The translations under genes and the position numbers were made by a program. Positions 1 to 64,000 of a stretch of 64,000 bases of DNA are shown one piece after another. How positions within the stretch are numbered: position 1 is the first letter of the stretch; each line of letters opens with the position of its first letter. Source of the DNA: Thermoanaerobaculia bacterium (lineage in GTDB: Bacteria; Acidobacteriota; Thermoanaerobaculia; Gp7-AA8); the NCBI GenBank assembly GCA_035569395.1, contig DATMNC010000011.1:67560-131559 (forward strand), given 5' to 3'. The notes below the pieces were generated by a model, which did no database searches, was not told the origin of the DNA, and saw nothing but the letters and a program-made list of their open reading frames with translations.

Positions 1-271
1 GCGAGACCGCGCTCCGGCGCACGCCGGCAAAGTTGATGAGTTTGAAACTGAGCTGATATGGGCCATCCGCGACGGTGAGGCCGTAGTGTCCCAGCCGGTC
101 CGTTATGGAGACCACCGGCTTCTGGCCGGATGCGGCCACTTCGACAGTCACGCCAGGCAACGGCTGGCCGGTGGTGTCACGCACCGTCCCCTGCATGACG
201 CCGGCGAAGGCGGAGCCGGCGATCATGAACGGAAGAGCGGCAAGCAGGTGGCGAACGCGATGGCCAGTCAT
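1..271 (-). CDS. TonB-dependent receptor-like protein, N-terminal portion (signal peptide + carboxypeptidase-regulatory-like domain); gene continues beyond window start
   Basis: Reverse translation from ATG (rc of 269-271) gives MTGHRVRHLLAALPFMIAGSAFAGVMQGTVRDTTGQPLPGVTVEVAASGQKPVVSITDRLGHYGLTVADGPYQLSFKL. This is a signal peptide followed by the QGTVxDxxGxPLPGVTV pattern typical of CarboxypepD_reg domains heading TonB-dependent receptors. There is no stop before the window edge, so it is absent from the ORF track. Confidence 0.55.
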   Translation of the reverse strand, partial: MTGHRVRHLLAALPFMIAGSAFAGVMQGTVRDTTGQPLPGVTVEVAASGQKPVVSITDRLGHYGLTVADGPYQLSFKLINFAGVRRSAVS

Positions 272-399
272 GAGTTCTTTCGGAGAGCGCGAGCACGTTG
301 AATACGCGCGCGGTGGGGAGTTCGGATTCAGGCAGGTTCATTCGAATGACGCCCGGGCCGCGTTTTGCTGGCCGCGTTTGACAAAACCGCTTCCGACGC

Positions 400-475
400 C
401 TACAGTCGCTTCTCGCTGGATTGATTTGGGGTCGCTTGCAACCAGGGTAAAAAAAGCTAAATAGCCGGCAAGTTC
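400..475 (+). promoter_or_regulatory. possible cis-regulatory RNA leader (SAM-II/SAM-V-like?) upstream of the methionine-cycle gene
   Basis: Segment GAUUUGGGGUCGCUUGCAACCAGGGUAAAAAAAGCUAAAUAGCCGGCAAG has a GCUUGC...GCAAG stem and an A-rich loop ending in AAAGCUAAA, reminiscent of SAM-II-class aptamers. It lies in the 5' leader of a homocysteine methyltransferase/MTHFR gene and is followed by an intrinsic-terminator hairpin. Weak and unverified. Confidence 0.2.
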
Positions 476-493
476 GAATTCGTTCTTCGATTT

Positions 494-529
494 GGCCCCA
501 CGTCGAATCCGGCGTGGGGCTTTTTGTTT
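494..529 (+). terminator. intrinsic terminator-like hairpin + U-run in 5' leader (possible attenuator)
   Basis: Stem CCCCACG (497-503) / CGTGGGG (513-519) with a 9-nt loop, followed by TTTTTGTTT (521-529). It sits between divergent gene starts at 271 and 619, so it is in a leader, not at a gene end. Confidence 0.45.
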
Positions 530-618
530 GCGGTTACGGGGTTGCGCGGTCTCGCGGTTACGGAGTCCCGCCCACCCCTGCCGCGAGACTTCGAGACCGC
601 GTAACCGCGAGACCGCGC
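530..618. repeat. palindromic repeat element, family 1 (terminal motif GGTTGCGCGGTCTCGCGGT / ACCGCGAGACCGCGCAACC), copy a
   Basis: Left arm gcggttacggggttgcgcggtctcgcggttacgg, right arm ccgcgagacttcgagaccgcgtaaccgcgagaccgcgc. It abuts the ATG at 619. The same arms recur at 13790, 24152, 43220 and 54378. Confidence 0.8.
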
Positions 619-2484
619 ATGCAAGACTTCATACAGGCAATCGCAGACGAGCACGTCTACCTCTTCGACGGCGCGATGGGTACGATGCTCTATGCCAAGG
701 GTGTCTTCATCAACAAGTGTTACGACGAGCTGAATCTCCGTAATCCGGAGATCGTGCTCGAGGTGCACAAACAGTACGTCCACGCCGGCGCCGAGATCAT
801 CGAGACCAACACCTACGGCGCGAACCGCGTGAAGCTGCGCAGCTTCGGCATCGAAGACGATCTGCGCCATATCAATGGGCGCGGGGCGGCATTGGCGCGC
901 GAAGCGGCCGGCAACGGCGTCTATGTCGCCGGCGCCATCGGTCCGCTCGGCATCCGCATCGAACCGTACGGCCCAACCGCACTCGACGAGGCGCGCGAAT
1001 TCTTCCGCGAGCAGGTAGCCGCGCTCCGCGATGGCGGCGTCGATCTCTTCGTGCTGGAGACGATGTCCAACATCGCCGAGATCGAGCAGGGCATCCTGGC
1101 CATCCGCGACATCTGCTCGCTGCCGATCATCGCCCAGATGACCATCGGCAACGACAGCCGGACGATCTACGGCGACAGGCCGCGGACGATCGCCCAGCGG
1201 CTCGACCTCGCCGGCGCCGACGTCATCGGTCTCAATTGCTCGGTCGGTCCCGACGTCATGCTCGACGCCATCGAGGAGATCACCGCCGTCACCGCGAAGA
1301 AGATCTCCGCCCAGCCCAATGCCGGTCTACCGCGCGAAGTGAACGGGCGCCAGATGTACATGGCCTCACCCGACTACATGGCCAAATACGCCAAGCGGCT
1401 CATCCACAAAGGAGTGAAATTTCTGGGTGGCTGCTGCGGCACGACGCCCGACCACATCAAGATCATGGCCGACGCCGTGCGGCCGCTCTCGCCGCGACGT
1501 TCCTTCGTCGTCGTCGAGCGCGATGCAAACGTCAAGGGAAGCGACGCCAAAGAAGCCGTGCCGATGGCGGCGCGCTCCAATTGGGGAAGGAAGATCGCCG
1601 CCGGCGAGTTCGTGACCACGATCGAGATCACGCCGCCGAAAGGCCCGAATCCCGACAAGATGATCGAGTCCGTGCGCTCGATCAAAGCGGCCGGCGTCGA
1701 CGCGGTGAACGTCCCCGATGGTCCTCGCGCCCAGAACCGGATGGGAGCGATTGCGGTGGCCGTCCTGCTGCAACAGCGCGTCGGCATCGAGACCGTCCTC
1801 CACTACTGCTGCCGCGACCGCAATCTCCTCGGAATGCACTCCGATCTTCTCGGCTGTGCCGCACTCGGTCTGCGCAACCTGCTGCTCATCACCGGCGATC
1901 CTCCGAAGATGGGGCCGTACCCCGACGCCACCGCGGTGTTCGACATCGACTCCATCGGCCTGACGAACATGGCCAACCTGATGAATCACGGTCTCGACCT
2001 CGGCGGCAACCCTTTCGGCGAGCCGACGAAGTTCACCATCGGCGTCGGCGTCAATCCCGGCCACCTCGACCTCGACTACGAGCTCCGCCGTCTCGAATGG
2101 AAAGTGAAGGCGGGCGCCGAGTACGCCATCACACAGCCCGTTTTCGATGTCGCCGTGCTGGAACGTTTTCTCAGCCAGATCGAGCACATGCGCCTCCCCG
2201 TCGTCGCCGGAATCTGGCCGTTGCTCTCGTACCGCAACGCCCAGTTCATGAACAACGAGGTCCCCGGTGTCTCCGTCACCGACGAGGTGATGGAACGGAT
2301 GCGCATCGCCAGCGACAAGAGCAAGGAAGACGGCCTCCGCGAAGGCATCGCCATCGCCCGCGAGACGCTGGAGCGCGTCCGCGGCCGTGTGGCCGGCGTG
2401 CAGGTGTCGGCACCACTAGGGAGGGTCGATCTGGCGCTGCAGGTGTTCGAGGGGTTGGTCGAGCAGCGGGCGATCGTGTCCTGA
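619..2484 (+). CDS. bifunctional homocysteine S-methyltransferase / 5,10-methylenetetrahydrofolate reductase (YitJ-like)
   Basis: The N-terminal half MQDFIQAIADEHVYLFDGAMGTMLY...GAEIIETNTYGAN...LNCSVGP...GGCCGTTPDHI matches the Hcy S-methyltransferase (pterin-independent MetH-like) domain. The C-terminal half PKGPNPDKMIESVRSIKAAGVDAVNVPDGPRA...LHYCCRDRN...LLLITGDPP matches MTHFR. Start chosen at ATG 619, same frame as track ORF 514..2484. Confidence 0.85.
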   Translation: MQDFIQAIADEHVYLFDGAMGTMLYAKGVFINKCYDELNLRNPEIVLEVHKQYVHAGAEIIETNTYGANRVKLRSFGIEDDLRHINGRGAALAREAAGNGVYVAGAIGPLGIRIEPYGPTALDEAREFFREQVAALRDGGVDLFVLETMSNIAEIEQGILAIRDICSLPIIAQMTIGNDSRTIYGDRPRTIAQRLDLAGADVIGLNCSVGPDVMLDAIEEITAVTAKKISAQPNAGLPREVNGRQMYMASPDYMAKYAKRLIHKGVKFLGGCCGTTPDHIKIMADAVRPLSPRRSFVVVERDANVKGSDAKEAVPMAARSNWGRKIAAGEFVTTIEITPPKGPNPDKMIESVRSIKAAGVDAVNVPDGPRAQNRMGAIAVAVLLQQRVGIETVLHYCCRDRNLLGMHSDLLGCAALGLRNLLLITGDPPKMGPYPDATAVFDIDSIGLTNMANLMNHGLDLGGNPFGEPTKFTIGVGVNPGHLDLDYELRRLEWKVKAGAEYAITQPVFDVAVLERFLSQIEHMRLPVVAGIWPLLSYRNAQFMNNEVPGVSVTDEVMERMRIASDKSKEDGLREGIAIARETLERVRGRVAGVQVSAPLGRVDLALQVFEGLVEQRAIVS

Positions 2485-2616
2485 ACGCGATTCGGCGCCG
2501 ATTTCAGGGTCGATTTGTCCACTTTCTCTGCGATTTCGAAGCATTCGGCGCGACCGATGCCCACTTTGATTGGTAGCGACCGTTTTCGGTGAGGTTGCTC
2601 AACCCACCACTCGAGG

Positions 2617-2742
2617 TTTGATGACCGCTCGGGTCCGGTCAACGACCGCTCGGGTGAGGTCAACGAAGGCCCGGGTCCGGTCAACGAACGCTCGCTTGAG
2701 GTTGATGAACGCTCCGTTGAGGTTAACGAACCTGACCGCGCA
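2617..2742. repeat. tandem repeat array, ~6 degenerate copies of a 21-bp unit (gtcaacgaNcgctcgNNtgag)
   Basis: Units read gtttgatgaccgctcgggtccg / gtcaacgaccgctcgggtgag / gtcaacgaaggcccgggtccg / gtcaacgaacgctcgcttgag / gttgatgaacgctccgttgag / gttaacgaacctgaccgcg. The array lies in the convergent gap between the gene ends at 2484 (+) and 2904 (-). Confidence 0.8.
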
Positions 2743-2903
2743 GTGTGCAACGGCGAGGAAGCGAATATTGCGTTAAGCTTCCGCCTCTTCATTCACCATT
2801 CAACACTGAACATTCAACATGCGACATTCCGATTTTGACCTAATCACTCTCTTCCGGCCGCACCTGCTGCTGCACCACCTTCTGCAGAGCCCCGTCCGGT
2901 GTT

Positions 2904-3353
2904 CTAGTTGCCTCCGGCCGGCCCAATGTTCTGGACGACCACTGTCTGAAACTTCCTCGACCCTGCCTCGAACTCCAGCATTCCCCGCACCGTCACCGGA
3001 CCGTTCGTGCCCGCCACCGTCTGTATGGAGACGTACGCCGGCGCCCAGAAGGCAACGCTCTTCGTCTCGCCCGGCCCGATGGTTTCATTGAATCCCTGGG
3101 AGTGCGACGGCAGTGTGTACGAGCCGCCGCCGATCGACTGCACGGTTACCCGCCGAAGTTGCAACGGCTCGCTCAGCGTGTTCTTCACCTCGACCGCGTA
3201 GTGCGCCGTGACCGGGCCGGTGTCGTACTGAGTCCCTTCCGCCACGCGCGAAAGCTGGATGAGCGTTACGTCCGGCTCCGGGCCGGACGGGGCGCCGCTG
3301 GAGGCGCAGCCGAGAGCGAGAAGAAGCACGGCCAACATCGAAACAGTACGCAT
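2904..3353 (-). CDS. hypothetical lipoprotein
   Basis: MRTVSMLAVLLLALGCASS has a signal peptide with an LALGC lipobox; no recognisable domain. Start chosen at the Met that gives a plausible signal peptide (track ORF extends to 3374). Confidence 0.6.
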   Translation of the reverse strand: MRTVSMLAVLLLALGCASSGAPSGPEPDVTLIQLSRVAEGTQYDTGPVTAHYAVEVKNTLSEPLQLRRVTVQSIGGGSYTLPSHSQGFNETIGPGETKSVAFWAPAYVSIQTVAGTNGPVTVRGMLEFEAGSRKFQTVVVQNIGPAGGN

Positions 3354-3430
3354 GATGACGTCCTCCCAAAACATGACGGGGAGCGTTTCCGCCCCCCGTC
3401 AGCTTGCCACAGTCGATCCGTGAAGTTGTT

Positions 3431-4363
3431 TCACTTCACGTAATTCAGCATCTCTTTCGCCGTGGCGGCGTCTTTGCCGTTCGGCTCGAGCTCCAGGTAC
3501 TTCTGCAGGTTCGTCTTCGCGTCGGCGTTCTTCTGCGTCCTTACATAGAGCATGCCCAGCTCGTAATAGGCCGGCGCGAATTTGTCGTTCGCCGCGATTG
3601 CGCTCTTCAGCAGCGGCTCGGCCTCGGCGTCTTTGCCGCTGTTGATGAGGTGGGCGGCCTCGTTGAACATCGACGCGGCGTCGGCCGGCAGCTTCTTCCG
3701 GTACTCCGCCGCCTTCGCTTTGTCGCCCTTGGCGGTGTAGGCCTCGGTGAGAACAGAGAACAGATCCTGGTTGTCGTTGTCGACCTCGAGCGCCTTGTTC
3801 GCGCGCTCGATGGCCTTGTCGTAGTTCTTGTTGCGGAGATACAGGTGGGCGAGCGCCTCATAGGCAGCGGTGAGGTCGGGCTTGGCGGTGACCGCCTCCT
3901 CGAGCTTGGCGATCGCTTCCGGAACCTTTCCGGCGTTGGCGAGCTCCGCCCCTTCGTTGTAAGCGGCCACGGCCGGATCTGCCTTGGCCGCGGCCGGCGC
4001 GGCGGCGGCCTGCGTCGTACCCGAGCCCGGGGCCATCGTCACGTCTTTCGTGTTGATGTCGCCGAGCGTGAGCTTCATCGTCTGCTCGACGTTTGCGTAA
4101 CCTGCCGCTTTGTAGGTGAACTTGTACGACAGAGTGCCGTCGAGAACGAGGAAGCGATAGACGCCGTCCTTGTCGGCTTTGTACTCGTTGTGGACGGTGT
4201 GCCCTGTCACGGCATCGACGATGATCTCGGCGAACGGAATCGGTTTGTGGGTTGCCGCATCGGTGATCTTTCCCTGTATCCGGGCCTCACCAAGAGCGAA
4301 CGCGTTACCGGCCACGACCATGAGTGCCAGCACGCAAACCGCGAGAGTCTTACGCATGTGCAT
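3431..4363 (-). CDS. TPR-repeat protein with N-terminal signal peptide and carboxypeptidase-regulatory-like domain
   Basis: Signal peptide MHMRKTLAVCVLALMVVAGNAFA, then RIQGKITDAATHKPIPFAEIIV (CarboxypepD_reg-like), then repeated A-x-x-Y/L TPR-like helices (AAYNEGAELANAGKVPEAIAKLEEA, AYYELGMLYVRTQKNADAKTNLQKYLELEP). Confidence 0.65.
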   Translation of the reverse strand: MHMRKTLAVCVLALMVVAGNAFALGEARIQGKITDAATHKPIPFAEIIVDAVTGHTVHNEYKADKDGVYRFLVLDGTLSYKFTYKAAGYANVEQTMKLTLGDINTKDVTMAPGSGTTQAAAAPAAAKADPAVAAYNEGAELANAGKVPEAIAKLEEAVTAKPDLTAAYEALAHLYLRNKNYDKAIERANKALEVDNDNQDLFSVLTEAYTAKGDKAKAAEYRKKLPADAASMFNEAAHLINSGKDAEAEPLLKSAIAANDKFAPAYYELGMLYVRTQKNADAKTNLQKYLELEPNGKDAATAKEMLNYVK

Positions 4364-4446
4364 CTCCTATTGCTTGAATGTTCGTCGGAAGTTAACGCCC
4401 CCTCGGAAGTACCCATTCCGAAAGGAGGCTCCTACGATATTCCGGA

Positions 4447-6123
4447 TCATCGGGCGTTCCGGTACACCACGTCGCCGCCGACCACCGTATAGCGCACCTT
4501 GGTGGCAAAAAGCTGTGATTGCGGCGCCTTGTACAGGTCGCCTTCGACGATAGTGAGGTCGGCCAGCTTGCCCGGCTCAATCGCCCCTCGGGACGATTCC
4601 TCAAAGGCGGCGTAGGCGGCGTCCGAAGTGAAACCGCGGATCGCTTCCGCCAGCGTGAGCTTCTGATCGGGATACCAGCCGCCGGGAGGATTGCCTTGCT
4701 GGTCCTGCCGGGTCACGGCGCTGTAGAGCCCGAAGAAGGGGTTGACGTCCTCGACCGGAAAATCGGAGCCGAGGGCCAGGCGGGCTCCGGAGTTGAGCAC
4801 CGTCCGCCACGCGTACGCGCCTTTGATCCTCTCGGGACCGACGCGGGCTTCAGCCCACGGCATGTCGGACGTCGCATGCGTCGGCTGCATCGAGGCGATG
4901 ATGCCGTGCTTTGCCAGGCGGGAAAAATCGGACGGCGCGACGATCTGAAAGTGTTCGATGCGGAACCGGTCCGCGGGCGTCGCGCCTGCCTGCTCGTAGG
5001 CGTCGATCACATTGCGCACGCCGCGGTCCCCGATGGCGTGGGTATTGGCCTGATACCCTGCCGCGCGCGCGCGTTTCGCCACGGCCAGCATGTGCTCCTC
5101 CTTGCTGACGAGGAGTCCGGTGTTCGACGGATCATCGCTGTAGGGGGCGAGCATCGCCGCGCCGCGGCTGCCGAGGGCACCGTCGGCATACATCTTCACG
5201 GAGCGAACCGTCAGATGGCCGCCGTAGCCGATGAGCGGCTTGCGCGTCAGCCACGAATCGAGCAGCGCCGGGTCGTCAGTCAGCATCACATAAACGCGGA
5301 TCGGGAACTTGCGCTCGTCGATGAGCTGCTGAATGGCCGTGATGGTGGCCTGCTCCGCGCCGGCGTCGTGCATCTCGGTCAGACCGTTTTCGGCGATCTT
5401 CTGCGCCGCGGCCAGAACCCGCGCCTTGCGCAATTCGGCGGACGGCGCCGGCACCTTCGAATCGATCAGGTGCTGCGCGCCGTCGATGAAAACGCCGGTC
5501 GGGTTGCCTTTTCTGTCGCGCAGGATCCGGCCACCTTCGGGATCAGGCGTTGCCGCCGTGACTCCCGCCGCGCGCATGGCCGCACTATTGGCGACGCCGG
5601 CGTGCCCGTCGACGCGGCGCACCCAGACAGGGTGATCGGCGATGACGGCATCGAGCGGCGCCGCCGTCGGAAACTGCTTGTCCGGCCAGCGGTTCTGATC
5701 CCAGCCACGGCCGATGATCCACTCCCCCGGCGCGGCGCGCTGGGCGCGCTCGCGGACCTTGTCCACCACTTCCTGGAACGACGCCGCACCGACGACGTTC
5801 ACCGTATCGAGCGAGAGCCCCAGCCCGTACAGATGTCCGTGCGCGTCGGTCAGGCCCGGCATCACCGTCGTGCCATGGACGTCGACCACGCGCGCATCCG
5901 GATGCGCGGCCCGCATCGCATCCGCCGGCCCGACGGCGACGATCAGCCCGTTCGCCACGACGACGGACCAATTCGTCTGCGGCGTCTGGCTGGGCCCGGC
6001 AAGCACCGTCCCCCCCGCGTAAATGACCTCGGGGACAGAAGCAGCTTCCCGTTTCGTGTTCGGCATCGTGCAGGCGGTAAAGGCGAGGAAGAGTAGTACA
6101 GCCGCGCGTCTCTCGATCGTCAT
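4447..6123 (-). CDS. amidohydrolase family protein (Amidohydro_3-type metal-dependent hydrolase), secreted/lipoprotein
   Basis: N-terminal signal with LAFTAC; motifs VMPGLTDAHGHL, HAIGDRG and ASMQPTHATSDMPW are characteristic of amidohydrolase 3 family enzymes. Confidence 0.75.
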   Translation of the reverse strand: MTIERRAAVLLFLAFTACTMPNTKREAASVPEVIYAGGTVLAGPSQTPQTNWSVVVANGLIVAVGPADAMRAAHPDARVVDVHGTTVMPGLTDAHGHLYGLGLSLDTVNVVGAASFQEVVDKVRERAQRAAPGEWIIGRGWDQNRWPDKQFPTAAPLDAVIADHPVWVRRVDGHAGVANSAAMRAAGVTAATPDPEGGRILRDRKGNPTGVFIDGAQHLIDSKVPAPSAELRKARVLAAAQKIAENGLTEMHDAGAEQATITAIQQLIDERKFPIRVYVMLTDDPALLDSWLTRKPLIGYGGHLTVRSVKMYADGALGSRGAAMLAPYSDDPSNTGLLVSKEEHMLAVAKRARAAGYQANTHAIGDRGVRNVIDAYEQAGATPADRFRIEHFQIVAPSDFSRLAKHGIIASMQPTHATSDMPWAEARVGPERIKGAYAWRTVLNSGARLALGSDFPVEDVNPFFGLYSAVTRQDQQGNPPGGWYPDQKLTLAEAIRGFTSDAAYAAFEESSRGAIEPGKLADLTIVEGDLYKAPQSQLFATKVRYTVVGGDVVYRNAR

Positions 6124-6256
6124 GAAGCGAATCGTATCGGAATGTCCGCCGACGATACCCGACTTTCCAAACCTGCGGCCCTTTCTTCGTTTCGGCTACG
6201 CCGGGGTATGGAAAAGCCCGTGGTCGCGGCCGTCCCTTCCTTTTGAGGTGAGCGTC

Positions 6257-8056
6257 ATGCCGATCAAACACGTCGTCGTAGTTATGCTCGAGAACCGTTC
6301 GTACGACAATGTCCTGGGGTGGCTGTACAATCCGTCCAACGCCGCGCCGTACAACGAGCCGCCAGCGGGGCAGGCGCTGCTGAACGGGCTTACAGGACAC
6401 GAGTCGAATCCGAATCCCGCTTACGATCCGAACCAGCCTGTCTCGCCCACGAACGAGCCCACCATCCCGGTCCAGAACCTCGGCCCGACGACGTACGGCG
6501 GACGGCCATATCCGGCGACATGCATCCCCATCGACGATCCGGGCGAGTACTTCGATGACATAGCACAGCAGATCACCAGCTCATCCGAGCTGCCCACATC
6601 GAATCCGTACGGCACGTACGTGCCGGGCACTGCGGGGCTGATGCAGGGATTCACGACCAACTATGCGAACCTCGACGGCACAGGGCAGCAGCCTCCGCCA
6701 ACGGCCACGGGAGTCATGAACTACTTCACTCCGGCACAAGTGCCGGTGACGGCGTTCCTGGCCCGCAACTACGCCGTGTGCGACGCATGGTTCGCGTCCG
6801 TGCCCGCGCAGACGTTCACCAACCGCGCGTTCGCTCTCACCGCCGCGCCGGGCGTCCACAAGACCTTGTTTAGCAATTTCAGCCTCGTCGACGACTCCCA
6901 GTGGGGCGATTCGCTGACGGACATGACCTCGCTTCTTTGGGTGCTCGATCAGGTCAAGCCGCCGCCCCCCGATCCGCAATGGAAGGTGTACTTTCACGAC
7001 TATTCGATCGCTTGCATGACCGTCCCGTACATCCAGCAGCAGGGGACGAAGGAAGTCAACATCAACGTCTCCACATTCGACAATTCCGACTGGGGCAACA
7101 CGATCCCGGCGCAATTGAATAGTGGCCCGCTGCCGCCGACGTTCGTCTCCGACGCGACAAGCGGCACTCTGCCGCGGTTCGCGTTTCTCGAGCCGCGCTA
7201 CGGCACGTACAACACGCCGCCGTTTGTCACGGCGCCACCAACGCAACTGCCCGCCAACAGCAATCATCCGGGCCCGGGCTACCGCCAAGCCAGCGTGTAC
7301 GCGCCACCGATCGACGTGGCGTCGGGGGAACTGTTTCTCCTTCAGGTCTACAACGCGCTCGTGTCGAACCAGACGCAGTGGGCGGAGACGCTGCTCATCG
7401 TGACGTACGACGAGCACGGAGGTCTCTTCGACCATGTCCACCCACCCCTGGCGACACCACCCGGTTCCGGCGTTCCGGAAGCGGCCTGCGACTCCGACTC
7501 GGCCGCGAACACTTTCAACTTCAACGTCTTCGGATGCCGCGTCCCGGCCATCATCATCTCGCCGTACATTGCGGCGGGATCGGCGTTCCCGCAGATGTTG
7601 ATCGTCAACGACGCGGCCGAGAACCCACCGGCGCACTTCGATCACACCTCAATCATCAAAACGGTGTGGGATATCTTCGGTCTCTCTTCCGTCCAAGCGT
7701 CGCTCACGGACCGCGATGCGAACGCCGCGAGCCTCGCGCCCGCTCTCGAGCCCGACCCGGTCAACACCACCGGTGCGTACACGGAGACGGTGATTTGCGC
7801 GCCATCGACGCTCGTCTACACCGCGGACGGCACGCAGATCGCGTGGGCGATGAGCGGCCCGACGGATACGCTCACGGCGTCGGTTGTGGGCGACACGCCG
7901 CCATGGCTGAGCATGACCTCCGCCGGAACTTGCTATCTGACCATCACCGTAACGGTGAGCAACCCGCCGAGCACTTCCCAGAGCGTAACCATCCAGGTCA
8001 CCTCGGCCAACGGCGCCACGGCGGGCACCGTGATCGTGAACTTCACCCCTCCGTGA
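6257..8056 (+). CDS. phosphoesterase family protein (phospholipase C / acid phosphatase AcpA-like)
   Basis: Starts MPIKHVVVVMLENRSYDNVLGWL, the hallmark N-terminus of the PF04185 phosphoesterase family. ATG at 6257 is in frame with track ORF 6023..8056. Confidence 0.75.
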   Translation: MPIKHVVVVMLENRSYDNVLGWLYNPSNAAPYNEPPAGQALLNGLTGHESNPNPAYDPNQPVSPTNEPTIPVQNLGPTTYGGRPYPATCIPIDDPGEYFDDIAQQITSSSELPTSNPYGTYVPGTAGLMQGFTTNYANLDGTGQQPPPTATGVMNYFTPAQVPVTAFLARNYAVCDAWFASVPAQTFTNRAFALTAAPGVHKTLFSNFSLVDDSQWGDSLTDMTSLLWVLDQVKPPPPDPQWKVYFHDYSIACMTVPYIQQQGTKEVNINVSTFDNSDWGNTIPAQLNSGPLPPTFVSDATSGTLPRFAFLEPRYGTYNTPPFVTAPPTQLPANSNHPGPGYRQASVYAPPIDVASGELFLLQVYNALVSNQTQWAETLLIVTYDEHGGLFDHVHPPLATPPGSGVPEAACDSDSAANTFNFNVFGCRVPAIIISPYIAAGSAFPQMLIVNDAAENPPAHFDHTSIIKTVWDIFGLSSVQASLTDRDANAASLAPALEPDPVNTTGAYTETVICAPSTLVYTADGTQIAWAMSGPTDTLTASVVGDTPPWLSMTSAGTCYLTITVTVSNPPSTSQSVTIQVTSANGATAGTVIVNFTPP

Positions 8057-8163
8057 TCGTCCGCCGAGGATGCTCCTCCGTGATCCGCAGCGACGCTGGA
8101 TCAGCACCATGGATCGCTATCGTTACCAGACGATCGGCCAGAGTTCTGCTGGGTGTGCGCTCC

Positions 8164-9051
8164 CTACCCCTCACCCCACTTCAACTTGGCGCGCAGCACG
8201 TCGAAGTAGCTCTTGTGAGGCGTCCGGATCAGCGTCACCGGGTTGGGGGATTTGTTGATGCAGACGGTGTCATTCTGGGCGATGGGAAGGCCTTCCTGGC
8301 CGTCGAGGGTGAGGAAAATCTCCTGGTTCGGGGTGGCGATGCCGATCTCGATGTCCAGCGTATCGGGCAGCACGACGGGGCGGTTGCTCAGCATGTGCGG
8401 GCAGATCGGGGTCAGCACGACCGCCCCCATCGTCGGATAGATGATCGGACCGCCGGCGGATAGGTTGTAGGCGGTCGAGCCGGTGGGGGTGGCGATGATC
8501 AGACCATCGGCACGGAACGAGGAAACGAATTCGCCGCCGACAGTTACGCGCATCTCGATGATGCGGGCCAGGGCGCTCTTGTTGATCGTGGCGTCGTTGA
8601 GCACGCGATAGATACGATGGTCGCGTCCCGGTCCGCGCACGGCGACTTCGAGGGCGACGCGCTCTTCGCTCTCGTAATTGCCGGCCAGCACGAGCTCGAT
8701 CACTTCGGGGAACTCCTCGACGCGCACTTCGGTGAGGAAGCCGAGCGTGCCCATGTTCACGCCGAGGATCGGTACGCTCTTCGGTGCGTTACGGGCCACC
8801 GAGAGCAGCGTTCCGTCGCCGCCGAAGGTGATGAGCAGATCGGAATGCTTTCCGAGGTCGCCCTTGGCCACACACTTGCCGCGGTCATTCAGTTTGTCGG
8901 CGGTGGCAAAGTCGAGGCAGACGCCGAAATCGCGCGCCCGAAGATCGGCGGCAGCCTTCGCGGCGAACTGCAGTGCGTCGTCCGAGGTGATCTTTGCGGA
9001 GATCCCGATCGTCTTCACGGCAGGGAGTTTACGCGATCGCTCTTCGCACAT
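8164..9051 (-). CDS. nadK: NAD(+) kinase
   Basis: GGDGTLL and NMGTLGFL motifs are present, with typical length. Confidence 0.85.
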
Positions 9052-10063
9052 CCTCCGGTTCGATGACGACGCGCTCGCCGGCGCGCTCCGGGCCGACGAA
9101 GAGCACCGGATGGAGGACCTTCTCCAGGATGGCGCGCAGGGCCCGCGCGCCCAGCTTCTGCCGCAGAGCGGCCTCGGCGATGGCGACGAGCGCGCCGGAC
9201 GAAAACTCGAGCTGGATCTGGTCGAGCGCGCAGAGCCGCTGGTACTCGGGGATCATCGCCTCGCGGGGCTCGGTCAGGATCGTGACCAGATCGCGGGCCG
9301 TCAGCCGGTCGAGCGCGACGTGCACCGGTAGCCGGCCGAGCAGCTCGGGAAGGAAACCGTATCGCACCAGCTCTTCGGTGGTCACTTCCTTCGCCCGCGC
9401 TTCACCGTCGCCGAAGAAACCAATCGGTTTCGTCTCGCTGTTCTCGTCGATGTCGCTGAACGAGCCGGCGCAGATGAAGAGGATGTTGGCGATGTCGATC
9501 TCGGCGTAGTCGTATTTGTTCCAATGCGAGGTCACGTTGAGCGGCACGAAGAGCTTCTCGCCCTCCAGGATCTTGAGCAGCGACTGCTGCACCCCTTCAC
9601 CGCCGATGTCGCGCGAGCCGGCGCCGGTGCGGCTGCCGCCGGAGCGCCGCGCGATCTTGTCGATCTCGTCGATGAAGACGATGCCGTTCTCTGCCGCATC
9701 GACGTTCTGGTTAGTGGCATAGAGCAGCCGGCCGATGGCCACCTCGACGTCTTCCCCGTAGTAGCCGGCCTCGGTGAACGCGGTGGCGTCGTTGTACGCG
9801 AACGGCACATCGAGGACCTTCGCCAGCGTGCGGGCCAAATAAGTCTTCCCGCAGCCCGACGGCCCGATCATCAGAATGTTCGACTTGCGGATCGATACGT
9901 CGCCGCCGAACTTGAGGTACTCGATCCGCTTGAGATGGTTGTACGCGGCGATGGCCAGCACCTCTTTGGCGTGCTTCTGGCCGACGACGTACTGATCGAG
10001 CTGTTCGTAGATGCGCCGCGGAGTGACGTGGAGGAAGCGGTAAGTGTCACGCTTTTCCTTCAT
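9029..10063 (-). CDS. ClpX-family AAA+ ATPase lacking the N-terminal zinc-binding domain
   Basis: Collinear with ClpX: [22 protein letters not shown], Walker [56 protein letters not shown], sensor-2 [10 protein letters not shown]. There is no C4 zinc-finger N-terminus. It overlaps nadK by 23 nt. Confidence 0.75.
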
Positions 10064-10122
10064 CGGAGAATGGAAGTATAGCCTCCGTTCATGAACGCTG
10101 TGGAAGACTGGCCGCAGTTTTC

Positions 10123-11943
10123 ATGTGTGGAATCAACGGGATCGTCTCGTTTCATGCCAGCGCACCCCCGATCGACGCCGATGAGTTGACGCGGACGCGT
10201 GAGGCGATGCGGTCGCGCGGTCCCGACGCCGCGGGCACGTGGCTTTCTCCCGATCGTCGCGTTGGATTCGGTCACCGCCGGCTCTCAATCATCGACGTCA
10301 GCGAGCGCGCCAACCAGCCGATGGTCAGCCGCGAAGGGGACGCCGTGCTGATCTTCAACGGGGAGATTTACAACTACGCGGCGCTGCGCGAAGAGCTCGA
10401 GCGCGAGGGCGAACGCTTCGATACCACTTCCGATACCGAGGTCGTGCTGCGGATGTACCGGAAACGGGGCCAGGCCATGCTGCCTCAATTGCGCGGCATG
10501 TTCGCATTCGCCATCTGGGATGCGCGCACGAACACGCTCTTCCTGGCGCGCGATCCCTACGGCATCAAGCCGCTGTACTACGCGAATGACGGGAAGACCT
10601 TCCGCTTCGCCTCGCAGGTGAAGGCGATTCTGGCCGGTGGCGCCGTCTCTACGTCACGCGACCCCGCCGGCATCGTCGGCTTTCTTCTCCGCGGCCACGT
10701 GCCGGAGCCATTCACGATCTATGAGGCCATCCGCGAGCTTCCGGCGGGAAGCTCGATGGTGGTGACGCGCGACGGCGCTTCCGCACCGCGCTCCTATTTC
10801 TCTCTCGCCACCGTGCTCCGCGACGCGGTGAACGAGCATCGCCGCTACAGCGACGGCGAGCGGGCGGAGATCATTGCCCGCGCCGTGCGGGAGTCGGTTC
10901 GCTACCACCTCGTCTCGGATGTCCCGGTCGGCGCGTTTCTCTCCGCCGGTCGCGACTCCGGCACCATCGTCGCCCTGGCCAGCGAGAGCGGGATTCCCCT
11001 GCAGACAGTGACTCTCCGCTTCGAGGAGTACGCCGGCACACACAAAGACGAGGCGCCCCTGGCCGCGGTGACCGCGCGGGCGTACGGAACCGTTCATCAG
11101 ACGCAAACTCTCTCGGCCGAGATGTTTCGCCGCTCGTTGCCGCACGCGCTCGAGGCGATGGATCAGCCCTCGCTCGACGGCCTCAACTCGTACTTCGTCT
11201 GCAAAGCGGCGGCGGAGCTGGGATGGAAGGTGGCGCTGTCGGGCACCGGCGGTGATGAGCTGTTCGGCGGCTATTCGACGTTTCGCATCATTCCGCGGTT
11301 CATCCGAACCTTCGGAGTCTTCCGGCACATGCCGGCGCTGGCGAACGCGTTCACGCGAATGCAGCCACGCATGGCCAGAAACGGGGCTCGCTTCAGTCCG
11401 AAGACAGCTTATACGCTGAAGTACTGCACCTCGTATGAAGGCGCCTACTTGATGAAGCGAGGCCACTTTCTCCCGGATGACGTCAGCTCCGTCGTCGGCG
11501 AGGAGATGGCGCGCGAAGGGCTGAAGCGTCTGGGCATCATGGAGATCATTCGCGAGGCCATCACCCCCGACCCGGGAACGCCCTTCACCCGCGTCGCGGC
11601 GCTGGAGTCGTCGCTTTTTCTGAGAAGCCAGCTCCTGCGCGACATCGACTGGGCGTCGATGGCTCATTCGCTGGAGGTGCGAGTGCCCCTCGTCGATGCC
11701 TTCCTTCTTCGCGAGGTCGCCCCGGCGGTCATTTCGATGTCGGGAAGAAAAGGCAAGGAGCTACTTGCCGCCTCGCCCACGCGACTGCTCCCCGCGGCCA
11801 TCCTCGAGCGGAAAAAAAGCGGCTTCACCGTCCCACTCCGCGACTGGCTGGCCCAGGAGCGCGACGTGACCAAGCATTTCGGTGCACGCCCATGGGCGCT
11901 GCACATCCTCGACGCAGGCGGTCACTTCGCGATAGCGCGATAG
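10123..11943 (+). CDS. asnB: asparagine synthetase (glutamine-hydrolysing)
   Basis: Starts MCGINGIV (N-terminal Cys amidotransferase class II), followed by an Asn_synthase domain (SGGxDS-like LSAGRDSG). Confidence 0.85.
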   Translation: MCGINGIVSFHASAPPIDADELTRTREAMRSRGPDAAGTWLSPDRRVGFGHRRLSIIDVSERANQPMVSREGDAVLIFNGEIYNYAALREELEREGERFDTTSDTEVVLRMYRKRGQAMLPQLRGMFAFAIWDARTNTLFLARDPYGIKPLYYANDGKTFRFASQVKAILAGGAVSTSRDPAGIVGFLLRGHVPEPFTIYEAIRELPAGSSMVVTRDGASAPRSYFSLATVLRDAVNEHRRYSDGERAEIIARAVRESVRYHLVSDVPVGAFLSAGRDSGTIVALASESGIPLQTVTLRFEEYAGTHKDEAPLAAVTARAYGTVHQTQTLSAEMFRRSLPHALEAMDQPSLDGLNSYFVCKAAAELGWKVALSGTGGDELFGGYSTFRIIPRFIRTFGVFRHMPALANAFTRMQPRMARNGARFSPKTAYTLKYCTSYEGAYLMKRGHFLPDDVSSVVGEEMAREGLKRLGIMEIIREAITPDPGTPFTRVAALESSLFLRSQLLRDIDWASMAHSLEVRVPLVDAFLLREVAPAVISMSGRKGKELLAASPTRLLPAAILERKKSGFTVPLRDWLAQERDVTKHFGARPWALHILDAGGHFAIAR

Positions 11944-12017
11944 TGCCGATACACTGAAAAGGAGTTCCGGGGGCGCGGAGGAAGCCAGCGCCGGAGAACC
12001 ACGGAACAGGAGCGTCC

Positions 12018-13766
12018 ATGAACTTCGTGAGCCGGCGACACATTGCGGGCGGGTTGGTGCTGTTTGCAACATTCGCGGTAGCGACGACAGTGGCCGGAGA
12101 GCCGGGGGGCATCGTTGCCGGAAGCGGGGTCATCACAAAGCGTCCGGGAAGCGCCCGGGAGAGTCAGGTCGACCGTGCGCGAGCCTATTGGAAGACCCTC
12201 AACCTGATCGGCTTTCGTGGAGTGGGGCTGCTTGCAAAAGACGGCAAGACAGTGCTCCTCGAAGGCTCCGGTGGGGTAAACCCGACCGCAACATTCAACC
12301 TCGCCTCGATTGCCAAGTCGATCACGGCAATCGCTGTGCTGCGCCTGGCTCACCGCGGCAAGCTGGGGTTGGACGACACGCTCGACCATTTTTTTCCGGA
12401 TGCGCCGGCCGACAAACGAGCCATCACCGTTCATCAACTGCTGACCCACACCGGAGGTCTCGGGAATCCTACTGGAGATACCGCCGAGGGAACCAAGGAC
12501 CGGGGCCAGGCGGTACGGATGATCCTGGCGACAGCGCTTGTCGACAAGCCCGGGCATTCCCACCACTACTCCAACGACGGGTACACCCTGCTGGCGGCGA
12601 TCCTGGAAGTCGCGGCTTCGAAGAGCTGGGAGCAAGTGATCCACGACGAAATCCTCCGGCCGGCAGGAATGCGACACACGTTCTTCCTGGGTGACTCCCT
12701 GCCCAGTGGGCCGTACGCGATCGCCCGAGCCGCGGTCACCGACGGTGAACCCGTGGAGAGCGACGCCAACTGGGGCTCCAAGGGCGGTGCCGGGATTTAC
12801 TCGAACGCTGAGGATCTGCTGCGCTTCATGAACGCCGCCGTGGATGGAACGTTGCTGGGTGCGCAAGGTGCGCGCGAGCTTGGCAAGTCGTATGCCCCGG
12901 AAGGGCAACTGGAGTACTCGCGCGTGTTTAGTCTGGCGAACATCGCCGGCCGCGGACCGCAGTGGGGGCACGGGGGCGCGGATACCGGAAGCGGCCACTA
13001 TTCGGATCTGGTGTACTACCCGAACACGCGGCTCCTCATAGTCATCCTCGGCTTAGACGACGAGGATCTGAAGACCCAGGTCAGCTCTGGACTTAGCAAA
13101 GTCTTGTTCAGGGAGGGAGCCGGCGAAGTGCCGCCGTCGCGCCCAGGCCACCCAGCGGCCTTCCGCGAACGTCTGGAGCTCCGAGGCGGCAGCCTTCTTT
13201 TCACGATCGAACCCGGCGCCGGGCCGGCGTTGCTCCTGCCTCAAAACTCCGACGCGACATCATTCCTTGTAGCGCGGTCGGAGGCGGAGAAGGCGACGCT
13301 GGAAGGGTGCGTCACAGAGACGGGAAAGCTGCTCGAACAAGTCGCGCAGTTAGCCGCGGCCGATGGGGAATTGCCGGACAGCCAGGTCGGTCGAGCGGCC
13401 ACGGCCTGGCGCCAGGCCAACCTTGAAAACGGCCCTGTGAAGAGCACCTTGATCCTGGGAGCAACGCCGAACTGGGTGGATGGCCTCGGTGGGACGCTCT
13501 CCTTCGTTCGCGTCGCGCGCGAGAAGCAAACGAGCGTGTTTCGACTCTACTGGAGTGGGTCAACGTTGCGTGCCCGCGGGGGACAGGTCTACAAGAACCC
13601 CGCACCGCTGCGACTGATCGACTTCGGAGGAGACGAGTACGGCGGCTGGAACCCCGCGATCGGGGTGTACGTCGACCTCCGACTCTCACTCAAAGACGGT
13701 GAGCGACAGGCGATCCTCGAGGCCGGCGGGAAGAGCATCGCGCTGACGGCGTCGTCTCAGCCGTGA
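12018..13766 (+). CDS. serine hydrolase, beta-lactamase/penicillin-binding-protein family, secreted
   Basis: Signal peptide is present; an SxxK motif in NLASIAKSITAIAVLRL and a YSN motif (HHYSNDGY) are typical of class C beta-lactamase-like fold. Confidence 0.75.
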   Translation: MNFVSRRHIAGGLVLFATFAVATTVAGEPGGIVAGSGVITKRPGSARESQVDRARAYWKTLNLIGFRGVGLLAKDGKTVLLEGSGGVNPTATFNLASIAKSITAIAVLRLAHRGKLGLDDTLDHFFPDAPADKRAITVHQLLTHTGGLGNPTGDTAEGTKDRGQAVRMILATALVDKPGHSHHYSNDGYTLLAAILEVAASKSWEQVIHDEILRPAGMRHTFFLGDSLPSGPYAIARAAVTDGEPVESDANWGSKGGAGIYSNAEDLLRFMNAAVDGTLLGAQGARELGKSYAPEGQLEYSRVFSLANIAGRGPQWGHGGADTGSGHYSDLVYYPNTRLLIVILGLDDEDLKTQVSSGLSKVLFREGAGEVPPSRPGHPAAFRERLELRGGSLLFTIEPGAGPALLLPQNSDATSFLVARSEAEKATLEGCVTETGKLLEQVAQLAAADGELPDSQVGRAATAWRQANLENGPVKSTLILGATPNWVDGLGGTLSFVRVAREKQTSVFRLYWSGSTLRARGGQVYKNPAPLRLIDFGGDEYGGWNPAIGVYVDLRLSLKDGERQAILEAGGKSIALTASSQP

Positions 13767-13789
13767 GAGACGGTCGGCAAGCGGCGTCA

Positions 13790-13935
13790 CGGTCTGGTCT
13801 CGCGGTCTCGCGGTGGGAAACGGGTTACCGGGTTGTTGCGTTGCACAGTTGCTGGTTGGCGCCGAGCACCCTGGAAACCCAGTACGCAGCAACCCGACAC
13901 TGCGAGACCGCGCAACCGCGAGACCCCGCAACCCC
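13790..13935. repeat. palindromic repeat element, family 1, copy b
   Basis: The arms are ggtctcgcggtctcgcggtg ... ctgcgagaccgcgcaaccgcgagaccccgcaacc. It starts ~25 bp after the stop codon at 13764-13766. Confidence 0.8.
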
Positions 13936-14190
13936 GCTGTCAAAAAACCTTTCCATCCACGGCCCACTTGACGCAGCGCCGCCAGGCGTTCCCGAGTAAG
14001 CCGCTCCTTTTCAATCAGTTAGCCATTCCGGCACGCTGGCCGTTCGATCGCACTACGCCTCCCGCGAAAGGAGGTGGTGCTAACGGAGAGAGCCAATTCC
14101 AACTGATGCAGAGGATCAAAGGTCCTCGTGTGGGAAACAGCCAAAACAACGAAACGCGTCAACGGTCAACGAAAAAGACAACCAACGAAT

Positions 14191-14601
14191 ATGGAGAAGA
14201 AGACCATGCGGAAGTCCCACCTCATCGTCCTCGCAGTCATTCTGATCGCCACCATTTCCAACGCCTCCATGGCCGCCGAAGCCCAGCCGGCTCCGGCATC
14301 GACACCGGCCGGCGTCGTCAACATCAACACCGCGGACGCCACGCAACTGGCCATGCTTCCGCGCGTCGGAGCAAAGGCCGCGCAGCGGATCGCTGACTAT
14401 CGCAAGGAGCACGGCAACTTCAAGAAGACCTCCGACCTGATGCAGGTCAAAGGCTTCGGCGAGAAGTCGTTCGAGCGCCTGGCTGCCTTGCTCACCGTCG
14501 ACGGCAAGACCACGCTCACCACGAAGGTCCACACCACCCGCGCCGGCAAGTCGTCCAAGTCGTCGAAGAAGCCCTCATCGCCCACCCCCGCGGCGCGATA
14601 A
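14191..14601 (+). CDS. comEA: ComEA-like helix-hairpin-helix DNA-binding protein (competence protein)
   Basis: Signal/TM N-terminus, then VVNINTADATQLAMLPRVGAKAAQRIADYRKEHGNFKKTSDLMQVKGFGEKSFERL, which matches the ComEA HhH consensus. Confidence 0.8.
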   Translation: MEKKTMRKSHLIVLAVILIATISNASMAAEAQPAPASTPAGVVNINTADATQLAMLPRVGAKAAQRIADYRKEHGNFKKTSDLMQVKGFGEKSFERLAALLTVDGKTTLTTKVHTTRAGKSSKSSKKPSSPTPAAR

Positions 14602-14605
14602 CGCG

Positions 14606-14660
14606 CCGTCCCTCCAAAAGGCCGCCTCGCGCAAGCGAGGCGGCCGTCTTGGAAGGGACC
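14606..14660 (+). terminator. strong GC hairpin downstream of comEA (terminator / RNA-stability element, no U-run)
   Basis: Perfect 11-bp stem ggccgcctcgc-gcaa-gcgaggcggcc, extended by ccctccaaaag/tcttggaaggg. Confidence 0.4.
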
Positions 14661-14755
14661 GGTGGATTCGTAGATCAGTGGATTAGTGGATTTTGCAGAC
14701 CACCGCGTTCTCCAACCACTAATCCACTAATCCACTCGATTCACCCAATCCACTG
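14660..14755. repeat. palindromic repeat element, family 2 (termini CAGTGGATTAGTGGATT / AATCCACTAATCCACTG), copy a
   Basis: Left arm ggtggattcgtagatcagtggattagtggatt, right arm aaccactaatccactaatccactcg...aatccactg. Related copies are at 53207 and 59100. Confidence 0.8.
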
Positions 14756-14784
14756 CTTCACCGAAAGGAGAACGTGTGTCCCGA

Positions 14785-16503
14785 CTACATCCCGCTCCGC
14801 CGCACGACCAGCCGCTGTGCCTCGTAGGTCTGCACCAGCGACAACGGATTCGACCGCAGCAACTCTTCGGAGAAGGCTTCCGACAGCACGCTGCCGTCCA
14901 TGTCGCGCCCGACCGGCAGGCCGGCCAGGTAGAGCACCGTCGGGACGATATCGACCGCGAGCGCGGAACGCGGCTTCTCGCTGTGGACGACGCCGGTGCC
15001 ACGGATGAGCACGAAGCCATCGTCGGCGCTCGGATCGGCGGGATCGATGAAGTCGTGCAGCAGCGCGTATGGCGTGGCCGGAAGCTGCGGCGGGACCGGG
15101 CCGGAGGGCGAGACGACGACGATCATGTGATTCGGGTAGTCGCGCGCCAGCGACGTGAGCATCCGGTCGATCTGCTCGGCATAGGCACGCAGCACCAGCC
15201 CCTTCACCGTCGAGCGCGCCGGCAGGTCGTTACTGAAGATGTGGATGGCACGCTGGGCCTGCTCAAAGCCGCCGAGCGTACAGACCGTGAGCGGAAAAAC
15301 CGGAGCCGAGCGGCGGAGGATGGCCATCGAGGTCAGATCGGCGGTCAGCCCGTTCACGATCCGCTGCCGGGCGTTGCCGGTACCGTTGAAACGCTGTGTC
15401 TCAGACTCGGGCGGCGCGGTCTCGAGCTTCGCGATTTCCGCGGCGAATTGGGCCGGAGCGACATCGCCCGGACTGTGCGCCGGATTCTCGAAGTAGCGGT
15501 CGGTGACGACGCGCGCCGCACCGATCGGTTCCGACCACGGCCAGCCGATCACGGCCGCGTGCAGGCCGAGCCTCTCGAAGAGAGTCCAGAGCGGCAGAGC
15601 CAGACCGGAGGGGAGCGGCGTCGAAACGCGCGTCACCGGCGGAATCAGGCCCCAGGCTTTGAAGCCGACGCCGGCCGGAATGATCAGGAATCGCTCGCCG
15701 GCGCGGTTCAACGGCGTCTGGTAGCCGAGCCTGCCGGTCACCCCGTGCCGGAACGGCAGCTTCCCGGTGGCAACGGACGCCCAGAGCGATTTGGGGCTGA
15801 TCGTCGGGAACGGCTCGAGCCGCGTGAAATAGCCGTGCGTCCTGGCCTGCTCGAAGAACGGCAGCGAGCCTTCGCCGGCCAGGGTCAGGATCCAGTCGTA
15901 CGGAAGATTGCGGATGGCCACGACGATGACCGGCCGCTGCCCGGCCACCGTTCCGATTTCCGCCACCACCACGGCGTGCTCCTCAGTGCGATAGCTGTCG
16001 CGGCGCTGGAACAGGAAGACCGAAGAGACCGCGACCACCACGACGCCGATGACGACGAGGATGCGCGAGACCCTGCGGTCAGCGTTGCGCTCGGCGAACC
16101 AGATCATCAGCAAAACGAACGATGTGGCCGTGATGAGGTTCGTCGCCTTCGACAAAACCCGGACCGCGCCGATGGGGAGAAAGTTCCCCCGGAACACCTC
16201 CAGGTGCATCCAGTAGATGGCCGCGGCGAAGAACGCGGCCAGGACGACGAAGCCGAAGCCGTGTGGCCGGAAGCCGCCGTCCGCTTCCGGTTTGCCGAGG
16301 AGGCGAACGCGCAGTACGCGAAGAGACCAGAGCGCGGTTCCGAACAGCAGCCCGCAGATCAGGCCGTAGACGATGGTGACCGTTGCGAGGCGACCGGGCG
16401 TGATGTCGATCTGCGGATTCAGAAAGTAGAGAAGATTGGCGATGTAGAGGCCGAAGATCGCGCCCGCGAGCACGCGCTTGATGTACGCCCAGCGTATCGG
16501 CAT
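14785..16503 (-). CDS. membrane-anchored alkaline-phosphatase-superfamily protein (type I phosphodiesterase/nucleotide pyrophosphatase-like)
   Basis: About 170 aa of N-terminal TM helices, followed by VAIRNLPYDW...PTISPKSLWASVATGKLPFRHG and later HMIVVVSPSGP, typical of an AlkP-like metal-binding core. Confidence 0.6.
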   Translation of the reverse strand: MPIRWAYIKRVLAGAIFGLYIANLLYFLNPQIDITPGRLATVTIVYGLICGLLFGTALWSLRVLRVRLLGKPEADGGFRPHGFGFVVLAAFFAAAIYWMHLEVFRGNFLPIGAVRVLSKATNLITATSFVLLMIWFAERNADRRVSRILVVIGVVVVAVSSVFLFQRRDSYRTEEHAVVVAEIGTVAGQRPVIVVAIRNLPYDWILTLAGEGSLPFFEQARTHGYFTRLEPFPTISPKSLWASVATGKLPFRHGVTGRLGYQTPLNRAGERFLIIPAGVGFKAWGLIPPVTRVSTPLPSGLALPLWTLFERLGLHAAVIGWPWSEPIGAARVVTDRYFENPAHSPGDVAPAQFAAEIAKLETAPPESETQRFNGTGNARQRIVNGLTADLTSMAILRRSAPVFPLTVCTLGGFEQAQRAIHIFSNDLPARSTVKGLVLRAYAEQIDRMLTSLARDYPNHMIVVVSPSGPVPPQLPATPYALLHDFIDPADPSADDGFVLIRGTGVVHSEKPRSALAVDIVPTVLYLAGLPVGRDMDGSVLSEAFSEELLRSNPLSLVQTYEAQRLVVRRSGM

Positions 16504-16538
16504 GTCGGCGTGCGCAGTGTATCGCGCGGAGGCGCGGC

Positions 16539-19500
16539 ATGATCACCGCCGAGCGCCTTCAGGGCTGCTGTTCCAGCGACGACGCCTTCACCCTCCTCCG
16601 CGACCTCGGCTACGGCGTCTCGCCGATCGCCATCGCGGCGGCCGGCTGGCGACGCGCCGGGATCGAGATCCCGTGGAGCGACAAGGTCGCACTCCACCTG
16701 GCCGCGCGCACGCCGCAACTCGATGTCTACGTAATCGCCGGTGACGAATTGCCGGACTCCGGCGCCATCACCGCGTTCCTCCGATCGCTGGCCACGTACA
16801 ACGCCCTCGTCAAGCCGGTCGCTCTCGGATTGAGCGCAGGGCGGTTGACGATCCACGATCTCTCTGCCCGCCGCGAGCCGAGACGCCTCGACGTTGATCT
16901 CAATCATCCGACGGCACATGCGCTCGACCGTCTCAATCTTCTCGGCAGCGGCAGCGACCCGCAACGGATCTTCGACCGTGCGCTCGACCGCGAGTCGCTC
17001 ACGCGCCAGTTCTTCGAGCGCTTCCGGCGCGCCGTGCGTGAGGTCTCGCAGACGATCCGCGCCACGGTGCCGGCGGAGCCGCCGGATGCAGCGGACGATC
17101 AGGCGTTGCTTCTCCTCTCCCGGCTCCTCTTTCTCTACTTCATCCAGCAGAAAGGGTGGCTGAACGGGGAGCGCCGCTTCCTCGTCGACCGCATCGAGGC
17201 CGCCGTACGCGATCAACGAGGCGTCTACACCGCACTCTATGAACCGCTCTTCTTTGGATGCCTGAATACCGCCGCGCGCGACCGCGACCGCATCGCGTGC
17301 CGGCTCGGCAGGATTCCGTATCTCAACGGTGGCCTCTTCGAGCCGTCGGCATTCGAAGAGCGCAATCCTGCGCTCACGCTTCCAGACGATCTTCTGCAGC
17401 GCGTCGTCGAAGAGGTATTCGAGAGGTTCGCCTTCTCGATCGACGAATCCGACGCGGCCGGCGCGCATATCGATCCGGAGATGCTCGGCAAAGTCTTCGA
17501 GTCGCTGATGAACACCGACGAGCGGCTATCGACAGGAAGCTTCTACACGCCACGGGCGATCGTCGATGTCCTGGCCGCGCGCGCGATCGTCGCCTGGTTG
17601 AGCGATGGCGACGTCGAGACGGGCGAGATGCTGGAGCGAATCCTTCGGGGAGAGGCTGGGCGGCGTCTTCGCAACGGCGAGGCGCTGGCGAGACGGCTCG
17701 GGTCAATTGCCATCCTCGACCCCGCCTGCGGCTCGGGCGCCTTTCTTCTTTCCGCATTGCGAATCGTCGAGCGCCTGATGACCGCGCTGCATCCGAGCCC
17801 GCCGCCTGACCTTCGCCGCCGCATCGTGGAGCGTTCGCTCTACGGCGTCGATCTGAAGCCGGAAGCCGTACGCCTTTGCGAGCTGCGGCTCTGGCTGGCC
17901 ATCGTGTCGCAAACGGACCAGTCGATCGACAACATCGAGCCGCTGCCGAACCTTGACCGCAACATCCTGCAGGGCAACTCGCTTCTCAGCCCTACCGATT
18001 TTCTCGGCGACAACCGCGCCGACATCTATCGCCAATGGGTCTACGCGCTGCGCGCGCAGTCCGACCTGATCGAACGTTATCGCAACGCGCCGCATCGCGA
18101 GCGCGCACAGGTGGCGCGGCTCATACGAGCGAACGACGGCCGGCTTGCCAGCGAGCTCCTGGCCAAGGCCATCGATCTCGACGAGCTCGAGCAGGAAGAA
18201 CTTTGTGCCCCGCAGCGCGACCTCTTCGGGCGCTTGCGCGAGATGAACATCGAACGCTGCCGCGATCTGCATGAGCGCATCGGTGCGAGCCGCCGGATGC
18301 TCGAACGGATCGAAGACGGCCAGATCGGCTTCTTTTCCTTCGATGTTCACTTCGCGCATGTCATGGCCCGGGGCGGATTCGACGTCGTGATCGGCAATCC
18401 GCCGTGGGTGCGCAACAGCCGCATCGAGCCGCGGGCGAAAAAGATGTACGCCGAGCGCTTCGCCCTCTTCCGAGGCAACGGTGCCGGCGGTGCCGCATTT
18501 CATCAGCCGGACCTCTCCATCGCCTTCGTCGAAAGGGCTCTTTCGCTCATGGCACCCGGCGGAGTGGTGTCGTTGCTCGTTCCTGCCAAGGTGCTCAACT
18601 CCGGCTATGCGGCGCCACTGCGAAGATACGCCGCTTCGGCGGCGAATATCATCGCGCTCGACGACTGGTCGTCCGACGCGAAACGGCACTTCGATGCCGA
18701 TACGTTTCCGCTCGGTATCACGCTCGCTCAACGAAACGGCCGGCCCCGGCGAGCGCGCATCTCCGTCACTTCGGATGGGAAATCGTTTGCTCTCCCGTCG
18801 GCTGCTTTGAGCCTCGGAGGCTCCGAGTGGTCGCTCCTCCCTCCGGATATCCATGCGATCGTGGCACGTATTCACGCCACGCATTCGCCGCTGGCTGAAA
18901 CTCTCGGCCGCACGCCGGTGATGGGCGTGAAGACCGGCGACAACGGCGCCTTCTTTCTCGACGTGAAACGCGTTCGCGCCAAGACGGTCGAAACCACCGA
19001 CGGCCTGCACATTCCGCTCACTGCCGTTTGTCGCTGCGTACGGGGCCGCGACGTACGCCGCTGGCAGGTTGCCGAGCCGGCCTGGATGCTTTGGCCGCCC
19101 GCCGGCGGATGGCGTAAACCGCCCCGCTGGGTGGAGCAACTCGCTGAAGCACGCGGCGTGGAGGCCGGGGCATTGCGGCTGTCGCATGTCCGCCCGGAGC
19201 ACGTCGGCATCAAGGTGGTGTGGAAGGATCTCTCCCGCGGTCTCAACGCCGCCGTGCTCGACGGGACGTTACGCCTCGGCGATCGCGGCATTCCGCTCGT
19301 GCCGAATCAGACGCTCTACGCACTCGATGCCGCGTCGTTCGAAGAAGCCTGCGTCCTGGCGGCGCTTCTGAACTCGACCATCGTCAACGCCCTGGCGATC
19401 GCCATCGCTGAGCGCGCCAAGGACTTCTACTTCCGCTACTTCGGCCGGACGATCGCACGCCTCCCGTTGCCGGCGGTCACACCCTCGAGCGAATCGTGGA

Positions 19501-19661
19501 GACTCCTTCTCCGAGCGGCACGCCGCGCGCGGCGGACTCCGGATGCGGCAGCCGACGCCATCGACGCGACCGTCGCCTCGCTCTACGGCGTCTCCTCGGA
19601 AGAGCACGCGCGCCTCGCCTTCTTCCTTCGCAATCGGCTCGGCATGGACGGCGATGCCTGA
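16539..19661 (+). CDS. N6-adenine DNA methyltransferase, gamma-class, large (1040 aa) with N- and C-terminal extensions (PglX/DrmMI/type IIG-like)
   Basis: Motif order GSFYTPRAIV (X), ILDPACGSGAFLLSAL (I, AdoMet), then VIGNPPWV (IV, NPPW). About 290 aa lie before the MTase core and ~430 aa after it (putative target-recognition region). The TGA stop at 19659-61 overlaps the next ATG. Confidence 0.75.
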   Translation: MITAERLQGCCSSDDAFTLLRDLGYGVSPIAIAAAGWRRAGIEIPWSDKVALHLAARTPQLDVYVIAGDELPDSGAITAFLRSLATYNALVKPVALGLSAGRLTIHDLSARREPRRLDVDLNHPTAHALDRLNLLGSGSDPQRIFDRALDRESLTRQFFERFRRAVREVSQTIRATVPAEPPDAADDQALLLLSRLLFLYFIQQKGWLNGERRFLVDRIEAAVRDQRGVYTALYEPLFFGCLNTAARDRDRIACRLGRIPYLNGGLFEPSAFEERNPALTLPDDLLQRVVEEVFERFAFSIDESDAAGAHIDPEMLGKVFESLMNTDERLSTGSFYTPRAIVDVLAARAIVAWLSDGDVETGEMLERILRGEAGRRLRNGEALARRLGSIAILDPACGSGAFLLSALRIVERLMTALHPSPPPDLRRRIVERSLYGVDLKPEAVRLCELRLWLAIVSQTDQSIDNIEPLPNLDRNILQGNSLLSPTDFLGDNRADIYRQWVYALRAQSDLIERYRNAPHRERAQVARLIRANDGRLASELLAKAIDLDELEQEELCAPQRDLFGRLREMNIERCRDLHERIGASRRMLERIEDGQIGFFSFDVHFAHVMARGGFDVVIGNPPWVRNSRIEPRAKKMYAERFALFRGNGAGGAAFHQPDLSIAFVERALSLMAPGGVVSLLVPAKVLNSGYAAPLRRYAASAANIIALDDWSSDAKRHFDADTFPLGITLAQRNGRPRRARISVTSDGKSFALPSAALSLGGSEWSLLPPDIHAIVARIHATHSPLAETLGRTPVMGVKTGDNGAFFLDVKRVRAKTVETTDGLHIPLTAVCRCVRGRDVRRWQVAEPAWMLWPPAGGWRKPPRWVEQLAEARGVEAGALRLSHVRPEHVGIKVVWKDLSRGLNAAVLDGTLRLGDRGIPLVPNQTLYALDAASFEEACVLAALLNSTIVNALAIAIAERAKDFYFRYFGRTIARLPLPAVTPSSESWRLLLRAARRARRTPDAAADAIDATVASLYGVSSEEHARLAFFLRNRLGMDGDA

Positions 19662-21276
19662 CCTTGCCCGGCACCAGCGGGACGCCGTCGAGCGTGCGCT
19701 GGCTCTGATCGCCCGCCATGGAGGGGCGATCCTCGCCGACGACGTCGGCCTCGGCAAGTCGTACGTCGCGGCGAGCGTCGCCGCCGCATGGCACCGTCGC
19801 GGAAGCCACGTCGAGCTCATCGTTCCCGCGTCGCTTGCGGAACAGTGGCGCGAGACGCTGCGCGAGTTCTGTATCGATGCGCGCATCATCACGCACGATG
19901 CCCTGGCCGGCGATCCGACGCTCAGCGAAGGGGAGCGATTCCTGGTCATCGACGAAGCGCACGCCTTTCGCAATCGCCGGACGCAACGCTGGTCAGCCCT
20001 GGCTCGCCGTTCAATCGCATCGAGGCTGCTCCTGGTCACGGCGACACCGATCTGCAACTCCGCCGACGACCTTCTTGCACTCATCGCGCTGATCGCCGCC
20101 GACGACACGCTGCGCTGTTCCGGCGTAGCGTCGATCGACGATGCCTTCGCCGTTCGCGACGGACCTTCGCTCGACACCATCGTCCGCGAGCTCATCATCC
20201 GGCGCGAGCGCGACGTTCTCCCACCAGACTTGTTCTTTGGCACACTCGATCGGCGGGTCATCCGGCATCCGATCGCCGATGCGCCGATCGACGCGTTGCA
20301 GTTTCCGCTCAGCACCAGCGCGCCGTTGCTGCGCCAGTTTCTCTGGCGCCGGCTGGAGTCGAGTCCGGCCGCGGTGCTCGAATCGGTGCGGCGGCAGCTT
20401 CGCTTCTACGAGCGCGTCGTCGAAAGCGGCCGAGCCCTTTCGCGCCGCGATTATCGAAGCGCCTTCGCCGCTGAAGCGGATGAGGACGCGTTTCAGCAAA
20501 TCCTCTTCTGGGATCTGGTCACGCCCGCGGATGGCCTCGATACGAACGCGATTCGTGGCGAGATGGAGCGGCTAGCGGCCGTTCGCGTCGTCGTCGAGCG
20601 CGCCGAGGACACGAAGGCGGCGCTTCTCGAAGCCGCGATGACGGCCGAGCCTACGCTGATCTTCACCGGCGCGGCGGCGACGGCGCGCGCGCTGTCGAAA
20701 CGGTTGCGTAGCGGCCTGGCCACCGCGCGCGACGGATGCGGCGCGATCGATGCCTTTCGCAATGGCTTGATCGACCGCCTCGTTGCCACCGACCTCGCCT
20801 CGGAAGGACTCAATCTGCAACGGGCCGGCGTCGTCGTGCACTACGACATCCCCTGGAACCCGGTGAAGCTCGACCAGCGCAATGGCCGCGCCTACCGCAT
20901 CGGCCAGAGGCGCGACGCGGTCCGCGCCATCTACTTCCTGCCCGAGCGGCGCAGCCGTGTCGTCGAAACGATCGCATCGAAGAACCGTACGCGTCGCCGC
21001 ATCCTCGGCATGCATCCGCGCCCGATCGAGTTCGCCGCTCCGCATGTGCTCGATCTTCCGCAGCGGCTTCCCGGCGATTCTCCCGCTCTCAACCTGATCC
21101 GCGCATTGCGCGCCCACGGACTCACCCCTACGCCCGCGCTCTTTCGCCGTCACCGCGCCGGCGTGGAGCAGTTGTTCGAAGAGATGGCGCACGAGTATCT
21201 CGACGGCAGCCGGTTGTCGGAATTGGAGAAGGTGCTGGAGAGGGAGAGGGTGGTGACGTCCGGACGGCGCGCCTAG
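19654..21276 (+). CDS. SNF2-family helicase/ATPase (minimal core)
   Basis: Motifs ILADDVGLGKSYVA (I), LVIDEAHAFRN (II, DEAH), LLVTATPICNSADDLLALIALI (III), C-terminal helicase VATDLASEGLNLQRAGVVVHYDIPWNPVKLDQRNGRAYRIGQ. Start ATG 19654 overlaps the MTase stop by 8 nt (ATGCCTGA). Confidence 0.75.
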   Translation: MPDLARHQRDAVERALALIARHGGAILADDVGLGKSYVAASVAAAWHRRGSHVELIVPASLAEQWRETLREFCIDARIITHDALAGDPTLSEGERFLVIDEAHAFRNRRTQRWSALARRSIASRLLLVTATPICNSADDLLALIALIAADDTLRCSGVASIDDAFAVRDGPSLDTIVRELIIRRERDVLPPDLFFGTLDRRVIRHPIADAPIDALQFPLSTSAPLLRQFLWRRLESSPAAVLESVRRQLRFYERVVESGRALSRRDYRSAFAAEADEDAFQQILFWDLVTPADGLDTNAIRGEMERLAAVRVVVERAEDTKAALLEAAMTAEPTLIFTGAAATARALSKRLRSGLATARDGCGAIDAFRNGLIDRLVATDLASEGLNLQRAGVVVHYDIPWNPVKLDQRNGRAYRIGQRRDAVRAIYFLPERRSRVVETIASKNRTRRRILGMHPRPIEFAAPHVLDLPQRLPGDSPALNLIRALRAHGLTPTPALFRRHRAGVEQLFEEMAHEYLDGSRLSELEKVLERERVVTSGRRA

Positions 21277-21411
21277 CGGGGCGTTCCGCCATGCCGCCGC
21301 GTCATTCCGTCCTCCCACCCGGGTCATTCTGACCCGCAAAACGGCCCGTTCCCCCTGAAAACCGATGGCACCACGCTTGTTCCAGTCCCTCCCCGAAAAG
21401 GAGACACACCC

Positions 21412-21948
21412 ATGAAGAAAACAGCGATCGCAGTACTGGCACTTTTGATGGCGGCGACGTTTGCCGCCGCGGATGACCATCCGGGCGGACCGGGACCGGG
21501 AGCACCCGCGGGTTACGAGGGCGGCGGCGGATATCTCGACGTCGCGTCAGACGGCACCGTGATCATCACCCGAGCTGCCGCGAGCAGCACGCACGCTAAC
21601 CCGGTGGCCGAGCTCGTGGCCATCCGCAACGGCGCCATCGCCTGGACGGCAACGCTTCCCTCACCGCGCACCCAGACCGAGATCTCCGGTTCGCAGGTGA
21701 TCGAGGTACGCGAGCCGGCACCCGCCGCCGGCGCCACGCCGGCGACCACGCTGACGGCGCTTTCGATCTCCAACGGCACCGAGGCCTGGACGCTCAACAT
21801 CACCGGACGCGTCAATAACTTGACGCCATTCAGCGGAGGGACCTATGCCGTCGTAGTCATACCGGCTGCGACCTCGGGTGGCACACCCACCCGAAACCTC
21901 GTTGCGATCAGCAGCAACGGTGTCGTTCTTTCAACCGTGGCCTTCTGA
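21412..21948 (+). CDS. hypothetical secreted protein
   Basis: AAGGAG RBS is present and the signal peptide is MKKTAIAVLALLMAATFAAA; no recognisable domain. Confidence 0.55.
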   Translation: MKKTAIAVLALLMAATFAAADDHPGGPGPGAPAGYEGGGGYLDVASDGTVIITRAAASSTHANPVAELVAIRNGAIAWTATLPSPRTQTEISGSQVIEVREPAPAAGATPATTLTALSISNGTEAWTLNITGRVNNLTPFSGGTYAVVVIPAATSGGTPTRNLVAISSNGVVLSTVAF

Positions 21949-22016
21949 TCATTTCCTTCTCCTGTCGGGCGACGGCGCGTCGCCGCCGCCCATTTCGCGT
22001 TCGCCCTGGAGCCTTC

Positions 22017-23186
22017 ATGCACATCCTCCATCTGCCTTCCTGGTACAGCACCTCCGATAAGCCATGGCGCGGGATGTTCGTGCGCGACCAGGCGCTGGCG
22101 TTGCAAGCGGCCGGAGTGCAGAACGGAATCGCCTTCGTCGAGCGCCGCAGCCTTTCGCGGTTCAACGGACTCAACCTGGCAGTCAGCCACTGGCAGACCG
22201 AGGCTCGTGAGGAAGACGACATCCCGACGATCCGGATGAAAGGATGGAGCATCCTGGCCCAGACCGTTCCGGGGTCGCTGCTCTGGGCGCGGCTGATGCG
22301 GCGGCTCTCCGAATCGTACGCGGCCGTCTACGGGGTGCCCGATCTCATTCACGGTCACGCCGCGCTCTGGGGCGGATACGCGGCGATGCTGGCCTCGCGC
22401 GCCCTTCAGCGGCCGTTTGTCGTCACCGAGCACTCCAGCGCGGTGCTGACCGCGGACCTTTCGCCGAACGAACGGCAACACGCCGCCACCGTCTATCGCA
22501 ACGCCTCGGCGGTCATCGCCGTCAGCCGCCATCTGAAGACGAGTGTCGACTCCGTCGCCGGCACGCCGGTGGCCGAGGTCGTTCCGAATACAGTCGACGG
22601 CGATTACTTCGCGCTGTCGCCGCGGCGCAACAGAACGACGTTCACCTTCCTGGCGGTCTGCGACCTCGTCAACTACAAGCGGGTCGACCTTCTCATCCGC
22701 GCGTTTTCCCGGTTGCACATCCGCCGTCCGAAAACCCGGCTGGTCATCGCCGGCACGGGGACAGAAGGCCCCCGCCTGCGCGGGCTGGCGCGTGCACTGG
22801 TGCCGGCGCATGCGGTCCAGTTCACCGGCGCGCTGCCGCGCTGGCAGGTGCGGCAGTGGATGCGCGAGGCGGATGCGCTGGCGCTATGCAGCGATTGCGA
22901 GACGTTCGGCGTCGTCTTGATCGAGGCCATGGCCATGGGCATCCCGGTGGTTGCCACGCGCTGCGGCGGCCCGGAAGACATCGTCACGCCGGAATCGGGC
23001 GTTCTCGTCGACCGCGATGATTCCGATGCCCTCCTTGACGGTATGCACGATCTTCTCCGGCGGCGTTTCGATCCGCTGGCCATCCGCGAGAACGCCCGGC
23101 GACGCTTCGGCTATCCGGCGATCGCAAACCGCCTGTGCGCTGTTTACGAACGGCTGCTCAGGCATGAACATCAGGAGGTGGCGTAA
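22017..23186 (+). CDS. glycosyltransferase family 4 (GT-B fold)
   Basis: The C-terminal half has EAMAMGIPVVATRCGGPEDIV, the typical GT4 (EX7E-like) region. Confidence 0.75.
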   Translation: MHILHLPSWYSTSDKPWRGMFVRDQALALQAAGVQNGIAFVERRSLSRFNGLNLAVSHWQTEAREEDDIPTIRMKGWSILAQTVPGSLLWARLMRRLSESYAAVYGVPDLIHGHAALWGGYAAMLASRALQRPFVVTEHSSAVLTADLSPNERQHAATVYRNASAVIAVSRHLKTSVDSVAGTPVAEVVPNTVDGDYFALSPRRNRTTFTFLAVCDLVNYKRVDLLIRAFSRLHIRRPKTRLVIAGTGTEGPRLRGLARALVPAHAVQFTGALPRWQVRQWMREADALALCSDCETFGVVLIEAMAMGIPVVATRCGGPEDIVTPESGVLVDRDDSDALLDGMHDLLRRRFDPLAIRENARRRFGYPAIANRLCAVYERLLRHEHQEVA

Positions 23187-23403
23187 TGCCCCGTCCCCCG
23201 AGCTATCCATTGCCGCTCGTTGCCGGTTCGCGGCGGCCGTCAGCACTTCGTTGCGATTCATGCTTCCACATCGGCGCTGCCGTCCACGTCAGCGGCCGGT
23301 CGCTCTGCGGTGAATGCTTCTTCGAGATCTCCGCGACCGAGGAGGCGAAGAGGCTGGGAACAATGGACCAGAGAATGGAAACGGAGGCGGCGTACGATCA
23401 CGT

Positions 23404-26606
<3,203 letters not shown>

Positions 26607-26611
26607 CTACT

Positions 26612-27319
26612 ATGCGCGTTTCGCTTCGTCCAATGTTCCCAACCACGCGACGCAGTGTGATCGCCGCTCTGGCGAGCGATGACGACGAGCAGCGCCGCCG
26701 CGCGTTCGATACGTTTGTCGCGCTCTACTGGAAGCCGCTCTACAAATACCTTCGCGTGGCGCGGGGCCGCGAGACCGCCGACGCCGAGGATCTGACGCAG
26801 GCGTTTCTGGTGAAGTGCTTCGAGGACGGGGCTCTGGCGGCGTACGACACGGCGAAAGCGAGTTTTCGGACGTTCCTTCGGATGTTGTTCGACCGCTTCG
26901 TAGCGAACGAAGTCAAGGCATCGCTGCGGCTGAAGCGCGGCGGCGGCAGCGTGCTGCTCGATTTTGGCAATGCGGAAGTTGAGATCGCGCGCGAGCACGA
27001 CCGGGGCGGCACGCCCGAGGATTACTTTCAGCGCGAATGGACGCGCAGCGTTTTCACTCTTGCCGTCGAGCGGCTGCGCGAGGAGGCCGACCCGGCACGC
27101 TTTGCCATCTTCGAGGCGTATGACCTCGACGACACATCGCGGGCCTCGTATCGCGAGACCGGCGATCGCCTCGGCATCAGCGAAACGAGCGTCACCAACG
27201 GCCTTGCGGCGATGCGGCGCCGTTTCCGGGCAATCGTGCTCGACGTGTTGCGCGAAGCGACCGCCTCCGAAGCCGAATACCGCGCCGAGGTCCGCGCTCT
27301 GCTCGGAGTCGAGGCGTGA
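26612..27319 (+). CDS. RNA polymerase sigma factor, ECF subfamily (kinase-associated type)
   Basis: Region 2 is FDTFVALYWKPLYKYLRVARGRETADAEDLTQAFLVK; region 4 HTH is YRETGDRLGISETSVTNGLAAMRRRF. Its stop overlaps the kinase start (ATGA). Confidence 0.75.
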   Translation: MRVSLRPMFPTTRRSVIAALASDDDEQRRRAFDTFVALYWKPLYKYLRVARGRETADAEDLTQAFLVKCFEDGALAAYDTAKASFRTFLRMLFDRFVANEVKASLRLKRGGGSVLLDFGNAEVEIAREHDRGGTPEDYFQREWTRSVFTLAVERLREEADPARFAIFEAYDLDDTSRASYRETGDRLGISETSVTNGLAAMRRRFRAIVLDVLREATASEAEYRAEVRALLGVEA

Positions 27320-28200
27320 CCTGGCTCTCGGACAATGCTGTGGCGCATCTTCGCTCCGTGGCCGAACTGCCTGACTTCAGCGGAACGCGTTACCGCATCG
27401 AACGCGAGTTGGCCCGAGGCGGGATGGGAGTCGTCTACGAAGCGGAAGATCTCGAGCTGCAGCGCCGCGTGGCGATCAAAGTACTGGCCAGCGAGCTTGC
27501 CTCGGACGATGCCGTCGAACGGATGCGCGCCGAGGCAAGAACCATGGCCCGTCTCGAACACCCGGGGATCGTGCCGCTGCACGACGTCGGACTGCTTGCG
27601 GACGGGCGACTCTGGTACGCCATGAAACTGGTCCGCGGGCGGCGCTTCGACGAGCTGAACGCCGCGCCGGCCGAACTGCTGCGCGTGTTTCTTCGCATCT
27701 GCGAGGCCGTTTCCTTTGCGCACGCCAACGGAATCGTTCACTGCGATCTCAAGCCGGAGAACGTGATGCTCGGCGACTTCGGCGAGGTGCTGGTCATGGA
27801 TTGGGGCGTTGCCCGCGCGGCCGGCGTCAACAGCGCACCTATCGCAGGAACGCGCGGCTTCATGGCGCCGGAACAGGAGCAGGGGACGTCGTCCATCGAT
27901 GCATCGACCGACGTCTTCGCCCTCGGAGCGATGCTGCGGGCGATTCTTCCGAAGCTCCCCCGTCCCCTTGCCGCGATCTGTGCGAAAGCGACCGCCCCCG
28001 CGCAGAGCGACCGTTACACGACCGCGCGCGCGCTGGCAGACGACGTGTCACGATGGCTCGACGGACTGCCGGTCTCCGCCTATCGGGAGAATGTCATCGA
28101 GCGCGCCGGCCGTTGGCTCGCGCGCAATCGCGTACTGATTACGATCATCGTCGCCTATCTGGTCATGCGCGTGATCGTCTTTCTCTGGATTCGCCGTTAA
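27316..28200 (+). CDS. serine/threonine protein kinase with C-terminal transmembrane anchor
   Basis: GMGVVYEA...VAIKVL (ATP lysine), HCDLKPENVML (catalytic loop), DWGVA (DFG-like) and APE are present; there is a C-terminal hydrophobic helix. Confidence 0.8.
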   Translation: MTWLSDNAVAHLRSVAELPDFSGTRYRIERELARGGMGVVYEAEDLELQRRVAIKVLASELASDDAVERMRAEARTMARLEHPGIVPLHDVGLLADGRLWYAMKLVRGRRFDELNAAPAELLRVFLRICEAVSFAHANGIVHCDLKPENVMLGDFGEVLVMDWGVARAAGVNSAPIAGTRGFMAPEQEQGTSSIDASTDVFALGAMLRAILPKLPRPLAAICAKATAPAQSDRYTTARALADDVSRWLDGLPVSAYRENVIERAGRWLARNRVLITIIVAYLVMRVIVFLWIRR

Positions 28201-28244
28201 AGGATTTCGAGCGAACGTTGAATACGATCTTCGGAGGAACAAAC

Positions 28245-29099
28245 ATGAACAAGATTCTCGTGGGACTTCTGCTCGGCGCCGCGCTCGGGGCGGTCGACGG
28301 TATGACGGCCTGGTTCACGCCGGCCGTACGCGCCGGGATCATCGGCATCGTCATCGGCTCGACAGTCAAAGGGATGATCGCCGGCATCGCCGCCGGCTGG
28401 TTCGCGCGGAAGGTGCAGTCGGTGGCGTGGGGCATCGCCTTCGGCCTTCTCGTCGGCGCGCTGCTGGCGTACGGCGTCGCGGCCATGCAGCACGGCTACT
28501 ACTTCGAGATCATGCTGCCCGGCTCGATCGTCGGAGCAATCGTCGGATGGGCCACGCAGCGCTACGGCCGGCCCGTGCGCGGCACAGCCGGAGCAACACT
28601 CGCCGCCACCTTCCTGGTCATGCTCACGGTCAACGCCCGCGCGGCGGAGCCGGTGAAGGCTGCCGATGCCTTCGCGCATCTGAAGGCACTGGCCGGCACA
28701 TGGAACGGCCACGCCATGACCTCTGACGGCCCACCCGCCAGCGTCAGTTATCGCCTCACGGCCGGCGGAACCGCGGTGATGGAGACGCTCTTCGGCGGGA
28801 CGGAGCACGAGATGCTGACGATCTACACGCTCAACGGCAATGACGTTGTAGCCACCCACTTCTGCGGCGCCGGCAACCAGCCGGTCATGAAGCTCGACAA
28901 GACGCAGTCGACGCCCGACCGCCTGGTCTTCTCGTTCGTCAGCGTCGGCGGCGATCACGCCAAGGATCATCCGCACGTCCACAACGGCTTCATCCACTTC
29001 ATCGGCAACGACCAGTTGGAAGCGACATGGACGATGCAGACCGCCGACGGCGGCCCCTTCGAGCACAGTCCGAAGTTTTTTCTGACCCGAGGGAAGTAG
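28245..29099 (+). CDS. hypothetical membrane protein (GxxxG-rich TM N-terminus + uncharacterised C-terminal domain)
   Basis: GGAGGA RBS precedes ATG 28245. There are four glycine-zipper helices, then a soluble domain with no recognisable motif. Confidence 0.55.
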   Translation: MNKILVGLLLGAALGAVDGMTAWFTPAVRAGIIGIVIGSTVKGMIAGIAAGWFARKVQSVAWGIAFGLLVGALLAYGVAAMQHGYYFEIMLPGSIVGAIVGWATQRYGRPVRGTAGATLAATFLVMLTVNARAAEPVKAADAFAHLKALAGTWNGHAMTSDGPPASVSYRLTAGGTAVMETLFGGTEHEMLTIYTLNGNDVVATHFCGAGNQPVMKLDKTQSTPDRLVFSFVSVGGDHAKDHPHVHNGFIHFIGNDQLEATWTMQTADGGPFEHSPKFFLTRGK

Positions 29100-29132
29100 G
29101 CGGCGTAGACAAGGCCCCTGGATAGGACGTTC

Positions 29133-29245
29133 GCTCCCGTTTCGATCCTCGCTTGCTTGGTTTCGACCCTCGCTTGCTTCGTTTTGACCCTCGTTTTGCT
29201 TGGTTTCGACTCTCGGTTGCTTCGTTTCGCCGATCGCTTGCTTCA
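29133..29245. repeat. tandem repeat array, ~5 copies of a 21-22-bp unit (gtttcgaccctcgcttgcttc)
   Basis: Units are gtttcgatcctcgcttgcttg / gtttcgaccctcgcttgcttc / gttttgaccctcgttttgcttg / gtttcgactctcggttgcttc / gtttcgccgatcgcttgcttc. It shares the core CTCGCTTG with the array at 2617-2742 and likewise lies in a convergent gap. Confidence 0.8.
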
Positions 29246-29251
29246 TTTCAT

Positions 29252-30190
29252 CTAATACTCCAGCGCGATCGCCGGCGTCCCTACCTCTTTCCCATCCGCC
29301 TCGGCATGTGGATAGATGAAGTAGTTGAGCGGCTCGGCGGTGTGCGGCGTGAGCACGAGGTCACGTCCCATCGTGAACTGCACGCGGTCGGGATCGAGAT
29401 TGCCGAAGAGGTAGGCGCGGCGCGCGGGATCGGCCGACTTCGAAGCCTCGGATGGATCGACCGGAATCCAGCCCTGGCCCTTCACGTAGAACTCCGCCCA
29501 GCAGTGATAGCCGGTGACGGTGCCGTGATCCGACGTCATCGGAAAGCCGATGACGAAACGCGCCGGGATTCCTTTTGCGCGCGCCATCGACATGAAGAGC
29601 GAATGGAAATCAGTACAGTTGCCGGCTTTGATGTCGCAGGCGCGCTCGGTGTCGCCATGGCCCCAGCCCGGGATGGTTTTGTCGTACTTCATCGTCGCCA
29701 GGAGGTAGTCGTAGATGGCATGCGCCTGGTCGGCCGGCGTGGTCTTGCCGGCCGTCACCTCATTGGCCAGCTTCTTCACACGCGGTGAGAGAGTCACGAG
29801 TTTGTCGGCCTTCAACGCGCGCGTCAGCTCCACCCGCGATGCCTGCGTTTCCGCGAGCTTCGCCGTCGTCACCTCGTTGCGGGTTCCACGGAAATGCACC
29901 TTCACGACAAAATCACCCGAATGCGGATTGGTGATCGTCGCGTAGGCGTATCGGTCGCCGAACTCCCCATCGGACGTTTCCGTCCATCGCTGCGGCGAGT
30001 CGATCTTGACGTCGCTGATGGTCTGCCCGCCGCGGCTTACGGGCAACGGAATCCAGACGGTCATCTCTTTCAAACCAGCAGGGACATCCTTGACCGTTGC
30101 GATGTAGGTGGCTTCGAACGACTTGCTGTCCGAAGCAAAGAGAGGAAAAGCGGTAGCGGCAAGGAGGAGGAAAAGAAGGCGGCTAGTCAT
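29252..30190 (-). CDS. transglutaminase-like cysteine protease superfamily protein, secreted
   Basis: Signal peptide is present; Cys in GNCTDFHSLF, His in GYHCWAEF and a downstream Asp form the transglutaminase-core triad. Confidence 0.7.
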   Translation of the reverse strand: MTSRLLFLLLAATAFPLFASDSKSFEATYIATVKDVPAGLKEMTVWIPLPVSRGGQTISDVKIDSPQRWTETSDGEFGDRYAYATITNPHSGDFVVKVHFRGTRNEVTTAKLAETQASRVELTRALKADKLVTLSPRVKKLANEVTAGKTTPADQAHAIYDYLLATMKYDKTIPGWGHGDTERACDIKAGNCTDFHSLFMSMARAKGIPARFVIGFPMTSDHGTVTGYHCWAEFYVKGQGWIPVDPSEASKSADPARRAYLFGNLDPDRVQFTMGRDLVLTPHTAEPLNYFIYPHAEADGKEVGTPAIALEY

Positions 30191-30255
30191 AATCGCAAGT
30201 TTATCGGATCAATGATTTGCAAGCAGCCCCTTGACAATTCGACGATTGGACTCCA

Positions 30256-30996
30256 ATGTTTCTATTCCATCAAGTCAGGAGCCAAGCCATTCTAAGCGTT
30301 GACCAACTTCCCGACAGCCGCCGGGCGATCCTACTCGCTCTCAAGCGCCAGGGTCCGTCCACCATCGCGCAGCTCGCTTATCAGTTGCAGCTCACCGGCG
30401 AAGCAGTGCGTCAGCAGCTTTTGCAGCTCCAGCGCGAAGGGTGGATCGAGTCGCGAGTCGCGCGCGGCGACGAGCGCGGACGCACCGGCCGGCCGGCCAC
30501 GCGTTACAACCTTACCGAGGCCGGTGACCACCTCTTTCCGAAGAGCTATGACCTCCTCAACGTCGCCGTCATCGACGCTGTCGCCGAGGAGCTCGGGCCC
30601 GATGCCGCGGTGCGCGTGCTCAAGCGCGTCTGCGATGACCGCGTGTCGATGGAAGGAAAGACCATCCATGGAATGCCGCTGGAGAACAAAGTCGAGGCGC
30701 TCAAGGGCCTCTACGCCTCCGCCGACCCGTACATGACCAGCGAGAAAGTCGACGACGGTTTCCTCCTCGTCGAGCGCAACTGCCCCTTCTTCACCACCGC
30801 CATGCGCCGCCCGGCACTCTGCAGCGTTTCCGTCAACGCCCTGACGCGGCTCCTCGGCGTACGCGTCGAGCGCGATGAGACCTTCCAGGCCGGCGCCGGC
30901 CGCTGCGTCTTCCACATCTACGCGAACGAGCCGATCGACGCCACGAAGTGGGAGTTCACGATGGAGAACGAACTGCCGCACCACGAGGGGACGTAA
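30256..30996 (+). CDS. winged-helix transcriptional regulator (ArsR/MarR-like HTH) with uncharacterised C-terminal domain
   Basis: ILLALKRQGPSTIAQLAYQLQLTGEAVRQQLLQLQREGWIE...RPATRYNLTEAG is an HTH + wing pattern. It is divergent from the transglutaminase gene and co-directional with the flotillin gene 9 bp downstream. Confidence 0.55.
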   Translation: MFLFHQVRSQAILSVDQLPDSRRAILLALKRQGPSTIAQLAYQLQLTGEAVRQQLLQLQREGWIESRVARGDERGRTGRPATRYNLTEAGDHLFPKSYDLLNVAVIDAVAEELGPDAAVRVLKRVCDDRVSMEGKTIHGMPLENKVEALKGLYASADPYMTSEKVDDGFLLVERNCPFFTTAMRRPALCSVSVNALTRLLGVRVERDETFQAGAGRCVFHIYANEPIDATKWEFTMENELPHHEGT

Positions 30997-31004
30997 CCTC
31001 TTAG

Positions 31005-32996
31005 ATGTTCGACACAATCCTTGGCTCCCTGACGACCTCTCTCTGGGTGGTTGTCGCGATGGGGCTCGTGGGCCTCGTCCTCCTGTTCTCGATCCACAGG
31101 ATCGGGCCCACGGAAGTAGGTCTTGTGATTAAGCGGTTCAGTTGGTCCAAGCTGAGCGACGGTAACGTCATCGCATTCAATGGCGAGGCCGGCTACCAGG
31201 CAGACCTGCTGATGCCCGGCCTGCGCTTCAAGCTCTGGCCAATGTACGGCGTGGACAAGCGTCCGTTGGTGCAGGTGCCAGCCGGCCAGATCGGCGTGGT
31301 CATCGCTCAAGTAGGTTCAGCCCCGCCGACTGGCGCGAAGAGCGTCGAATACAAGCAGCAGTTCGGGAACTTCTCTGATCTGGGCGTGTTCGTGAGGCAA
31401 GGCGGCCAGAAGGGCATCCAGCGCCCGGTGTTGCCCGGCGGCACCGTAGGACCCATTCACCCCATAGGCTTCCTCGTCATCACAGCGGACCGAATCTACG
31501 GTGAGCCCATCAACGACGAGCTGCGCCGGCAGAGCAAGGGCGACGAGCTGACCTGTCAGGCCTGGGGCCTGGAGCGCAAAGATCTCACGGTCACCCGCAT
31601 TGGCGCTGAGCGAGGCATCGACATGGTCGGTGTCGTCACCGCGTTGGACGGGCCGCCACTGGAGCCGGGTCAGATCGCGAGTCGCCTCGGCGGCTTCGAC
31701 GATATCCGAGCGGAGGAGAACTCGGTTGCCAATGACACCCCCGAGAATGTCCGTACGGCCGACCAGCGCCTCATCGAGTTGGTTCTTGGCAACAACAACA
31801 CGCAACACAACAACTACCAGGACTTCCAGGCGTTCCTGACCGCCGGCGGTCGCATCGGTCGTCAGCACGACCCGCTGTTGCCAGGTGCTTATAACCTGAA
31901 CCCTTTCCTCGTGAAGGTGGAACTGGTGCCGATGGTGGTCGTCGAACAGGGTCAGGTCGCCGTGATCAAGTCTTACGTTGGGTTGCCCACAGAGGACACC
32001 TCGGGTGCGGAGTTCAAGCACGGCTCGCTGGTGCGCCCCGGACATCGGGGTCTCTGGCAGGAGCCGTTGCGCACAGGCAAGTACGCCCTGAATCCGCACA
32101 TCTACGAGATCGTGATGGTCCCGACCTTCATCCTGACGCTGAACTGGGGCGAGGCCAACAGCAAGGCTCACAACCTGGATAAAGGCCTTTCCACCATTGC
32201 GGCCAAGAGCCAGGAAGGCTTCGAGTTCAGTATCGATCTGCAGGTGCAGATCCACGTTTCCGACGTCATGGCTCCACGAGTCATCTCCCGCGTCGGTTCC
32301 ATGGAGAACCTCATCAACGAGGTGTTGCAGGCGGCGGTGGGCAATTACTTCCGTGACACCTTGCAGGGCATGCCCGCGGTCAGGTTCATTCAGGAGCGCA
32401 GCAAGGTGCAGATCGAGGCCCAGGCTTACATCACAGGCCACCTGAAGCGCTACGACGTGGAGACGCCGGGCGCCTACATCCAGGACATCGTTCTACCCGT
32501 GAACCTGGTTGCGGTGCTGCAACAGCGCGAGATCGCAAACCAGGAAATCGAGACCTTCAAAAAGCGCAAGGAGGCTGAAGACGAGCGCGTCTCCATGGAG
32601 GCTGCGAAGGGCACGGCGGACATGCAGAAGGAGCTCGCGGCATCCCAGGTTTCTATCAAGATCAACGAGAACAAGGCGCAAGCCCGCATGAAGGAAGCGG
32701 AGGGCGAAGCCAGCTACCTCACCCAAGTCGGTCGCGCACGAGCCGTTGAGACCGAGGCCAAGGGTCTCGCGCTCGCGGCGGGCCTCAAGGCCCAGCAGGA
32801 TGCTGTCGGCAAAGAAGGCACGACGCTAGTCAACGTCGTGAGTCAGCTCGCCCAGGGCGGCAATCGTTTCGTTCCGGAGATCCTCATCGTCGGCGGCGAA
32901 GGCGGCGGCATCATCGGCGGGGTCGGCGCGCAGCTCATGAAGCTGCTCGGCGACGTCAACAGCTCCAGTACCGACGGCAAGGAGAAGGAGGCCTGA
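31005..32996 (+). CDS. SPFH/band-7 (flotillin-like) protein, large (663 aa) with long C-terminal coiled coil
   Basis: N-terminal TM helix, then GPTEVGLVIKRF (SPFH start); the C-terminus is rich in heptad-like EA/KA repeats (flotillin-type). Confidence 0.7.
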   Translation: MFDTILGSLTTSLWVVVAMGLVGLVLLFSIHRIGPTEVGLVIKRFSWSKLSDGNVIAFNGEAGYQADLLMPGLRFKLWPMYGVDKRPLVQVPAGQIGVVIAQVGSAPPTGAKSVEYKQQFGNFSDLGVFVRQGGQKGIQRPVLPGGTVGPIHPIGFLVITADRIYGEPINDELRRQSKGDELTCQAWGLERKDLTVTRIGAERGIDMVGVVTALDGPPLEPGQIASRLGGFDDIRAEENSVANDTPENVRTADQRLIELVLGNNNTQHNNYQDFQAFLTAGGRIGRQHDPLLPGAYNLNPFLVKVELVPMVVVEQGQVAVIKSYVGLPTEDTSGAEFKHGSLVRPGHRGLWQEPLRTGKYALNPHIYEIVMVPTFILTLNWGEANSKAHNLDKGLSTIAAKSQEGFEFSIDLQVQIHVSDVMAPRVISRVGSMENLINEVLQAAVGNYFRDTLQGMPAVRFIQERSKVQIEAQAYITGHLKRYDVETPGAYIQDIVLPVNLVAVLQQREIANQEIETFKKRKEAEDERVSMEAAKGTADMQKELAASQVSIKINENKAQARMKEAEGEASYLTQVGRARAVETEAKGLALAAGLKAQQDAVGKEGTTLVNVVSQLAQGGNRFVPEILIVGGEGGGIIGGVGAQLMKLLGDVNSSSTDGKEKEA

Positions 32997-33175
32997 AGAC
33001 AGGGTTGCCGGGTTGCCGCTACAGGAGCTTTTATGTTGATCCACGCCTGACTCGATCTCCTTGCCTCAGGAATCTGTTTAGACTTAACGACCCCCGCCCT
33101 GCGCGCACCCTTTTTGTTCACCACGAGGTAGGGAGATCGACCGGCACGACACTCCTCAGGTAACAGGTCCAATTC

Positions 33176-36100
33176 ATGGGCAAGACTGTCGATGCGACTG
33201 ACGACAAGGAGACCGGGCCGGGCGCGCGGCGCGCGCCGGTTGTGATCACAGTCGTCGTCCTGGCGGTGGTGGGGAGTCTGTACTACGGCTACTACCACGG
33301 GCAGGTGGAGTACTTCACCGGCCGCAATCTGCGCCTCCTGTCGATGCTCACCGCACAGGTCGAGGGGCGCGTGGAGATGTTCTCGGACTTCGTGAAAGCG
33401 CAGGCGAGTGCCGGCGCTTCGGAAGGACCGGACCCTTATGCGGGCTCCGGGATCAAGTTCGGCGATTGTGCGGGCTATGCGCCGGCGGGCGAAGTCCGGC
33501 GGGGCATCGACGAGACGGAACATGGCTGGCTGTTGCGGTTGCAGACGGCGGCGGCCGCCAATCCAGGTCTCGGCCCGCCGCAAGGCGCGCCCACATGCGC
33601 GACGGTCGAGATCGACGACCTGATCCGCCCGATTTTCGAACGGCCGGTAGGCGCCGCGTTCGATATGCTGCTGGTGGCCAAGGATGACGGGACGGTGCTC
33701 TACAGCGTCCGACCGCCGCAGGCGTCGTCGTCTCTCCTCCACCATGATGAGGAGTGGATCGACGAAGAGGAAGAGCCGCCACCGCCGGACACTACGGGCA
33801 CGGTGACCACGACGAGCGCCGCGCCGACGCCTGCGCAAAGAACTAAGGGGATGGAGGCGAAGAAAGCAGCTCCCTCAACCAACGCGGCAAACAGCGCCAT
33901 CGCTGACCGGGAAAGTGGTTCGACTCTCTCCATTACCACCCTGAAGGCTCTCAAGATCCGGAAAGGGTGGCGCGCCGATCCGGTGGATATCGATCTCGCC
34001 TCTCTGACCCGAGGCACAGGTCAACTCACAGTCACCCTCGGCGGTACCGACTATGTCCTCTTCACGCAGCCCTACACCCTCGCCCGAGCGGTCCCGGGCA
34101 CGAAGGACGGGGGGAGTCAGTGGGTCGTGTGCGGGCTGGTGTCGGCGTCGCGGTTTCGCTACGAGGTCTCCGCGGTTTCCACGACGATCATCCTTCTGGG
34201 CATCGCCATCGCGCTGCTGGTCCTCTGTTGCTGGCCGTTCCTACGGATCGCGCTCATCGACCCGGCCCAGGCACTGACGATCACCGACGTCGTGCTCATC
34301 ATCATGTGCACCATTATCGGAGCGGGGGTGCTCACGCTGGCGCTGCTCGACGTTTTCGCCTATCGCGGCATCACCGCCACGGCTGACGATCAGATCGAGA
34401 AGTTCAGCGGGACCGTAGACAGCGATTTCGGCCGCGATGTCGTCAGGGCGATGCATGTCCTGTGGCTGGCGGAGGAACGGACCCGGGGACCGGCGCTCGC
34501 GAATATTTCCAATCCGACGCAACCGCTTCCGGAGGAGCTCATCGCCGACCCACGCGTGGGCGAGTATCCGTACGTCGACTCGATTGCCTGGCTCGACGAC
34601 GACGGGATGCAGAAAGCGCGCTTTGCGCGCATCCTTCCCAGTCCGCGCCTCGACGTCAGCGGGCGGCAGTACTTCCATCTGGCGAAACTGGAGAGGACGT
34701 GGTCGGTGGCGGGTGTGCCATACGTGCTGGAGTGGGTGCGCTCGAAAGCGACCGGTGAAGTGCGGGCCATTCTGGCGAAGAAGACGAAGGAGGCGATTGC
34801 GTGGGACCAGAAGTCCGACGCGGAAAAGGCGACGGCCACTCCTCCTCCGTTCGCAGTGATCGTCATGTCGACGGAGCTCATCGACATCACCCACGCCGTC
34901 CCGCCGCCCGGCGTGCAGATGGCGATCATCGATGAGAACGGGGAGGTGATCTACCACTCCGACACGCAGCGTATCGGCTACGAGAACTTCTTCGCCGAGG
35001 CCGACCACAATGTGGATCTGCGTGCGGCGGTGGTGGCGCGGCGCGCGAGGCTGGTGAGCGCGTCGTACTGGGGCGAGGATCAATCGATGTACGTCCGTCC
35101 GCTCACGGGATCGAGCTGGACGCTGGTGACGTTCCGGGCGAAGCGTCTGACGCGAGTTCTGAACGTCGAGGCGACGCTTCTGACGCTGATGATGCTGCTG
35201 TTCAATTCGGCGCCGTATCTTCTGGTCTACATCATCGTGCTGATCCTCAAGCCGAGGTATCGGGCGCCGCGCCTGTGGCCGGACGAAAAGCGCCACGGCG
35301 ATTACCTGCGCCTGGTCCTGATCCTCATCGCGCTGATGATGCTCTCCTGCCTGAACAACTATGCGCTGGCGCCGTGGTCATCGTTCTACGGCATTGTGCT
35401 CATCCCGCTGCTGTCGATCGTGACGACGTACGTGATGTTGCACCGCACCGGCGCACCGCGGCCGCTGGCGATCGGATTGGCGGTCTGGATCATCGTCACG
35501 GTCCTGCTGGTCGTTCAGATGTCGTTCGCCAAAATCCATCCGGAGCGCGCCTTCGCCGCCTATCCGGTTCTTTCCCGAGCCTTCCTGGTGCTGGCGACGG
35601 TCATCGTAGCCGCGCTGACGTTGATGCTGATCGGTGGCTGGAAACACGGCGGGCCTGTCTCCAAGCTGCTCCGCCGCCTGCAATTGCGGTACGGCTATTC
35701 GACGCTCTACCGCGTCTGCGGCGTGTTGCTGATGTTGATCGGCGCGGCTCTTCCCGTGGTCGGCTTTTTCCGGATCAGCCGCAATGTCGAGCTGGAGCTG
35801 ATGGTGAAGTACGGCCAGTTGCGCTCCGCGGCCGGCCTGGAGCAACGCATCGATCAAATCGTGACGTTGAGCGCTCTGCCTACTCGCGCGAAGCCGGAAG
35901 TTACGAGGTATCTCTTCGCTGACATTTTCTCCGACCGGCTGGGGATGCTCTTCGGCAGCAGTTGGTCAATCGATCCCCCGGTGACCAACCCGGCGGTGCC
36001 GCGCGAGAGCAACGATGGATCGTGCCCCGAGGATCGGAATGCCGGCTGGACGGATCTGAAAAACCGCACGATTCCGACGTGGGCGTCGGACTGGCTGCCG

Positions 36101-37552
36101 GCGTTGTACGAAGACTCGCTGGCCATTCAGCCACTCTTCGAAGCGGGATCGTCCGACAACCTGTGGCACTGGTGTGTGAACCGGCAACAGATCAAGCTCG
36201 TTCGCAAGGTTCACTTTGACCGCGATGTGGCCGCGGTGGTCTGGAACGGCCGGGAGAGGGACGAGACGGCGGAGAAGATCGTAATCGACTCGCACCTGCC
36301 GCGCGCATCGTTCTGGAAATCGTCCCAGGAAAACACGCGCGATGCCGTCGGAACCGAACCGGCCGATTCCTCAGCGCTTCACGTTCTGACGATGATCCTC
36401 ATCGGCGTGCCGCTTCTTTCGATCTTCTGGTACGCGGCCGGTTTCGTCGCCAAACGCGTCCTGCTGATCGATGTCCACGAGCCCGACTGGCTGGCGCGCA
36501 AACCTCTCAGCCCCACCCTTGGCGACCACATCTTCCTCGTGCGCCGCGAACGCGACGTGAATACGCTGACCAACCACGAGGCCTTCGTCGATGTCTCCTT
36601 CGCCTCGCTCGATCAGGACGACATCTGGACGTCCGTCCTGGAGATGCTCGACAGCAGCGTGGCCGGCCGCAATGTTCGCGTCATCGATTTCGAGCACGGA
36701 ATCAACGACAGCACCGTGAACGCGAAGAAACTGCAGTGGCTCGAGCGCCTTCTGGCGCTGGCCGACCGTACGGTGATCGTCGTCTCGAACGTCAGTCCGT
36801 CTTACGTGATGACGACGCCGGCTCCGGCGGATACGGACGCGCCGGCGTACGCCGAGCGCTGGCGCGCACTTCTGCACCACTTCGTGATCGTGACAGCGGA
36901 GGAGTTGGACCTGCGTCACGAGGAATCGATGCGGCGCAACGCGACCGTGAGTCAGATTACGCCGCCGAAGAGCTGGCTGGCGAAAGAGACTGCGTACAAC
37001 GCCTTCCTGGGTCATCTTTCGAAGGAGCTCGAGGCGGACGACGACCTGCGCCGCACGCGCAAAGAGAGCGATCCTGATACCGACCAGCGCCGTCTACTCG
37101 ACGAGATTGGCGAGCGCGCCGAGACGTACTTTGCCGGCCTCTGGTCGAACTGCAGGGAGGACGAGAAGCTGCTCCTCTATCACCTCGCGCACAACGGCCT
37201 GGCCAACGCGCGCGCCCGCCGCACCATCCGCCGTCTGATGGCGCGCGGCCTGGTGCGCCGCAATCCGAATCTGGAGCTCTTCAGCGAGTCGTTCCGGCTC
37301 TACGTGCTGGAAGCCGCACAACGCGAGAACATCGTCAAGGTCGATCGCCAGACGCGAGGCGCCAGCACCTGGGACTCACTCCGCGTCCCCTTCTTCGTCA
37401 TCATCATCGCCTTCATCCTGCTCCTGTTCGCCACGCAGAAGGACATGCTGACGACGACGACGGCCCTGGCAACAGCGCTGACGACCGGCCTGCCGGTTTT
37501 GATGAAACTGATCGGGGTATTCACCGAGCGAAGGACGGAAGCGAAGGAGTAG
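33176..37552 (+). CDS. giant polytopic membrane protein of unknown function (1458 aa)
   Basis: Long uninterrupted ORF with several clusters of hydrophobic helices (around aa 20-45, 330-390, 650-800, 1290-1310, 1400-1425) separating large soluble segments. One extracytoplasmic segment has an acidic/Pro-Thr-rich linker. No Walker, kinase, GGDEF or other motif was recognised. Confidence 0.6.
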   Translation: MGKTVDATDDKETGPGARRAPVVITVVVLAVVGSLYYGYYHGQVEYFTGRNLRLLSMLTAQVEGRVEMFSDFVKAQASAGASEGPDPYAGSGIKFGDCAGYAPAGEVRRGIDETEHGWLLRLQTAAAANPGLGPPQGAPTCATVEIDDLIRPIFERPVGAAFDMLLVAKDDGTVLYSVRPPQASSSLLHHDEEWIDEEEEPPPPDTTGTVTTTSAAPTPAQRTKGMEAKKAAPSTNAANSAIADRESGSTLSITTLKALKIRKGWRADPVDIDLASLTRGTGQLTVTLGGTDYVLFTQPYTLARAVPGTKDGGSQWVVCGLVSASRFRYEVSAVSTTIILLGIAIALLVLCCWPFLRIALIDPAQALTITDVVLIIMCTIIGAGVLTLALLDVFAYRGITATADDQIEKFSGTVDSDFGRDVVRAMHVLWLAEERTRGPALANISNPTQPLPEELIADPRVGEYPYVDSIAWLDDDGMQKARFARILPSPRLDVSGRQYFHLAKLERTWSVAGVPYVLEWVRSKATGEVRAILAKKTKEAIAWDQKSDAEKATATPPPFAVIVMSTELIDITHAVPPPGVQMAIIDENGEVIYHSDTQRIGYENFFAEADHNVDLRAAVVARRARLVSASYWGEDQSMYVRPLTGSSWTLVTFRAKRLTRVLNVEATLLTLMMLLFNSAPYLLVYIIVLILKPRYRAPRLWPDEKRHGDYLRLVLILIALMMLSCLNNYALAPWSSFYGIVLIPLLSIVTTYVMLHRTGAPRPLAIGLAVWIIVTVLLVVQMSFAKIHPERAFAAYPVLSRAFLVLATVIVAALTLMLIGGWKHGGPVSKLLRRLQLRYGYSTLYRVCGVLLMLIGAALPVVGFFRISRNVELELMVKYGQLRSAAGLEQRIDQIVTLSALPTRAKPEVTRYLFADIFSDRLGMLFGSSWSIDPPVTNPAVPRESNDGSCPEDRNAGWTDLKNRTIPTWASDWLPALYEDSLAIQPLFEAGSSDNLWHWCVNRQQIKLVRKVHFDRDVAAVVWNGRERDETAEKIVIDSHLPRASFWKSSQENTRDAVGTEPADSSALHVLTMILIGVPLLSIFWYAAGFVAKRVLLIDVHEPDWLARKPLSPTLGDHIFLVRRERDVNTLTNHEAFVDVSFASLDQDDIWTSVLEMLDSSVAGRNVRVIDFEHGINDSTVNAKKLQWLERLLALADRTVIVVSNVSPSYVMTTPAPADTDAPAYAERWRALLHHFVIVTAEELDLRHEESMRRNATVSQITPPKSWLAKETAYNAFLGHLSKELEADDDLRRTRKESDPDTDQRRLLDEIGERAETYFAGLWSNCREDEKLLLYHLAHNGLANARARRTIRRLMARGLVRRNPNLELFSESFRLYVLEAAQRENIVKVDRQTRGASTWDSLRVPFFVIIIAFILLLFATQKDMLTTTTALATALTTGLPVLMKLIGVFTERRTEAKE

Positions 37553-37565
37553 GCGTACGCGGGTG

Positions 37566-37628
37566 GGCGAGTCTGACTCCGGCATCGGACTCGCCAACGA
37601 CCCACGGACTAGTAGTCCGTGGGTTTAG
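37566..37628 (+). terminator. tandem hairpins downstream of the giant gene (candidate bidirectional terminator region)
   Basis: Hairpin ggcgagtc-tgactccggcatcg-gactcgcc, then acccacggactagtagtccgtgggt followed by tttag. Confidence 0.4.
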
Positions 37629-37667
37629 ACGTCGCGATAAACTGCTCTCTTGATCCACGGAAGGAAT

Positions 37668-37743
37668 TGGCTCCGGCAGTAGGACTCGAACCTACGACCC
37701 ACGGATTAACAGTCCGTTGCTCTACCAACTGAGCTATGCCGGA
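37668..37743 (-). tRNA. tRNA-Asn (anticodon GTT)
   Basis: The reverse complement reads UCCGGCAUAGCUCAGUUGGUAGAGCAACGGACUGUUAAUCCGUGGGUCGUAGGUUCGAGUCCUACUGCCGGAGCCA. It folds as a cloverleaf with anticodon loop CUGUUAA, T-loop GGUUCGAGUCC, and an encoded CCA. Confidence 0.9.
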
Positions 37744-37791
37744 GTACTTGGCGCGGCGGGCGGCGGACGATAGCAAAGGGCGTCCACGCCG

Positions 37792-38244
37792 TCAACGTGG
37801 GGGCAAACCGAGGGGGGTCGCGGTGTATTTCGCCAGCACTGTGGTCAGCCGGGGGAGCAAATCGGAGAGCTCGGAGTACTCGAGCAGCTCGATGCCGCGG
37901 TCGCCGGCCACCATCGCCGTGCAGCGGGCGGTGTGGGCCGGGCGGTAGAGGCAGATTACGGGGATTCCGTAGTGGTAGCGGGCGGTGGCGATCTCGTATC
38001 CCACCCCGGTTGACGGCATGGAGACCTCGGCGACGAGGATGTCGGCGGCGGCGATCCAGCCGAGGTCGCGGTCGAAGATGGCGACGGAATCGATCGTTTC
38101 GCCGGATGACGTCACATGCTCAGCCGCGACGGCGCCGGCCAGGACGTGATGTCCCGCTGCTTCGAGCGCGGCGATGATCTCGCGATAGAGCGCGACGTCG
38201 GTGCGGCCACCGGAGATGGCTCCGGCAAAGTAGATCGTGCTCAT
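37792..38244 (-). CDS. DNPH1/Rcl-like 2'-deoxynucleoside 5'-phosphate N-hydrolase (nucleoside 2-deoxyribosyltransferase fold)
   Basis: IYFAGAISGGRTDVALYREII...EHVTSSGET...FDRDLGWIAAADILVAEVSMPSTGVGYEIATA...PVICLYRP aligns motif-for-motif with DNPH1 (YFxGxIxGGRxD...LY..I, ...VAEV..PS.GVGYE, ...L.RP). Confidence 0.7.
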   Translation of the reverse strand: MSTIYFAGAISGGRTDVALYREIIAALEAAGHHVLAGAVAAEHVTSSGETIDSVAIFDRDLGWIAAADILVAEVSMPSTGVGYEIATARYHYGIPVICLYRPAHTARCTAMVAGDRGIELLEYSELSDLLPRLTTVLAKYTATPLGLPPR

Positions 38245-38394
38245 CGCTTCATCCTGACGTGGAGCGCAGCGAAACGGTCAGGATCTCCGGTGGAATTGCG
38301 CGAACTGTGGGCGCAGGCAACGTTTTCGAGGCGCCACCGAAGATTCTGACATGTTCGCTGCGCTCACGGTCAGGATAGAGTACGAATAGAAACC

Positions 38395-39897
38395 ATGTCC
38401 CGAGAAATTGTCATCAACGCCGCGAAGCACGAGTCGCGTATCGCCGTGCTCGACGAGGGGCAGGTCGTCGAGCTGTGGGTGGAGCGGACGCGCCATCGCA
38501 CCATCGTCGGCAACATCTACAAGGGGCGCGTGACCAAGGTGCTGCCCGGGATGCAATCGGCGTTCGTCGACCTGGGGCTGGAGCGCGACGCGTTCCTCTA
38601 TGTCTCCGACGTCATCGAGGACCTGGAAGAATTCGACAACGCCGATTCGACGGACGATCTGACCCTCGATGACGTGCCGCAGCAGCGTGCCGAGGCTTCG
38701 ATCGCCGATCTGCTGCGCGAGGGGCAGGAGATCGTCGTACAGGTGTCGAAAGACACGATCGCCGGCAAGGGCGCACGCATCACCAGCCACATCACGCTGC
38801 CGGGGCGGTTCCTGGTCTACATGCCGACGGTCAATCACATCGGCGTTTCGCGGCGCATCGAGAACGAAGCGGAGCGCACGCGGCTCAAGGAGATCCTGGA
38901 GCGCATCCGTCCGGCCGGCTCTGGTGGCTTTATCGTCCGCACCGCGGGAGAAGAGCGCGAGGAAGACGAGTTCCGCGCCGATCTGAAATACCTCACCGAC
39001 CTGTGGGAGCAGATCCGGCGGAAAGCGGAGAAGGCGTCGGCGCCCACGGCGATGCATCACGATCTCGATCTCGTCCTTCGCACGATCCGCGACGTGCTGT
39101 CGCCGGAGTTCAAGAGTGTCTGGGTCGACTCCGTCGATCAGTACCAGCGCATCGTTGAGTTCCTCGACCAGATCCAGCCGAACCTCGTTTCGCGCGTGCG
39201 ACTGTTCCGGCGCGAGGAGCCGATCTTCGAGGATTTCAGCATCGAAGGGGAGATCGCCAAGGCATTGAAGTCGAAGGTGTGGCTCAAGTCCGGCGGCTAC
39301 ATCGTCATCAACCAGACCGAGGCCCTCGTGGCCATCGACGTGAACACCGGCAAGTACGTCGGTAAGCGCAACCTCGAGGAGACGGTCTTCAAGACGAACC
39401 TCGAGGCGGCGAAGGAGATCGTCCGGCAGATCCGCCTGCGCGACCTCGGCGGGATCATCGTCCTCGACTTCATCGACATGGAGGATCCCTCCAACCGGGC
39501 CAGGCTTTTCGAAGCGCTGGAGATCGAGATCCGAAAAGACCGGTCGAAGACGAAGATCCTGCAGATCTCGGAGTTCGGGCTGATCGAGATGACGCGCAAG
39601 CGCGTGCGCCAGAGCCTGGAGCGCTCGCTGACGCAGGCCTGTCCGTATTGCGGCGGCAGCGGACGCATCAAGTCGAATACGACCATCGCCTTCGAGATCT
39701 GGCGCGAGCTGATGAAGCTGCGCGACCTGCACGAAGGGCAGGACGTCATCGTCCGTCTCAACCCGGTCGTCTACAGTTCCCTGAACAACGCCAATGATCC
39801 GATCTTCGAGGAGATCGAGCGAAACCTCGGAGTCCATCTCGTTTTCAAGCCGGATGACTCGCTGCACCACGAGCAGTTTGACGTCATGCGGATATGA
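38395..39897 (+). CDS. rng: ribonuclease G (RNase E/G family)
   Basis: S1 domain IVGNIYKGRVTKVLPGMQSAFVDLG, DNase-I-like and zinc-link regions are present; 500 aa is typical of RNase G. Confidence 0.85.
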   Translation: MSREIVINAAKHESRIAVLDEGQVVELWVERTRHRTIVGNIYKGRVTKVLPGMQSAFVDLGLERDAFLYVSDVIEDLEEFDNADSTDDLTLDDVPQQRAEASIADLLREGQEIVVQVSKDTIAGKGARITSHITLPGRFLVYMPTVNHIGVSRRIENEAERTRLKEILERIRPAGSGGFIVRTAGEEREEDEFRADLKYLTDLWEQIRRKAEKASAPTAMHHDLDLVLRTIRDVLSPEFKSVWVDSVDQYQRIVEFLDQIQPNLVSRVRLFRREEPIFEDFSIEGEIAKALKSKVWLKSGGYIVINQTEALVAIDVNTGKYVGKRNLEETVFKTNLEAAKEIVRQIRLRDLGGIIVLDFIDMEDPSNRARLFEALEIEIRKDRSKTKILQISEFGLIEMTRKRVRQSLERSLTQACPYCGGSGRIKSNTTIAFEIWRELMKLRDLHEGQDVIVRLNPVVYSSLNNANDPIFEEIERNLGVHLVFKPDDSLHHEQFDVMRI

Positions 39898-39977
39898 GTG
39901 GGCCGGGTGTCGGGTGTCGGGGGTCGGGGGTCGGGGGTGGAAGTAAAACCAAGATCCTCTTCTCCGACTCCCGGCCC
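39898..39977. repeat. palindromic repeat element, family 3 (termini GGGAGTCGGG...CCCGACTCCC), copy a, with G-run tract
   Basis: The sequence is gggccgggtgtcgggtgtcgggggtcgggggtcgggggtgg...ctccgactcccggccc. It starts immediately after the rng stop (39895-97). It has at least five consecutive G3+ runs (G-quadruplex potential). Related copies are at 45356 and 50949. Confidence 0.7.
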
Positions 39978-40024
39978 AGATTCCACACGGCACGCCCCAT
40001 GCAGTTTGGCCAGTGAGAGTAGTC

Positions 40025-40324
40025 ATGTCTCTTGAAGACACCTTCACCAATCTTGCCTCGTTCCTGAACAGCCTCGATGCCGAGGGTGAACAGAAGTTCG
40101 AGCTGTCACACTCACTCGTGATCATCTGTCCTGATTGCGGGAAGAACATCGCCTTTCGCGGACGCTGTCCGAAGTGCGGCGGCAACTCGTGGATTCCGGC
40201 CGGCCATACCGGCGGAATCTTCGAGCAGATGAAGGCGCAGCGATGGCGGACCCAGATGCAGAGCGACGAGGACGACATGGACGTCGAAGTCCGCGAGATG
40301 GAGGAAGCGCGGCCGGACGCGTAG
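40025..40324 (+). CDS. small zinc-ribbon protein
   Basis: CPDCGKN...17 aa...CPKCGG form two CxxC pairs; the tail is acidic. Start chosen at the Met inside track ORF 40013..40324. Confidence 0.45.
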   Translation: MSLEDTFTNLASFLNSLDAEGEQKFELSHSLVIICPDCGKNIAFRGRCPKCGGNSWIPAGHTGGIFEQMKAQRWRTQMQSDEDDMDVEVREMEEARPDA

Positions 40325-40376
40325 GATAGGCGCGGAATACCGCGTCGCCATCGATCGATGCGCAACACGTTCCGGG

Positions 40377-41108
40377 TCAGCTCTTCCGGCGACGTTCGCC
40401 AGCTACGTAATGCGAAACGAGCGCTCGTTGCCCATCAGGCTCAACCTGTTGCGGCCTGTAGCTATGCTCGGTAATCAACGCGATGAACGCCTCCGGCGAT
40501 TCGATCGCGGTCTCAAGCAGGCCTTTCGACATGAGGCTCATGAACAGCGCGCATGAACGCGCTTGGCAATTCACCGAACGCTCTGGGTTGAACTCGATAT
40601 CCGTAAAACCAGCGTATCTGTTCAATCGCAACAGCAGCCATTCGCGATGCGGATAAATCGCGTTGATGTACAGCCAATCGTAGAACGCGGTTTTAGGCTC
40701 AAGAGGGAACCGAATGTCCTCGAAATCGAAGCCGATCAAGCGTCCGGACTCCCTCAGCCGCGGATCGCGTTTCGCATCTCTTACATCTGCTCCGTAGAGA
40801 TCCGTGAACGGCCCGCCATGCTCGAATACCTTGCTGCCCTGGAACGCGCATTCCAGCGACATCTCACCATGCTGCCCCCGTACGTTCAGATGAAACGCGC
40901 TCAAGTGTTGCCCGACCTTCTCGGTCGACTTTGAGGAGATCTCCAGTAGCGGCTCGAATCCGGCCGCAGCCGCGGCCGCATGGAGCGACGCGACATTCTT
41001 CTGCTTCTGGACTGGCGCGAAACCCGGGTGCCACCTCAGCCAGAAATAGAACTCCTTTACGAGCTCGGGCTCATCGGGTACTGGTACAAAGATCGGTCGT
41101 TCAGCCAT
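40377..41108 (-). CDS. hypothetical protein, downstream partner of the DarT-like gene (candidate antitoxin / ADP-ribosyl hydrolase, possibly NADAR-like)
   Basis: Overlaps the upstream DarT-like gene by 8 nt. The segment LSAFHLNVRGQHGEMSLECAFQGSKVF loosely resembles the NADAR (DUF1768) SNF...G...EHxFQxxKF core; there are no macrodomain motifs. Lower GC than neighbours. Confidence 0.4.
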   Translation of the reverse strand: MAERPIFVPVPDEPELVKEFYFWLRWHPGFAPVQKQKNVASLHAAAAAAGFEPLLEISSKSTEKVGQHLSAFHLNVRGQHGEMSLECAFQGSKVFEHGGPFTDLYGADVRDAKRDPRLRESGRLIGFDFEDIRFPLEPKTAFYDWLYINAIYPHREWLLLRLNRYAGFTDIEFNPERSVNCQARSCALFMSLMSKGLLETAIESPEAFIALITEHSYRPQQVEPDGQRALVSHYVAGERRRKS

Positions 41109-41622
41109 TAGGGAAGTTCCGAATGAGGTCCAGCGAAATGAATCGGGGTACGAGGATTTCGCTTTTCTCAGCCTGCAACAGTCTCTCTCTGATCGCAGGA
41201 TCGCGCCACTCAGTCCAGCTATACAACACCTCGAAATCGATCATGTTCGCTGCTTCGTCGATTGGGTAGGCTTGCACGCCGCTTTTATTCGATACATCCG
41301 CCGTGAACAGAACCCCGTCCCACTGAAGAACTTCAGGATGCACGTTGAGGAAGATCGTATCGGTGATGCGCCCGTCCGCGCGCGCGACGTACTCCATTGG
41401 ATGCGTCCACCGGAAGCACAGATGCACGTACTCGTCGAGCCCTCTCATGCAGTCAGTATCGTGGCTCCACTGGTTTCCACCCGGCGCCGGAATCTCGATT
41501 CCTCGCCGCTTCATCTCCGCGAGCGCCAACAACCCTCCATGCTCGCGAATCGACGCAAGATTTCGTCGGTCCGTGAAGTGAAACAGAACGTTGATGCGCT
41601 TGAGTTGCTCTTTGGTCATCAC
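41101..41622 (-). CDS. DarT-like ADP-ribosyltransferase (DUF4433 family) toxin candidate
   Basis: LFHFTDRRNLASIREHGGLL (compare DarT IxHxTHxDNLxxIL), GLDEYVHLCF (compare GTLHDYVPFYF), and RLLQAEKSEILVPRFISLDLI (compare ERYQAEALIWQHxPISLL, including the catalytic QAE glutamate). Confidence 0.5.
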   Translation of the reverse strand: MMTKEQLKRINVLFHFTDRRNLASIREHGGLLALAEMKRRGIEIPAPGGNQWSHDTDCMRGLDEYVHLCFRWTHPMEYVARADGRITDTIFLNVHPEVLQWDGVLFTADVSNKSGVQAYPIDEAANMIDFEVLYSWTEWRDPAIRERLLQAEKSEILVPRFISLDLIRNFPNG

Positions 41623-41831
41623 TTACCCGATCGCACGATCGGTTCTGCCACCATCGTACGCTGTCCTACCCTCGTGCGTCGCCTCCTCGATCGCCTCCGA
41701 CCCCTGCCCGCCCTCGCCGCGCTCACGCGCGCTGCAACCCGAGTTGGGCGGGCGGAAGCCGGAGGCGCGACCGTTGCTCGCCTCGTACGTACGGATTCGC
41801 GCCTCGTGCAGACGCCGGCACTGCGGCCTAG

Positions 41832-43219
<1,388 letters not shown>

Positions 43220-43403
43220 GCGGTTGCGAGGTCTCGCGGTTGCGGGGTCTCGCGGTGCTTGGTTGCTGAGTTGCTTGGTTGCTGAGTTGCTTGGTTGCTG
43301 AGTTGCTTGGTTGCTGAGCAACAAGCTGCTTGGCTGCTCAACAACTCAGCAACCTTGCAACCCCACACCGCGAGACCGCGCAACCCCGAGACCGCGCAAC
43401 CGC
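43220..43403. repeat. palindromic repeat element, family 1, copy d, containing 4 tandem copies of a 16-bp unit (ggttgctgagttgctt)
   Basis: The arms are gcggttgcgaggtctcgcggttgcggggtctcgcggtg ... caccgcgagaccgcgcaaccccgagaccgcgcaaccgc. The interior is 4 x ggttgctgagttgctt followed by an inverted copy (cagcaacc...). It fills the whole gap between two convergent stop codons. Confidence 0.85.
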
Positions 43404-45316
43404 TAATTCGTCCCCGCCACAGCTTCCGCCACCTTCTTCTTCGCCTCGTACTTCGCCGACTTTCCCTCGTAGATGAAGATGCCTTCGCCGAGGGTGCCGA
43501 CGTAGAGGCGGTCAGGGTTGAAGGGGTCGAGGGCCACGGATGTCACCTCGGCGGTTCGTGAGGGGAGCGGGAAGGAGCGCCATTCGGACTCTTTCGGTTC
43601 GGCTACGAGCATCTGCTGCTGCTGGCGCGAGGTAAGGAAGACAAAGTTGTCGTTGCTGCGCCAGCCTCCGAAGACGGACGCGAACTGAGCGTCGGGTGCT
43701 TCGACTTCGCTCCATTTGGCGTCCGCGCTGACGCGTCCCGCCTTGACGCCCTGCGCGCCGGCGACGAAGACGAGCTGGCCCTCGCCCGCACCGCGTACGG
43801 CCAGCGTACGGCCTTTGGCGGGCGCACCATCGATCGCCAGCCACTGCGTACCGTCGAAGGCGATTACACCGGCGCTGGTCAGGGCGAAAAGAGCGCGCTT
43901 CTCGCCGAGGTTGCCAATGGCTATGTCGACGGCGCGATTGTCGGCGCCGGCCAGGCGGTACCAACTCTTCCCGGAGTCGCGGCTGGTGAAAACGCCTTCG
44001 GAGGTCGCCGCGAAATAACGGACGTTGTTGAGGCGGAGCACCTTGTCGACGCGAATGGGGAAGCTGGCCGGTTGCGCCTGCGTCCACTGCACGCCATCGC
44101 TGCTCCAGAAGAATCCCTTTTCCGTTCCTGCCAGGAACCTGACCTCGGCGTCTTCGGTGACGACGAGCGACAGGACCTGCGGCAGATCATTCGTGGCCAG
44201 TCTGGTCCAGGTCGTTCCGGAGTCGGTCGAGCGATAGATGCCGCTCGATTCGCCTCCGAATGCCACGGCCGCATAGACGTTCTTCGGCTGGGTGGCGTCG
44301 GCAGCGACCGAGGTGATGGTCAGATTTCGCAGTCCGTCGCAGGTTCGCGTGAAGGTCTTCGCGTCATCATTGGAGAGATAGACGCCGTCGCCCTCCACGC
44401 CGAGGATCACGCGGCCGGGCCGCTGCGGATGAAGGGCGATGGTGTTCACGACGAGCGACTCATCGCCGATCGAGTACCAGGTCTTTCCGCCATCGTGGCT
44501 GTGATACAGCCCGGCCACGGAGCCGGCGTAAATCGAGTCCTGATCGCAGGGGTCGAGCTCGATGTCGTGGATGCGCCGGTTGTTGAATCCGTCGCGGTAG
44601 CGGGTCCAGTTCTCGCCGCGGTTCGGCGTGTTGTAGACCCAGCCGCATGTCGAGACCCAGACTTTGTCGGGGTTGTAGCGGTCGATGGTGATCGAGAACA
44701 TGTCGGTGTCGAGCACCATGCCGTTGTTGATCAGCTTCCAGGTCTTGCCGCCGTCGTCGGTGCGCGTTCCCTGCCGCCAGGTGCCGACGTAGATGCGGTC
44801 GTGCGTGCGTGGGTCCAGCGCGAGCGATTCGACGTTGATCTGATCGGAGATCTTTGACCACGACTGGCCGCCGTCGGTCGATCGATAGACGCCGGTTAGG
44901 CCGCCGGCCAGAACGAAATCGGCATCGTGGGGATCGATGGCGATGGCACGGACCGAAAAGTCTTCCAGGCCGGCATCGCGCCGCGTCCAGTTACGGCCGC
45001 CATCCTCCGATACAGCGATTACGCCGCCGCCCCACGCGCCCCAGCAAGCGGCCCAGAGCCGGCCGTTGCGGTCGACCACGAGGTTGTCGACGACGTATCC
45101 CGGAAACGGGATGCCGCCGCGCGGGTTCTGCCACGACTTCGCGCCGTCGGTCGAGACGTAGACCTCGCCGCCGCTTGTGCCGAGGTAGAGCGTGTCGGGA
45201 TTCGAAGGATCGATGATCAGCGCGCGGACGTCGGCCCCATACAGATTGGCGCGCCGCCACTGCGCGCAAAGAGGGAGTGCCGTGAAGATCGCTAGAACGA
45301 TGAGGAGTTTACGCAT
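43403..45316 (-). CDS. BNR/Asp-box repeat protein (beta-propeller; sialidase/Ycf48/xyloglucanase-like), secreted
   Basis: Repeated S/TxDxGxxW boxes: STDGAKSWQ, SEDGGRNWT, STDGGQSWS, DDGGKTWK, SHDGGKTWY, STDSGTTWT. Start at MRKLLIVLAIFTALPLCA (signal peptide), shortened from the track ORF. Confidence 0.75.
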   Translation of the reverse strand: MRKLLIVLAIFTALPLCAQWRRANLYGADVRALIIDPSNPDTLYLGTSGGEVYVSTDGAKSWQNPRGGIPFPGYVVDNLVVDRNGRLWAACWGAWGGGVIAVSEDGGRNWTRRDAGLEDFSVRAIAIDPHDADFVLAGGLTGVYRSTDGGQSWSKISDQINVESLALDPRTHDRIYVGTWRQGTRTDDGGKTWKLINNGMVLDTDMFSITIDRYNPDKVWVSTCGWVYNTPNRGENWTRYRDGFNNRRIHDIELDPCDQDSIYAGSVAGLYHSHDGGKTWYSIGDESLVVNTIALHPQRPGRVILGVEGDGVYLSNDDAKTFTRTCDGLRNLTITSVAADATQPKNVYAAVAFGGESSGIYRSTDSGTTWTRLATNDLPQVLSLVVTEDAEVRFLAGTEKGFFWSSDGVQWTQAQPASFPIRVDKVLRLNNVRYFAATSEGVFTSRDSGKSWYRLAGADNRAVDIAIGNLGEKRALFALTSAGVIAFDGTQWLAIDGAPAKGRTLAVRGAGEGQLVFVAGAQGVKAGRVSADAKWSEVEAPDAQFASVFGGWRSNDNFVFLTSRQQQQMLVAEPKESEWRSFPLPSRTAEVTSVALDPFNPDRLYVGTLGEGIFIYEGKSAKYEAKKKVAEAVAGTN

Positions 45317-45355
45317 GCCCGGTCTGAGTTTTACCACAAAGCAATATTGCTGCCT

Positions 45356-45452
45356 TCGGGGGTCGAGAGCCGGGAGGCGGGGGTCGAAGTGGGAGCCGGG
45401 AGCGGGAGGAGCGGTACTTTTCCAATCTCCGACCACCGACTCCCGGCAAGCG
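45356..45452. repeat. palindromic repeat element, family 3, copy b (in divergent promoter region)
   Basis: The sequence is gggggtcgagagccgggaggcgggggtcgaagtgggagccgggagcgggagg...ctccgaccaccgactcccggcaagcgacccccgcc. Confidence 0.7.
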
Positions 45453-45484
45453 ACCCCCGCCTCACTGCTATCCTTCCCCGCGAC

Positions 45485-46393
<909 letters not shown>

Positions 46394-46621
46394 AAACGTG
46401 CGTGCACTGGTCGGCGAGTGCGAGCTGACCGGCAACCGCACGACGTTCCTGCGCAACGATCGCCCCATCGCCATCCTCATCTCGCATGACGAATACCTCG
46501 CCCTGCGCGAGACGATCGACATCGCCGACGACGCTCCTCTCCGCGCCGCCATCGACGAGGGAGAGGCGGAAGTGGAGCGGGGGGCCATGCTGGCGGTGGA
46601 GGATCTTCTGGAATCCTGATC

Positions 46622-46873
46622 ATGTGGAATGACCGTTTGCGCTTCGCGGAGCGCGTGGAAAAAGACTGGCGGGCGCTGACCGGTGAACAGCGTGCCGCCG
46701 CGGCGCGGGCGCTGGAGACGATCGACGAAGATCCGATCATCGGCGCACCGCTGTTCGAGCCGTTGCGCGGGTATTGGAGTTACCGCAGCGAGGGGATACG
46801 TATCGTCTATCGCATCGTCACCGAGGCGCGCTTCATCGTGGTGTTGAATATCGGGCTGGTGATGGCGCGATGA
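46622..46873 (+). CDS. RelE/ParE-family toxin
   Basis: 83 aa with the C-terminus GIRIVYRIVTEARFIVVLNIG typical of RelE/ParE. It is tightly coupled to the upstream antitoxin and overlaps the maf start (ATGA). Confidence 0.7.
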   Translation: MWNDRLRFAERVEKDWRALTGEQRAAAARALETIDEDPIIGAPLFEPLRGYWSYRSEGIRIVYRIVTEARFIVVLNIGLVMAR

Positions 46874-47514
46874 CGTTCATTCTGGCTTCCGGATCGCCGC
46901 GCCGCCGTGAGTTGCTCTCTTCGATCGGCCTCACCTTCGACGTAATGCCGAGCGACATTCCTGAAATTCACCAGCCCGGAGAGTCCCCCGAGGAGTATGT
47001 GGCGCGCCTGTCGAGAGGCAAGGCAGCGGTCATTGCCGCGCTGCACCCGGACGCCTGGATCATCGCCGCCGACACCACGGTGCTCCTCGGCGATGAACTG
47101 CTCGAAAAGCCGCTTGACGCGGACGACGCCAAGCGGATGCTGGCCACGATCTCCGGCAAGACGCACATGGTCTACACGGGAGTCACGGTGCAGAACGCAG
47201 CGCGCGGGTGGCACGACACGCGCGTGGCGGAGACGGAAGTGCGTATGCTGCCGTTGGACGCGCGGGACATCGCGTGGTATGTCTCGACCGGTGAGCCGCT
47301 CGACAAAGCGGGCGCCTATGCGGCCCAGGGGATCGGAGCGATCTTTATCGACTCCATCCACGGCAGCTATACGAACGTAGTTGGATTGCCACTTGCTTTA
47401 CTTTTCCAGATGCTGAGACGGGCAGGGGTCGATTTTGTGCGGGAGTCGGGTGTCGGAAGCCGGGCGCCGGTGCTTGCCGACCGCGCCGATATGCTTCCTC
47501 CGACTTACGAATAG
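46870..47514 (+). CDS. maf: Maf-like nucleoside triphosphate pyrophosphatase (septum formation protein)
   Basis: FILASGSPRRRELL...DTVV...AGAYAAQGIGAIFI is the Maf signature. Confidence 0.85.
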   Translation: MTFILASGSPRRRELLSSIGLTFDVMPSDIPEIHQPGESPEEYVARLSRGKAAVIAALHPDAWIIAADTTVLLGDELLEKPLDADDAKRMLATISGKTHMVYTGVTVQNAARGWHDTRVAETEVRMLPLDARDIAWYVSTGEPLDKAGAYAAQGIGAIFIDSIHGSYTNVVGLPLALLFQMLRRAGVDFVRESGVGSRAPVLADRADMLPPTYE

Positions 47515-47522
47515 AGGTTCAC

Positions 47523-49055
47523 ATGTCATCCGCGGCCAAAGTAGGCGTCTTCATGTTGATCGTGCTGGCGATCCTCGGGTATTTCATCCTGAAGATCGAG
47601 GATGTACAGATCGGGCACGGAACCGGAGCGCGAAAAGTGACGGCGATTTTCGACTCCGTCGCCGGTCTCGATAACAAGTCGGCTGTCCGCGTGGCCGGTG
47701 TGCGCGTCGGCAAGGTGTCGAACATCAAGCTCCGGCCCGATGGCAAGGCCGAGGTAACGCTCGATGTTGACCCTGACGTCGTATTTCATCCTGGCGCGAT
47801 CGCACATGTGGCCAACCTCGGCCTGCTCGGAGAGAAGTACATCGAGCTTGATCCCGGCCCATCCACCGGACCGATCGTTCCACAGGAGCAGAGCGTCATT
47901 CTGCACGGATCGCAGCCAGCCTCGATGGACGACATCACCAACCAGGTGTCGGCGATCGCGAACGACGTGAAAGCGATCACCGCCTCACTGCGCGGCGTGA
48001 TGACCGGACCGGCAGGGCAACAGCGGCTCGAGGACATCGTCGAAAACGTCCGCACCATCACGGTCCAGGTGCGCGACCTCCTCGCCGCGAATCGGACGAA
48101 TGTCGATGCCACCGTGGCCAACGCACGCGTGATCAGCGACTCGCTGCGCGTCGAGATTCCGCGGCTGGCCGACTCGATCGATCGCATGGCCACGCAGATG
48201 AACGGCACCATCGGCGAGAATCGCCAGGACGTCCGACAAATCGTCGAGAACCTGCGCACGCTTTCGACGGATCTGAAGACGACATCCGATAACCTCAACG
48301 CAGTCACGGCCCAGGTCCGCAGCGGCGAAGGAACGATCGGCAAGTTGCTGTACAGCAACGAAGCGCATGATCGCCTGACCGCGGCGCTCGGCTCCGTCGA
48401 AAGCGGTGTGAACGAGTTGCGCAACACCCTCGGCCGTGTCGGTAAGATGCAGCTCGACCTCGGACTGAATGGCGATTACTACGCAAACCTGCCGGCGCAG
48501 AGCGGCGGCGGCGACAAGCTTGGCAACTCACGGTCAGCGGTCTGGCTGCGCCTCACTCCGAATCCGGAGCGCAACCGCTTCTACAACGTCGAGCTGGCCG
48601 ATACGCCCTACGGGAAGCGCAACGACAAGACGATTGAGGAAACGGTGACGAATCCTGCCACCGGTCAATCACAGACGACCATCACGCACCAGACGAGGTT
48701 CGACCGGTCGTTCCTCGTTTCCGCTCAGGCCGGCTGGACGCTGGCGCCGTTCGCTGTCCGCCTCGGCATGATCGACTCCACCGGCGGCGCGGGCGTCGAC
48801 TACTACCTCAACAACCGTATCCGCGTCACTGGAGAAGCCTTCGATTTCGGCCATCGCTCCGGAGACAACAACCCGCACCTGCGCCTCTACGGCGAGTACG
48901 TCTTCCGCCAGGAGAAGCCGGCCACGCCGACGATTTTTCTGCGCAGCGGCGTCGACAACGTCCTGAATCACACCGCCTTCACCCTCGGCGGCGGCATCCG
49001 CTGGCGCGACGACGATCTGAAGTACCTGCTGGGGAGCGTTCCGATCCCGAAATAG
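47523..49055 (+). CDS. MlaD/MCE-family protein (single N-terminal TM + MCE domain + long helical region)
   Basis: KVGVFMLIVLAILGYFIL, then the MCE core VAGLDNKSAVRVAGVRVGKVSNI. Confidence 0.75.
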   Translation: MSSAAKVGVFMLIVLAILGYFILKIEDVQIGHGTGARKVTAIFDSVAGLDNKSAVRVAGVRVGKVSNIKLRPDGKAEVTLDVDPDVVFHPGAIAHVANLGLLGEKYIELDPGPSTGPIVPQEQSVILHGSQPASMDDITNQVSAIANDVKAITASLRGVMTGPAGQQRLEDIVENVRTITVQVRDLLAANRTNVDATVANARVISDSLRVEIPRLADSIDRMATQMNGTIGENRQDVRQIVENLRTLSTDLKTTSDNLNAVTAQVRSGEGTIGKLLYSNEAHDRLTAALGSVESGVNELRNTLGRVGKMQLDLGLNGDYYANLPAQSGGGDKLGNSRSAVWLRLTPNPERNRFYNVELADTPYGKRNDKTIEETVTNPATGQSQTTITHQTRFDRSFLVSAQAGWTLAPFAVRLGMIDSTGGAGVDYYLNNRIRVTGEAFDFGHRSGDNNPHLRLYGEYVFRQEKPATPTIFLRSGVDNVLNHTAFTLGGGIRWRDDDLKYLLGSVPIPK

Positions 49056-49057
49056 GC

Positions 49058-50935
49058 TCACACCTTCGCCGCGAGATCCCGCAACTCCTCCCCTTCGTTC
49101 ACGAAGCGGTTGACCATTACGCCGTACTGCTTCTCGTACAGCTTGCGATAGCGGCCGCCGAGGATCATCAGATCCTGGTGCGTGCCGCGCTCTGTGATCT
49201 CGCCGTTCTCGAGGACGAGGATCTGGTCCGCGTTACGGATCGTGGATAAGCGGTGGGCGATGACGAACGTGGTGCGGTCTTTCATCAGGGCGTTGAGGCC
49301 GTCCTGAATCATCGCCTCGGATTCGCTGTCGAGCGATGATGTGGCCTCGTCGAGGATGAGAATTCGCGGATTGGCGACGATGGCCCGGGCGATGGCCACG
49401 CGCTGTTTCTGGCCACCGGAGAGGCGAACGCCGCGCTCGCCGACGATCGTGTCGTACTTGTCGGCAAAAGCTTCCGTGAACTCGTCGACGTGGGCGATAT
49501 GTGCGGCTTGCAGTACCGCTTCGCGCGAGGCATGCGGATTGCCGAGGACGATGTTGTCGTAGATCGATTCCGCGAAGAGGAACGAGTCCTGCGGCACGAT
49601 GCCGAGGTGTGAGCGATAGTCGGCGAGACGAAGGTCATTCATCGGCTCGCCGTCGACCAGGATCTCTCCCTGCGTCGGATGGTGAAACGCCGCGATGAGC
49701 GAGATCATCGTGCTCTTGCCTGACCCCGAAGGGCCGACGAGAGCGATCGACTTCCCGGCCGGTGCGACAAGGTTGATGTTCTTCAGCACGGGCACTCCTG
49801 GGGTGTACTCGAACCCGACGTTGCGAAACTCGATGCTGCCGGCGATGTCGGGTGTCACGCTCTTCGCTGCGTCGGCTTCGTCCTCGCGTGTCTCGCTGAA
49901 CACTTCGCGCATCCGCTCCAGACCAGCGAAGGCCTCGGAGAGCTGCGTGCCGATCGACACGATCTGCACGACAGGGCCGATGACGAGCGCGAGGTAGAGA
50001 GTGAAGGCGATCAGGTCGCCTTGCGTCATGCCTACTGGCTGGCTGGCATGCGCGGCGACCGCGGCGTTGTGTGCGACCACGGCGTGGCCGCCGACGTACA
50101 TCACGACCGCGCTCACCGCACCGACGAGAAACGTGGTCATGGCGCCGGCGGTGGAGATGGTGCGCATCGTGCCGACGATGAGGTTGAGCAGCTTCCTGGC
50201 TCCCTGATCGAAGACCTGCTCCTCATGCTCTTCGGCGGTGTAGGCCTTGACGATGCGGATCCCGGAGAAGCCCTCCGTCAGACGGCCGGTTACGTCGGCG
50301 TAGACCGCCCCGCGCTGTTTGAACATGGGACGCGCGGTGGAGAAGGCCCAGAACAAGATGCCCGCGAAGGCGAAGAACGCCAGGAAGACCAGCGCCGCCA
50401 TGCGCGCGTTAAGACGGAAGAGGAAGGCCGTGGCCAAGCCGGCGGTAACGATGCCGCCGAAGATCTGCGCGAGGCCGGTTCCGACCAGGTTGCGGATCCC
50501 TTCCGCGTCGTTCATGACGCGCGATACCAGGACGCCGGTCTTGGTCGAGTCGAAGTAGCGGATCGGGAGCCGCTGCACGTGCTGCTGCAGCCGCGTGCGC
50601 AAATCGGTGATCGATCGCTGTGCGGCGATGCCGAGGATCTGGGCCAGGGCGTAGTCGGTCGTGCCGCCGAAGATCGCCACGGCCAGACTCACCAACACAA
50701 GCTTCGGCAGCAGGTCCACGTGCCCCTTCATGATCACGTCGTCATAGAGGAGCTTTGACATGTAGGGGAGGACGATGCTCGAGATCCTGTTGACCAGCAG
50801 CAGAGGAATGCCGATGGCCAGCCGCGCCCGCGAACGCCAGATGATCTCGCCCGCGTCCTTGAGGATGGCCCGGAAGCGGGCCTTGTCCATCCGTTTCTTC
50901 GTTTTCGTCTTCTCGTCCGCGTCTTGATCGGCCAT
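49058..50935 (-). CDS. ABC transporter, fused permease/ATP-binding (MsbA-like exporter)
   Basis: Six-TM domain followed by Walker A GPSGSGKST, signature LSGGQKQR and Walker B ILILDEATS. Confidence 0.85.
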   Translation of the reverse strand: MADQDADEKTKTKKRMDKARFRAILKDAGEIIWRSRARLAIGIPLLLVNRISSIVLPYMSKLLYDDVIMKGHVDLLPKLVLVSLAVAIFGGTTDYALAQILGIAAQRSITDLRTRLQQHVQRLPIRYFDSTKTGVLVSRVMNDAEGIRNLVGTGLAQIFGGIVTAGLATAFLFRLNARMAALVFLAFFAFAGILFWAFSTARPMFKQRGAVYADVTGRLTEGFSGIRIVKAYTAEEHEEQVFDQGARKLLNLIVGTMRTISTAGAMTTFLVGAVSAVVMYVGGHAVVAHNAAVAAHASQPVGMTQGDLIAFTLYLALVIGPVVQIVSIGTQLSEAFAGLERMREVFSETREDEADAAKSVTPDIAGSIEFRNVGFEYTPGVPVLKNINLVAPAGKSIALVGPSGSGKSTMISLIAAFHHPTQGEILVDGEPMNDLRLADYRSHLGIVPQDSFLFAESIYDNIVLGNPHASREAVLQAAHIAHVDEFTEAFADKYDTIVGERGVRLSGGQKQRVAIARAIVANPRILILDEATSSLDSESEAMIQDGLNALMKDRTTFVIAHRLSTIRNADQILVLENGEITERGTHQDLMILGGRYRKLYEKQYGVMVNRFVNEGEELRDLAAKV

Positions 50936-50948
50936 CGGGGAATTGTAT

Positions 50949-51025
50949 GGGAGTCGGGTGTCGGGGGGTTCGGAACCGCTGCGGACAGTCCGCGTTGATC
51001 CGACGCCGATTCCCGACCCTCCGCT
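50949..51025. repeat. palindromic repeat element, family 3, copy c
   Basis: The sequence is gggagtcgggtgtcggggggttcggaaccgctgcggacagtccgcgttgatccgacgccgattcccgaccctcc. Confidence 0.65.
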
Positions 51026-51071
51026 CCTTATGGTTCAGGTTTTGCTATTGACCCGTTGGAATGGAGTTGCA

Positions 51072-51374
51072 ATGACGTTAGTGAACTCACTTTGCGCGGA
51101 GATCAGCATCTATCAGGGCGTCGGCGAGCAGACGGGTGTGATGGTGGAACGAAGCGCCATCCGCGGTAAGAAGGGCCTGTGCAAGAGCATGCGCGACCTG
51201 GCCATCAAGTCGCGCGTCCTCGGCGACGGCTACTACTACATCCCCATCGAGCTCTGGCCCAAGACGAATGAGCCTGTCGTCGTGCACAAACACGACTGGA
51301 CCGTCATCGGTTCCATCCCACGAACCTCGCGCGCCACCAAGCGCCAAAAAGGCGCTCGGGCCGAGCAGGCCTGA
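51072..51374 (+). CDS. hypothetical protein (100 aa)
   Basis: GGAG RBS 7 nt before ATG 51072; no recognisable motif. An alternative minus-strand ORF overlaps, so confidence is low. Confidence 0.3.
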   Translation: MTLVNSLCAEISIYQGVGEQTGVMVERSAIRGKKGLCKSMRDLAIKSRVLGDGYYYIPIELWPKTNEPVVVHKHDWTVIGSIPRTSRATKRQKGARAEQA

Positions 51375-51400
51375 CCTGAACATTTCGGAGCTCTCTCACG

Positions 51401-52585
51401 ATGAAACGATGTTTCGTCTCGCTGCTTATTGTCGCAATCGCCTCCGCCGCATTGGCGCAGGAGGAGGAAGGAGCCGGTGCCGCCAAGGGCGCGCAGGTCA
51501 ACACTACCGGCAAGGGCTACAGCGCCGCGTACGTGATCGAGCCGGCCGGCAAACGGGTTCTGTTCGAAGAGAACGCGCACGTTCCGCTGCCGACGGCCTC
51601 GATGGCCAAGATGATGACCTGCATCGTGGCCATGGAGCAGATTCAATCAGGCCAGCTCAAGCTCGACACTCCCGTGACCGTTTCGGCGCGTGCCAGCAAG
51701 ATCGGCGGATCGCAGATCTTCGCGCGCGAAGGGCAGGTCTTTCCGGTCCGGACCTTGCTCGCGGCGATCATGATCCGTTCCGCCAACGACGCGGCGGAGA
51801 TGATGGCGGAAAAGATCGGCGGATCCGCCGAAGCCTTTGCCGATCTGATGAACGACAAGGCCCGCCAGCTCAATCTCAAAGAAACGACCTTCTACGATCC
51901 GCATGGACTTCCGAACAGCCAGGATCCGAAGCGCATCGACGTCTCCAGCGCTCACGATCTCGCCATCATGGGGATTGAGTTGATGAAGTACCCGCTCATG
52001 CGCGAGTATGCGAAGACCCCGTGGATGGCGTTCACGAACGCCACCTACACCTCAGGGCTGACCAATCCGAACCACATGATCAATCCGAAGAGCAGGGACT
52101 ACTACGGCGACGCTACCGGCATCAAGACCGGTTACTCCGCGCCTGCCGGCTATTGCATCACGGCCTCGGCGAAGCGTGTCGACCTGGAGATCGTTGCCGT
52201 GGTCATGGGGGCGCGCGCCGCATCCGGCCCCGAAAGCTCGTTCGAGATCGCAGCCCGGCTGTTCAACGACGCGTTCAATCGCTGGCGCCAATTGACGCCG
52301 CTAAAAAAGGGAACGGTCGCCGGTCAGGTTTCCGTCGCCGATGGACAGACGAAGACCGTCGCCGCCGTCGCCGCCGCGGACGTGAAAACACTTGTGCAAC
52401 GCGGCCAGGAAAGCTCGATCAACGTCCGGTTCATGCCGGGAAACGTGACGGCACCGGTCCGCGCGGGACAACAGGTCGGTTTCATCGTCGTCTATCAGGG
52501 AGCCCAGCAGATCGGCAAGGTGCCTGCCGTCGCCCAGACTGCCGTCGAGAAGCAGCCGTGGTGGAGAAAGTTCTGGCCGTTTTAG
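51401..52585 (+). CDS. D-alanyl-D-alanine carboxypeptidase (PBP5/6 family)
   Basis: Signal peptide is present; SMAKMMT (SxxK), SAND (SxN) and KTG are present. Confidence 0.85.
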   Translation: MKRCFVSLLIVAIASAALAQEEEGAGAAKGAQVNTTGKGYSAAYVIEPAGKRVLFEENAHVPLPTASMAKMMTCIVAMEQIQSGQLKLDTPVTVSARASKIGGSQIFAREGQVFPVRTLLAAIMIRSANDAAEMMAEKIGGSAEAFADLMNDKARQLNLKETTFYDPHGLPNSQDPKRIDVSSAHDLAIMGIELMKYPLMREYAKTPWMAFTNATYTSGLTNPNHMINPKSRDYYGDATGIKTGYSAPAGYCITASAKRVDLEIVAVVMGARAASGPESSFEIAARLFNDAFNRWRQLTPLKKGTVAGQVSVADGQTKTVAAVAAADVKTLVQRGQESSINVRFMPGNVTAPVRAGQQVGFIVVYQGAQQIGKVPAVAQTAVEKQPWWRKFWPF

Positions 52586-52603
52586 TTAGCCGGCGCGCGG
52601 TTG

Positions 52604-53206
52604 CTACTGATCGAATACAACCCGCCGCCCATCGATACGATATCGGCCCTCGGCCAGCTTTCTCAATGCCTCCACGTATGCAAGGTGCTCCTCCGCCAGG
52701 ATGCGTGCACTCAGCGACGCGACGACATCATTGGCGTTCACGGGAACGGCGCGCTGGACGATGATCGGACCAGCGTCGAGATTCTCGTCGACGAAGTGGA
52801 CCGTGCACCCGGAGATTTTCACGCCATAGGCGATGGCCTGCCCTTGGGCGTCGACGCCGGGGAACGCCGGAAGCAGCGATGGGTGGATGTTGACGATCCG
52901 CATCGGATACGTGGCGATGAAGGCCGGCGATAGCAGGCGCATGTAACCGGCGAGCGCGATGAAGTCGGGCCGTGCCTCTTCGAGGATGCGCAGCACCTCC
53001 GCTTCGTGCCCTTCGCGGCTGGTGAAGGCGCGATGATCGACCACATGCGCGGGCAGACCGAGGATGCGGGCCCGCTCGATCCCGGCGGCGTCCGCGCGAT
53101 TCGCGATGACACAGACGATCTCCGCGTCGAGATCTCCGCGGACGATGGCGTCGTGAATAGCGGCGAAGTTCGAGCCGCGGCCGGAGAGAAGGATTGCGAG
53201 GCGCAT
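52604..53206 (-). CDS. purN: phosphoribosylglycinamide formyltransferase
   Basis: MRLAILLSGRGSNFAAI N-terminus and formyltransferase core (NIHPSLLP). Confidence 0.85.
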   Translation of the reverse strand: MRLAILLSGRGSNFAAIHDAIVRGDLDAEIVCVIANRADAAGIERARILGLPAHVVDHRAFTSREGHEAEVLRILEEARPDFIALAGYMRLLSPAFIATYPMRIVNIHPSLLPAFPGVDAQGQAIAYGVKISGCTVHFVDENLDAGPIIVQRAVPVNANDVVASLSARILAEEHLAYVEALRKLAEGRYRIDGRRVVFDQ

Positions 53207-53296
53207 ACAGTGGATTGGTAGATTAGTGGATTCGTAGATCAGGGTTGCTCAATCCGCGACGAATCCACTGTTCGACAGACCGACTAGTCCACTGCC
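53207..53296. repeat. palindromic repeat element, family 2, copy b (fills the purM-purN intercistronic gap)
   Basis: The sequence is acagtggattggtagattagtggattcgtagatcagggttgctcaatccgcgacgaatccactgttcgacagaccgactagtccactgcc, lying exactly between stop 53297 and start 53206. Confidence 0.8.
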
Positions 53297-54361
53297 TTAC
53301 TCGATCCACGAGGCGAATCCCGCCGGCGGCGTGTCGTACATGACCTTCCCGCTGCCCTTCACCACGTTGCCGATAAAATAGAACTTCTGGCCAATCCGGG
53401 CAAAGTGGCTTGCGATCGTGTCGACCTGCTCTTTGCCGGCGATGATGACCATCCCCACGCCCATGTTGAAGACGCGCAGCATCTCGTCGCGGGCGACGTT
53501 TCCATGCTGCGCGAGAAACCTGAAGATCGTCAGCACCGGCCAGGAGCCAAGCTTGACATGCGCATCGAGCGAATCGGGGAGCACGCGCGGAACGTTGTCC
53601 GTCAGTCCGCCGCCGGTGATGTGCGCAAGAGCATGAACGGCGCGCTGCTCGACAAGCGGCAAGAGCGGTTTCAGATACGAGATGTGCGGCGCCAGCAAGG
53701 CCTCACCGATTTTGCCGACCTCCGGGATGATGGTCTTGTGGTCATGCCCGAGCTGGTCGAAAAGAATGCGCCGCGCCAGCGAGTAGCCGTTGGTATGCAG
53801 ACCGGCCGACGGCAGTCCGATGAGGACATCGCCCTCGCGGACTTCTTTTCCGGTCAGCACGTTCTGCTCGTCGACGACCCCGACGATGAAGCCGGCGATG
53901 TCGTAGTCATCGTCGCCGTAAAACCCGGGCATCTCCGCCGTTTCGCCGCCGATCAAGGCACAGCCGTTCTCGCTGCAGGCGCGGGCCATGCCGCGAACCA
54001 CGTCGGTCATCACCGCCGGCCGCAGGCGGCCGGTCGCGTAGTAGTCGAGAAAGAAGAGCGGCCGTGCCCCCTGAACGAGGATGTCGTTCACGCAGTGGCA
54101 AACGAGGTCGTAGCCGACCGTGTCGTGAACCTTCATCGCCTGTGCGACGCGGAGCTTGGTGCCAACGCCGTCGGTTGAAGAGACGAGAATCGGCTTCTCA
54201 ACCCCTTCGAATGACGCGCGGAACAGGCCGCCAAACGAGCCGATGTCGGAGATCACCGGCGGGGTAAACGTACCGCGCGCGATGCGCCTTACCTCACGCA
54301 ACGCTTCATCCTGCGCGTCGATGTTGACGCCGGCGTCGCGGTAGGAGGAGTTGTTGGTCAC
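53297..54361 (-). CDS. purM: phosphoribosylformylglycinamidine cyclo-ligase
   Basis: AIR synthase N/C domains are present: DAGVNID start, GVGTKL, HITGGG. Confidence 0.9.
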   Translation of the reverse strand: MTNNSSYRDAGVNIDAQDEALREVRRIARGTFTPPVISDIGSFGGLFRASFEGVEKPILVSSTDGVGTKLRVAQAMKVHDTVGYDLVCHCVNDILVQGARPLFFLDYYATGRLRPAVMTDVVRGMARACSENGCALIGGETAEMPGFYGDDDYDIAGFIVGVVDEQNVLTGKEVREGDVLIGLPSAGLHTNGYSLARRILFDQLGHDHKTIIPEVGKIGEALLAPHISYLKPLLPLVEQRAVHALAHITGGGLTDNVPRVLPDSLDAHVKLGSWPVLTIFRFLAQHGNVARDEMLRVFNMGVGMVIIAGKEQVDTIASHFARIGQKFYFIGNVVKGSGKVMYDTPPAGFASWIE

Positions 54362-54377
54362 AGGGCGAGTGTATCAG

Positions 54378-54550
54378 CGCGGTTACGCGGTTGCGCGGTT
54401 ACGCGGTCTCGCGGTTGCCAAGTAGCCCCAATTGCCGAACATTGAACGCTTGGATGCAGTGTCGCGACTGCTGGGAGGTTCCAGGTTATGGTTGCGTTGA
54501 CGCATTCCACCGCGAGACCCCGCAACCGCGAGACCCCGCCGCAACCGCAA
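54378..54550. repeat. palindromic repeat element, family 1, copy e
   Basis: The arms are gcgcggttacgcggttgcgcggttacgcggtctcgcggttgcc ... ccaccgcgagaccccgcaaccgcgagaccccgccgcaaccgcaagacc. Confidence 0.8.
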
Positions 54551-54568
54551 GACCTATAATCCCCTCCC

Positions 54569-55021
54569 TTGGCCCAGTTCCTACTCATCACCACGCTGCT
54601 ATCGATCGCCGGTCTCATTGCCACAGGTGTCGTCGGGTTCACCGCCTCGCCGGGTCATGTCGCGCAACACATTTTCTGCGCGCTCGGGACGGTGATCCTT
54701 GGGCTCTTCTCCCAGTCGATGACGATGTTTTTCTTCATCGGCACCGGGAAGGAGATCAAGGACGCCGCCAAGAGCGATGAAGCGGTCGTCCAGCGGACGA
54801 AGGCGTTCAAGATGAAAGTCTTTCCGACGGCGATGTATGCGATGGCCGTACTGATGGTGACGTTCATCATGGGCGGCGGAGTAGCCTCGGGGAAAACACC
54901 GCACTGGCTTCACCTCGGCCTTTTCATCACATCGTTGGCGATGTACTGCCGCGCCTACTGGGTTCAGCTGCAGGCGATGGTCGAGAATGCCGCGTTGATG
55001 GAGAAGTACTTGCGGGAGTGA
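54569..55021 (+). CDS. hypothetical 4-TM membrane protein
   Basis: TTG start per ORF track, 8 nt after a TATAAT hexamer at 54556-54561. Four hydrophobic helices. Start uncertain. Confidence 0.4.
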   Translation: MAQFLLITTLLSIAGLIATGVVGFTASPGHVAQHIFCALGTVILGLFSQSMTMFFFIGTGKEIKDAAKSDEAVVQRTKAFKMKVFPTAMYAMAVLMVTFIMGGGVASGKTPHWLHLGLFITSLAMYCRAYWVQLQAMVENAALMEKYLRE

Positions 55022-55024
55022 CCG

Positions 55025-56665
55025 TTACGCGACCGCATTGCGCACCCTCGCCAAGGCCGGGAGCGAGACGGTGATGGCCGTGCCCGCGCCTTCGTGCGAG
55101 CTCACTTCAATGCGGCCCCCGTGCTCCTGCACGATGCGGAAGGAGATGGCCATGCCCAGCCCCGTGCCGCTGGGGAAGTTCGTCCGAAACGGTTGAAAGA
55201 GGCGGCGCTGGTCGGCCTCGGTCATGCCGCGGCCGTTGTCGCTGAAGACGATGTTGTAGCGGTCGGCGATCACGAAGGTCGTTACGCGGAGCGTGCCGCC
55301 GTCAGGCATGGCCTGCACGGCGTTGCGGGCGATGTTCCAGAAAACCTGGCGGATCTGATCGGCGTCGCCGACGATGATGTACGCCGGCGGAACGATCTCC
55401 CCCTCGATCGTGTGACCGGCCCCCAGCTCAGGCGAATTCCGGAGCAGTTCGAGCGTTTCGGCCAGACTGGCGGCGATGTCGAACTCCGCGGGCCGTTTTT
55501 CCTGCGGTTTCACGAAGCGGAGAAAGTCGGCGATCGATTTGTTCAGCCGCTCCGACTCCTTGAGGATGATCGACATCAGCCGCTGTTCCTGCGGATTGAG
55601 CGCGGCCGACTTTTTCAGCACCTGCACCGAGCCGGCGATGGCCGCGAGTGGGTTGCGGATCTCATGAGCGATTCCGGCCGATAGCTCGCCGACGGCAGCC
55701 ATGCGATCTTTCAGCCGCAACTCCGCCTCGAGCGTCTTCATGTCGGTGAGATCCTGAAAGATGAGTGTGTAGCCCGACGAGAGCCCTTCGATGGAGTTGA
55801 GCGGAGTGACCGCAAAGCCGATCGTGCGCAGCTCATCGCCGATCTGGACGTCCTGTTTCTCATTGCGAACGACCGTGCCGACCGTAAGCGTCTCTCGCGC
55901 ATGCTCCCATTCGTTCTCGGCATAGAAACCGAGCTGCGCGACCGGTCTGCCGATCACCGATTGCGGATCACGGCGGAGGATGAGACATCCGGCAGGATTG
56001 ACGAACGTGGCCACCCCATCCGGAGAGAGTGTAATCAGCCCGGATGGGATCGACTGGACGACGTTCTGATTCAGCGCGCGCAGCTCCGCCAGGTTCTGCC
56101 GGTTTGCGTCCAGCTCCTGCGAGGTTTTCTGCAATTTTTCCGAGAGGTAGGACGTGAGAAACGCCGCCGCATAGAAGCCGGCGAAGTTTGTGGCCATATT
56201 CAGATAGAGCCGCGACGAGGTCCACGGTGTCGGAACGAACCATGAATGCTCGGGCAGTGGAAGAACGCCGTAGTACATCAGATCGCCGAGGGCGCCGTAG
56301 AGGATGACCGCTCCGCTGGCGCCGAGCAGACCGCCGCGGCGATAGAGCAGCATCGAAGCCGTGATGATCGAGACTAGATAAAGGAACGAGAACGGGGAGT
56401 CGAGGCCGCCGGTGAAGTAGACGAGAAACGTCTCGACGACGAGATCCCCCGCGACCTGCACGGCCAGATTGATCTTGCGCGAGGTTACGATCTGGGCAAC
56501 GCCGATGTACAGCAGGGTGAGTCCGTAGGTGATGGCTGCCGTCGTATAGAGGTAGTTGATCGGCAACACCTCTCGGACGGTGTATTGAATGATGAGTGCC
56601 GCCAGAACCAGCGTCGTCACGACGACGACGCGAACGGCCATGAGCATGCGGGCGTCGGTGGGCAT
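55025..56665 (-). CDS. sensor histidine kinase (multi-TM sensor + PAS + HisKA + HATPase_c)
   Basis: H-box SAGIAHEIRNPL, N-box and G-boxes DNGRGM, GTGLGMAI are present. Confidence 0.85.
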   Translation of the reverse strand: MPTDARMLMAVRVVVVTTLVLAALIIQYTVREVLPINYLYTTAAITYGLTLLYIGVAQIVTSRKINLAVQVAGDLVVETFLVYFTGGLDSPFSFLYLVSIITASMLLYRRGGLLGASGAVILYGALGDLMYYGVLPLPEHSWFVPTPWTSSRLYLNMATNFAGFYAAAFLTSYLSEKLQKTSQELDANRQNLAELRALNQNVVQSIPSGLITLSPDGVATFVNPAGCLILRRDPQSVIGRPVAQLGFYAENEWEHARETLTVGTVVRNEKQDVQIGDELRTIGFAVTPLNSIEGLSSGYTLIFQDLTDMKTLEAELRLKDRMAAVGELSAGIAHEIRNPLAAIAGSVQVLKKSAALNPQEQRLMSIILKESERLNKSIADFLRFVKPQEKRPAEFDIAASLAETLELLRNSPELGAGHTIEGEIVPPAYIIVGDADQIRQVFWNIARNAVQAMPDGGTLRVTTFVIADRYNIVFSDNGRGMTEADQRRLFQPFRTNFPSGTGLGMAISFRIVQEHGGRIEVSSHEGAGTAITVSLPALARVRNAVA

Positions 56666-56738
56666 TTGTTGGCTGTCAGGATAAAACGAAAGGGCGACGC
56701 TTTCGCGCCGCCCAGAAAGCCGAATCGGAGAGTCCGAC

Positions 56739-57941
56739 CTACCCGATCTGTCCGATCAGTGTGAACATCGGCATGTACATGGCGATGACGATGCCGCCGA
56801 TGGCGACGCCGAGAAATGCGATCAGGACCGGCTCGAGAAGCTTCATTAGGCCGGCTACGGCGGTGTCCACTTCATCTTCGTAGAAATCGGCGATCTTCGA
56901 CAACATCGTGTCGAGTGCGCCGGTCTGCTCGCCGACGGCGATCATCTGCACGACCATCGACGGAAAAACGTCGGTATCGGCGAGAGGCTCGCTGATGGTT
57001 TTTCCTTCTTCGACCGACTTCCGCGTGGCCATGATGGCGTCTTCGATGACTGCGTTGCCGGCCGTGCGCGCCGTGATCTGCAGGCCGTCGAGGATCGGAA
57101 CACCGGAGGAGGTGAGTGTGGCGAGCGTGCGGCAGAAACGGGCCACGGCGATCTTGCGCATCAGCAATCCGAGAATGGGCATCTTCAGAATGATGCCGTC
57201 CAGAACGCGTTTGCCTTTGTAGGTCTCATGGTAGCGGCGTAGCGAATAAATGGTGCCGAAGAGGATGATGCCGATGAGCCACCAGTAGTCGGCGATGAAG
57301 TTCGAAAGCCCGATGACGATCAGCGTCGGCATCGGAAGCGTGGCGCCCAGGCCCTTGAAGAGAGCCGCGAAAACAGGGATGACCTTCCAGAGGATGACCG
57401 CCACGACGATGCAGGCGATGGAGATGACGGCGACCGGATAGATCATCGCCGACTTCACCTGGCTGTTCAGTTTTACCGATTTCTCGATGTACTGCGCCAA
57501 GCGCTGCAGGATCGTGTCGAGGATGCCGCCCGCTTCGCCGGCGGCCACCATGTTGGTGAAGAGGTCGTTGAAAATCTTGGGATGCTTTCGCATCGAGTCG
57601 GCGAGATTGGAGCCGGATTCAACATCCTGCCGGATCTGGATCAGCGCGCGCTTGAATGTCTTGTTCTCCTGTTGCCCGGCCAGGATCTCCAGGCACTGTA
57701 CGAGTGGCAGGCCGGCATCGATCATGACGGAGAACTGCCGCGTGAAGATGGCGACGAGCTGAGGCGGAACACCGCCCCCGAACTTCGGAAACGCGATTTC
57801 CTTCCCCTTCTCCTTGATCGAGGGGGCTTCGATGCGCTGCCGGCGAAGGATCTCCGTGGCCGCTTCTTTCGAATCGGCGTTGAGAACGCCGCTCTGCATC
57901 TGTCCGGCGCGCGACCCTTTCCATTCGAATGTAGGCATCAT
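56739..57941 (-). CDS. pilC: type IV pilus assembly platform protein PilC (GspF family)
   Basis: Two T2SSF repeats are present (…VAAGEAGGILDT…, …IAVGEQTGALD…). Confidence 0.85.
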   Translation of the reverse strand: MMPTFEWKGSRAGQMQSGVLNADSKEAATEILRRQRIEAPSIKEKGKEIAFPKFGGGVPPQLVAIFTRQFSVMIDAGLPLVQCLEILAGQQENKTFKRALIQIRQDVESGSNLADSMRKHPKIFNDLFTNMVAAGEAGGILDTILQRLAQYIEKSVKLNSQVKSAMIYPVAVISIACIVVAVILWKVIPVFAALFKGLGATLPMPTLIVIGLSNFIADYWWLIGIILFGTIYSLRRYHETYKGKRVLDGIILKMPILGLLMRKIAVARFCRTLATLTSSGVPILDGLQITARTAGNAVIEDAIMATRKSVEEGKTISEPLADTDVFPSMVVQMIAVGEQTGALDTMLSKIADFYEDEVDTAVAGLMKLLEPVLIAFLGVAIGGIVIAMYMPMFTLIGQIG

Positions 57942-57964
57942 CTCCTCCGGTTAACGTCCCACCA

Positions 57965-59092
57965 TCACACGGTGCGGGGCCGGGCGCCGGTCGGCGCCGC
58001 GGTTCCCTGCGGCGCGAGGGTTCCAGCGCCGCGCGAAATCATTTCCTGAAGCTCGTCGGGGTTCGAAGAACGGGCCAGCGCGGTCTGCAGAGTGATGTGC
58101 TTCTTGAAGTACAACGTCGCCAACGACTGGTTGAAAGTCTGCATTCCGTACTTGGTCTGGCCGGTCTGCATCATCGAGTAGATCTGATGGACCTTGTCCT
58201 CGCGGATGAGATTGCGGATGGCGGCATTGGGTACGAGGATCTCCATGGCCATCGCCCGCCCCTTTCCATTTGCACGCGGCAGGAGTGACTGGCAGAGGAT
58301 TCCTTCGAGCACGAACGACAGCTGGGCGCGGATCTGCGGCTGCTGATGCGACGGAAAAACGTCGACGATACGGTTGATCGTCTGTGCCGCGGAGTTGGTA
58401 TGCAGCGTGCCGAACGTCAGATGGCCGGTCTCGGCAATGCGCAACGCGGACTCGATGGTCTCGAGATCGCGCATCTCGCCGATGAGCACGACGTCCGGAT
58501 CCTGGCGCAGCGCGGACTTCAGTGAGTTGGCGAACGAATGTGTATCCGCGTGAAGCTCGCGCTGGTTGACGATACAGCTCTTATGCGCGTGCAGAAACTC
58601 GACCGGATCTTCGATGGTGATGATGTGCTCGTGACGCTCCCGGTTGATCTTGTCGATCATCGCGGCCAGCGTCGTCGACTTGCCCGAGCCGGTGGGGCCG
58701 GTAACGAGCACGAGACCTCGGGGCTTGTTGCAGATCTCCTCGACCACCGTCGGGAGACCGAGCTCCCGAAATCCGAGGATCTCGTAAGGGATCTGGCGAT
58801 AGACGGCAGCCGTGGCGCCGCGTTGGTTGAAGATGTTGGCGCGGAAACGGGCCAGGCCCTTGATGCCGAATGAGAGATCGAGCTCGAGGTTTTCCTCAAA
58901 GCGGTGCTTCTGCGCGTCGGTCAGCACCGAGTAGGCAAGCTGTTTCGTCTCCGGAGCCATCAGAGGTGGCATATCCAGCGGCGTTAACTTGCCGTCGATC
59001 CGAATCTGCGGGGCCGAGTTGGTGGTGATGTGCAGATCCGAGCCACCGCGCTCGACCATCGTCTTGAGAAGTTGATGAAGGGTGACGGACAT
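57965..59092 (-). CDS. pilT: twitching motility ATPase PilT
   Basis: LHQLLKTMVERGGSDLHIT, Walker A GPTGSGKST, the AIRNLIRE motif, and typical PilT length. Confidence 0.85.
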   Translation of the reverse strand: MSVTLHQLLKTMVERGGSDLHITTNSAPQIRIDGKLTPLDMPPLMAPETKQLAYSVLTDAQKHRFEENLELDLSFGIKGLARFRANIFNQRGATAAVYRQIPYEILGFRELGLPTVVEEICNKPRGLVLVTGPTGSGKSTTLAAMIDKINRERHEHIITIEDPVEFLHAHKSCIVNQRELHADTHSFANSLKSALRQDPDVVLIGEMRDLETIESALRIAETGHLTFGTLHTNSAAQTINRIVDVFPSHQQPQIRAQLSFVLEGILCQSLLPRANGKGRAMAMEILVPNAAIRNLIREDKVHQIYSMMQTGQTKYGMQTFNQSLATLYFKKHITLQTALARSSNPDELQEMISRGAGTLAPQGTAAPTGARPRTV

Positions 59093-59099
59093 TGTCTCT

Positions 59100-59193
59100 C
59101 CGTAGTCGATCAGTAGGTTAGTGGATTAGTAGATTGGAGAGGCGGTTGGATTCGTTCTCCGAAGCTCTTCCCACGAATCTCTGATCCACTGCC
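59100..59193. repeat. palindromic repeat element, family 2, copy c (fills the pilB-pilT intercistronic gap)
   Basis: The sequence is ccgtagtcgatcagtaggttagtggattagtagattggagaggcggttggattcgttctccgaagctcttcccacgaatctctgatccactgcc. Confidence 0.8.
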
Positions 59194-60909
59194 TCACAGT
59201 ATCGTCTCCCGTACGACCTCCTCGATCGTCGTGGTGCCGTCTTTGATCTTAATCAGTCCCGAACGGCGGAGGCTGATCATGCCGGTTTCGGCGGCCCGTT
59301 TCTTGATGTCGATGGCCGTCCCGCCGGAGAGGATGAGATCGCGGATCGTGTCGTCGATGGCCATGACTTCGATTAATGCGACGCGGCCTTTGTAACCGGT
59401 GTTGTTGCACTTGTCGCATCCCCGGCCTTTGTAGACGGTGAACGTGCCGATCTCCTCCTTCTTGTAGCCGATGTTGAGGAGCGCCGGCGCCGCCATCTCC
59501 ACCGCCTCCTTGCAGTTCGAGCAGACCCGGCGAGCAAGCCGCTGCGCCGCGATGAGCTGCACCGACGTTGCCACGAGGAACGGTTCGATGCCCATGTTCA
59601 TGAGCCGGTTGATCGTCGAAGGGGCATCGTTGGTATGCAACGTCGAGAGCACGAGGTGTCCGGTGAGGGCCGCTTTGATGGCGATCTCCGCGGTTTCGAA
59701 GTCGCGGATCTCGCCGACGAGGATGATGTTGGGGTCCTGCCGCAGGAAGGATCGAAGAGTAGCGGCGAAGTTGAGGCCGATCGACTCCTTCATCTGCACC
59801 TGATTGATGCCCGGCAGGTTGAACTCGACAGGGTCCTCGGCGGTCATGATGTTCACTTCCGGCGAATTGACCTTCGAAAGCGCCGAATAGAGCGTGTTTG
59901 TTTTTCCGGAACCGGTCGGGCCGGTGACGAGCACCATTCCCCATGGCTTGAAGATAGCTTCTTCGAAACGAACCAGCGACTCGGGCTCGAAGCCGAGCTT
60001 GGTCATATCCAGCTTCAGGTTGTCCTTGTCGAGAAGGCGCATGACGATCTTCTCGCCGAAGAGGGTCGGCAGGACCGAGACCCGGAAGTCGAGCTCTTTG
60101 TTCCGGTCGTTCAGCCTCATCTTCAGCTTGATGCGGCCGTCCTGCGGCAGGCGCTTCTCGGAGATATCGAGCTTCGCCAGGATCTTCATGCGCGAGGTGA
60201 TCGCATCCTTCAGTTTCAGCGGCGGGTTCATGATCTCGTACAGCGTCCCGTCGATACGGAAGCGGACCCGAAACTCTTTCTCGTACGGCTCGATGTGAAT
60301 GTCGGATGCCCCGCGCTTGATGGCGTCGCTCAGGATCAGGTTCACCAGCTTGACCACCGGCGCTTCCTCCGCCGAGTCGGCCAGGGCGGCGAGGTCAAAC
60401 TCCTCCTCCTCTTCCAGGACCTCCAGGTCGGCGTTTTCCGACTGTTGGAGGTCTTCCATGACCTTCTTGAGCTCTAGCGACGAGGTCGTTCCGTAGTAGT
60501 TGTCGATGGCGGCCTTGATCCCCAGCTCCGAGGCCACTACCGGCTCGACGTTGTAGCCGGTCATGAACTTGATGTCGTCCATGGCGAAGACATTCGTCGG
60601 ATCGGCCATGGCGATGGTGATCGTGGCGCCGGTCTTGTTGACCGGGAGGATGTTGTATTTGCGGGCAACGTCCGCCGGGATCAGTTTGATCACCGATGGG
60701 TCGATCTCGAAGTGGGCCAGATTGATCGACGGAACGCCGAACTGCTGCGAGAGGCACTCGGTGATGTCCTCCTCGGCGACAAAGCCGAGCTTGATCAGCG
60801 TCTCCCCGAGCTTCCCGCCGGTTTCCTTCTGGAGCTTGAGTGCTTCCTTGAGCTGATCAGGGCTGATCAGGCTCGCTTTCGTCAGGAGTTCGCCGAGGCG
60901 TACGCTCAT
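59194..60909 (-). CDS. pilB: type IV pilus assembly ATPase PilB (GspE family)
   Basis: N-terminal T2SSE_N, Walker A GPTGSGKT, a tetracysteine motif CSNCK...CDKC, and typical length. Confidence 0.85.
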   Translation of the reverse strand: MSVRLGELLTKASLISPDQLKEALKLQKETGGKLGETLIKLGFVAEEDITECLSQQFGVPSINLAHFEIDPSVIKLIPADVARKYNILPVNKTGATITIAMADPTNVFAMDDIKFMTGYNVEPVVASELGIKAAIDNYYGTTSSLELKKVMEDLQQSENADLEVLEEEEEFDLAALADSAEEAPVVKLVNLILSDAIKRGASDIHIEPYEKEFRVRFRIDGTLYEIMNPPLKLKDAITSRMKILAKLDISEKRLPQDGRIKLKMRLNDRNKELDFRVSVLPTLFGEKIVMRLLDKDNLKLDMTKLGFEPESLVRFEEAIFKPWGMVLVTGPTGSGKTNTLYSALSKVNSPEVNIMTAEDPVEFNLPGINQVQMKESIGLNFAATLRSFLRQDPNIILVGEIRDFETAEIAIKAALTGHLVLSTLHTNDAPSTINRLMNMGIEPFLVATSVQLIAAQRLARRVCSNCKEAVEMAAPALLNIGYKKEEIGTFTVYKGRGCDKCNNTGYKGRVALIEVMAIDDTIRDLILSGGTAIDIKKRAAETGMISLRRSGLIKIKDGTTTIEEVVRETIL

Positions 60910-61051
60910 AGGTTTCGGTAAGGGTTTCGGTAAGGGTTCGAGTCAGTTGATGCGGGCGTGTGAGAGGCCTCGCGCCGCGGTCGTCGTAAATCGTGAGACA
61001 TGAGGGATTTTGGCGTCGATCGTCGAGTGTACAGCCCCGCGTTCCTCAGCG

Positions 61052-61975
61052 TCAACGCGGGTTTATTTTGAGTACCATCCGCATGACTTCGTCGACCGCG
61101 ATCTCCTGCATCGACTTTGCCGTCGAGAACGACTCGACGACATGATCGAGCTGACCGTATGGCCCGTTCCGGGCGGGATTCGTCGGACCGTAGATGCCGA
61201 TGACGGGCGTGCCGAGCGCTGCCGCCAGGTGCAGGGGTCCTGTGTCGGCGCCAACGACGAGCCGGGCTCGTCCAATGAGCGAGGCCAGCTCGCGAACGTT
61301 TGTTGCCGGCGCAATCGGGGCGCCGATCGCGCGTGCAAGCGATTCTTCACCCGGTCCCCAGGCGACGAGAGCGTCGCTCCCGATGCGGCGAGCCAGCTCG
61401 GCAAAGCGCTCGATCGGCCACTGCTTTTCCTGCTTCCCTGCTCCAGGCAGCAGAACGACGCGGTTGTCGAATCCATCGAGTTTGCCTGAGGGATCGGCGG
61501 CGAATGGAGCGAAGTCGACCTTCGGCACACCGGTGATCGAGGGTGCGAAGGCGCGTGCCAGGCCGACGTTCCACTCGACGACGTGACTCGATCGATCGAT
61601 CGCCACCGGGCGGTTGACGAACCATGCCGCCGGTTTCTCCCGGATGACATCGCGTGCGAAACCAAAGCGTTCGGCGGCCCCGCTGGCGCGCGCGATCAAC
61701 GACGATTTGATGAGCCCCTGGAAGTCGATCGTTGCCGCGAAGCCGCGCACGTCCTTCCGCGCCGCCGCGATCCGTGAGAATGACCAATGCTTGAGGGCCA
61801 CGCGGATCGTCCTGACCTTCGCCACCATCTCGACCAGCTCGGCATACGCCGGTTCGACGGCCCACGCGATCTCGGTCCCTGGGAGCGCGTCGCGTAAGGC
61901 CGCGACAGCGGGGATCGTGTGGATTACGTCGCCGAAGGCAGAGAGACGAATGATGAGCAGAGATTCATGCTTCAT
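61052..61975 (-). CDS. glycosyltransferase family 9 (LPS heptosyltransferase-like)
   Basis: LLIIRLSAFGDVIHTIPA N-terminus and GADTGPLHLAAALGTPVIGIYGPT C-terminus are GT9 hallmarks. Confidence 0.8.
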   Translation of the reverse strand: MKHESLLIIRLSAFGDVIHTIPAVAALRDALPGTEIAWAVEPAYAELVEMVAKVRTIRVALKHWSFSRIAAARKDVRGFAATIDFQGLIKSSLIARASGAAERFGFARDVIREKPAAWFVNRPVAIDRSSHVVEWNVGLARAFAPSITGVPKVDFAPFAADPSGKLDGFDNRVVLLPGAGKQEKQWPIERFAELARRIGSDALVAWGPGEESLARAIGAPIAPATNVRELASLIGRARLVVGADTGPLHLAAALGTPVIGIYGPTNPARNGPYGQLDHVVESFSTAKSMQEIAVDEVMRMVLKINPR

Positions 61976-62448
61976 CCTTTCGCCTTCATCCTTTTCAAGA
62001 ACTCTGTCGTCGAGTGGTCTTTCGGATCACCAACGATTGCGATCCGTCCGCCATACGACCGCACGATCTCCGCCTCGGGGACGCTGTCCGGAGTGTAGTC
62101 CGTTCCTTTGCAGTGAACGTCCGGCTTCAGATGGCCGATGAGACGTCCCGGGCTGCGCTCGCTGAAGATCGTCACGTAGGAGACGCCGCGAATGGCGGCG
62201 ATGATCTCCGCCCGTTCGGCCTCATTCATCACTGGGCGTCCCGTTCCTTTCAGTTCGCATACCGATTCATCGCCGTTGACGCCGACGACGAGAACGTCAG
62301 CTTCTTTTGCCGCCCCCTGCAGGTAGCGGATGTGACCTACGTGCAGCACATCGAAGCAGCCGTTGGCGAAGGCGATTGTTCGTCCCGCGGCGCGCTCACG
62401 AGCGATCGCATCCGCCAGATCGCGCTCGTCCAGGACCGGTGCGTTCAC
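61972..62448 (-). CDS. hldC: D-glycero-beta-D-manno-heptose 1-phosphate adenylyltransferase (cytidylyltransferase-like; HldE domain II as separate protein)
   Basis: NGCFDVLHVGHIRYL (HxGH nucleotidyltransferase motif) and the later lysine-containing region KPDVHCKGTDY. Overlaps both flanking genes by 4 nt. Confidence 0.7.
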   Translation of the reverse strand: MNAPVLDERDLADAIARERAAGRTIAFANGCFDVLHVGHIRYLQGAAKEADVLVVGVNGDESVCELKGTGRPVMNEAERAEIIAAIRGVSYVTIFSERSPGRLIGHLKPDVHCKGTDYTPDSVPEAEIVRSYGGRIAIVGDPKDHSTTEFLKRMKAKG

Positions 62449-63464
62449 TCGCTCAGCGCCTCGTCGCGCTCGATGGCCCTGCGCAGCTCGTCGTTTGACA
62501 CGGTCGCTGTCCCCATCTTCATGACCACGATACCGCCGGCATAGTTGGCAATCGTCGCTGCCTCGGCGAACGACGCGCCGGCGGCGAGCGATAACGTGAA
62601 GGTGGCAATGACCGTGTCTCCCGCGCCGGTGACGTCGGCTACCTGGTCGGTCCCGTAGACCGGGATCAGGAGCGCACCGCGTCCAGCCCCTTCGAAGAGT
62701 GCCATGCCGCGGCTCCCGCGCGTGATCAGGAGCGCCTCGCTGCCGAGTTTCTTTCGCAACGCCTCGCCGGCCTGCTGCAGTTGTGCATCATCGTCGCCGT
62801 CAAAGAGCGATGTACCGGCTGCCGCCGCTGCTTCTTCCTCGTTTGGTGTGGCCGCGGTGACGCCGGAAAAGCGAAGGAGGTCATACCGCGAGTCGAGCGT
62901 GACCGGCTTGCCTGCCGCCGTTCCGGTCAGCGTTTGCGCAAGCGGCTGCGTCACGGCGCCATATCCGTAGTCGCTGATCAGTCCCGCATGCGCGGCCGCC
63001 ATCTGCTCGCGCAGCACGCCGGCGATTCGGGCGGCCTCGCTTTCGGTGAGATCGCAGTGATCCTCGATGTCGTAACGGACGATCTGCTGGCGGCTGGCGT
63101 GGGGCATTCCGCCGAGGATTCGAACCTTCGTCGGCGTGTTGTAACGGCTCGCGCGCAGAACGCCGCTGCAGTCGATACCCTGACCGGCCATTGCATCAAG
63201 GAGCTGGGTTCCCTGAGTATCGTCTCCCAGAACGGAGACGGGAATCGGGATGCCTCCGAGCGCAACGATATTGTTGATGGCGTTGCCCGCGGCGCCGAGG
63301 AGCACATCGTCGCGATACTGGCGCAGGATCAGCACCGGCGCTTCGCGGGAGATGCGCTTCGGCGTGCCGTAGATGAAACGGTCAGCCACGATGTCGCCAT
63401 AGACGACAATCCGCCGCGCCTTCATCCCCTCGGCGATCTGCAGCAGACGTGTCCGCGCAAACAC
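62445..63464 (-). CDS. hldA: D-glycero-beta-D-manno-heptose 7-phosphate kinase (PfkB family; HldE domain I as separate protein)
   Basis: Has the PfkB carbohydrate-kinase pattern GGAGNAINN...DTLGAGD-like (VTGAGDTVIA). Confidence 0.7.
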   Translation of the reverse strand: MFARTRLLQIAEGMKARRIVVYGDIVADRFIYGTPKRISREAPVLILRQYRDDVLLGAAGNAINNIVALGGIPIPVSVLGDDTQGTQLLDAMAGQGIDCSGVLRASRYNTPTKVRILGGMPHASRQQIVRYDIEDHCDLTESEAARIAGVLREQMAAAHAGLISDYGYGAVTQPLAQTLTGTAAGKPVTLDSRYDLLRFSGVTAATPNEEEAAAAAGTSLFDGDDDAQLQQAGEALRKKLGSEALLITRGSRGMALFEGAGRGALLIPVYGTDQVADVTGAGDTVIATFTLSLAAGASFAEAATIANYAGGIVVMKMGTATVSNDELRRAIERDEALSE

Positions 63465-63495
63465 GCGTGAAGGATATCGGAATATCGTTCTCCCG

Positions 63496-63675
63496 ATGAC
63501 CGCGCTGATCGAAGGGGTCGACTTCTACTACGAAGGCGGCTTCATGGTTTTCACCGAGAAGTTCCTCCGCGAGCGCGGCTACTGTTGCGAATCAGGCTGC
63601 CGGCATTGCCCGTACGGCTTTCGCAAGGAGCAGCGGACGGATGTGCCGGTCGATGACGAGACGTTGGATCCGTGA
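63496..63675 (+). CDS. small Cys-rich protein (DUF5522-like), 59 aa
   Basis: MTALIEGVDFYYEGGFMVFTEKFLRERGYCCESGCRHCPYGFRKEQ contains the CCxSGCRHCPY signature. Not in the ORF track because it is under 60 aa. Confidence 0.45.
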   Translation: MTALIEGVDFYYEGGFMVFTEKFLRERGYCCESGCRHCPYGFRKEQRTDVPVDDETLDP

Positions 63676-64000
63676 TCAGGGCCGCAACTCGGCTGCCGCG
63701 AGCTCACGCTTTTCATCACCGCTCAGAATGTTCTCGACGTCGATGAGCAGATATACATCTTCGTCGTGTGGAACGACGGCGATCAGGAGATCGCCGCGGA
63801 TTCCGCGCGCGATCGGTGGCGGCGGCAGAAGCGAGTCGCTGCCGACGTTGACGATCCGGCGCACGGCGTCGACCTTCAGGCCGATGACACCGGAGCTGCT
63901 GTGCGTGATGAGGATGAGCGGCTCTCCGGCGCGCTCCCCCATGTCGGGGTAAAGCCGCGCGCGCAGGTCGATGATCGGGATCACCTCGCTCCGCAGGATG
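63676..64000 (-). CDS. CheW-like domain protein, C-terminal part (gene start beyond window end)
   Basis: ...PIIDLRARL...LILITHSSSGVIGLKVDAVRRIVNV... is a CheW-like pattern; the ORF is open to the window edge. Confidence 0.5.
   Translation of the reverse strand, partial: ILRSEVIPIIDLRARLYPDMGERAGEPLILITHSSSGVIGLKVDAVRRIVNVGSDSLLPPPPIARGIRGDLLIAVVPHDEDVYLLIDVENILSGDEKRELAAAELRP

Follow-up and report, generated by a model that had tools for sequence, protein, structure and literature searches.

The palindromic elements scattered through the analyzed window, a 64,000-nt stretch of the genome of an uncultured soil acidobacterium, represent a class of non-coding 'mirror-SSR hairpins' that occurs throughout the Thermoanaerobaculia lineage (Acidobacteriota). 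Their arms are short tandem arrays of 7–8-nt units that mirror each other around a unique centre. These mirror-repeat hairpins are abundant bacterial repeats that have been poorly described and are unlike ordinary miniature transposons. We assign a probability of about 50% to the interpretation that they are selfish or near-neutral and accrete at hairpin-prone gene boundaries through single-strand, replication-associated copying and slippage. The sampled DNA, 1.6 Mb in all, comprised about 64 kb of the window genome and scattered 8–21-kb pieces of other genomes, and 80 syntenic metagenome loci served for comparison.

All 11 copies listed in the original prediction were present where it had placed them, and each of the 11 was predicted to fold as a hairpin over the whole element (RNA minimum free energy −38 to −134 kcal/mol, z = −2.1 to −13.5). 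A second fold test with DNA parameters and dinucleotide-preserving shuffles gave copies F1c and F1b z-scores of −10.5 and about −3.5, respectively, and the degenerate F2b one of −2.7. When the window was scanned for ungapped inverted repeats, 17 clusters emerged, compared with 0–1 in shuffled sequences. The core of family 1 (Fam1), GGTCTCGCGGT, occurred 22 times with ≤1 mismatch (3.7 expected), a count reached in 0 of 100 shuffles, and the Fam2 core occurred 17 times (4.5 expected; 0/100 shuffles). The short Fam3 motif showed no overall enrichment in the window (42 occurrences, 37.9 expected); exact matches to it were concentrated in the named copies and at a single additional site, 47441–47457. 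That site is part of a degenerate Fam3-like hairpin (47440–47510; weak fold, z = −2.3), tentatively counted as a twelfth copy, which makes up the 3′ end of a maf-like ORF (its final ~24 codons plus the stop). The tally of three families and 11 copies was too low on both counts, as this hairpin, a separate palindrome at 38251–38376, and a vocabulary of about 70 unit consensus sequences sharing a single architecture attest.

Among the Fam1 hairpins, F1a (530–619; period-8 array; −52.9 kcal/mol, z = −5.1) is bounded on one side by an intrinsic-terminator-like hairpin (495–529) and on the other by a homocysteine S-methyltransferase/MTHFR gene (Pfam), which starts with the ATG at 619. F1b (13790–13937), recognized by its tandem array and fold (DNA z = −3.45), is located 3′ of a gene of the beta-lactamase family, whose stop is at 13766, and 5′ of a ComEA-like HHH gene (Pfam), and is layered, with outer arms of GGTCTCGC and an inner GGTTGC-type array. 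F1d (43219–43404; 71-nt arms; −134.5 kcal/mol, z = −13.5) occupies the entire gap separating two convergent genes, a 155-aa ORF with its stop at 43219 and a BNR/sortilin-like gene with its stop at 43403; the outer arms of this hairpin, made of GGTTGCGS/GGTCTCGC units, surround an inner array of GGTTGCTGAGTTGCTT, and locus L065 has only a left arm at this site, plus other DNA. F1e (54377–54556), supported by its fold and by orthologous-site comparison, separates purM from a divergently oriented 150-aa ORF and is wedged between a minus-strand TATAAT and a plus-strand TGATACACT, a pair of back-to-back −10 boxes. The Fam2 hairpins comprise F2a (14660–14755; z = −7.4) in a convergent gap adjoining a terminator-like hairpin (14620–14645), the degenerate F2b (53207–53296; z = −2.7), which fills the purM–purN intercistronic gap, and F2c (59100–59193) in the pilB–pilT gap, which ends right before the pilT ribosome-binding site (CGGAGAG). 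The Fam3 heptamer hairpin F3a (39898–39977; period 7, 5.6 copies) directly follows the stop codon of the RNase E/G gene. Two others occupy divergent gaps: the Fam3-type F3b (45356–45462) separates the BNR/sortilin-like gene from a nucleotidyl-transferase gene, and F3c (50949–51025; z = −2.1) separates an ABC transporter gene from a 100-aa ORF. The originally described proximity of the element start to a stop codon, a few bases away, applies to some copies only; four of the named copies precede start codons or lie in the promoter gaps of divergent genes.

The remaining Fam1 hairpin, F1c (24152–24243), is not intergenic as originally listed but lies in frame within a yfhO-family coding sequence (23407–25656, plus strand). 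The GC3 frame signal of this gene runs unbroken through F1c, which encodes the peptide ...RGLGVARSRGTSEVKTPRDSATARPRN..., and its in-frame translation is present in dozens of independently predicted proteins. The yfhO-family homologues are 720–760 aa long; the loop at F1c consists of an ancestral segment of 43 aa (ADRRDWLRRFRAP), or of 60 aa with Fam1-derived sequence in a close clade. The Rickettsia palindromic elements (RPE) reported by Ogata et al. in 2000 form several palindromic families that occur between genes and also in frame in genes, where they add a peptide segment; no transposase is known for them. The proposed resemblance to RPE was borne out for this one copy. Unlike the elements described here, RPE copies are homologous over their entire 100–150 nt, lack 7–8-nt units, and belong to a different lineage.

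The termini of the original description are mirrored but are not simple inverted repeats: they consist of tandem arrays with a period of 8/16 (Fam1 and Fam2) or 7 (Fam3) according to TRF. The units are GGTTGCGS/GGTCTCGC in Fam1, AGTGGATT/CGTAGATC in Fam2, and GGGNGTC in Fam3. In Fam1 the unit variants alternate regularly and form a 16-nt super-unit, the stems contain a mismatch at every 8th nt, and the outer ends start at a variable phase; Fam2 arrays mostly have one starting unit phase (CAGTGG...CCACTG). A census of non-coding arrays in 1.63 Mb revealed 223 with period 7 and 227 with period 8, whereas periods 6, 9, and 10 accounted for 22, 29, and 9 arrays, respectively, and array pairs within 350 nt were inverted in 133 cases vs direct in 6. 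The arms had a median length of 4.3 units and differed by at least 8 nt in 35% of the pairs. The G/T-rich arm was 5′ of the dyad in 11/11 window copies, and the ratio of G-first to C-first polarity was 123:7 overall, 53:2 for unlinked loci, and 64:5 when counted by distinct unit family. Several to many unit dialects coexist within one genome and even within one array, and elements can contain outer and inner array layers. No unique sequence was common to the interiors of 67 Fam1 copies. Since most units (Fam1, Fam2, and many others) are devoid of G-tracts, G-quadruplexes cannot be the common denominator.

As anticipated, the motifs recur beyond the window, both genome-wide and lineage-wide: the exact Fam1 19-mer was found in at least ten Thermoanaerobaculia species, including a complete 6.6-Mb chromosome, and was absent from viral contigs. 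Eight of 12 well-sampled orthologous junctions were filled in some lineages and empty in others, and this turnover across syntenic loci involved many unit families, even at gaps of 1–4 nt. The purM|purN junction (F2b site) reads TGAC with no element in the closest relatives, L076–L079, and accommodates at least eight unit families elsewhere; at least eight also fill the F1e site in other lineages, where the empty state measures 36–37 nt. The pilB–pilT site of F2c holds a Fam3-type element in L076–79 and a GTGGTCA-type element in L092, and the F3b position contains a Fam1 element with intact flanks in L065, L076, and L079. Unit numbers changed on each arm of the F3a ortholog in L065, which kept its loop, and they differ in the F3c orthologs of L076–79; unit indels of 8 and 24 nt separate genomes that are 97% identical. 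In L082, L099, and L101, TAGCTCT arms surround an orthologous intrinsic terminator, which is bare in L076–79 and the window. Among unpaired arrays, the predicted inner side was the more structured one in 24 of 36 cases (p = 0.03), a weak test with partly orthologous loci. The presence/absence pattern could partly reflect inter-strain recombination instead of new events. Because the elements are real, hairpin-forming, repeated, present or absent at orthologous sites, and represented by one in-frame copy, they are some kind of non-autonomous spreading repeat, and to this extent the original idea of mobile elements holds. The labels MITE, REP/BIME, and Correia do not fit repeats with arms of 7–8-mer arrays, with no common interior in the 67 Fam1 copies, and with no target-site duplication, a feature raised beforehand and absent from every empty/filled comparison.

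From the anatomy of the elements we infer how they may spread, including the copying step. On each strand, unit arrays of existing copies would be copied to a position 5′ of a hairpin, most likely when a nascent strand that has stalled at the hairpin switches template, or alternatively by a single-strand enzyme of the HUH type that is directed to hairpins. Any small palindrome, be it a terminator or an older repeat, would thus gain matching arms on both sides, and layered, onion-like elements would arise because the longer hairpin would be an even better target. Replication slippage would alter the number of units, whereas breakage and repair of the hairpin would exchange centres and entire arms. 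Selection would retain an insertion only if it falls into the handful of nucleotides that separate genes or promoter boxes, or is in frame within a protein loop that tolerates it. Template switching alone does not explain the 7–8-nt units, the laying of the G-rich strand toward the dyad, or the Fam2 phase; the constancy of this phase looks more like a defined end recognized by an enzyme. We further infer that the elements code for nothing and do not move by cut-and-paste transposition.

An enzymatic origin in the manner of REPIN/RAYT systems is possible, albeit rather improbable. A Y1 (HUH) transposase of the IS200/IS605 group, RAYT or 'TIRYT', encoded elsewhere could copy the hairpin arrays as single-stranded DNA without target duplication, with either its own enzyme for each unit dialect or one structure-reading enzyme. 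The lack of target-site duplications, the hairpin doublets, the several families in each genome, and the fairly constant outer phase of Fam2 would agree with this scenario; conventional REPIN-like doublets share these genomes, REPs have in-gene copies, and RAYT-like TIRYT genes with flanking families of repeated TIRs have been reported from Acidobacteria (PMC3733652). However, the arms are unlike REP units, which are self-palindromes of 20–40 nt tagged with GTAG or CGTC; the spacer varies within a family whereas REPINs replicate as a unit, about 70 dialects would require many enzymes, and the 7–8-nt periodicity and the drift in unit number would be left unexplained. A weak screen of the 1.6 Mb, including 74 blocks picked for carrying Fam1, detected no Y1-like gene or other cognate transposase, and Pfam identified none among the genes flanking elements; a cognate enzyme may be encoded outside the sampled DNA. 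Classical MITEs, deletion derivatives of IS whose sub-terminal repeats are bound by a DDE transposase acting in trans (foldback-type or Tn7/Mu-like ends), likewise have inverted ends, presence/absence polymorphism, and high copy numbers, and Fam1 arms enclose genes in L030 (1.3 kb) and L065. Drosophila foldback (FB) elements also possess long inverted arms of short tandem repeats with unequal, variable lengths, heterogeneous centres, and sometimes unrelated genes, but they are eukaryotic, kilobase-scale elements with target-site duplications, some with transposase-like genes of their own. The MITE reading is very improbable and largely refuted because target-site duplications are absent at the compared sites; moreover, the Fam1 outer ends vary in phase, the copies share no interior, the enclosed genes are toxin-antitoxin-like and not transposases, and an orthologous terminator can have an arm on either side.

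Maintenance as functional cis-elements under selection (bidirectional terminators, 3′-end mRNA stabilizers, RNase III or RNase E/G sites, or protein-binding arrays) appears unlikely, even though the elements recur at gene ends with a mild enrichment in convergent gaps (16/73 occupied vs 24/160 co-directional gaps) and the hairpin base brings stop and start codons together at purM/purN and pilB/pilT. The G-first polarity could mean selection against first exposing a C-rich, Rho-loading arm, and the arms have about four units like those of Xanthomonas, whose repeats are mostly transcribed (PMC4692102). Yet the closest relatives are fine with an empty site (TGAC at purM|purN), family, length, and centre are freely exchanged at a single site, copies also lie in divergent promoter gaps and within coding sequence, no Rfam family matched the elements, and no regulatory role was found by Rehm et al. 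(PMC4692102). A role as RNA stability or processing signals, which had been suggested, is unsupported as the reason for persistence: stem mismatches showed no sense-strand wobble bias (G.U vs A.C, 17:22 and 41:46), and a T-run followed 0/11 copies. The absence of a wobble bias is compatible with a DNA-level or both-strand function. Transcripts carrying the elements probably form long stem-loops, and any effect on expression is probably a by-product because RNA pairing gave no sign of maintaining the hairpins. In-situ synthesis, in which a telomerase-like reverse transcriptase or a reiterating primase-polymerase extends 3′ ends that have stalled or broken on both strands with G/T-rich 7–8-mers before end joining creates head-to-head arrays, seems improbable. 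It predicts the G-first polarity, GT-rich 7–8-nt units, missing target duplications, arms of unequal length, centres that consist of unique filler, and the replacement of elements where palindromes make a site fragile, and the arrangement recalls head-to-head telomere fusions. The several to many unit dialects per genome and even per array, and the regular alternation of Fam1 variants, argue against it, a central terminator misfits a single healed break, and no candidate enzyme or template RNA was seen in the sampled DNA. Chimeric fold-back reads from assembly or amplification, although some library methods can generate palindromes, are a refuted and practically negligible explanation because the same elements occupy orthologous positions in independent ENA, JGI, and NCBI assemblies, including a complete chromosome; one copy is also translated in frame in dozens of independent protein predictions.

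The closest described system is that of the inverted GGGAATC heptamer pairs of Xanthomonas. Heptamer simple-sequence repeats are known from Xanthomonas (GGGAATC) and Nostoc (GGGGA(C/T)T), and in Xanthomonas 70–75 cases per genome are convergent array pairs on opposite strands that can form stem-loops (Rehm et al. 2015, PMC4692102). These repeats prefer four units per array, lie near start and stop codons, and are conserved in place in 83% of cases, with length and sequence varying among close relatives while the site is kept (PMC4692102). The hairpins described here similarly consist of tandem G-rich 7-nt units in non-coding DNA with ~4 units per array (median 4.3), but they also employ 8-nt units, dozens of dialects coexist where Xanthomonas has one per genome, nearly all arrays are paired, and sites are often empty or refilled by another dialect. 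Layering around older hairpins and in-frame gene copies likewise set them apart from the Xanthomonas descriptions. The STRR heptamers of cyanobacteria, including Calothrix, and the TAACTGA repeats of Beggiatoaceae are also abundant intergenic tandem heptamers near gene starts with lineage-specific units and an unexplained phylogenetic distribution (PMC4679880). In contrast to the mirrored hairpins, those are nearly all direct arrays, with 169 direct sets vs 1 indirect set in BOGUAY (MacGregor 2015, PMC4679880).

REP/BIME/REPIN elements, treated together with RPE in PMC3733652, share with the mirror-repeat hairpins the high-copy extragenic inverted-doublet structure, the lack of target duplication, and the occurrence of several families per genome, but differ in their imperfect tagged palindromes, conserved spacer, and normally present REP-flanked RAYT gene, three features of which none was found here. 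Other insertions preferentially target REP-type elements (PMC3733652). The palindrome at 38251–38376 (43-nt arms without tandem units; z = −8.8), located in the divergent gap upstream of the RNase E/G gene, is a separate, REP-type class and shows that gaps hosting mirror-repeat hairpins collect conventional palindromic repeats too. Its relatives were found at other junctions in L084, L094, L095, L107, L109, and L118.

The original prediction of 11 copies of three hairpin families (Fam1, Fam2 and Fam3) in the window was confirmed and extended, and all copies were present at the predicted positions. In the window, which has a G+C content of ~63% and, over the part compared, is identical to the ENA metagenome contig ERZ27253680 k141_144798 (124 kb), 17 inverted-repeat clusters were detected compared with 0–1 in shuffled sequences. 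The Fam1 core occurred 22 times with up to one mismatch (3.7 expected) and the Fam2 core 17 times with up to two mismatches (4.5 expected). Exact matches to Fam3 were concentrated in the named copies, and once one mismatch was allowed the Fam3 10-mer was not enriched in this GC-rich window (42 matches, 37.9 expected). Each copy formed a single end-to-end hairpin according to RNA folding, supplemented by folding with DNA parameters and dinucleotide-preserving shuffles. A scan of the window against Rfam 15 at the gathering threshold retrieved only a tRNA-Asn, and no copy matched a curated RNA family.

In anatomy, the copies depart from the original description, in that their arms consist of short tandem arrays instead of plain inverted repeats. 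Fam1 arms consist of GGTTGCGS units alternating with GGTCTCGC (period 8, forming a 16-nt super-unit) and include the variants GGTTACGC and GGTTGCTG; Fam2 arms are built from AGTGGATT and CGTAGATC units with a period of 8, and Fam3 arms from GGGNGTC units with a period of 7. The opposite arm is the mirrored array and the centre is unique. The units are not self-complementary, pairing takes place only from arm to arm, and mismatches in the Fam1 stems fall on each eighth position, which is the S position. Layering is common in Fam1, with GGTTGCGS/GGTCTCGC arrays outside, GGTTGCTG-type arrays inside and the loop innermost. Paired arrays are separated by 2 to 340 nt, and by 1.3 kb in the related locus L030. 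Interiors of Fam1 (67 were compared, each ≥30 nt long) had no unique sequence in common, and every match between them was an inner octamer array; the copies share an arm vocabulary and not a whole element. Fam2 arrays start mostly in one unit phase (CAGTGG...CCACTG), and the ends of Fam1 vary more. The outer and inner halves of the stems did not differ in a test of stem age (89% and 88% matched, respectively).

The motifs are not restricted to the window. Among the matches listed for species-representative genomes, nearly all of those to the exact Fam1 19-mer GGTTGCGSGGTCTCGCGGT fell in at least ten Thermoanaerobaculia species, and its carriers include a complete 6.64-Mb chromosome; outside the Thermoanaerobaculia, the matches listed comprised a handful of single hits that presumably arose by chance. 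Fam2 was also present in several of the genomes carrying Fam1, and neither motif was found in viral contigs. The spectra of unit variants were alike between genomes, with mild lineage signatures.

A census of arrays was obtained by running Tandem Repeats Finder on the window and 154 related loci (1.63 Mb in total). The non-coding arrays had periods of 7 (223 arrays) or 8 (227 arrays) and, less often, of 6, 9 or 10 (22, 29 and 9 arrays, respectively), and they represented about 70 distinct unit consensus sequences, each of which we refer to as a dialect. Of 139 array pairs located at most 350 nt apart, 133 were inverted and six direct. The 5' array was the G-rich (and also G+T-rich) one in 123 pairs, compared with seven reversed pairs, and this polarity persisted in unlinked loci (53:2), when counted by distinct unit consensus (64:5) and in the window (11/11). 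Because an inverted repeat is identical on both strands, this amounts to a genuine handedness of the element and no strand effect. Arms contained a median of 4.3 units and differed in length by at least 8 nt in 35% of the pairs. Where arrays appeared to be single, a degenerate partner lay on the side predicted by the polarity in 127 cases vs. 33. The window also harbors unpaired arrays at 2790–2829 (CATTCAA, 5.7 units, upstream of the minus-strand gene at 2904–3374) and at 60911–60938 (GGTTTCGGTAAG, 2.3 units, directly upstream of the pilB start). Direct, non-mirrored tandem arrays of 21-nt units occupy intergenic gaps at 2626–2731 and 29138–29249, and the junction between the ABC and MlaD genes, only 8 nt long in the window, contains a 21/42-mer array of ~400 nt that varies in copy number in L076 (15.25–15.66 kb), L078 and L079.

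Turnover of the elements was assessed at orthologous gene junctions by a purM-anchored scan of 80 syntenic loci, which retained synteny at protein identities of 78–97%. The purM|purN junction was empty in 48 of 78 loci, among them the closest relatives L076–79, and consisted there of TGAC or less. In the filled state, it was occupied by hairpins of Fam2, GTGGTCA, GTGCTGAG, GGCGGATG, GCAGAGGG, CGTGATC, CAATTGA or GACGCGGA units, and in L081 a Fam1 element adjoined the remnant right arm of a Fam2 element. The divergent g150|purM gap measures 36–37 nt when empty and contains two back-to-back −10 boxes, that of purM being an extended −10 (TGATACACT); at least eight dialects as well as REP-type palindromes were inserted exactly between both boxes. 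The gap between pilB and pilT was filled by Fam2 in the window, Fam3 in L076–79, GTGGTCA units in L092 and GGGAGTGG units in L085, L090 and L101. The convergent S11|purN and g150|pilS junctions, with empty states of 2–9 nt, had a dozen different occupants over the lineages. By a strict criterion, a hairpin was present in some lineages and absent in others at 8 of 12 well-sampled junctions. Such hairpins never occurred at pilC|pilT, pilB|GT9 and two overlapping junctions.

Replacement and resizing were also visible between close relatives. The Maf-like and MlaD-like proteins of the window are 96–98% identical to those in a block of the metagenome-assembled genome Thermoanaerobaculia bacterium Chersky.31_28 (L065). 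These identities and the near restriction of the Fam1 motif to Thermoanaerobaculia genomes assign the window to an uncultured member of this class. The gap between the BNR and nucleotidyl-transferase genes contains Fam3 in the window and Fam1 in L065, L076 and L079, with identical flanks. The L065 ortholog of the Fam3 copy at 39898–39977 has the same loop and differs in unit number on each arm, and L076–79, which are 97% identical, differ by array indels of 8 and 24 nt. Comparison of empty and filled states revealed no target-site duplication at purM|purN, g150|purM, g150|pilS or BNR|NTP-transferase, where 0–8 extra, non-repeated nucleotides were found instead.

Some arms surround hairpins of another type. 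The intrinsic terminator between pilS and pilC (GGGCGGCGCG..CGTCGCCC followed by a T-run) is bare in the window and in L076–79; in L082, L099 and L101, mirrored arrays of TAGCTCT heptamers lie on either side of it. Therefore, arms can be added around an older hairpin. In L083–92, the TAGCTCT arms enclose a REPIN-like doublet, which apparently took the place of the terminator stem. For unpaired arrays, the 50 nt on the predicted inner side folded better than those on the outer side in 24 of 36 cases (p = 0.03); the test was weak, and some of its loci were not independent of each other. In the window, canonical terminator-like hairpins at 495–529 (GCCCCACG..CGTGGGGC followed by TTTTTGTTT) and 14620–14645 (GGCCGCCTCG..CGAGGCGGCC) directly adjoin the Fam1 copy at 530–619 and the Fam2 copy at 14660–14755, respectively, which fits with arrays settling beside existing hairpins. 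In the REPIN-like doublets, the self-palindromic GCACAGACAAGAGTGTCTGTGC is present twice in inverted orientation, ~100 nt apart, and classical examples were observed at pilS/pilC (L083, L087–L092), g150/pilS (L088) and S11/purN (L115).

One copy lies within coding sequence. The GC3 frame signal is unbroken through the Fam1 copy at 24152–24243, which lies in an ORF for a yfhO-family membrane protein (homologues of 720–760 aa) and is translated as ...RGLGVARSRG-TSEVK-TPRDSATARPRN.... More than 60 yfhO homologues possess the ancestral loop segment of 43 aa (..ADRRDWLRRFRAP..) at this site. In the clade nearest to the window the segment measures 60 aa and includes the arm-encoded RGLGVARSRG...ATARPRN; some members of this clade carry trimmed versions of the insert, and other lineages have unrelated in-frame inserts in the same loop. 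The yfhO-family gene of the window (23407–25656) is split by an in-frame TAA at 23728–23730 into ORFs at 23314–23730 and 23827–25656, the upstream ORF representing the yfhO N-terminal part. All close homologues encode Tyr (TAC) at this position, and the TAA may be polymorphic, an error of sequencing or the mark of a pseudogene. Another in-frame insert, of ~35–100 aa and unrelated to the first (..HAGGVxEISRWQAPQARxHRI..PGRG..RWRRAxGACHRLIS..PPAW), was observed in a different yfhO loop in other lineages (P0003, P0009–P0011, P0014 and P0015) and resembles a translated copy of some other widespread palindromic repeat. Furthermore, the maf-like ORF (46774–47514) owes its stop codon and its last ~24 residues to a degenerate Fam3-like hairpin at 47440–47514 and thus has a 3' extension made by the repeat.

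The long stem-loops join stop and start codons at cistron ends, and a role in RNA stability or processing had been suggested for them. In unlinked loci, 24 elements were located in co-directional, 16 in convergent and eight in divergent gaps, as compared with 160:73:56 for background gaps, indicating a slight enrichment confined to convergent gaps. None of the 11 hairpins was followed within 12 nt by a contiguous T-run on either strand, and hence their identity as intrinsic terminators was rejected. CsrA binding was rejected as well, as the GGA motifs are buried in stems. In co-directional contexts, sense-strand G·U and A·C mismatches of the arms were equally frequent (17:22 in unlinked and 41:46 in syntenic loci), giving no sign of selection on pairing in the sense transcript. 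As T-runs and a mismatch bias are lacking and close relatives do well with empty sites, we infer that effects on transcripts are by-products of the elements, i.e., consequences and not the cause of their existence.

The proposal of palindromic, probably mobile, non-autonomous elements was right in part, and the specific MITE and REP labels did not hold. Unlike MITEs, the copies lack a flanking target-site duplication and are not homologous over their full length within a family, as seen for the 67 Fam1 interiors. Within the window and the related loci (1.6 Mb, from partial genomes), no autonomous element with matching terminal inverted repeats was seen. The REP label requires imperfect palindromes of 20–40 nt with a GTAG or CGTC tag instead of tandem 7–8-mers, and REP/REPIN-RAYT systems have a family-specific conserved spacer between their inverted units, whereas the centres observed here are unique. 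A tblastn search of the partial genomes for a Y1/HUH gene, a weak test that used sequences of IS608 TnpA and Escherichia coli RayT, gave only spurious antisense hits, the best of which (in L126 and L134) were antisense to real genes, a FabH-like gene and another ORF. Correia elements (NEMIS) are characterized by 26-nt terminal inverted repeats, a TA duplication and an IHF site; no copy has TA flanks, and the arms are unit arrays. The resemblance to Rickettsia palindromic elements turned out to be behavioral, in that in-frame insertion is tolerated as an extra peptide, which is also true of the Fam1 copy in yfhO; membership in that family is implausible because of the unit-array architecture and the host lineage. 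Integron attC sites were rejected, since the arms are unlike R''/R' boxes and the host genes are core genes, and so were IS630/Tc1-like ends, as CAGTG termini are present without TA flanks.

The closest published description is that of the GGGAATC heptamer repeats of Xanthomonas (Rehm et al. 2015, PMC4692102). Each genome has 183–186 arrays, with four as the preferred number of units, and 70–75 pairs are inverted and convergent; array lengths differ from species to species, and no function was found. Both types share tandem units in non-coding DNA, with at least two units per array (period 7 in Fam3, and 8 in Fam1 and Fam2), and nearby arrays placed convergently on opposite strands, as in our 133 inverted vs. 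six direct pairs. In contrast to the Xanthomonas repeats, the units described here are mostly 8 nt long and many dialects exist side by side. G-tract, G-quadruplex-capable units of the GGGNATC type are confined to Fam3-like dialects; most units, including those of Fam1 (GGTTGCGS/GGTCTCGC) and Fam2 (AGTGGATT), lack G-tracts. Turnover and replacement are also much faster here, and layering and in-gene copies are features of the present elements. Cyanobacterial STRR and the TAACTGA repeats of Beggiatoa form direct arrays, unlike the mirrored ones found here. In the searchable literature on repeats of Thermoanaerobaculia and Acidobacteria these elements were found nowhere described, and the only relevant matches of our literature search were the Xanthomonas/Nostoc and Beggiatoa heptamer papers.

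Since the 1990s, bacterial intergenic regions have been known to be rich in 7-nt tandem repeats, an excess that extends to 8-nt ones here and that, to our knowledge, has never been explained. The elements are a multi-dialect, octamer/heptamer and strictly mirrored form of this repeat type. The Thermoanaerobaculia are an unusually informative case. Dozens of dialects follow a single strict plan, in which mirrored arrays of about four units each are arranged with the G-rich arm leading; turnover is rapid enough to be noticed between genomes that are 93–97% identical; various dialects have repeatedly entered gaps of only 1–4 nt, layers form around older hairpins, and in-frame copies are tolerated within a gene. 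The long-standing heptamer-repeat puzzle thereby becomes open to tests on data that already exist, namely long-read metagenomes and complete chromosomes of Thermoanaerobaculia. This is of relevance to research on bacterial repeats and genome stability. In practical terms, the elements shift predictions of start codons and operons and give rise to spurious ORF extensions and to peptide inserts within genes; short-read assemblies of soil Acidobacteriota are likely to break at them.

Architecture, turnover, recurrence, layering and in-frame copies together constrain the mechanism. Hairpins of 7–8-nt units with fixed polarity and a lineage-wide vocabulary are rapidly gained, lost, replaced and altered in unit number; no target is duplicated, arms are added around older hairpins, and in-frame copies are tolerated inside a gene. 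Such features point to a process that acts on single strands, is directed by hairpins and leaves the target unduplicated. Existing copies would serve as donors of arrays, which would be copied to a position 5' of a hairpin on either strand, through copy-choice by a stalled nascent strand or by a hairpin-directed HUH-type enzyme. Slippage could resize the arrays afterwards, centres and arms might be replaced through breakage and repair, and purifying selection would spare only insertions in a few permissive nucleotides. Candidate reasons for the polarity are that the G-rich strand is synthesized toward the dyad and that selection acts against transcripts in which the C-rich, Rho-loading arm comes first. 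Alternatively, the arms could be made in situ instead of being copied from other loci. A dedicated enzyme carrying an internal template, either a telomerase-like reverse transcriptase or a reiterating primase-polymerase, would add G/T-rich 7–8-mers, on both strands, to 3' ends that had stalled or broken at hairpins. We consider this very improbable; if true, the elements would be the bacterial equivalent of interstitial telomere repeats in head-to-head arrangement and would represent scars left by a new repair pathway.

Foreign DNA can also lie between Fam1 arms. The Fam1 arms in L030 (4860–6240) enclose 1.3 kb with a toxin–antitoxin-like pair, i.e., a DUF4065/Panacea-like antitoxin ORF and its 158-aa partner, and a transposase considered for this segment was thus rejected. 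At the L065 site orthologous to the Fam1 copy at 43220–43403, an insert of ~350 nt with a possible small ORF retains the left Fam1 arm only. The hairpin elements may serve as landing sites for small toxin–antitoxin cassettes. A REP-type palindrome without short units and with arms of 43 nt (ATCCTGAC..GAGCGCAGCGAA..) is located at 38251–38376 in the window, and its relatives occur at other junctions in L084, L094, L095, L107, L109 and L118, including hot spots of mirror hairpins. DarT, an ssDNA ADP-ribosyltransferase, and a DarT1-associated NADAR antitoxin form a pair at 40377–41622 (with 41844–42755) in a stretch of lower G+C content (0.59). The entire block at 40.0–42.6 kb, including a LigB-type dioxygenase, is missing from the close relative L065, where other genes follow RNase E/G and its Fam3 hairpin.

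Follow-up and report, generated by a model that had tools for sequence, protein, structure and literature searches.

Two adjoining genes in the 64-kb stretch of Thermoanaerobaculia DNA analysed here (the window) encode a large DNA methyltransferase and a minimal SNF2-family ATPase. They are best explained as a domesticated, nuclease-free two-gene module, stable in the Thermoanaerobaculia chromosome, with its motor coupled to methylation at specific sites; the probability of this reading is put at roughly 0.45. The pair probably descends from restriction-like systems made up of a PglX/MmeI-type methyltransferase and an HKD(PLD)-nuclease-SNF2 helicase. Methyltransferase and SNF2 pairs are known as parts of nuclease-bearing defence systems (DISARM, Hma/BR and PLD-SNF2 operons). 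In the window, this core of two proteins is without a recognisable nuclease, yet it is intact, coupled and fixed in place through the diversification of the class.

The methyltransferase and SNF2 genes

The methyltransferase gene (16539..19661, + strand) is an ORF whose translation is a 1040-aa gamma-class N6-adenine DNA methyltransferase, Eco57I/PglX/MmeI/CamA-like. The coordinates given in an earlier note on this DNA hold for both ORFs of the pair, and its naming of a gamma-class methyltransferase followed by a SNF2 helicase is borne out. The motif order is X-I-IV, followed by a TaqI-like C-terminal recognition domain, as in Eco57I/TaqI-like enzymes; the motifs are GSFYTP (aa 333-338, 17535-17552), DPACGSGAFL (aa 394-403, 17718-17747) and NPPW (aa 620-623, 18396-18407), all on the + strand. 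The SAM-binding and catalytic motifs are intact. Orthologues are full-length at 92-57% identity, and the motif residues are invariant in 37/37 of them. Pfam matches are to Eco57I (9.5e-24), N6_Mtase and MmeI_Mtase; PADLOC matches are to REase_MTase_IIG (1.8e-39) and DrmMI (1.7e-29), both partial. Among PDB profiles, CamA comes first (9e-13), then MmeI and BrxX; no solved protein is closer in sequence than CamA, which aligns over the catalytic and recognition domains. A Foldseek search with the AF2 model places PglX/BrxX first (1e-14), then CamA, MmeI, BseCI, BpuSI and TaqI. The earlier note was right to liken the enzyme to PglX, DrmMI and type IIG enzymes.

Four domains can be distinguished, all encoded on the + strand. 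The N-terminal alpha/beta domain (aa 1-140, 16539..16958) is weakly restriction-endonuclease-like but carries no conserved catalytic motif. It is followed by a helical spacer (aa 141-330, 16959..17528) which resembles the MmeI helical spacer and DUF7814; Pfam matches to MmeI_hel and DUF7814 are weak, the MmeI alignment spans aa 188-416, and mean pairwise identity of the spacer among orthologues is 0.71. The catalytic domain (aa 331-725, 17529..18713) includes a conserved insertion (aa 481-600) which is helical by secondary structure. The TaqI-like C-terminal target-recognition domain (aa 726-1000, 18714..19538) contains the sequence GVKTGDN (18924-18944). The CamA alignment runs through this region, and its structural matches are CamA, BseCI and TaqI. 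With a mean pairwise identity of 0.57-0.64 and 51 invariant columns, it is about as conserved as the catalytic core. MmeI-type enzymes shift specificity by few substitutions, so this conservation is no proof of constant specificity.

The SNF2 gene (19654..21276, + strand) encodes a minimal SNF2-family ATPase of 540 aa if translation begins at the ATG at 19654. The longest ORF begins upstream at 19543; the start at 19654 is favoured because orthologues align from residue 1 and show the same -8 nt overlap. The protein consists of two RecA-like lobes and a conserved tail of ~100 aa, with no accessory or nuclease domain. All of the helicase-like motifs are present, including the five named in the earlier note: GLGKS (19747-19761), DEAH (19951-19962), TATPICN (20038-20058), HYDIPWNP (20839-20862) and QRNGRAYRIGQ (20875-20907), all on the + strand. 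Their residues are invariant in 31/31 orthologues. SNF2-rel_dom and Helicase_C are both matched above the Pfam cut-offs. PDB profile matches include 1z63 (1.3e-20), SWR1, INO80 and RapA; the best solved relative is 1z63, the Sulfolobus SNF2/Rad54 core. In PADLOC and NCBIfam, the closest families are DrmD, DpdE, HKD+Snf2, BrxH and HmaA; HmaA matches the core at 5e-22 in PADLOC.

The two genes are translationally coupled, always co-occur and co-evolve. The stop of the first overlaps the start of the second by 8 nt, ATGCCTGA (19654..19661, + strand), as had been reported, and 38/44 Acidobacteriota loci have a stop/start overlap of this kind (-8, -11 or -23 nt). Both have a GC3 of 0.79-0.80, as real genes in the window typically do. 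Among the 72 related species-level loci with enough downstream DNA, the SNF2 gene lies downstream of the methyltransferase gene on the same strand in every one, and both reading frames are intact in all 72. The distance matrix of the methyltransferase correlates most closely with that of SNF2 (r=0.93), compared with 0.85 for NAD kinase and 0.79 for the AlkP-like protein encoded upstream. Both genes have dN/dS values of 0.11-0.19, matching flanking genes, and their dS is close to the flanking values; the pair is under the same purifying selection as its surroundings. These selection data refute the idea that the pair is a decaying, functionless remnant of a former restriction-type system, unless they are MAG-assembly artefacts. 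The nuclease domain appears to have been lost and one strain lacks the pair altogether, which would fit decay, but catalytic motifs which are invariant down to about 57% identity, a conserved overlapping start and intact frames at every locus leave that explanation barely plausible.

Chromosomal setting and inheritance

The pair lies in a syntenic housekeeping block, and dozens of Thermoanaerobaculia species share this block on either side of the pair. Upstream are genes for NAD kinase, an AAA ATPase, a ComEA-like protein and the AlkP-like protein; downstream are genes for a sigma54 regulator, DUF192, rhomboid, PTPS, DUF1802 and DnaJ. The remainder of the window also consists of housekeeping genes. 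The pair is not found on phages or plasmids, and no mobile-element genes adjoin it. It is vertically inherited at one fixed chromosomal position across this whole class of soil Acidobacteria. One closely related strain or population has the pair deleted; it is therefore dispensable rather than essential. Long-read soil metagenomes already contain both carrier populations and this natural deletion variant.

The AlkP-like gene (14785-16503, - strand) is oppositely oriented. It is a real gene, with a GC3 of 0.87 compared with 0.65 for the antisense ORF, and its product is membrane-anchored by about five N-terminal transmembrane segments; the earlier note had described it as a membrane AlkP-superfamily neighbour. 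The protein has a weak Phosphodiest match (1.5e-5) but no PglZ match in Pfam at E up to 1, nor in PADLOC. The gene is conserved in Thermoanaerobaculia only and is absent from Gemmatimonadota loci. When metagenome loci were scanned from the AlkP-like gene, the methyltransferase gene adjoined it in 35/36; this is a script count and includes two loci with only a remnant of about 43-55 codons.

It is very unlikely that the pair is a fragment of a class 1 DISARM, BREX or Hma/BR system with its other genes beyond the window or somewhere else in the genome. DrmD, DrmMI, PglX and HmaA are among the top PADLOC and NCBIfam matches, but all scores are far under the curated cut-offs. No drm, brx or other PADLOC families are found among the neighbours in the window or in ten other large ORFs, which agrees with the reported lack of DrmABC, BrxC, PglZ and BrxL nearby; the profile check against PADLOC gave partial or sub-cut-off matches only and no DISARM or BREX partner. 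The sole PADLOC match among these genes is that of an ABC transporter to mad3, via its ATPase domain. Linked genes are largely refuted by the flanks of 8-10 kb in 80 species, which contain housekeeping genes only and no conserved family of DrmA, DrmB, BrxC, PglZ or DUF499 size. The COG1743-type methyltransferase and DUF499 ATPase of Hma/BR are both absent. The methyltransferase can be described as solitary: it has no linked cognate nuclease, and its gene is conserved, syntenic and vertically inherited. A nuclease encoded elsewhere in the genome is possible.

Probable nuclease loss and the proposed role of the pair

Conserved nuclease motifs are absent from both proteins, in line with the earlier note, which saw no obvious nuclease domain. 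The check it proposed of the methyltransferase N-domain for PD-(D/E)xK shows a weakly endonuclease-like region in which the catalytic residues are not conserved. A single-chain type IIG/IIL enzyme like MmeI or DrdV, with an unusual active N-terminal nuclease which is ATP-dependent via SNF2 (a split type ISP-like arrangement), is improbable, even though the order of domains is that of the MmeI family.

Distant relatives on plasmids (Nostoc pn2 and Deinococcus radiophilus pRadio5) pair a homologous methyltransferase with an HKD(PLD)-SNF2 nuclease-helicase. They correspond to PADLOC 'HKD+Snf2' C3a139 and the NCBIfam PLD-like anti-phage protein, and are likewise below all curated cut-offs. Their methyltransferases are 27-29% identical to that of the window along most of the length, including the non-catalytic N-domain; the SNF2 cores are 25% identical (7e-37). 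The window SNF2 aligns to residues 232-783 of the 1097-aa PLD-SNF2 protein, so it does not include the PLD domain and C-terminal region, and it has no PLDc match in Pfam. The plasmid relatives have the PLD domain intact (PLDc_2 4e-13), Gemmatimonadota retain it in degenerate form, and the window lineage lacks it; the homology of the Gemmatimonadota remnant is weak (hhalign probability 28%). PLD appears to have been lost in this lineage rather than gained by the relatives. The plasmid operons also hold DUF262, small ORFs and an EVE-domain gene, with toxin-antitoxin genes beside them. Because the plasmid relatives have the nuclease-SNF2 fusion and Gemmatimonadota a degenerate remnant of it, a defence ancestry is plausible. 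Of the earlier proposal of a restriction or defence module, this plausible ancestry stands; a self-contained restriction module does not, and the pair is instead a nuclease-less, chromosomally fixed derivative. The same note had said that conservation in a housekeeping context, with no methylated motif, would weaken its case; such a context is present on both flanks, together with co-divergence and equal purifying selection, and it is here that the note's defence reading fails.

The apparent loss of the nuclease relative to the plasmid relatives, and the vertically inherited fixed position, give the pair the look of a domesticated restriction-type system and not of a mobile defence island. Since the pair has no nuclease, it cannot restrict by cleavage on its own, and its retained role is read as methylation of the host genome, an epigenetic or DNA-transaction function rather than classical restriction. 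In the proposed mechanism, the two proteins would be produced in a fixed ratio and would assemble into a complex. Within it, the methyltransferase would read a specific, probably asymmetric DNA site and methylate adenine; SNF2, powered by ATP, would carry the complex along double-stranded DNA or displace bound proteins, which would allow efficient location and methylation of chromosomal sites once they have been replicated. Both the complex and the help given to methylation by the motor are predictions. Should methylation truly be what the motor serves, the pair would be the first example among prokaryotes of remodeller-assisted DNA methylation, and a clear case of a defence system turned, by domestication, to an epigenetic function of the host.

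It is possible, if on the doubtful side, that the pair still defends the cell without a nuclease or with one acting in trans: the methyltransferase would mark self, and the complex would translocate on unmethylated foreign DNA and block replication or transcription as BREX does, or recruit a nuclease encoded elsewhere. PglX-type systems of BREX defend without an obvious nuclease. The nearest families of both proteins all have links to defence: for the methyltransferase, type IIG, DrmMI and PglX, and for SNF2, those listed above. This counts against domestication, and the operons of the plasmid relatives, with their HKD-SNF2 protein, DUF262, toxin-antitoxin genes and EVE-domain gene, speak for defence as well. 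Solitary methyltransferases such as Dam, CcrM and CamA need no motor; since the motor has nevertheless been kept, activity on foreign DNA is possible, and its long retention in active form implies an ATP-driven step beyond methylation. The dispensability of the pair in one strain also fits defence. However, defence genes are usually patchy and island-borne, whereas this pair has a fixed position, housekeeping genes on both sides and co-divergence across the class. No other defence genes occur within the window, no third gene is conserved with the pair across both phyla, the nuclease motif is absent, and conservation in the recognition domain is close to that in the catalytic core. If the pair does defend, it would be among the simplest cleavage-independent methylation-based systems, and unusual in being core-genomic.

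Comparison with known systems

PglX/BrxX, the best structural match, is also a large single-chain gamma N6-methyltransferase that has both an N-domain and, at the C-terminus, a recognition region, and it too lacks a nuclease and acts together with ATPases. The window methyltransferase, however, scores 38-47 bits against cut-offs of 400-900 (NCBIfam BREX-1, -2, -5 and -6 models), and its partner is a single minimal SNF2 protein. BrxA, BrxB, BrxC, BrxL and PglZ are all missing from the locus, and with no PglX model reaching its cut-off the pair does not belong to BREX. Type IIL/IIG enzymes (MmeI, DrdV and BpuSI) have the N-domain, helical spacer, gamma methyltransferase and recognition domain in the same order, but they work alone without a helicase partner; the N-terminal PD-(D/E)xK endonuclease of the MmeI family is not conserved in the window protein.

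Class 1 DISARM has a methyltransferase of the same broad adenine family beside a SNF2 helicase, and DrmD is the top NCBIfam and PADLOC match of the window SNF2. The latter is half the length of DrmD (540 aa compared with ~1000 model positions) and, at 112 bits, falls far short of the NF038317 cut-off of 610; DrmA, DrmB (DUF1998) and DrmC (PLD) are absent from the window and from the 80 loci. The plasmid methyltransferase and HKD(PLD)-SNF2 operons share homologous methyltransferases, homologous SNF2 cores and gene order with the pair. They are set apart by their intact PLD nuclease domain, a ~300-aa C-terminal region, extra genes and a plasmid location; the window SNF2 is a bare motor on a chromosome, without the fused PLD (HxK...D) which defines such systems.

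The BR/Hma core comprises a DUF499 AAA+ ATPase, a COG1743/BrxXI-type methyltransferase and, as its third part, a fusion of SNF2 helicase and nuclease (PMC12839542; PMC7641849); in type-2 BR helicases, an HKD nuclease is found at the N-terminus (PMC12839542). The logic of methylation plus a SNF2 helicase is shared, but this three-part core is not found here: there is no DUF499-like gene, DUF3780 or nuclease, and the methyltransferase is Eco57I-type and not COG1743/BrxXI-type. CamA of Clostridioides difficile is similarly solitary, without a cognate nuclease, and conserved in a lineage; at 577 aa it is smaller, having neither the N-domain nor the spacer, and it works without a motor partner.

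In eukaryotes, SNF2 ATPases are coupled to DNA methylation without cleavage: DDM1/LSH work with DNMTs, and Dnmt5 is a SNF2-methyltransferase fusion. These systems involve C5-cytosine methyltransferases acting on chromatin, and the parallel with the window pair is a functional analogy only, implying no homology beyond the SNF2 core. A bolder and doubtful extension of the domestication reading is that a restriction-type system has become a housekeeping ATP-driven m6A machine in Thermoanaerobaculia, and in less reduced form in Gemmatimonadota, with SNF2 physically coupled to a site-specific methyltransferase and maintaining genome-wide methylation. If true, this machine would be a bacterial counterpart of the SNF2-dependent methylation of eukaryotes, and a possible model for how SNF2-methyltransferase partnerships arise from defence systems.

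The methyltransferase and SNF2 genes and their products

The pair consists of a methyltransferase (MTase) gene at 16539-19661 (+), encoding 1040 aa, and an SNF2 ATPase gene at 19654-21276 (+), encoding 540 aa. The stop of the first overlaps the start of the second (ATGCCTGA). ORF translation, Pfam and motif positions bear out the earlier note on both ORFs and on every motif it named. The MTase matches Pfam Eco57I, N6_Mtase and MmeI_Mtase and carries GSFYTP (aa 333-338), DPACGSGAFL (394-403) and NPPW (620-623); SNF2 matches SNF2-rel_dom and Helicase_C and contains GLGKS, DEAH, TATPICN, HYDIPWNP and QRNGRAYRIGQ. G+C around the pair is 63-68%, and a GC3 (codon-position G+C) of 0.79-0.80 for each indicates that both are real genes. 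Automatic ORF lists begin SNF2 at an ATG at 19543, from which the frame runs open and a 577-aa product would result; the way the orthologues align, together with the conserved -8 nt overlap, supports 19654 as the start. An ORF at 14776-16542 (+), which has an ATGA overlap with the MTase start and would make a three-gene plus-strand operon, was rejected as non-coding because its GC3 is 0.65, versus 0.87 for the minus-strand gene there, and because it has no Pfam match.

The two proteins are a bona fide gamma N6-methyltransferase and a bona fide SNF2 ATPase. A profile of 37 MTase orthologues matches the solved structures of CamA (9e-13), MmeI (1e-8) and BrxX/PglX (1.5e-8). The AF2 model (pLDDT 74) is nearest to PglX/BrxX (1e-14), followed by CamA, MmeI, BseCI, BpuSI and TaqI. 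From the N-domain (aa 1-140) the chain runs through a helical spacer to the gamma methyltransferase, whose catalytic region has a conserved ~120-aa helical insertion, and on to a TaqI-like recognition domain and terminal helices. Its top PADLOC matches are type IIG enzymes (1.8e-39) and DrmMI (1.7e-29), every match being partial; with the NCBIfam PglX models it reaches 38-47 bits, where the cut-offs are 400-900. The closest solved relative of SNF2 is the Sulfolobus SNF2 core (1z63, 500 aa). The nearest NCBIfam families are DrmD (112 bits, cut-off 610), DpdE and a PLD-like anti-phage helicase; no cut-off is reached. SNF2 consists of the bare motor.

There is no conserved nuclease site in either protein. 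Residues D62, N88, K92 and D107 of the MTase N-domain are invariant within Thermoanaerobaculia. They make up no D...(D/E)xK pattern, and they are conserved neither in relatives at 35-54% identity nor in the plasmid relatives, which retain the same N-domain. We conclude from these alignments that the N-domain is a non-catalytic family feature; an active N-terminal nuclease is not supported. The pair comprises an intact MTase with its recognition domain and a minimal SNF2 motor that is likewise intact, and it has no nuclease. An active type IIG-like enzyme is improbable.

Conservation and chromosomal setting

The MTase-SNF2 feature is real and strongly conserved. Homologues carry the names Thermoanaerobaculia or Acidobacteriota, and full-length orthologues of both proteins form a graded series from 93% to ~57% identity, many of them on contigs of equal length. 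In an exhaustive search, 2697 of 1.84 billion cluster representatives match the MTase at E <= 1e-30; nearly all of the best 150 are ~1000-1150 aa, with some shorter fragments, and the two of these that were looked up both have SNF2 downstream. A locus scan using one genome per GTDB species matched >583 relatives overall. At least 80 loci were listed, with ~48 of them belonging to Thermoanaerobaculia/Acidobacteriota (43-94% identity) and 32 to Gemmatimonadota (31-37%). The earlier note had proposed examining co-occurrence across relatives: among the listed loci with a complete MTase and at least 1.2 kb downstream, SNF2 lies downstream on the same strand in 72/72. The stop/start overlap is 8, 11 or 23 nt in 38 of 44 Acidobacteriota loci from the listing. 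Over 19 loci, the distance matrix of the MTase correlates with that of SNF2 at r=0.93, with NAD kinase at 0.85 and with the AlkP-like protein at 0.79. In an unsaturated comparison (dS ~0.19), dN/dS is 0.16 for the MTase and 0.19 for SNF2; the flanking AlkP-like, NAD kinase and AAA ATPase genes, with similar dS, give 0.16, 0.14 and 0.05. Co-occurrence is obligatory, the genes are coupled and co-evolve, and both are under purifying selection; a decaying remnant, for which the missing nuclease might be taken as a sign, is the least credible of the explanations weighed here. Within the MTase, the recognition domain is about as conserved as the remainder (mean pairwise identity 0.57-0.64 vs 0.68-0.72 for the catalytic core).

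The window lies within a 124-kb contig assembled from soil metagenome DNA (ENA ERZ27253680, k141_144798). Upstream of the pair in the window are genes for NAD kinase, an AAA ATPase, asparagine synthase, a beta-lactamase-family protein, a ComEA-like HHH protein and the AlkP-like protein; downstream are a 178-aa hypothetical, a GT4 glycosyltransferase, a YfhO-like protein, an aldo-keto reductase and a Ser/Thr kinase. PADLOC finds no match among these neighbours. Elsewhere in the 64 kb, ten further large ORFs encode housekeeping functions (including MetH/MTHFR-like, amidohydrolase, phosphoesterase, SPFH, RNase E/G, MlaD, ABC transporter and T2SS ATPase), and the 64-kb window contains no defence island or mobile-element gene. 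An ORF at 33176-37552 (+), 1458 aa, has a good coding signal (GC3 0.82), no Pfam match at 1e-5 and no PADLOC match.

Loci at 58-75% identity have both flanks in common. Upstream these comprise NAD kinase, AAA ATPase, ComEA-like, sometimes a GspH-like pseudopilin, and AlkP-like genes; downstream they comprise sigma54 response regulator, DUF192, rhomboid, PTPS, DUF1802 and DnaJ genes. When the ORFs of the 80 listed loci are clustered, these families turn up in 21-44 of the 48 from Acidobacteriota, and no third gene is common to Acidobacteriota and Gemmatimonadota. The beta-lactamase-family gene (12018-13766 (+), 582 aa) is missing from an otherwise collinear close relative (L111), whose alignment jumps from window position 13938 to 11946. 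Syntenic loci at greater distance lack it as well, making it an insertion/deletion that varies between strains within a conserved block. The ComEA-like HHH_3 DNA-binding gene (14128-14601 (+)) lies just upstream of the AlkP-like/MTase/SNF2 block throughout Thermoanaerobaculia, as does a GspH-like pseudopilin (GspH/N_methyl) in many relatives (e.g. loci L002, L004 and L008). The presence of DNA-uptake-type genes beside a DNA-modification module may be coincidental synteny.

The AlkP-like gene (14785-16503 (-), 572 aa, GC3 0.87) encodes a protein with ~five N-terminal TM segments and a divergent AlkP/NPP-type domain; its Pfam match to Phosphodiest is weak (1.5e-5), and it has no PDB sequence match. 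The gene is transcribed divergently from the MTase gene, with start codons 35 nt apart. The promoter of each must lie inside the coding region of the other. A promoter/terminator scan of 16000-21700 gave counts no higher than shuffle expectation. Of the 48 listed Acidobacteriota loci, 44 retain this divergent arrangement; those of Gemmatimonadota do not have it. Counting from the AlkP-like gene, the MTase adjoins in 35/36 metagenome loci with room, including two in which only a remnant is left. A role for the AlkP-like protein as a PglZ analogue was rejected, given the lack of a PglZ profile or PDB match, the ~five TM segments and its absence from Gemmatimonadota modules.

The pair can be lost. 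In two assemblies of one close population (L092, Ga0247679_1000200; L111, Ga0247676_1000060), the MTase gene is reduced to ~55 codons and SNF2 is gone, while the AlkP-like protein is 95% identical and the flank shows ~91% nucleotide identity. The remnant (~5800-5965 in both loci) is followed by a hairpin-like sequence and by unrelated M4 peptidase and TPR protein genes. The pair is thus dispensable and not essential; since the same junction recurs in both assemblies, an assembly artefact is unlikely.

Phage records contain nothing related beyond generic type IIG matches, and phage/viral collections hold no orthologue except on one IMG/VR contig (L137, IMGVR_UViG_3300003315_000001). This contig, classed as viral, has the chromosomal ComEA / AlkP-like / MTase / SNF2 synteny at its end; it probably derives from the host, or from DNA flanking a prophage, and does not represent a phage-borne copy of the pair. 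The earlier note had proposed a candidate restriction/defence module. That proposal is weakened by flank synteny, co-divergence and flank-like dN/dS, which show the pair to be conserved in a housekeeping context, a setting that the note, in combination with the absence of a methylated motif, had itself named as a refuting condition. Defence that is independent of cleavage, or that uses a nuclease in trans, is the main rival explanation, though on the unlikely side.

Plasmid and Gemmatimonadota relatives

Plasmid relatives at 27-29% identity include operons of Nostoc sp. UHCC 0926 pn2 (6245-14893 of the locus) and Deinococcus radiophilus pRadio5 (6512-15935). Their order is an HTH gene, an Eco57I-type MTase (1060-1095 aa), small ORFs or a DUF262 gene, and a PLD(HKD)-SNF2 gene (~1090 aa) with an intact PLD domain (PLDc_2 4e-13 and 4.5e-10). 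They adjoin toxin-antitoxin genes and an EVE-domain gene. Neither the plasmid nor the Gemmatimonadota relatives reach a curated family cut-off, the plasmid operons falling below every NCBIfam cut-off. In appearance these operons are a restriction-like defence system that has not been described; they have ties to DISARM and Hma/BR but differ from both. The window SNF2 aligns only to residues 232-783 of the plasmid PLD-SNF2 protein (25% identity, 7e-37); the PLD domain and the C-terminal region are thus missing from it.

An intermediate form is seen in Gemmatimonadota and other relatives at 35-40% identity. Their SNF2 proteins are 780-1080 aa, and an element of ~190 aa lies between MTase and motor. 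In L089 (11435-12004) this element is a gene of its own, translationally coupled, whereas in L058 (11285-11884) it forms part of SNF2, at the N-terminus; five further loci (L069, L083, L084, L086 and L087) have it between the MTase and SNF2 genes. It has no Pfam or PADLOC match. It is collinear with PLD domains, with HxK replaced by W-x-P (W-x-P-DF) and GSxN by GAHY; hhalign of the Gemmatimonadota element against PLD domains is weak (E 6.5e-4, probability 28%). The element is a probable PLD remnant. The simplest reading of the alignments would be a series from an MTase with an active HKD-SNF2 nuclease-helicase on mobile elements, through a degenerate PLD, to no PLD, in step with chromosomal fixation.

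Proposed role and comparison with known systems

The favoured reading, with a probability of roughly 0.45, is a domesticated role in host-genome methylation. By analogy with Mod-Res and related systems, MTase and SNF2 may form a complex. The MTase would provide sequence recognition and methylate adenine, its site probably being asymmetric and modified on a single strand; MmeI, PglX and CamA methylate adenine in this way. ATP would power SNF2 in tracking along DNA or in stripping off proteins bound to it.

The pair resembles the MTase-helicase core of class 1 DISARM but lacks DrmA and DrmB. It also resembles that of Hma/BR (PMC12839542; PMC7641849), without the DUF499 ATPase or the COG1743-type MTase. 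It differs from BREX in lacking PglZ and BrxC. The absence of DISARM and BREX partners claimed in the earlier note holds for DrmA, DrmB, PglZ and BrxC (PADLOC on the neighbours and the ten large ORFs); a fragment of DISARM, BREX or BR is very improbable. A literature search found no description of an MTase + SNF2 pair in Thermoanaerobaculia, in keeping with the earlier view that this is not a standard described system; the MANTIS preprint (10.64898/2026.09.23.753747) lies outside the comparison. The pair also resembles the core of the plasmid MTase + HKD-SNF2 operons, but its SNF2 has no PLD domain, and the PD-(D/E)xK catalytic motif is absent. It does not have what defines class 1 DISARM, Hma/BR or the plasmid operons, and is a variant of known systems: a nuclease-free, chromosomally fixed MTase-SNF2 module.

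Follow-up and report, generated by a model that had tools for sequence, protein, structure and literature searches.

A DarT-NADAR gene pair with a compact toxin is a probable DarTG1 toxin-antitoxin module in an uncultured Thermoanaerobaculia bacterium

The two-gene cassette at positions 40377-41622 of the window (the whole 64-kb stretch of DNA analysed here) is very probably a DarT-NADAR toxin-antitoxin module of the DarTG1 type, a reading to which we assign a probability of about 85%. The upstream gene encodes a compact DarT-family ADP-ribosyltransferase, and the downstream gene encodes a NADAR protein of the family associated with DarT1. Since the DarTG1 module was already described in 2022-2023 and its antitoxin has a Pfam family of its own, the cassette is an ordinary, well-supported example. 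The original prediction paired a DarT-type toxin with a non-DarG, possibly NADAR-like antitoxin, and the toxin fold, the antitoxin family and the co-conserved overlapping operon support this pairing. The prediction also considered that the pair could be a divergent novelty, and that part did not hold, since the pair fits DarTG1 (PMC11543638) and such partners already carry the name 'DarT1-associated NADAR antitoxin family protein' in UniRef and NCBI.

Genes, protein families and active-site residues

Both genes lie on the minus strand, and ORF and sequence checks confirmed the predicted pair of reading frames and their 8-nt overlap. The toxin gene, darT, spans positions 41101-41622 and was assigned from its ORF, its Pfam DarT match and an AlphaFold2 model. 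The antitoxin gene, nadar (darG1), spans positions 40377-41108 and encodes a protein of 243 residues, predicted from its sequence to be a guanine-ADP-ribose glycohydrolase. The overlap (41101-41108, minus strand) reads ATGGCTGA and contains both the ATG of nadar and the TGA stop codon of darT (ATG-GCT-GA), forming a translational-coupling junction. Translation of darT from the GTG at 41622 yields 173 residues and translation from the ATG at 41619 yields 172. Public annotation of an identical contig starts the gene at the latter codon, which is likely the true start.

The toxin matches the Pfam family PF14487 with 67.6 bits (cut-off 22.5, E=1.7e-18) and the PADLOC DarT model with E=1e-12. Its AlphaFold2 model is confident (pLDDT 88.3, pTM 0.85), and the top eight PDB matches found by Foldseek are all DarT enzymes, namely Thermus DarT2, M. 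tuberculosis DarT2 and E. coli C7 DarT1. These matches have TM-scores of about 0.65 at 18-21% identity, the best being 7omy (TM 0.67), and are followed by a sharp drop in score to Tpt1/KptA and the pertussis and cholera toxins. The assignment as a DarT-like (DUF4433) ADP-ribosyltransferase is thus confirmed by the Pfam and PADLOC matches and by the predicted structure. The ART fold, whose absence had been named as speaking against a toxin-antitoxin pair, is present in the model.

Profile-profile alignment by hhalign relates the toxin family to E. coli-type DarT1 with a probability of 97.4% (E=9e-12, 24% identity). In this alignment, His15-Phe16-Thr17, Met76, Tyr78 and Glu155 of the toxin fall on His17-Phe18-Thr19, Met71, Tyr73 and Glu152 of DarT1, and the H-F-T motif, Met76 and Glu155 are 93-100% conserved across homologues. 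The family-core residues His15-Phe16-Thr17, Asn21, Ser53, Asp57, Met76 and Asn112 are present. Moreover, every residue that is at least 95% conserved among 176 homologues (33-79% identical to the window protein) is kept, and the toxin looks active in this respect.

The catalytic glutamate was originally placed in a 'QAE' motif, that is, at Glu152 of the window toxin, and this assignment has to be corrected. Glu155, encoded at 41158-41160 (minus strand) and located in the sequence KSEILVP, is 98% conserved among the 176 homologues, whereas Glu152 is conserved in only 43%, the position being occupied by Glu, Arg or Lys. In profile-sequence as well as profile-profile alignments, E155-I-L-V falls on E152-I-L-V of E. 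coli C7 DarT1. In the model, Glu155 is the first residue of the β-strand 155-159, and Glu152 lies at the end of the helix 142-153. Since the alignment to Glu152 of DarT1, the strand position in the model and the 98% conservation agree, we consider Glu155 the catalytic residue. The likeness of the 'QAE' motif to Gln150-Ala-Glu152 of DarT1 is a coincidence offset by three residues.

The partner, at first described as unknown, is unambiguously a DarT1-associated NADAR by its sequence, with an intact active site. It matches the Pfam family PF22397, "DarT1-associated NADAR antitoxin", from end to end (profile positions 1-211 of 212) with 287 bits (cut-off 27, E=6.9e-86), and the crystallised Geobacter lovleyi NADAR (PDB 8BAT) over 214 residues with E=2.7e-58. 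It shares 45% identity with the NADAR of an E. coli-type DarTG1 locus, and a NADAR with 100% identity is on record from a Thermoanaerobaculia MAG. PADLOC-DB v2 and the RefSeq plasmid annotation leave the NADAR partner unnamed. The original prediction suspected a weak NADAR-like core; the NADAR identity stands, and 'weak' does not fit the strength of the PF22397 match. The segment that it flagged (LSAFHLNV...ECAFQGSKVF) is indeed part of the NADAR core and holds the catalytic Glu86 and Lys93. A profile search of the partner and the neighbouring genes gave no match to a macrodomain, in line with the expectation that the partner is not a classic DarG.

Residue mapping shows that the NADAR functional residues Glu86, Lys93, Lys113 and Asp170 are present, and none of the four varies among 22 aligned homologues. 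They correspond to Glu88, Lys95, Lys115 and Asp171 of the E. coli C7 NADAR. Mutagenesis of that enzyme showed that Glu88, Lys95 and Asp171 are needed for guanine-ADP-ribose hydrolysis and that Lys115, a clade-specific residue, is needed for rescue (PMC11543638).

Predicted chemistry and the compact toxin clade

The characterised DarTG1 systems provide the basis for a mechanism. The DarT1 toxins of E. coli C7 and G. lovleyi kill E. coli cells or halt their growth and modify genomic DNA with ADP-ribose, E. coli C7 DarT1 attaches ADP-ribose at N2 of guanine, and cognate as well as non-cognate NADARs rescue cells from DarT1 (PMC11543638). DarG1-type NADARs are inactive on thymine-ADPr (PMC11543638), and those of E. 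coli, T. lovleyi and S. fredii remove guanine-ADPr, not cytidine-ADPr (PMC12945103). A passage of PMC11257639 describes DarTG1 as modifying phage DNA and thereby protecting E. coli from phage, and a passage of PMC11543638 credits DarTG1 phage defence to LeRoux et al. 2022.

By analogy, both genes of the cassette would be transcribed as one operon from the cassette's own upstream segment, and translation of the antitoxin would be coupled to that of the toxin through the ATGGCTGA overlap. DarT would use NAD+ to attach ADP-ribose to a base of single-stranded DNA, most likely at the N2 amino group of guanine, and the modified base would block replication, with a bacteriostatic effect. NADAR would cut the bond between the base and ADP-ribose, so that the cell stays viable. 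Phage infection or loss of the element may tip this balance, in which case adducts would accumulate on host or phage DNA and replication would stop. The outcome could be phage defence, stabilisation of the DNA that carries the module, or both.

Since NADARs of this antitoxin clade act specifically on guanine-ADPr and those of both toxin types (compact and E. coli C7-type) are 45-58% identical, the product of the window toxin is most likely guanine-ADPr on DNA. This predicted specificity rests on the family of the antitoxin, not on the toxin itself. Cytidine-ADPr was rejected as a candidate product, because the toxins treated in PMC12945103 are of the pierisin type and cytidine-ADPr is not a substrate that DarG1 NADARs remove.

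The toxin itself is distant from the known DarT enzymes. Its family, with members mostly of 170-173 residues, comprises at least 809 clusters at 90% identity in a word-indexed search and 1430 clusters at 50% identity in an exhaustive search (E<=1e-3). E. coli C7-type DarT1 proteins, of about 207 residues, form a separate and far smaller group of 78 clusters, mostly from Enterobacterales (word-indexed search). The window toxin shares only about 20-24% identity with E. coli C7 DarT1, for which a crystal structure exists. By HMM score and fold, DarT1 and DarT2 are about equally far from the compact family. All toxins present at the best 80 of at least 562 NADAR loci are of the compact type. Most NADAR-linked DarTs of environmental genomes appear to belong to this clade, which has diverged strongly from the single DarT1 with a crystal structure. 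Viral contigs scanned with the profile of the compact DarTs contained no relative.

The differences extend to the NAD-binding and ARTT loops. Arg52, which is essential in DarT1, has no conserved counterpart in the compact toxins: the aligned position is variable, hhalign placing the variable Cys58 at Arg52 and Arg60 at Asp54, and the NAD-binding loop has no conserved Arg. The near-invariant polar residues of this loop are Ser53 and Asp57, located on a predicted helix (residues 51-59), whereas the NAD-binding loop of DarT1 is described as having no prominent helix (PMC11543638). Asp57 (99% conserved) and Asn112 (88%) are plausible but shifted counterparts of Asp54 and Asn104 of DarT1, and Asn112 lies in the ARTT loop two positions later than the guanine-coordinating Asn104. 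The ARTT-loop motif reads D-V-S-N-K in the compact toxins and T-N-A-A-S in DarT1. In common with DarT1, where the equivalent site is a Ser, the toxin has a small residue, Cys69, at the site of the Tyr in the H-Y-E motif of DarT2.

These features bear on two related questions. One is whether the compact, roughly 172-residue NADAR-linked DarTs form a third, mechanistically distinct clade and are not simply 'DarT1', which we regard as possible but doubtful. Because the proton-abstracting Arg52 seems to be missing and the ARTT loop has a motif of its own, the mechanism of such a clade could differ. If so, the clade might differ in mechanism, sequence motif or substrate (RNA, or another guanine context) and would still be reversible by DarG1-type NADARs. 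The other question concerns the window toxin itself: it may belong to the same toxin-antitoxin architecture and yet be chemically unlike canonical DarT1 in its sequence motif, its preference for RNA or double-stranded DNA or its proton abstraction, producing a NADAR-reversible guanine adduct or another one. The 24% identity to the E. coli-type DarT1 profile, the equal distance from DarT2, the lack of a conserved Arg52 equivalent, the NAD-loop helix with Ser53 and Asp57 and the ARTT motif are all compatible with such a toxin. However, the antitoxin is close to the guanine-ADPr-specific clade and has an identical catalytic constellation, the 45-58% identity between the antitoxins of both toxin types argues for the same substrate, and the catalytic H-F-T, Met and Glu elements of the toxin are conserved. 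We therefore consider a chemically different toxin unlikely and retain the canonical DarTG1 reading.

The DarT1 enzymes with published activity could not be linked to the compact clade, since neither PMC11543638 nor its supplement states the sequence or length of the toxins. The plasmid collection contained no match from G. lovleyi or S. fredii, and WP_014330845.1 (S. fredii) was absent from the looked-up clusters of rhizobial NADARs. The G. lovleyi NADAR is 58% identical to the E. coli-type NADAR compared with 47-55% to the NADARs paired with compact toxins, which hints that G. lovleyi DarT1 may be of the E. coli type.

Co-conservation and insertion of the cassette

A NADAR profile scan over one genome per species matched at least 600 stretches, at least 562 of them encoding relatives, and the best 80 loci were examined. 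They span Acidobacteriota, Alpha-, Beta-, Gamma- and Deltaproteobacteria, Planctomycetota, Bacteroidota, Firmicutes and Nitrospirota. A full-length compact darT lies directly upstream on the same strand in 65 of the best 80 loci, a truncated darT is found in a further 10, and the remaining five have none, one of these being at a contig end. The overlap is conserved as well: the identical 8-nt form, ATGGCT(G/A)A, recurs across many phyla in 46 of the 65 intact pairs, and another 14 have a 1-nt gap. The reverse direction, from the toxin, holds in the cases checked: a Xanthomonas conjugative plasmid and a Vicinamibacterales conjugative element each have a NADAR gene that follows and overlaps darT. 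The pair is thus strongly co-conserved, a property whose absence the original prediction had named as evidence against it. A decayed toxin beside an intact antitoxin is as expected of a toxin-antitoxin pair.

The truncated darT genes in 10 of the best 80 loci, together with the four that have no darT at all apart from the contig end, show that the toxin can be lost in this family while the antitoxin stays, and could also suggest that the cassette is a decaying or domesticated remnant, in which the toxin is inactive and NADAR is kept, for example, for general repair of ADP-ribosylated guanine. The window darT, however, has an intact reading frame of full length, encodes every residue that is at least 95% conserved, Glu155 among them, and retains the coupling overlap. 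The insertion described below is also recent. A remnant is thus improbable, and a functional toxin-antitoxin pair fits the window better. A chance juxtaposition of unrelated genes or an annotation artefact is already refuted by the operon, conserved with the identical 8-nt overlap across phyla in 65-75 of the best 80 loci, and by the strong family matches of both proteins, nothing having been found in its favour.

BLASTN against empty sites delimits the whole inserted segment to 40336-41813 (about 1.47 kb, boundaries ±15 nt, strand not assigned), between a zinc-ribbon gene (stop at 40324) and a LigB-family gene (start at 41844). The segment consists of the two genes with about 190 nt upstream and about 40 nt downstream. 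Empty sites occur in four relatives (loci L084, L085, L090 and L091), whose flanks are 83-94% identical to those of the window. In L084 and L085, the LigB protein is 100% identical, the flanking DNA is 91-94% identical and the cassette is absent (BLASTN, MAFFT); the distance from the zinc-ribbon gene to LigB is 57-118 nt there compared with 1478-1479 nt in the window. Since the flanks are 91-94% identical to those of the empty-site relatives, the insertion is recent, and the cassette entered a variable intergenic chromosomal site as a bare two-gene unit. These empty sites in near-identical relatives bear out the horizontal acquisition that was originally suggested.

The cassette was found in none of 80 metagenomic loci encoding LigB relatives of 59-100% identity. 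Conversely, none of 80 other DarT-NADAR loci shares flanking genes with the window, including Thermoanaerobaculia loci with NADARs of 71-86% identity. At the insertion, the search for a target-site duplication, a terminal inverted repeat or a mobility gene was negative, and a transposon or integron-type insertion was rejected on these grounds. The tRNA-Asn gene at 37668-37743 was also rejected as an integration site: it lies 2.6 kb away, and the core genes in between are kept in the empty-site relatives. An Rfam scan returned tRNA only, and no defence genes were found among the neighbours and no integrases in the flanks. Elsewhere, compact DarT homologues occur on 15 plasmids, eight of them predicted to be conjugative, and in one conjugative element.

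Base composition agrees with the prediction that the cassette is AT-richer than its flanks. The GC content of the cassette (1246 nt) is 0.565 compared with a window mean of 0.632 (z=-3.2), and windowed GC makes it the lowest-GC stretch of its size in the 64-kb window, only 0.08% of equal-sized windows being as low. Third codon positions account for most of the drop, GC3 being 0.68-0.69 in the cassette and 0.77-0.87 in the neighbouring genes.

The upstream segment of about 190 nt (41623-41813, minus strand), which is absent from the empty-site relatives, presumably contains the promoter or leader, and its role in regulation is tentative. It contains a conserved 13-nt motif, GTACGATGGTGGC (41647-41659, minus strand), common to the closest relatives (loci L002, L004 and L007). 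An 11-codon uORF (41654-41619, minus strand) begins at this motif and ends with a stop codon that overlaps the darT ATG (TGATG); the ATG with which the uORF starts is, in some relatives, in frame with darT. This segment also includes a GC-rich imperfect inverted repeat (41692-41713 and 41746-41767). Scans for sigma-70 consensus promoters and terminators gave nothing meaningful.

Relation to known systems and significance

The closest known systems are the DarTG1 modules of E. coli C7 and G. lovleyi. They share with the cassette the gene order, darT followed by nadar on the same strand, the single-domain PF22397 NADAR with the same Glu, Lys, Lys and Asp residues, the DarT fold with its H-F-T, Met and Glu elements, and a location on mobile or variable DNA. 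The window toxin, with 172 residues, is about 35 residues shorter than E. coli C7 DarT1 (207 residues) and has no C-terminal tail. The genes of the E. coli-type locus are separated by a 3-nt gap, whereas those of the window overlap by 8 nt. Besides the differences in the Arg52 position, the ARTT motif and the predicted NAD-loop helix of the toxin, the window locus differs from these modules in having no flanking integrases.

DarTG2 of Thermus and M. tuberculosis shares the ART fold and the logic of reversible ADP-ribosylation of DNA bases. However, its antitoxin is a macrodomain with a DarT-binding domain, not a NADAR, and DarT2 modifies thymidine. Membership of the cassette in DarTG2 was rejected, since there is no macrodomain partner and the toxin, at 26 bits, falls below the cut-off of 150 of the NCBIfam toxin_DarT equivalog. 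The YarT-YbiA and pierisin-type ART/NADAR pairs (PMC11125620, PMC12945103) also set a hydrolase of the NADAR superfamily against a DNA-base ADP-ribosyltransferase. The toxins of these pairs have no relationship to DarT. Whereas the window NADAR belongs to the DarG1 clade, the NADARs of these pairs come from the YbiA subfamily and 'NADAR' proper, which also remove cytidine-ADPr.

The cassette adds a cleanly delimited DarTG1 example from an uncultured member of the Thermoanaerobaculia. To our knowledge, the phylum Acidobacteriota, a soil phylum, has seen no experimental work on toxin-antitoxin or defence systems. The empty-site relatives indicate that a bare 1.47-kb unit of two genes moves without any mobility gene. 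The result is a confirmation, not a discovery, and leaves the current understanding of these modules unchanged. The residual novelty, as judged from sequence comparison, would lie only in the abundant clade of compact toxins, which stands far from the crystallised DarT1 and seems to have no conserved counterpart of Arg52.

Gene content of the zinc-ribbon/LigB intergenic site

The intergenic site between the zinc-ribbon and LigB-family genes (window positions 40325-41843) differs in content between close relatives. In metagenomic loci encoding close relatives of the LigB-family protein, the site, which corresponds for example to L084:4781-5000, L085:1503-1607 and L094:3720-4982, is empty in L084, L085, L090 and L091. 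A gap of ~1.3 kb at this site in L086, L093, L094, L096, L104, L138 and L154 showed no DarT or NADAR match. Within L094, the only one of these gaps in which ORFs were read, a 420-aa multi-pass membrane protein without a Pfam match is encoded. Among these relatives, DarT-NADAR is located at the site in the window only, and the site looks like a small insertion hotspot. The tRNA-Asn (GTT) gene on the minus strand (37668-37743), 2.6 kb from the cassette, was ruled out as the insertion site.

In a Vicinamibacterales relative (L165:1-8543), the same overlapping DarT-NADAR pair lies within a conjugative-element backbone comprising a TraG/TrwB coupling protein, a VirB11-type ATPase, a RepB primase and ParB, and the E. 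coli-type DarTG1 locus (L082, L083) is flanked by two phage-type integrases.

A second, type II toxin-antitoxin pair, unrelated to DarT-NADAR, is found ~5 kb from the cassette on the plus strand. Its Phd/YefM-like antitoxin gene (46359-46619; E=2e-5, below the Pfam cut-off) is followed by a ParE-like toxin gene (46622-46873), whose score of 28.1 bits exceeds the cut-off of 23.

Segment upstream of darT

The motif GTACGATGGTGGC (41647-41659, minus strand) is conserved 5' of darT and shared with three loci from the NADAR profile scan (L002, L004 and L007). In the window, it opens an 11-codon uORF (MVAEPIVRSGK*; 41619-41654, minus strand), whose TGA overlaps the darT ATG (TGATG). In some relatives, the motif ATG is in frame with darT, and the DarT predicted by the gene caller is ~10 aa longer (P0001, P0004 and P0007). 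The motif may serve as a promoter or an operator, encode a leader peptide or supply an alternative start. Farther upstream, the segment that came with the cassette contains a GC-rich imperfect inverted repeat (41692-41713 and 41746-41767) with 22-nt arms, 82% complementary, and a 32-nt spacer.

Variation and annotation of the module

Among the best 80 of at least 562 genome loci, ten have a partial DarT profile match beside an intact NADAR gene (L003, L006, L020, L031, L048, L050, L059, L061, L064 and L069), although in L064 and L069 the contig sequence 5' of NADAR is too short to hold a full-length darT; darT is absent in four others (L005, L013, L042 and L049). Most of these loci seem to be cases of toxin decay or of an orphan antitoxin. 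Long homologues of the compact DarT, found among P0243, P0249, P0311 and P0381, carry N-terminal extensions of 150-230 aa with no Pfam match, and one 438-aa protein among them contains two DarT-like stretches.

No model in PADLOC-DB v2.0 matches the window NADAR (40377-41108), and RefSeq annotation of the plasmid matches (H1-H9) labels the NADAR partner 'hypothetical protein'. Because of this, software that calls defence systems automatically may list this widespread DarT-NADAR module as just an orphan DarT.
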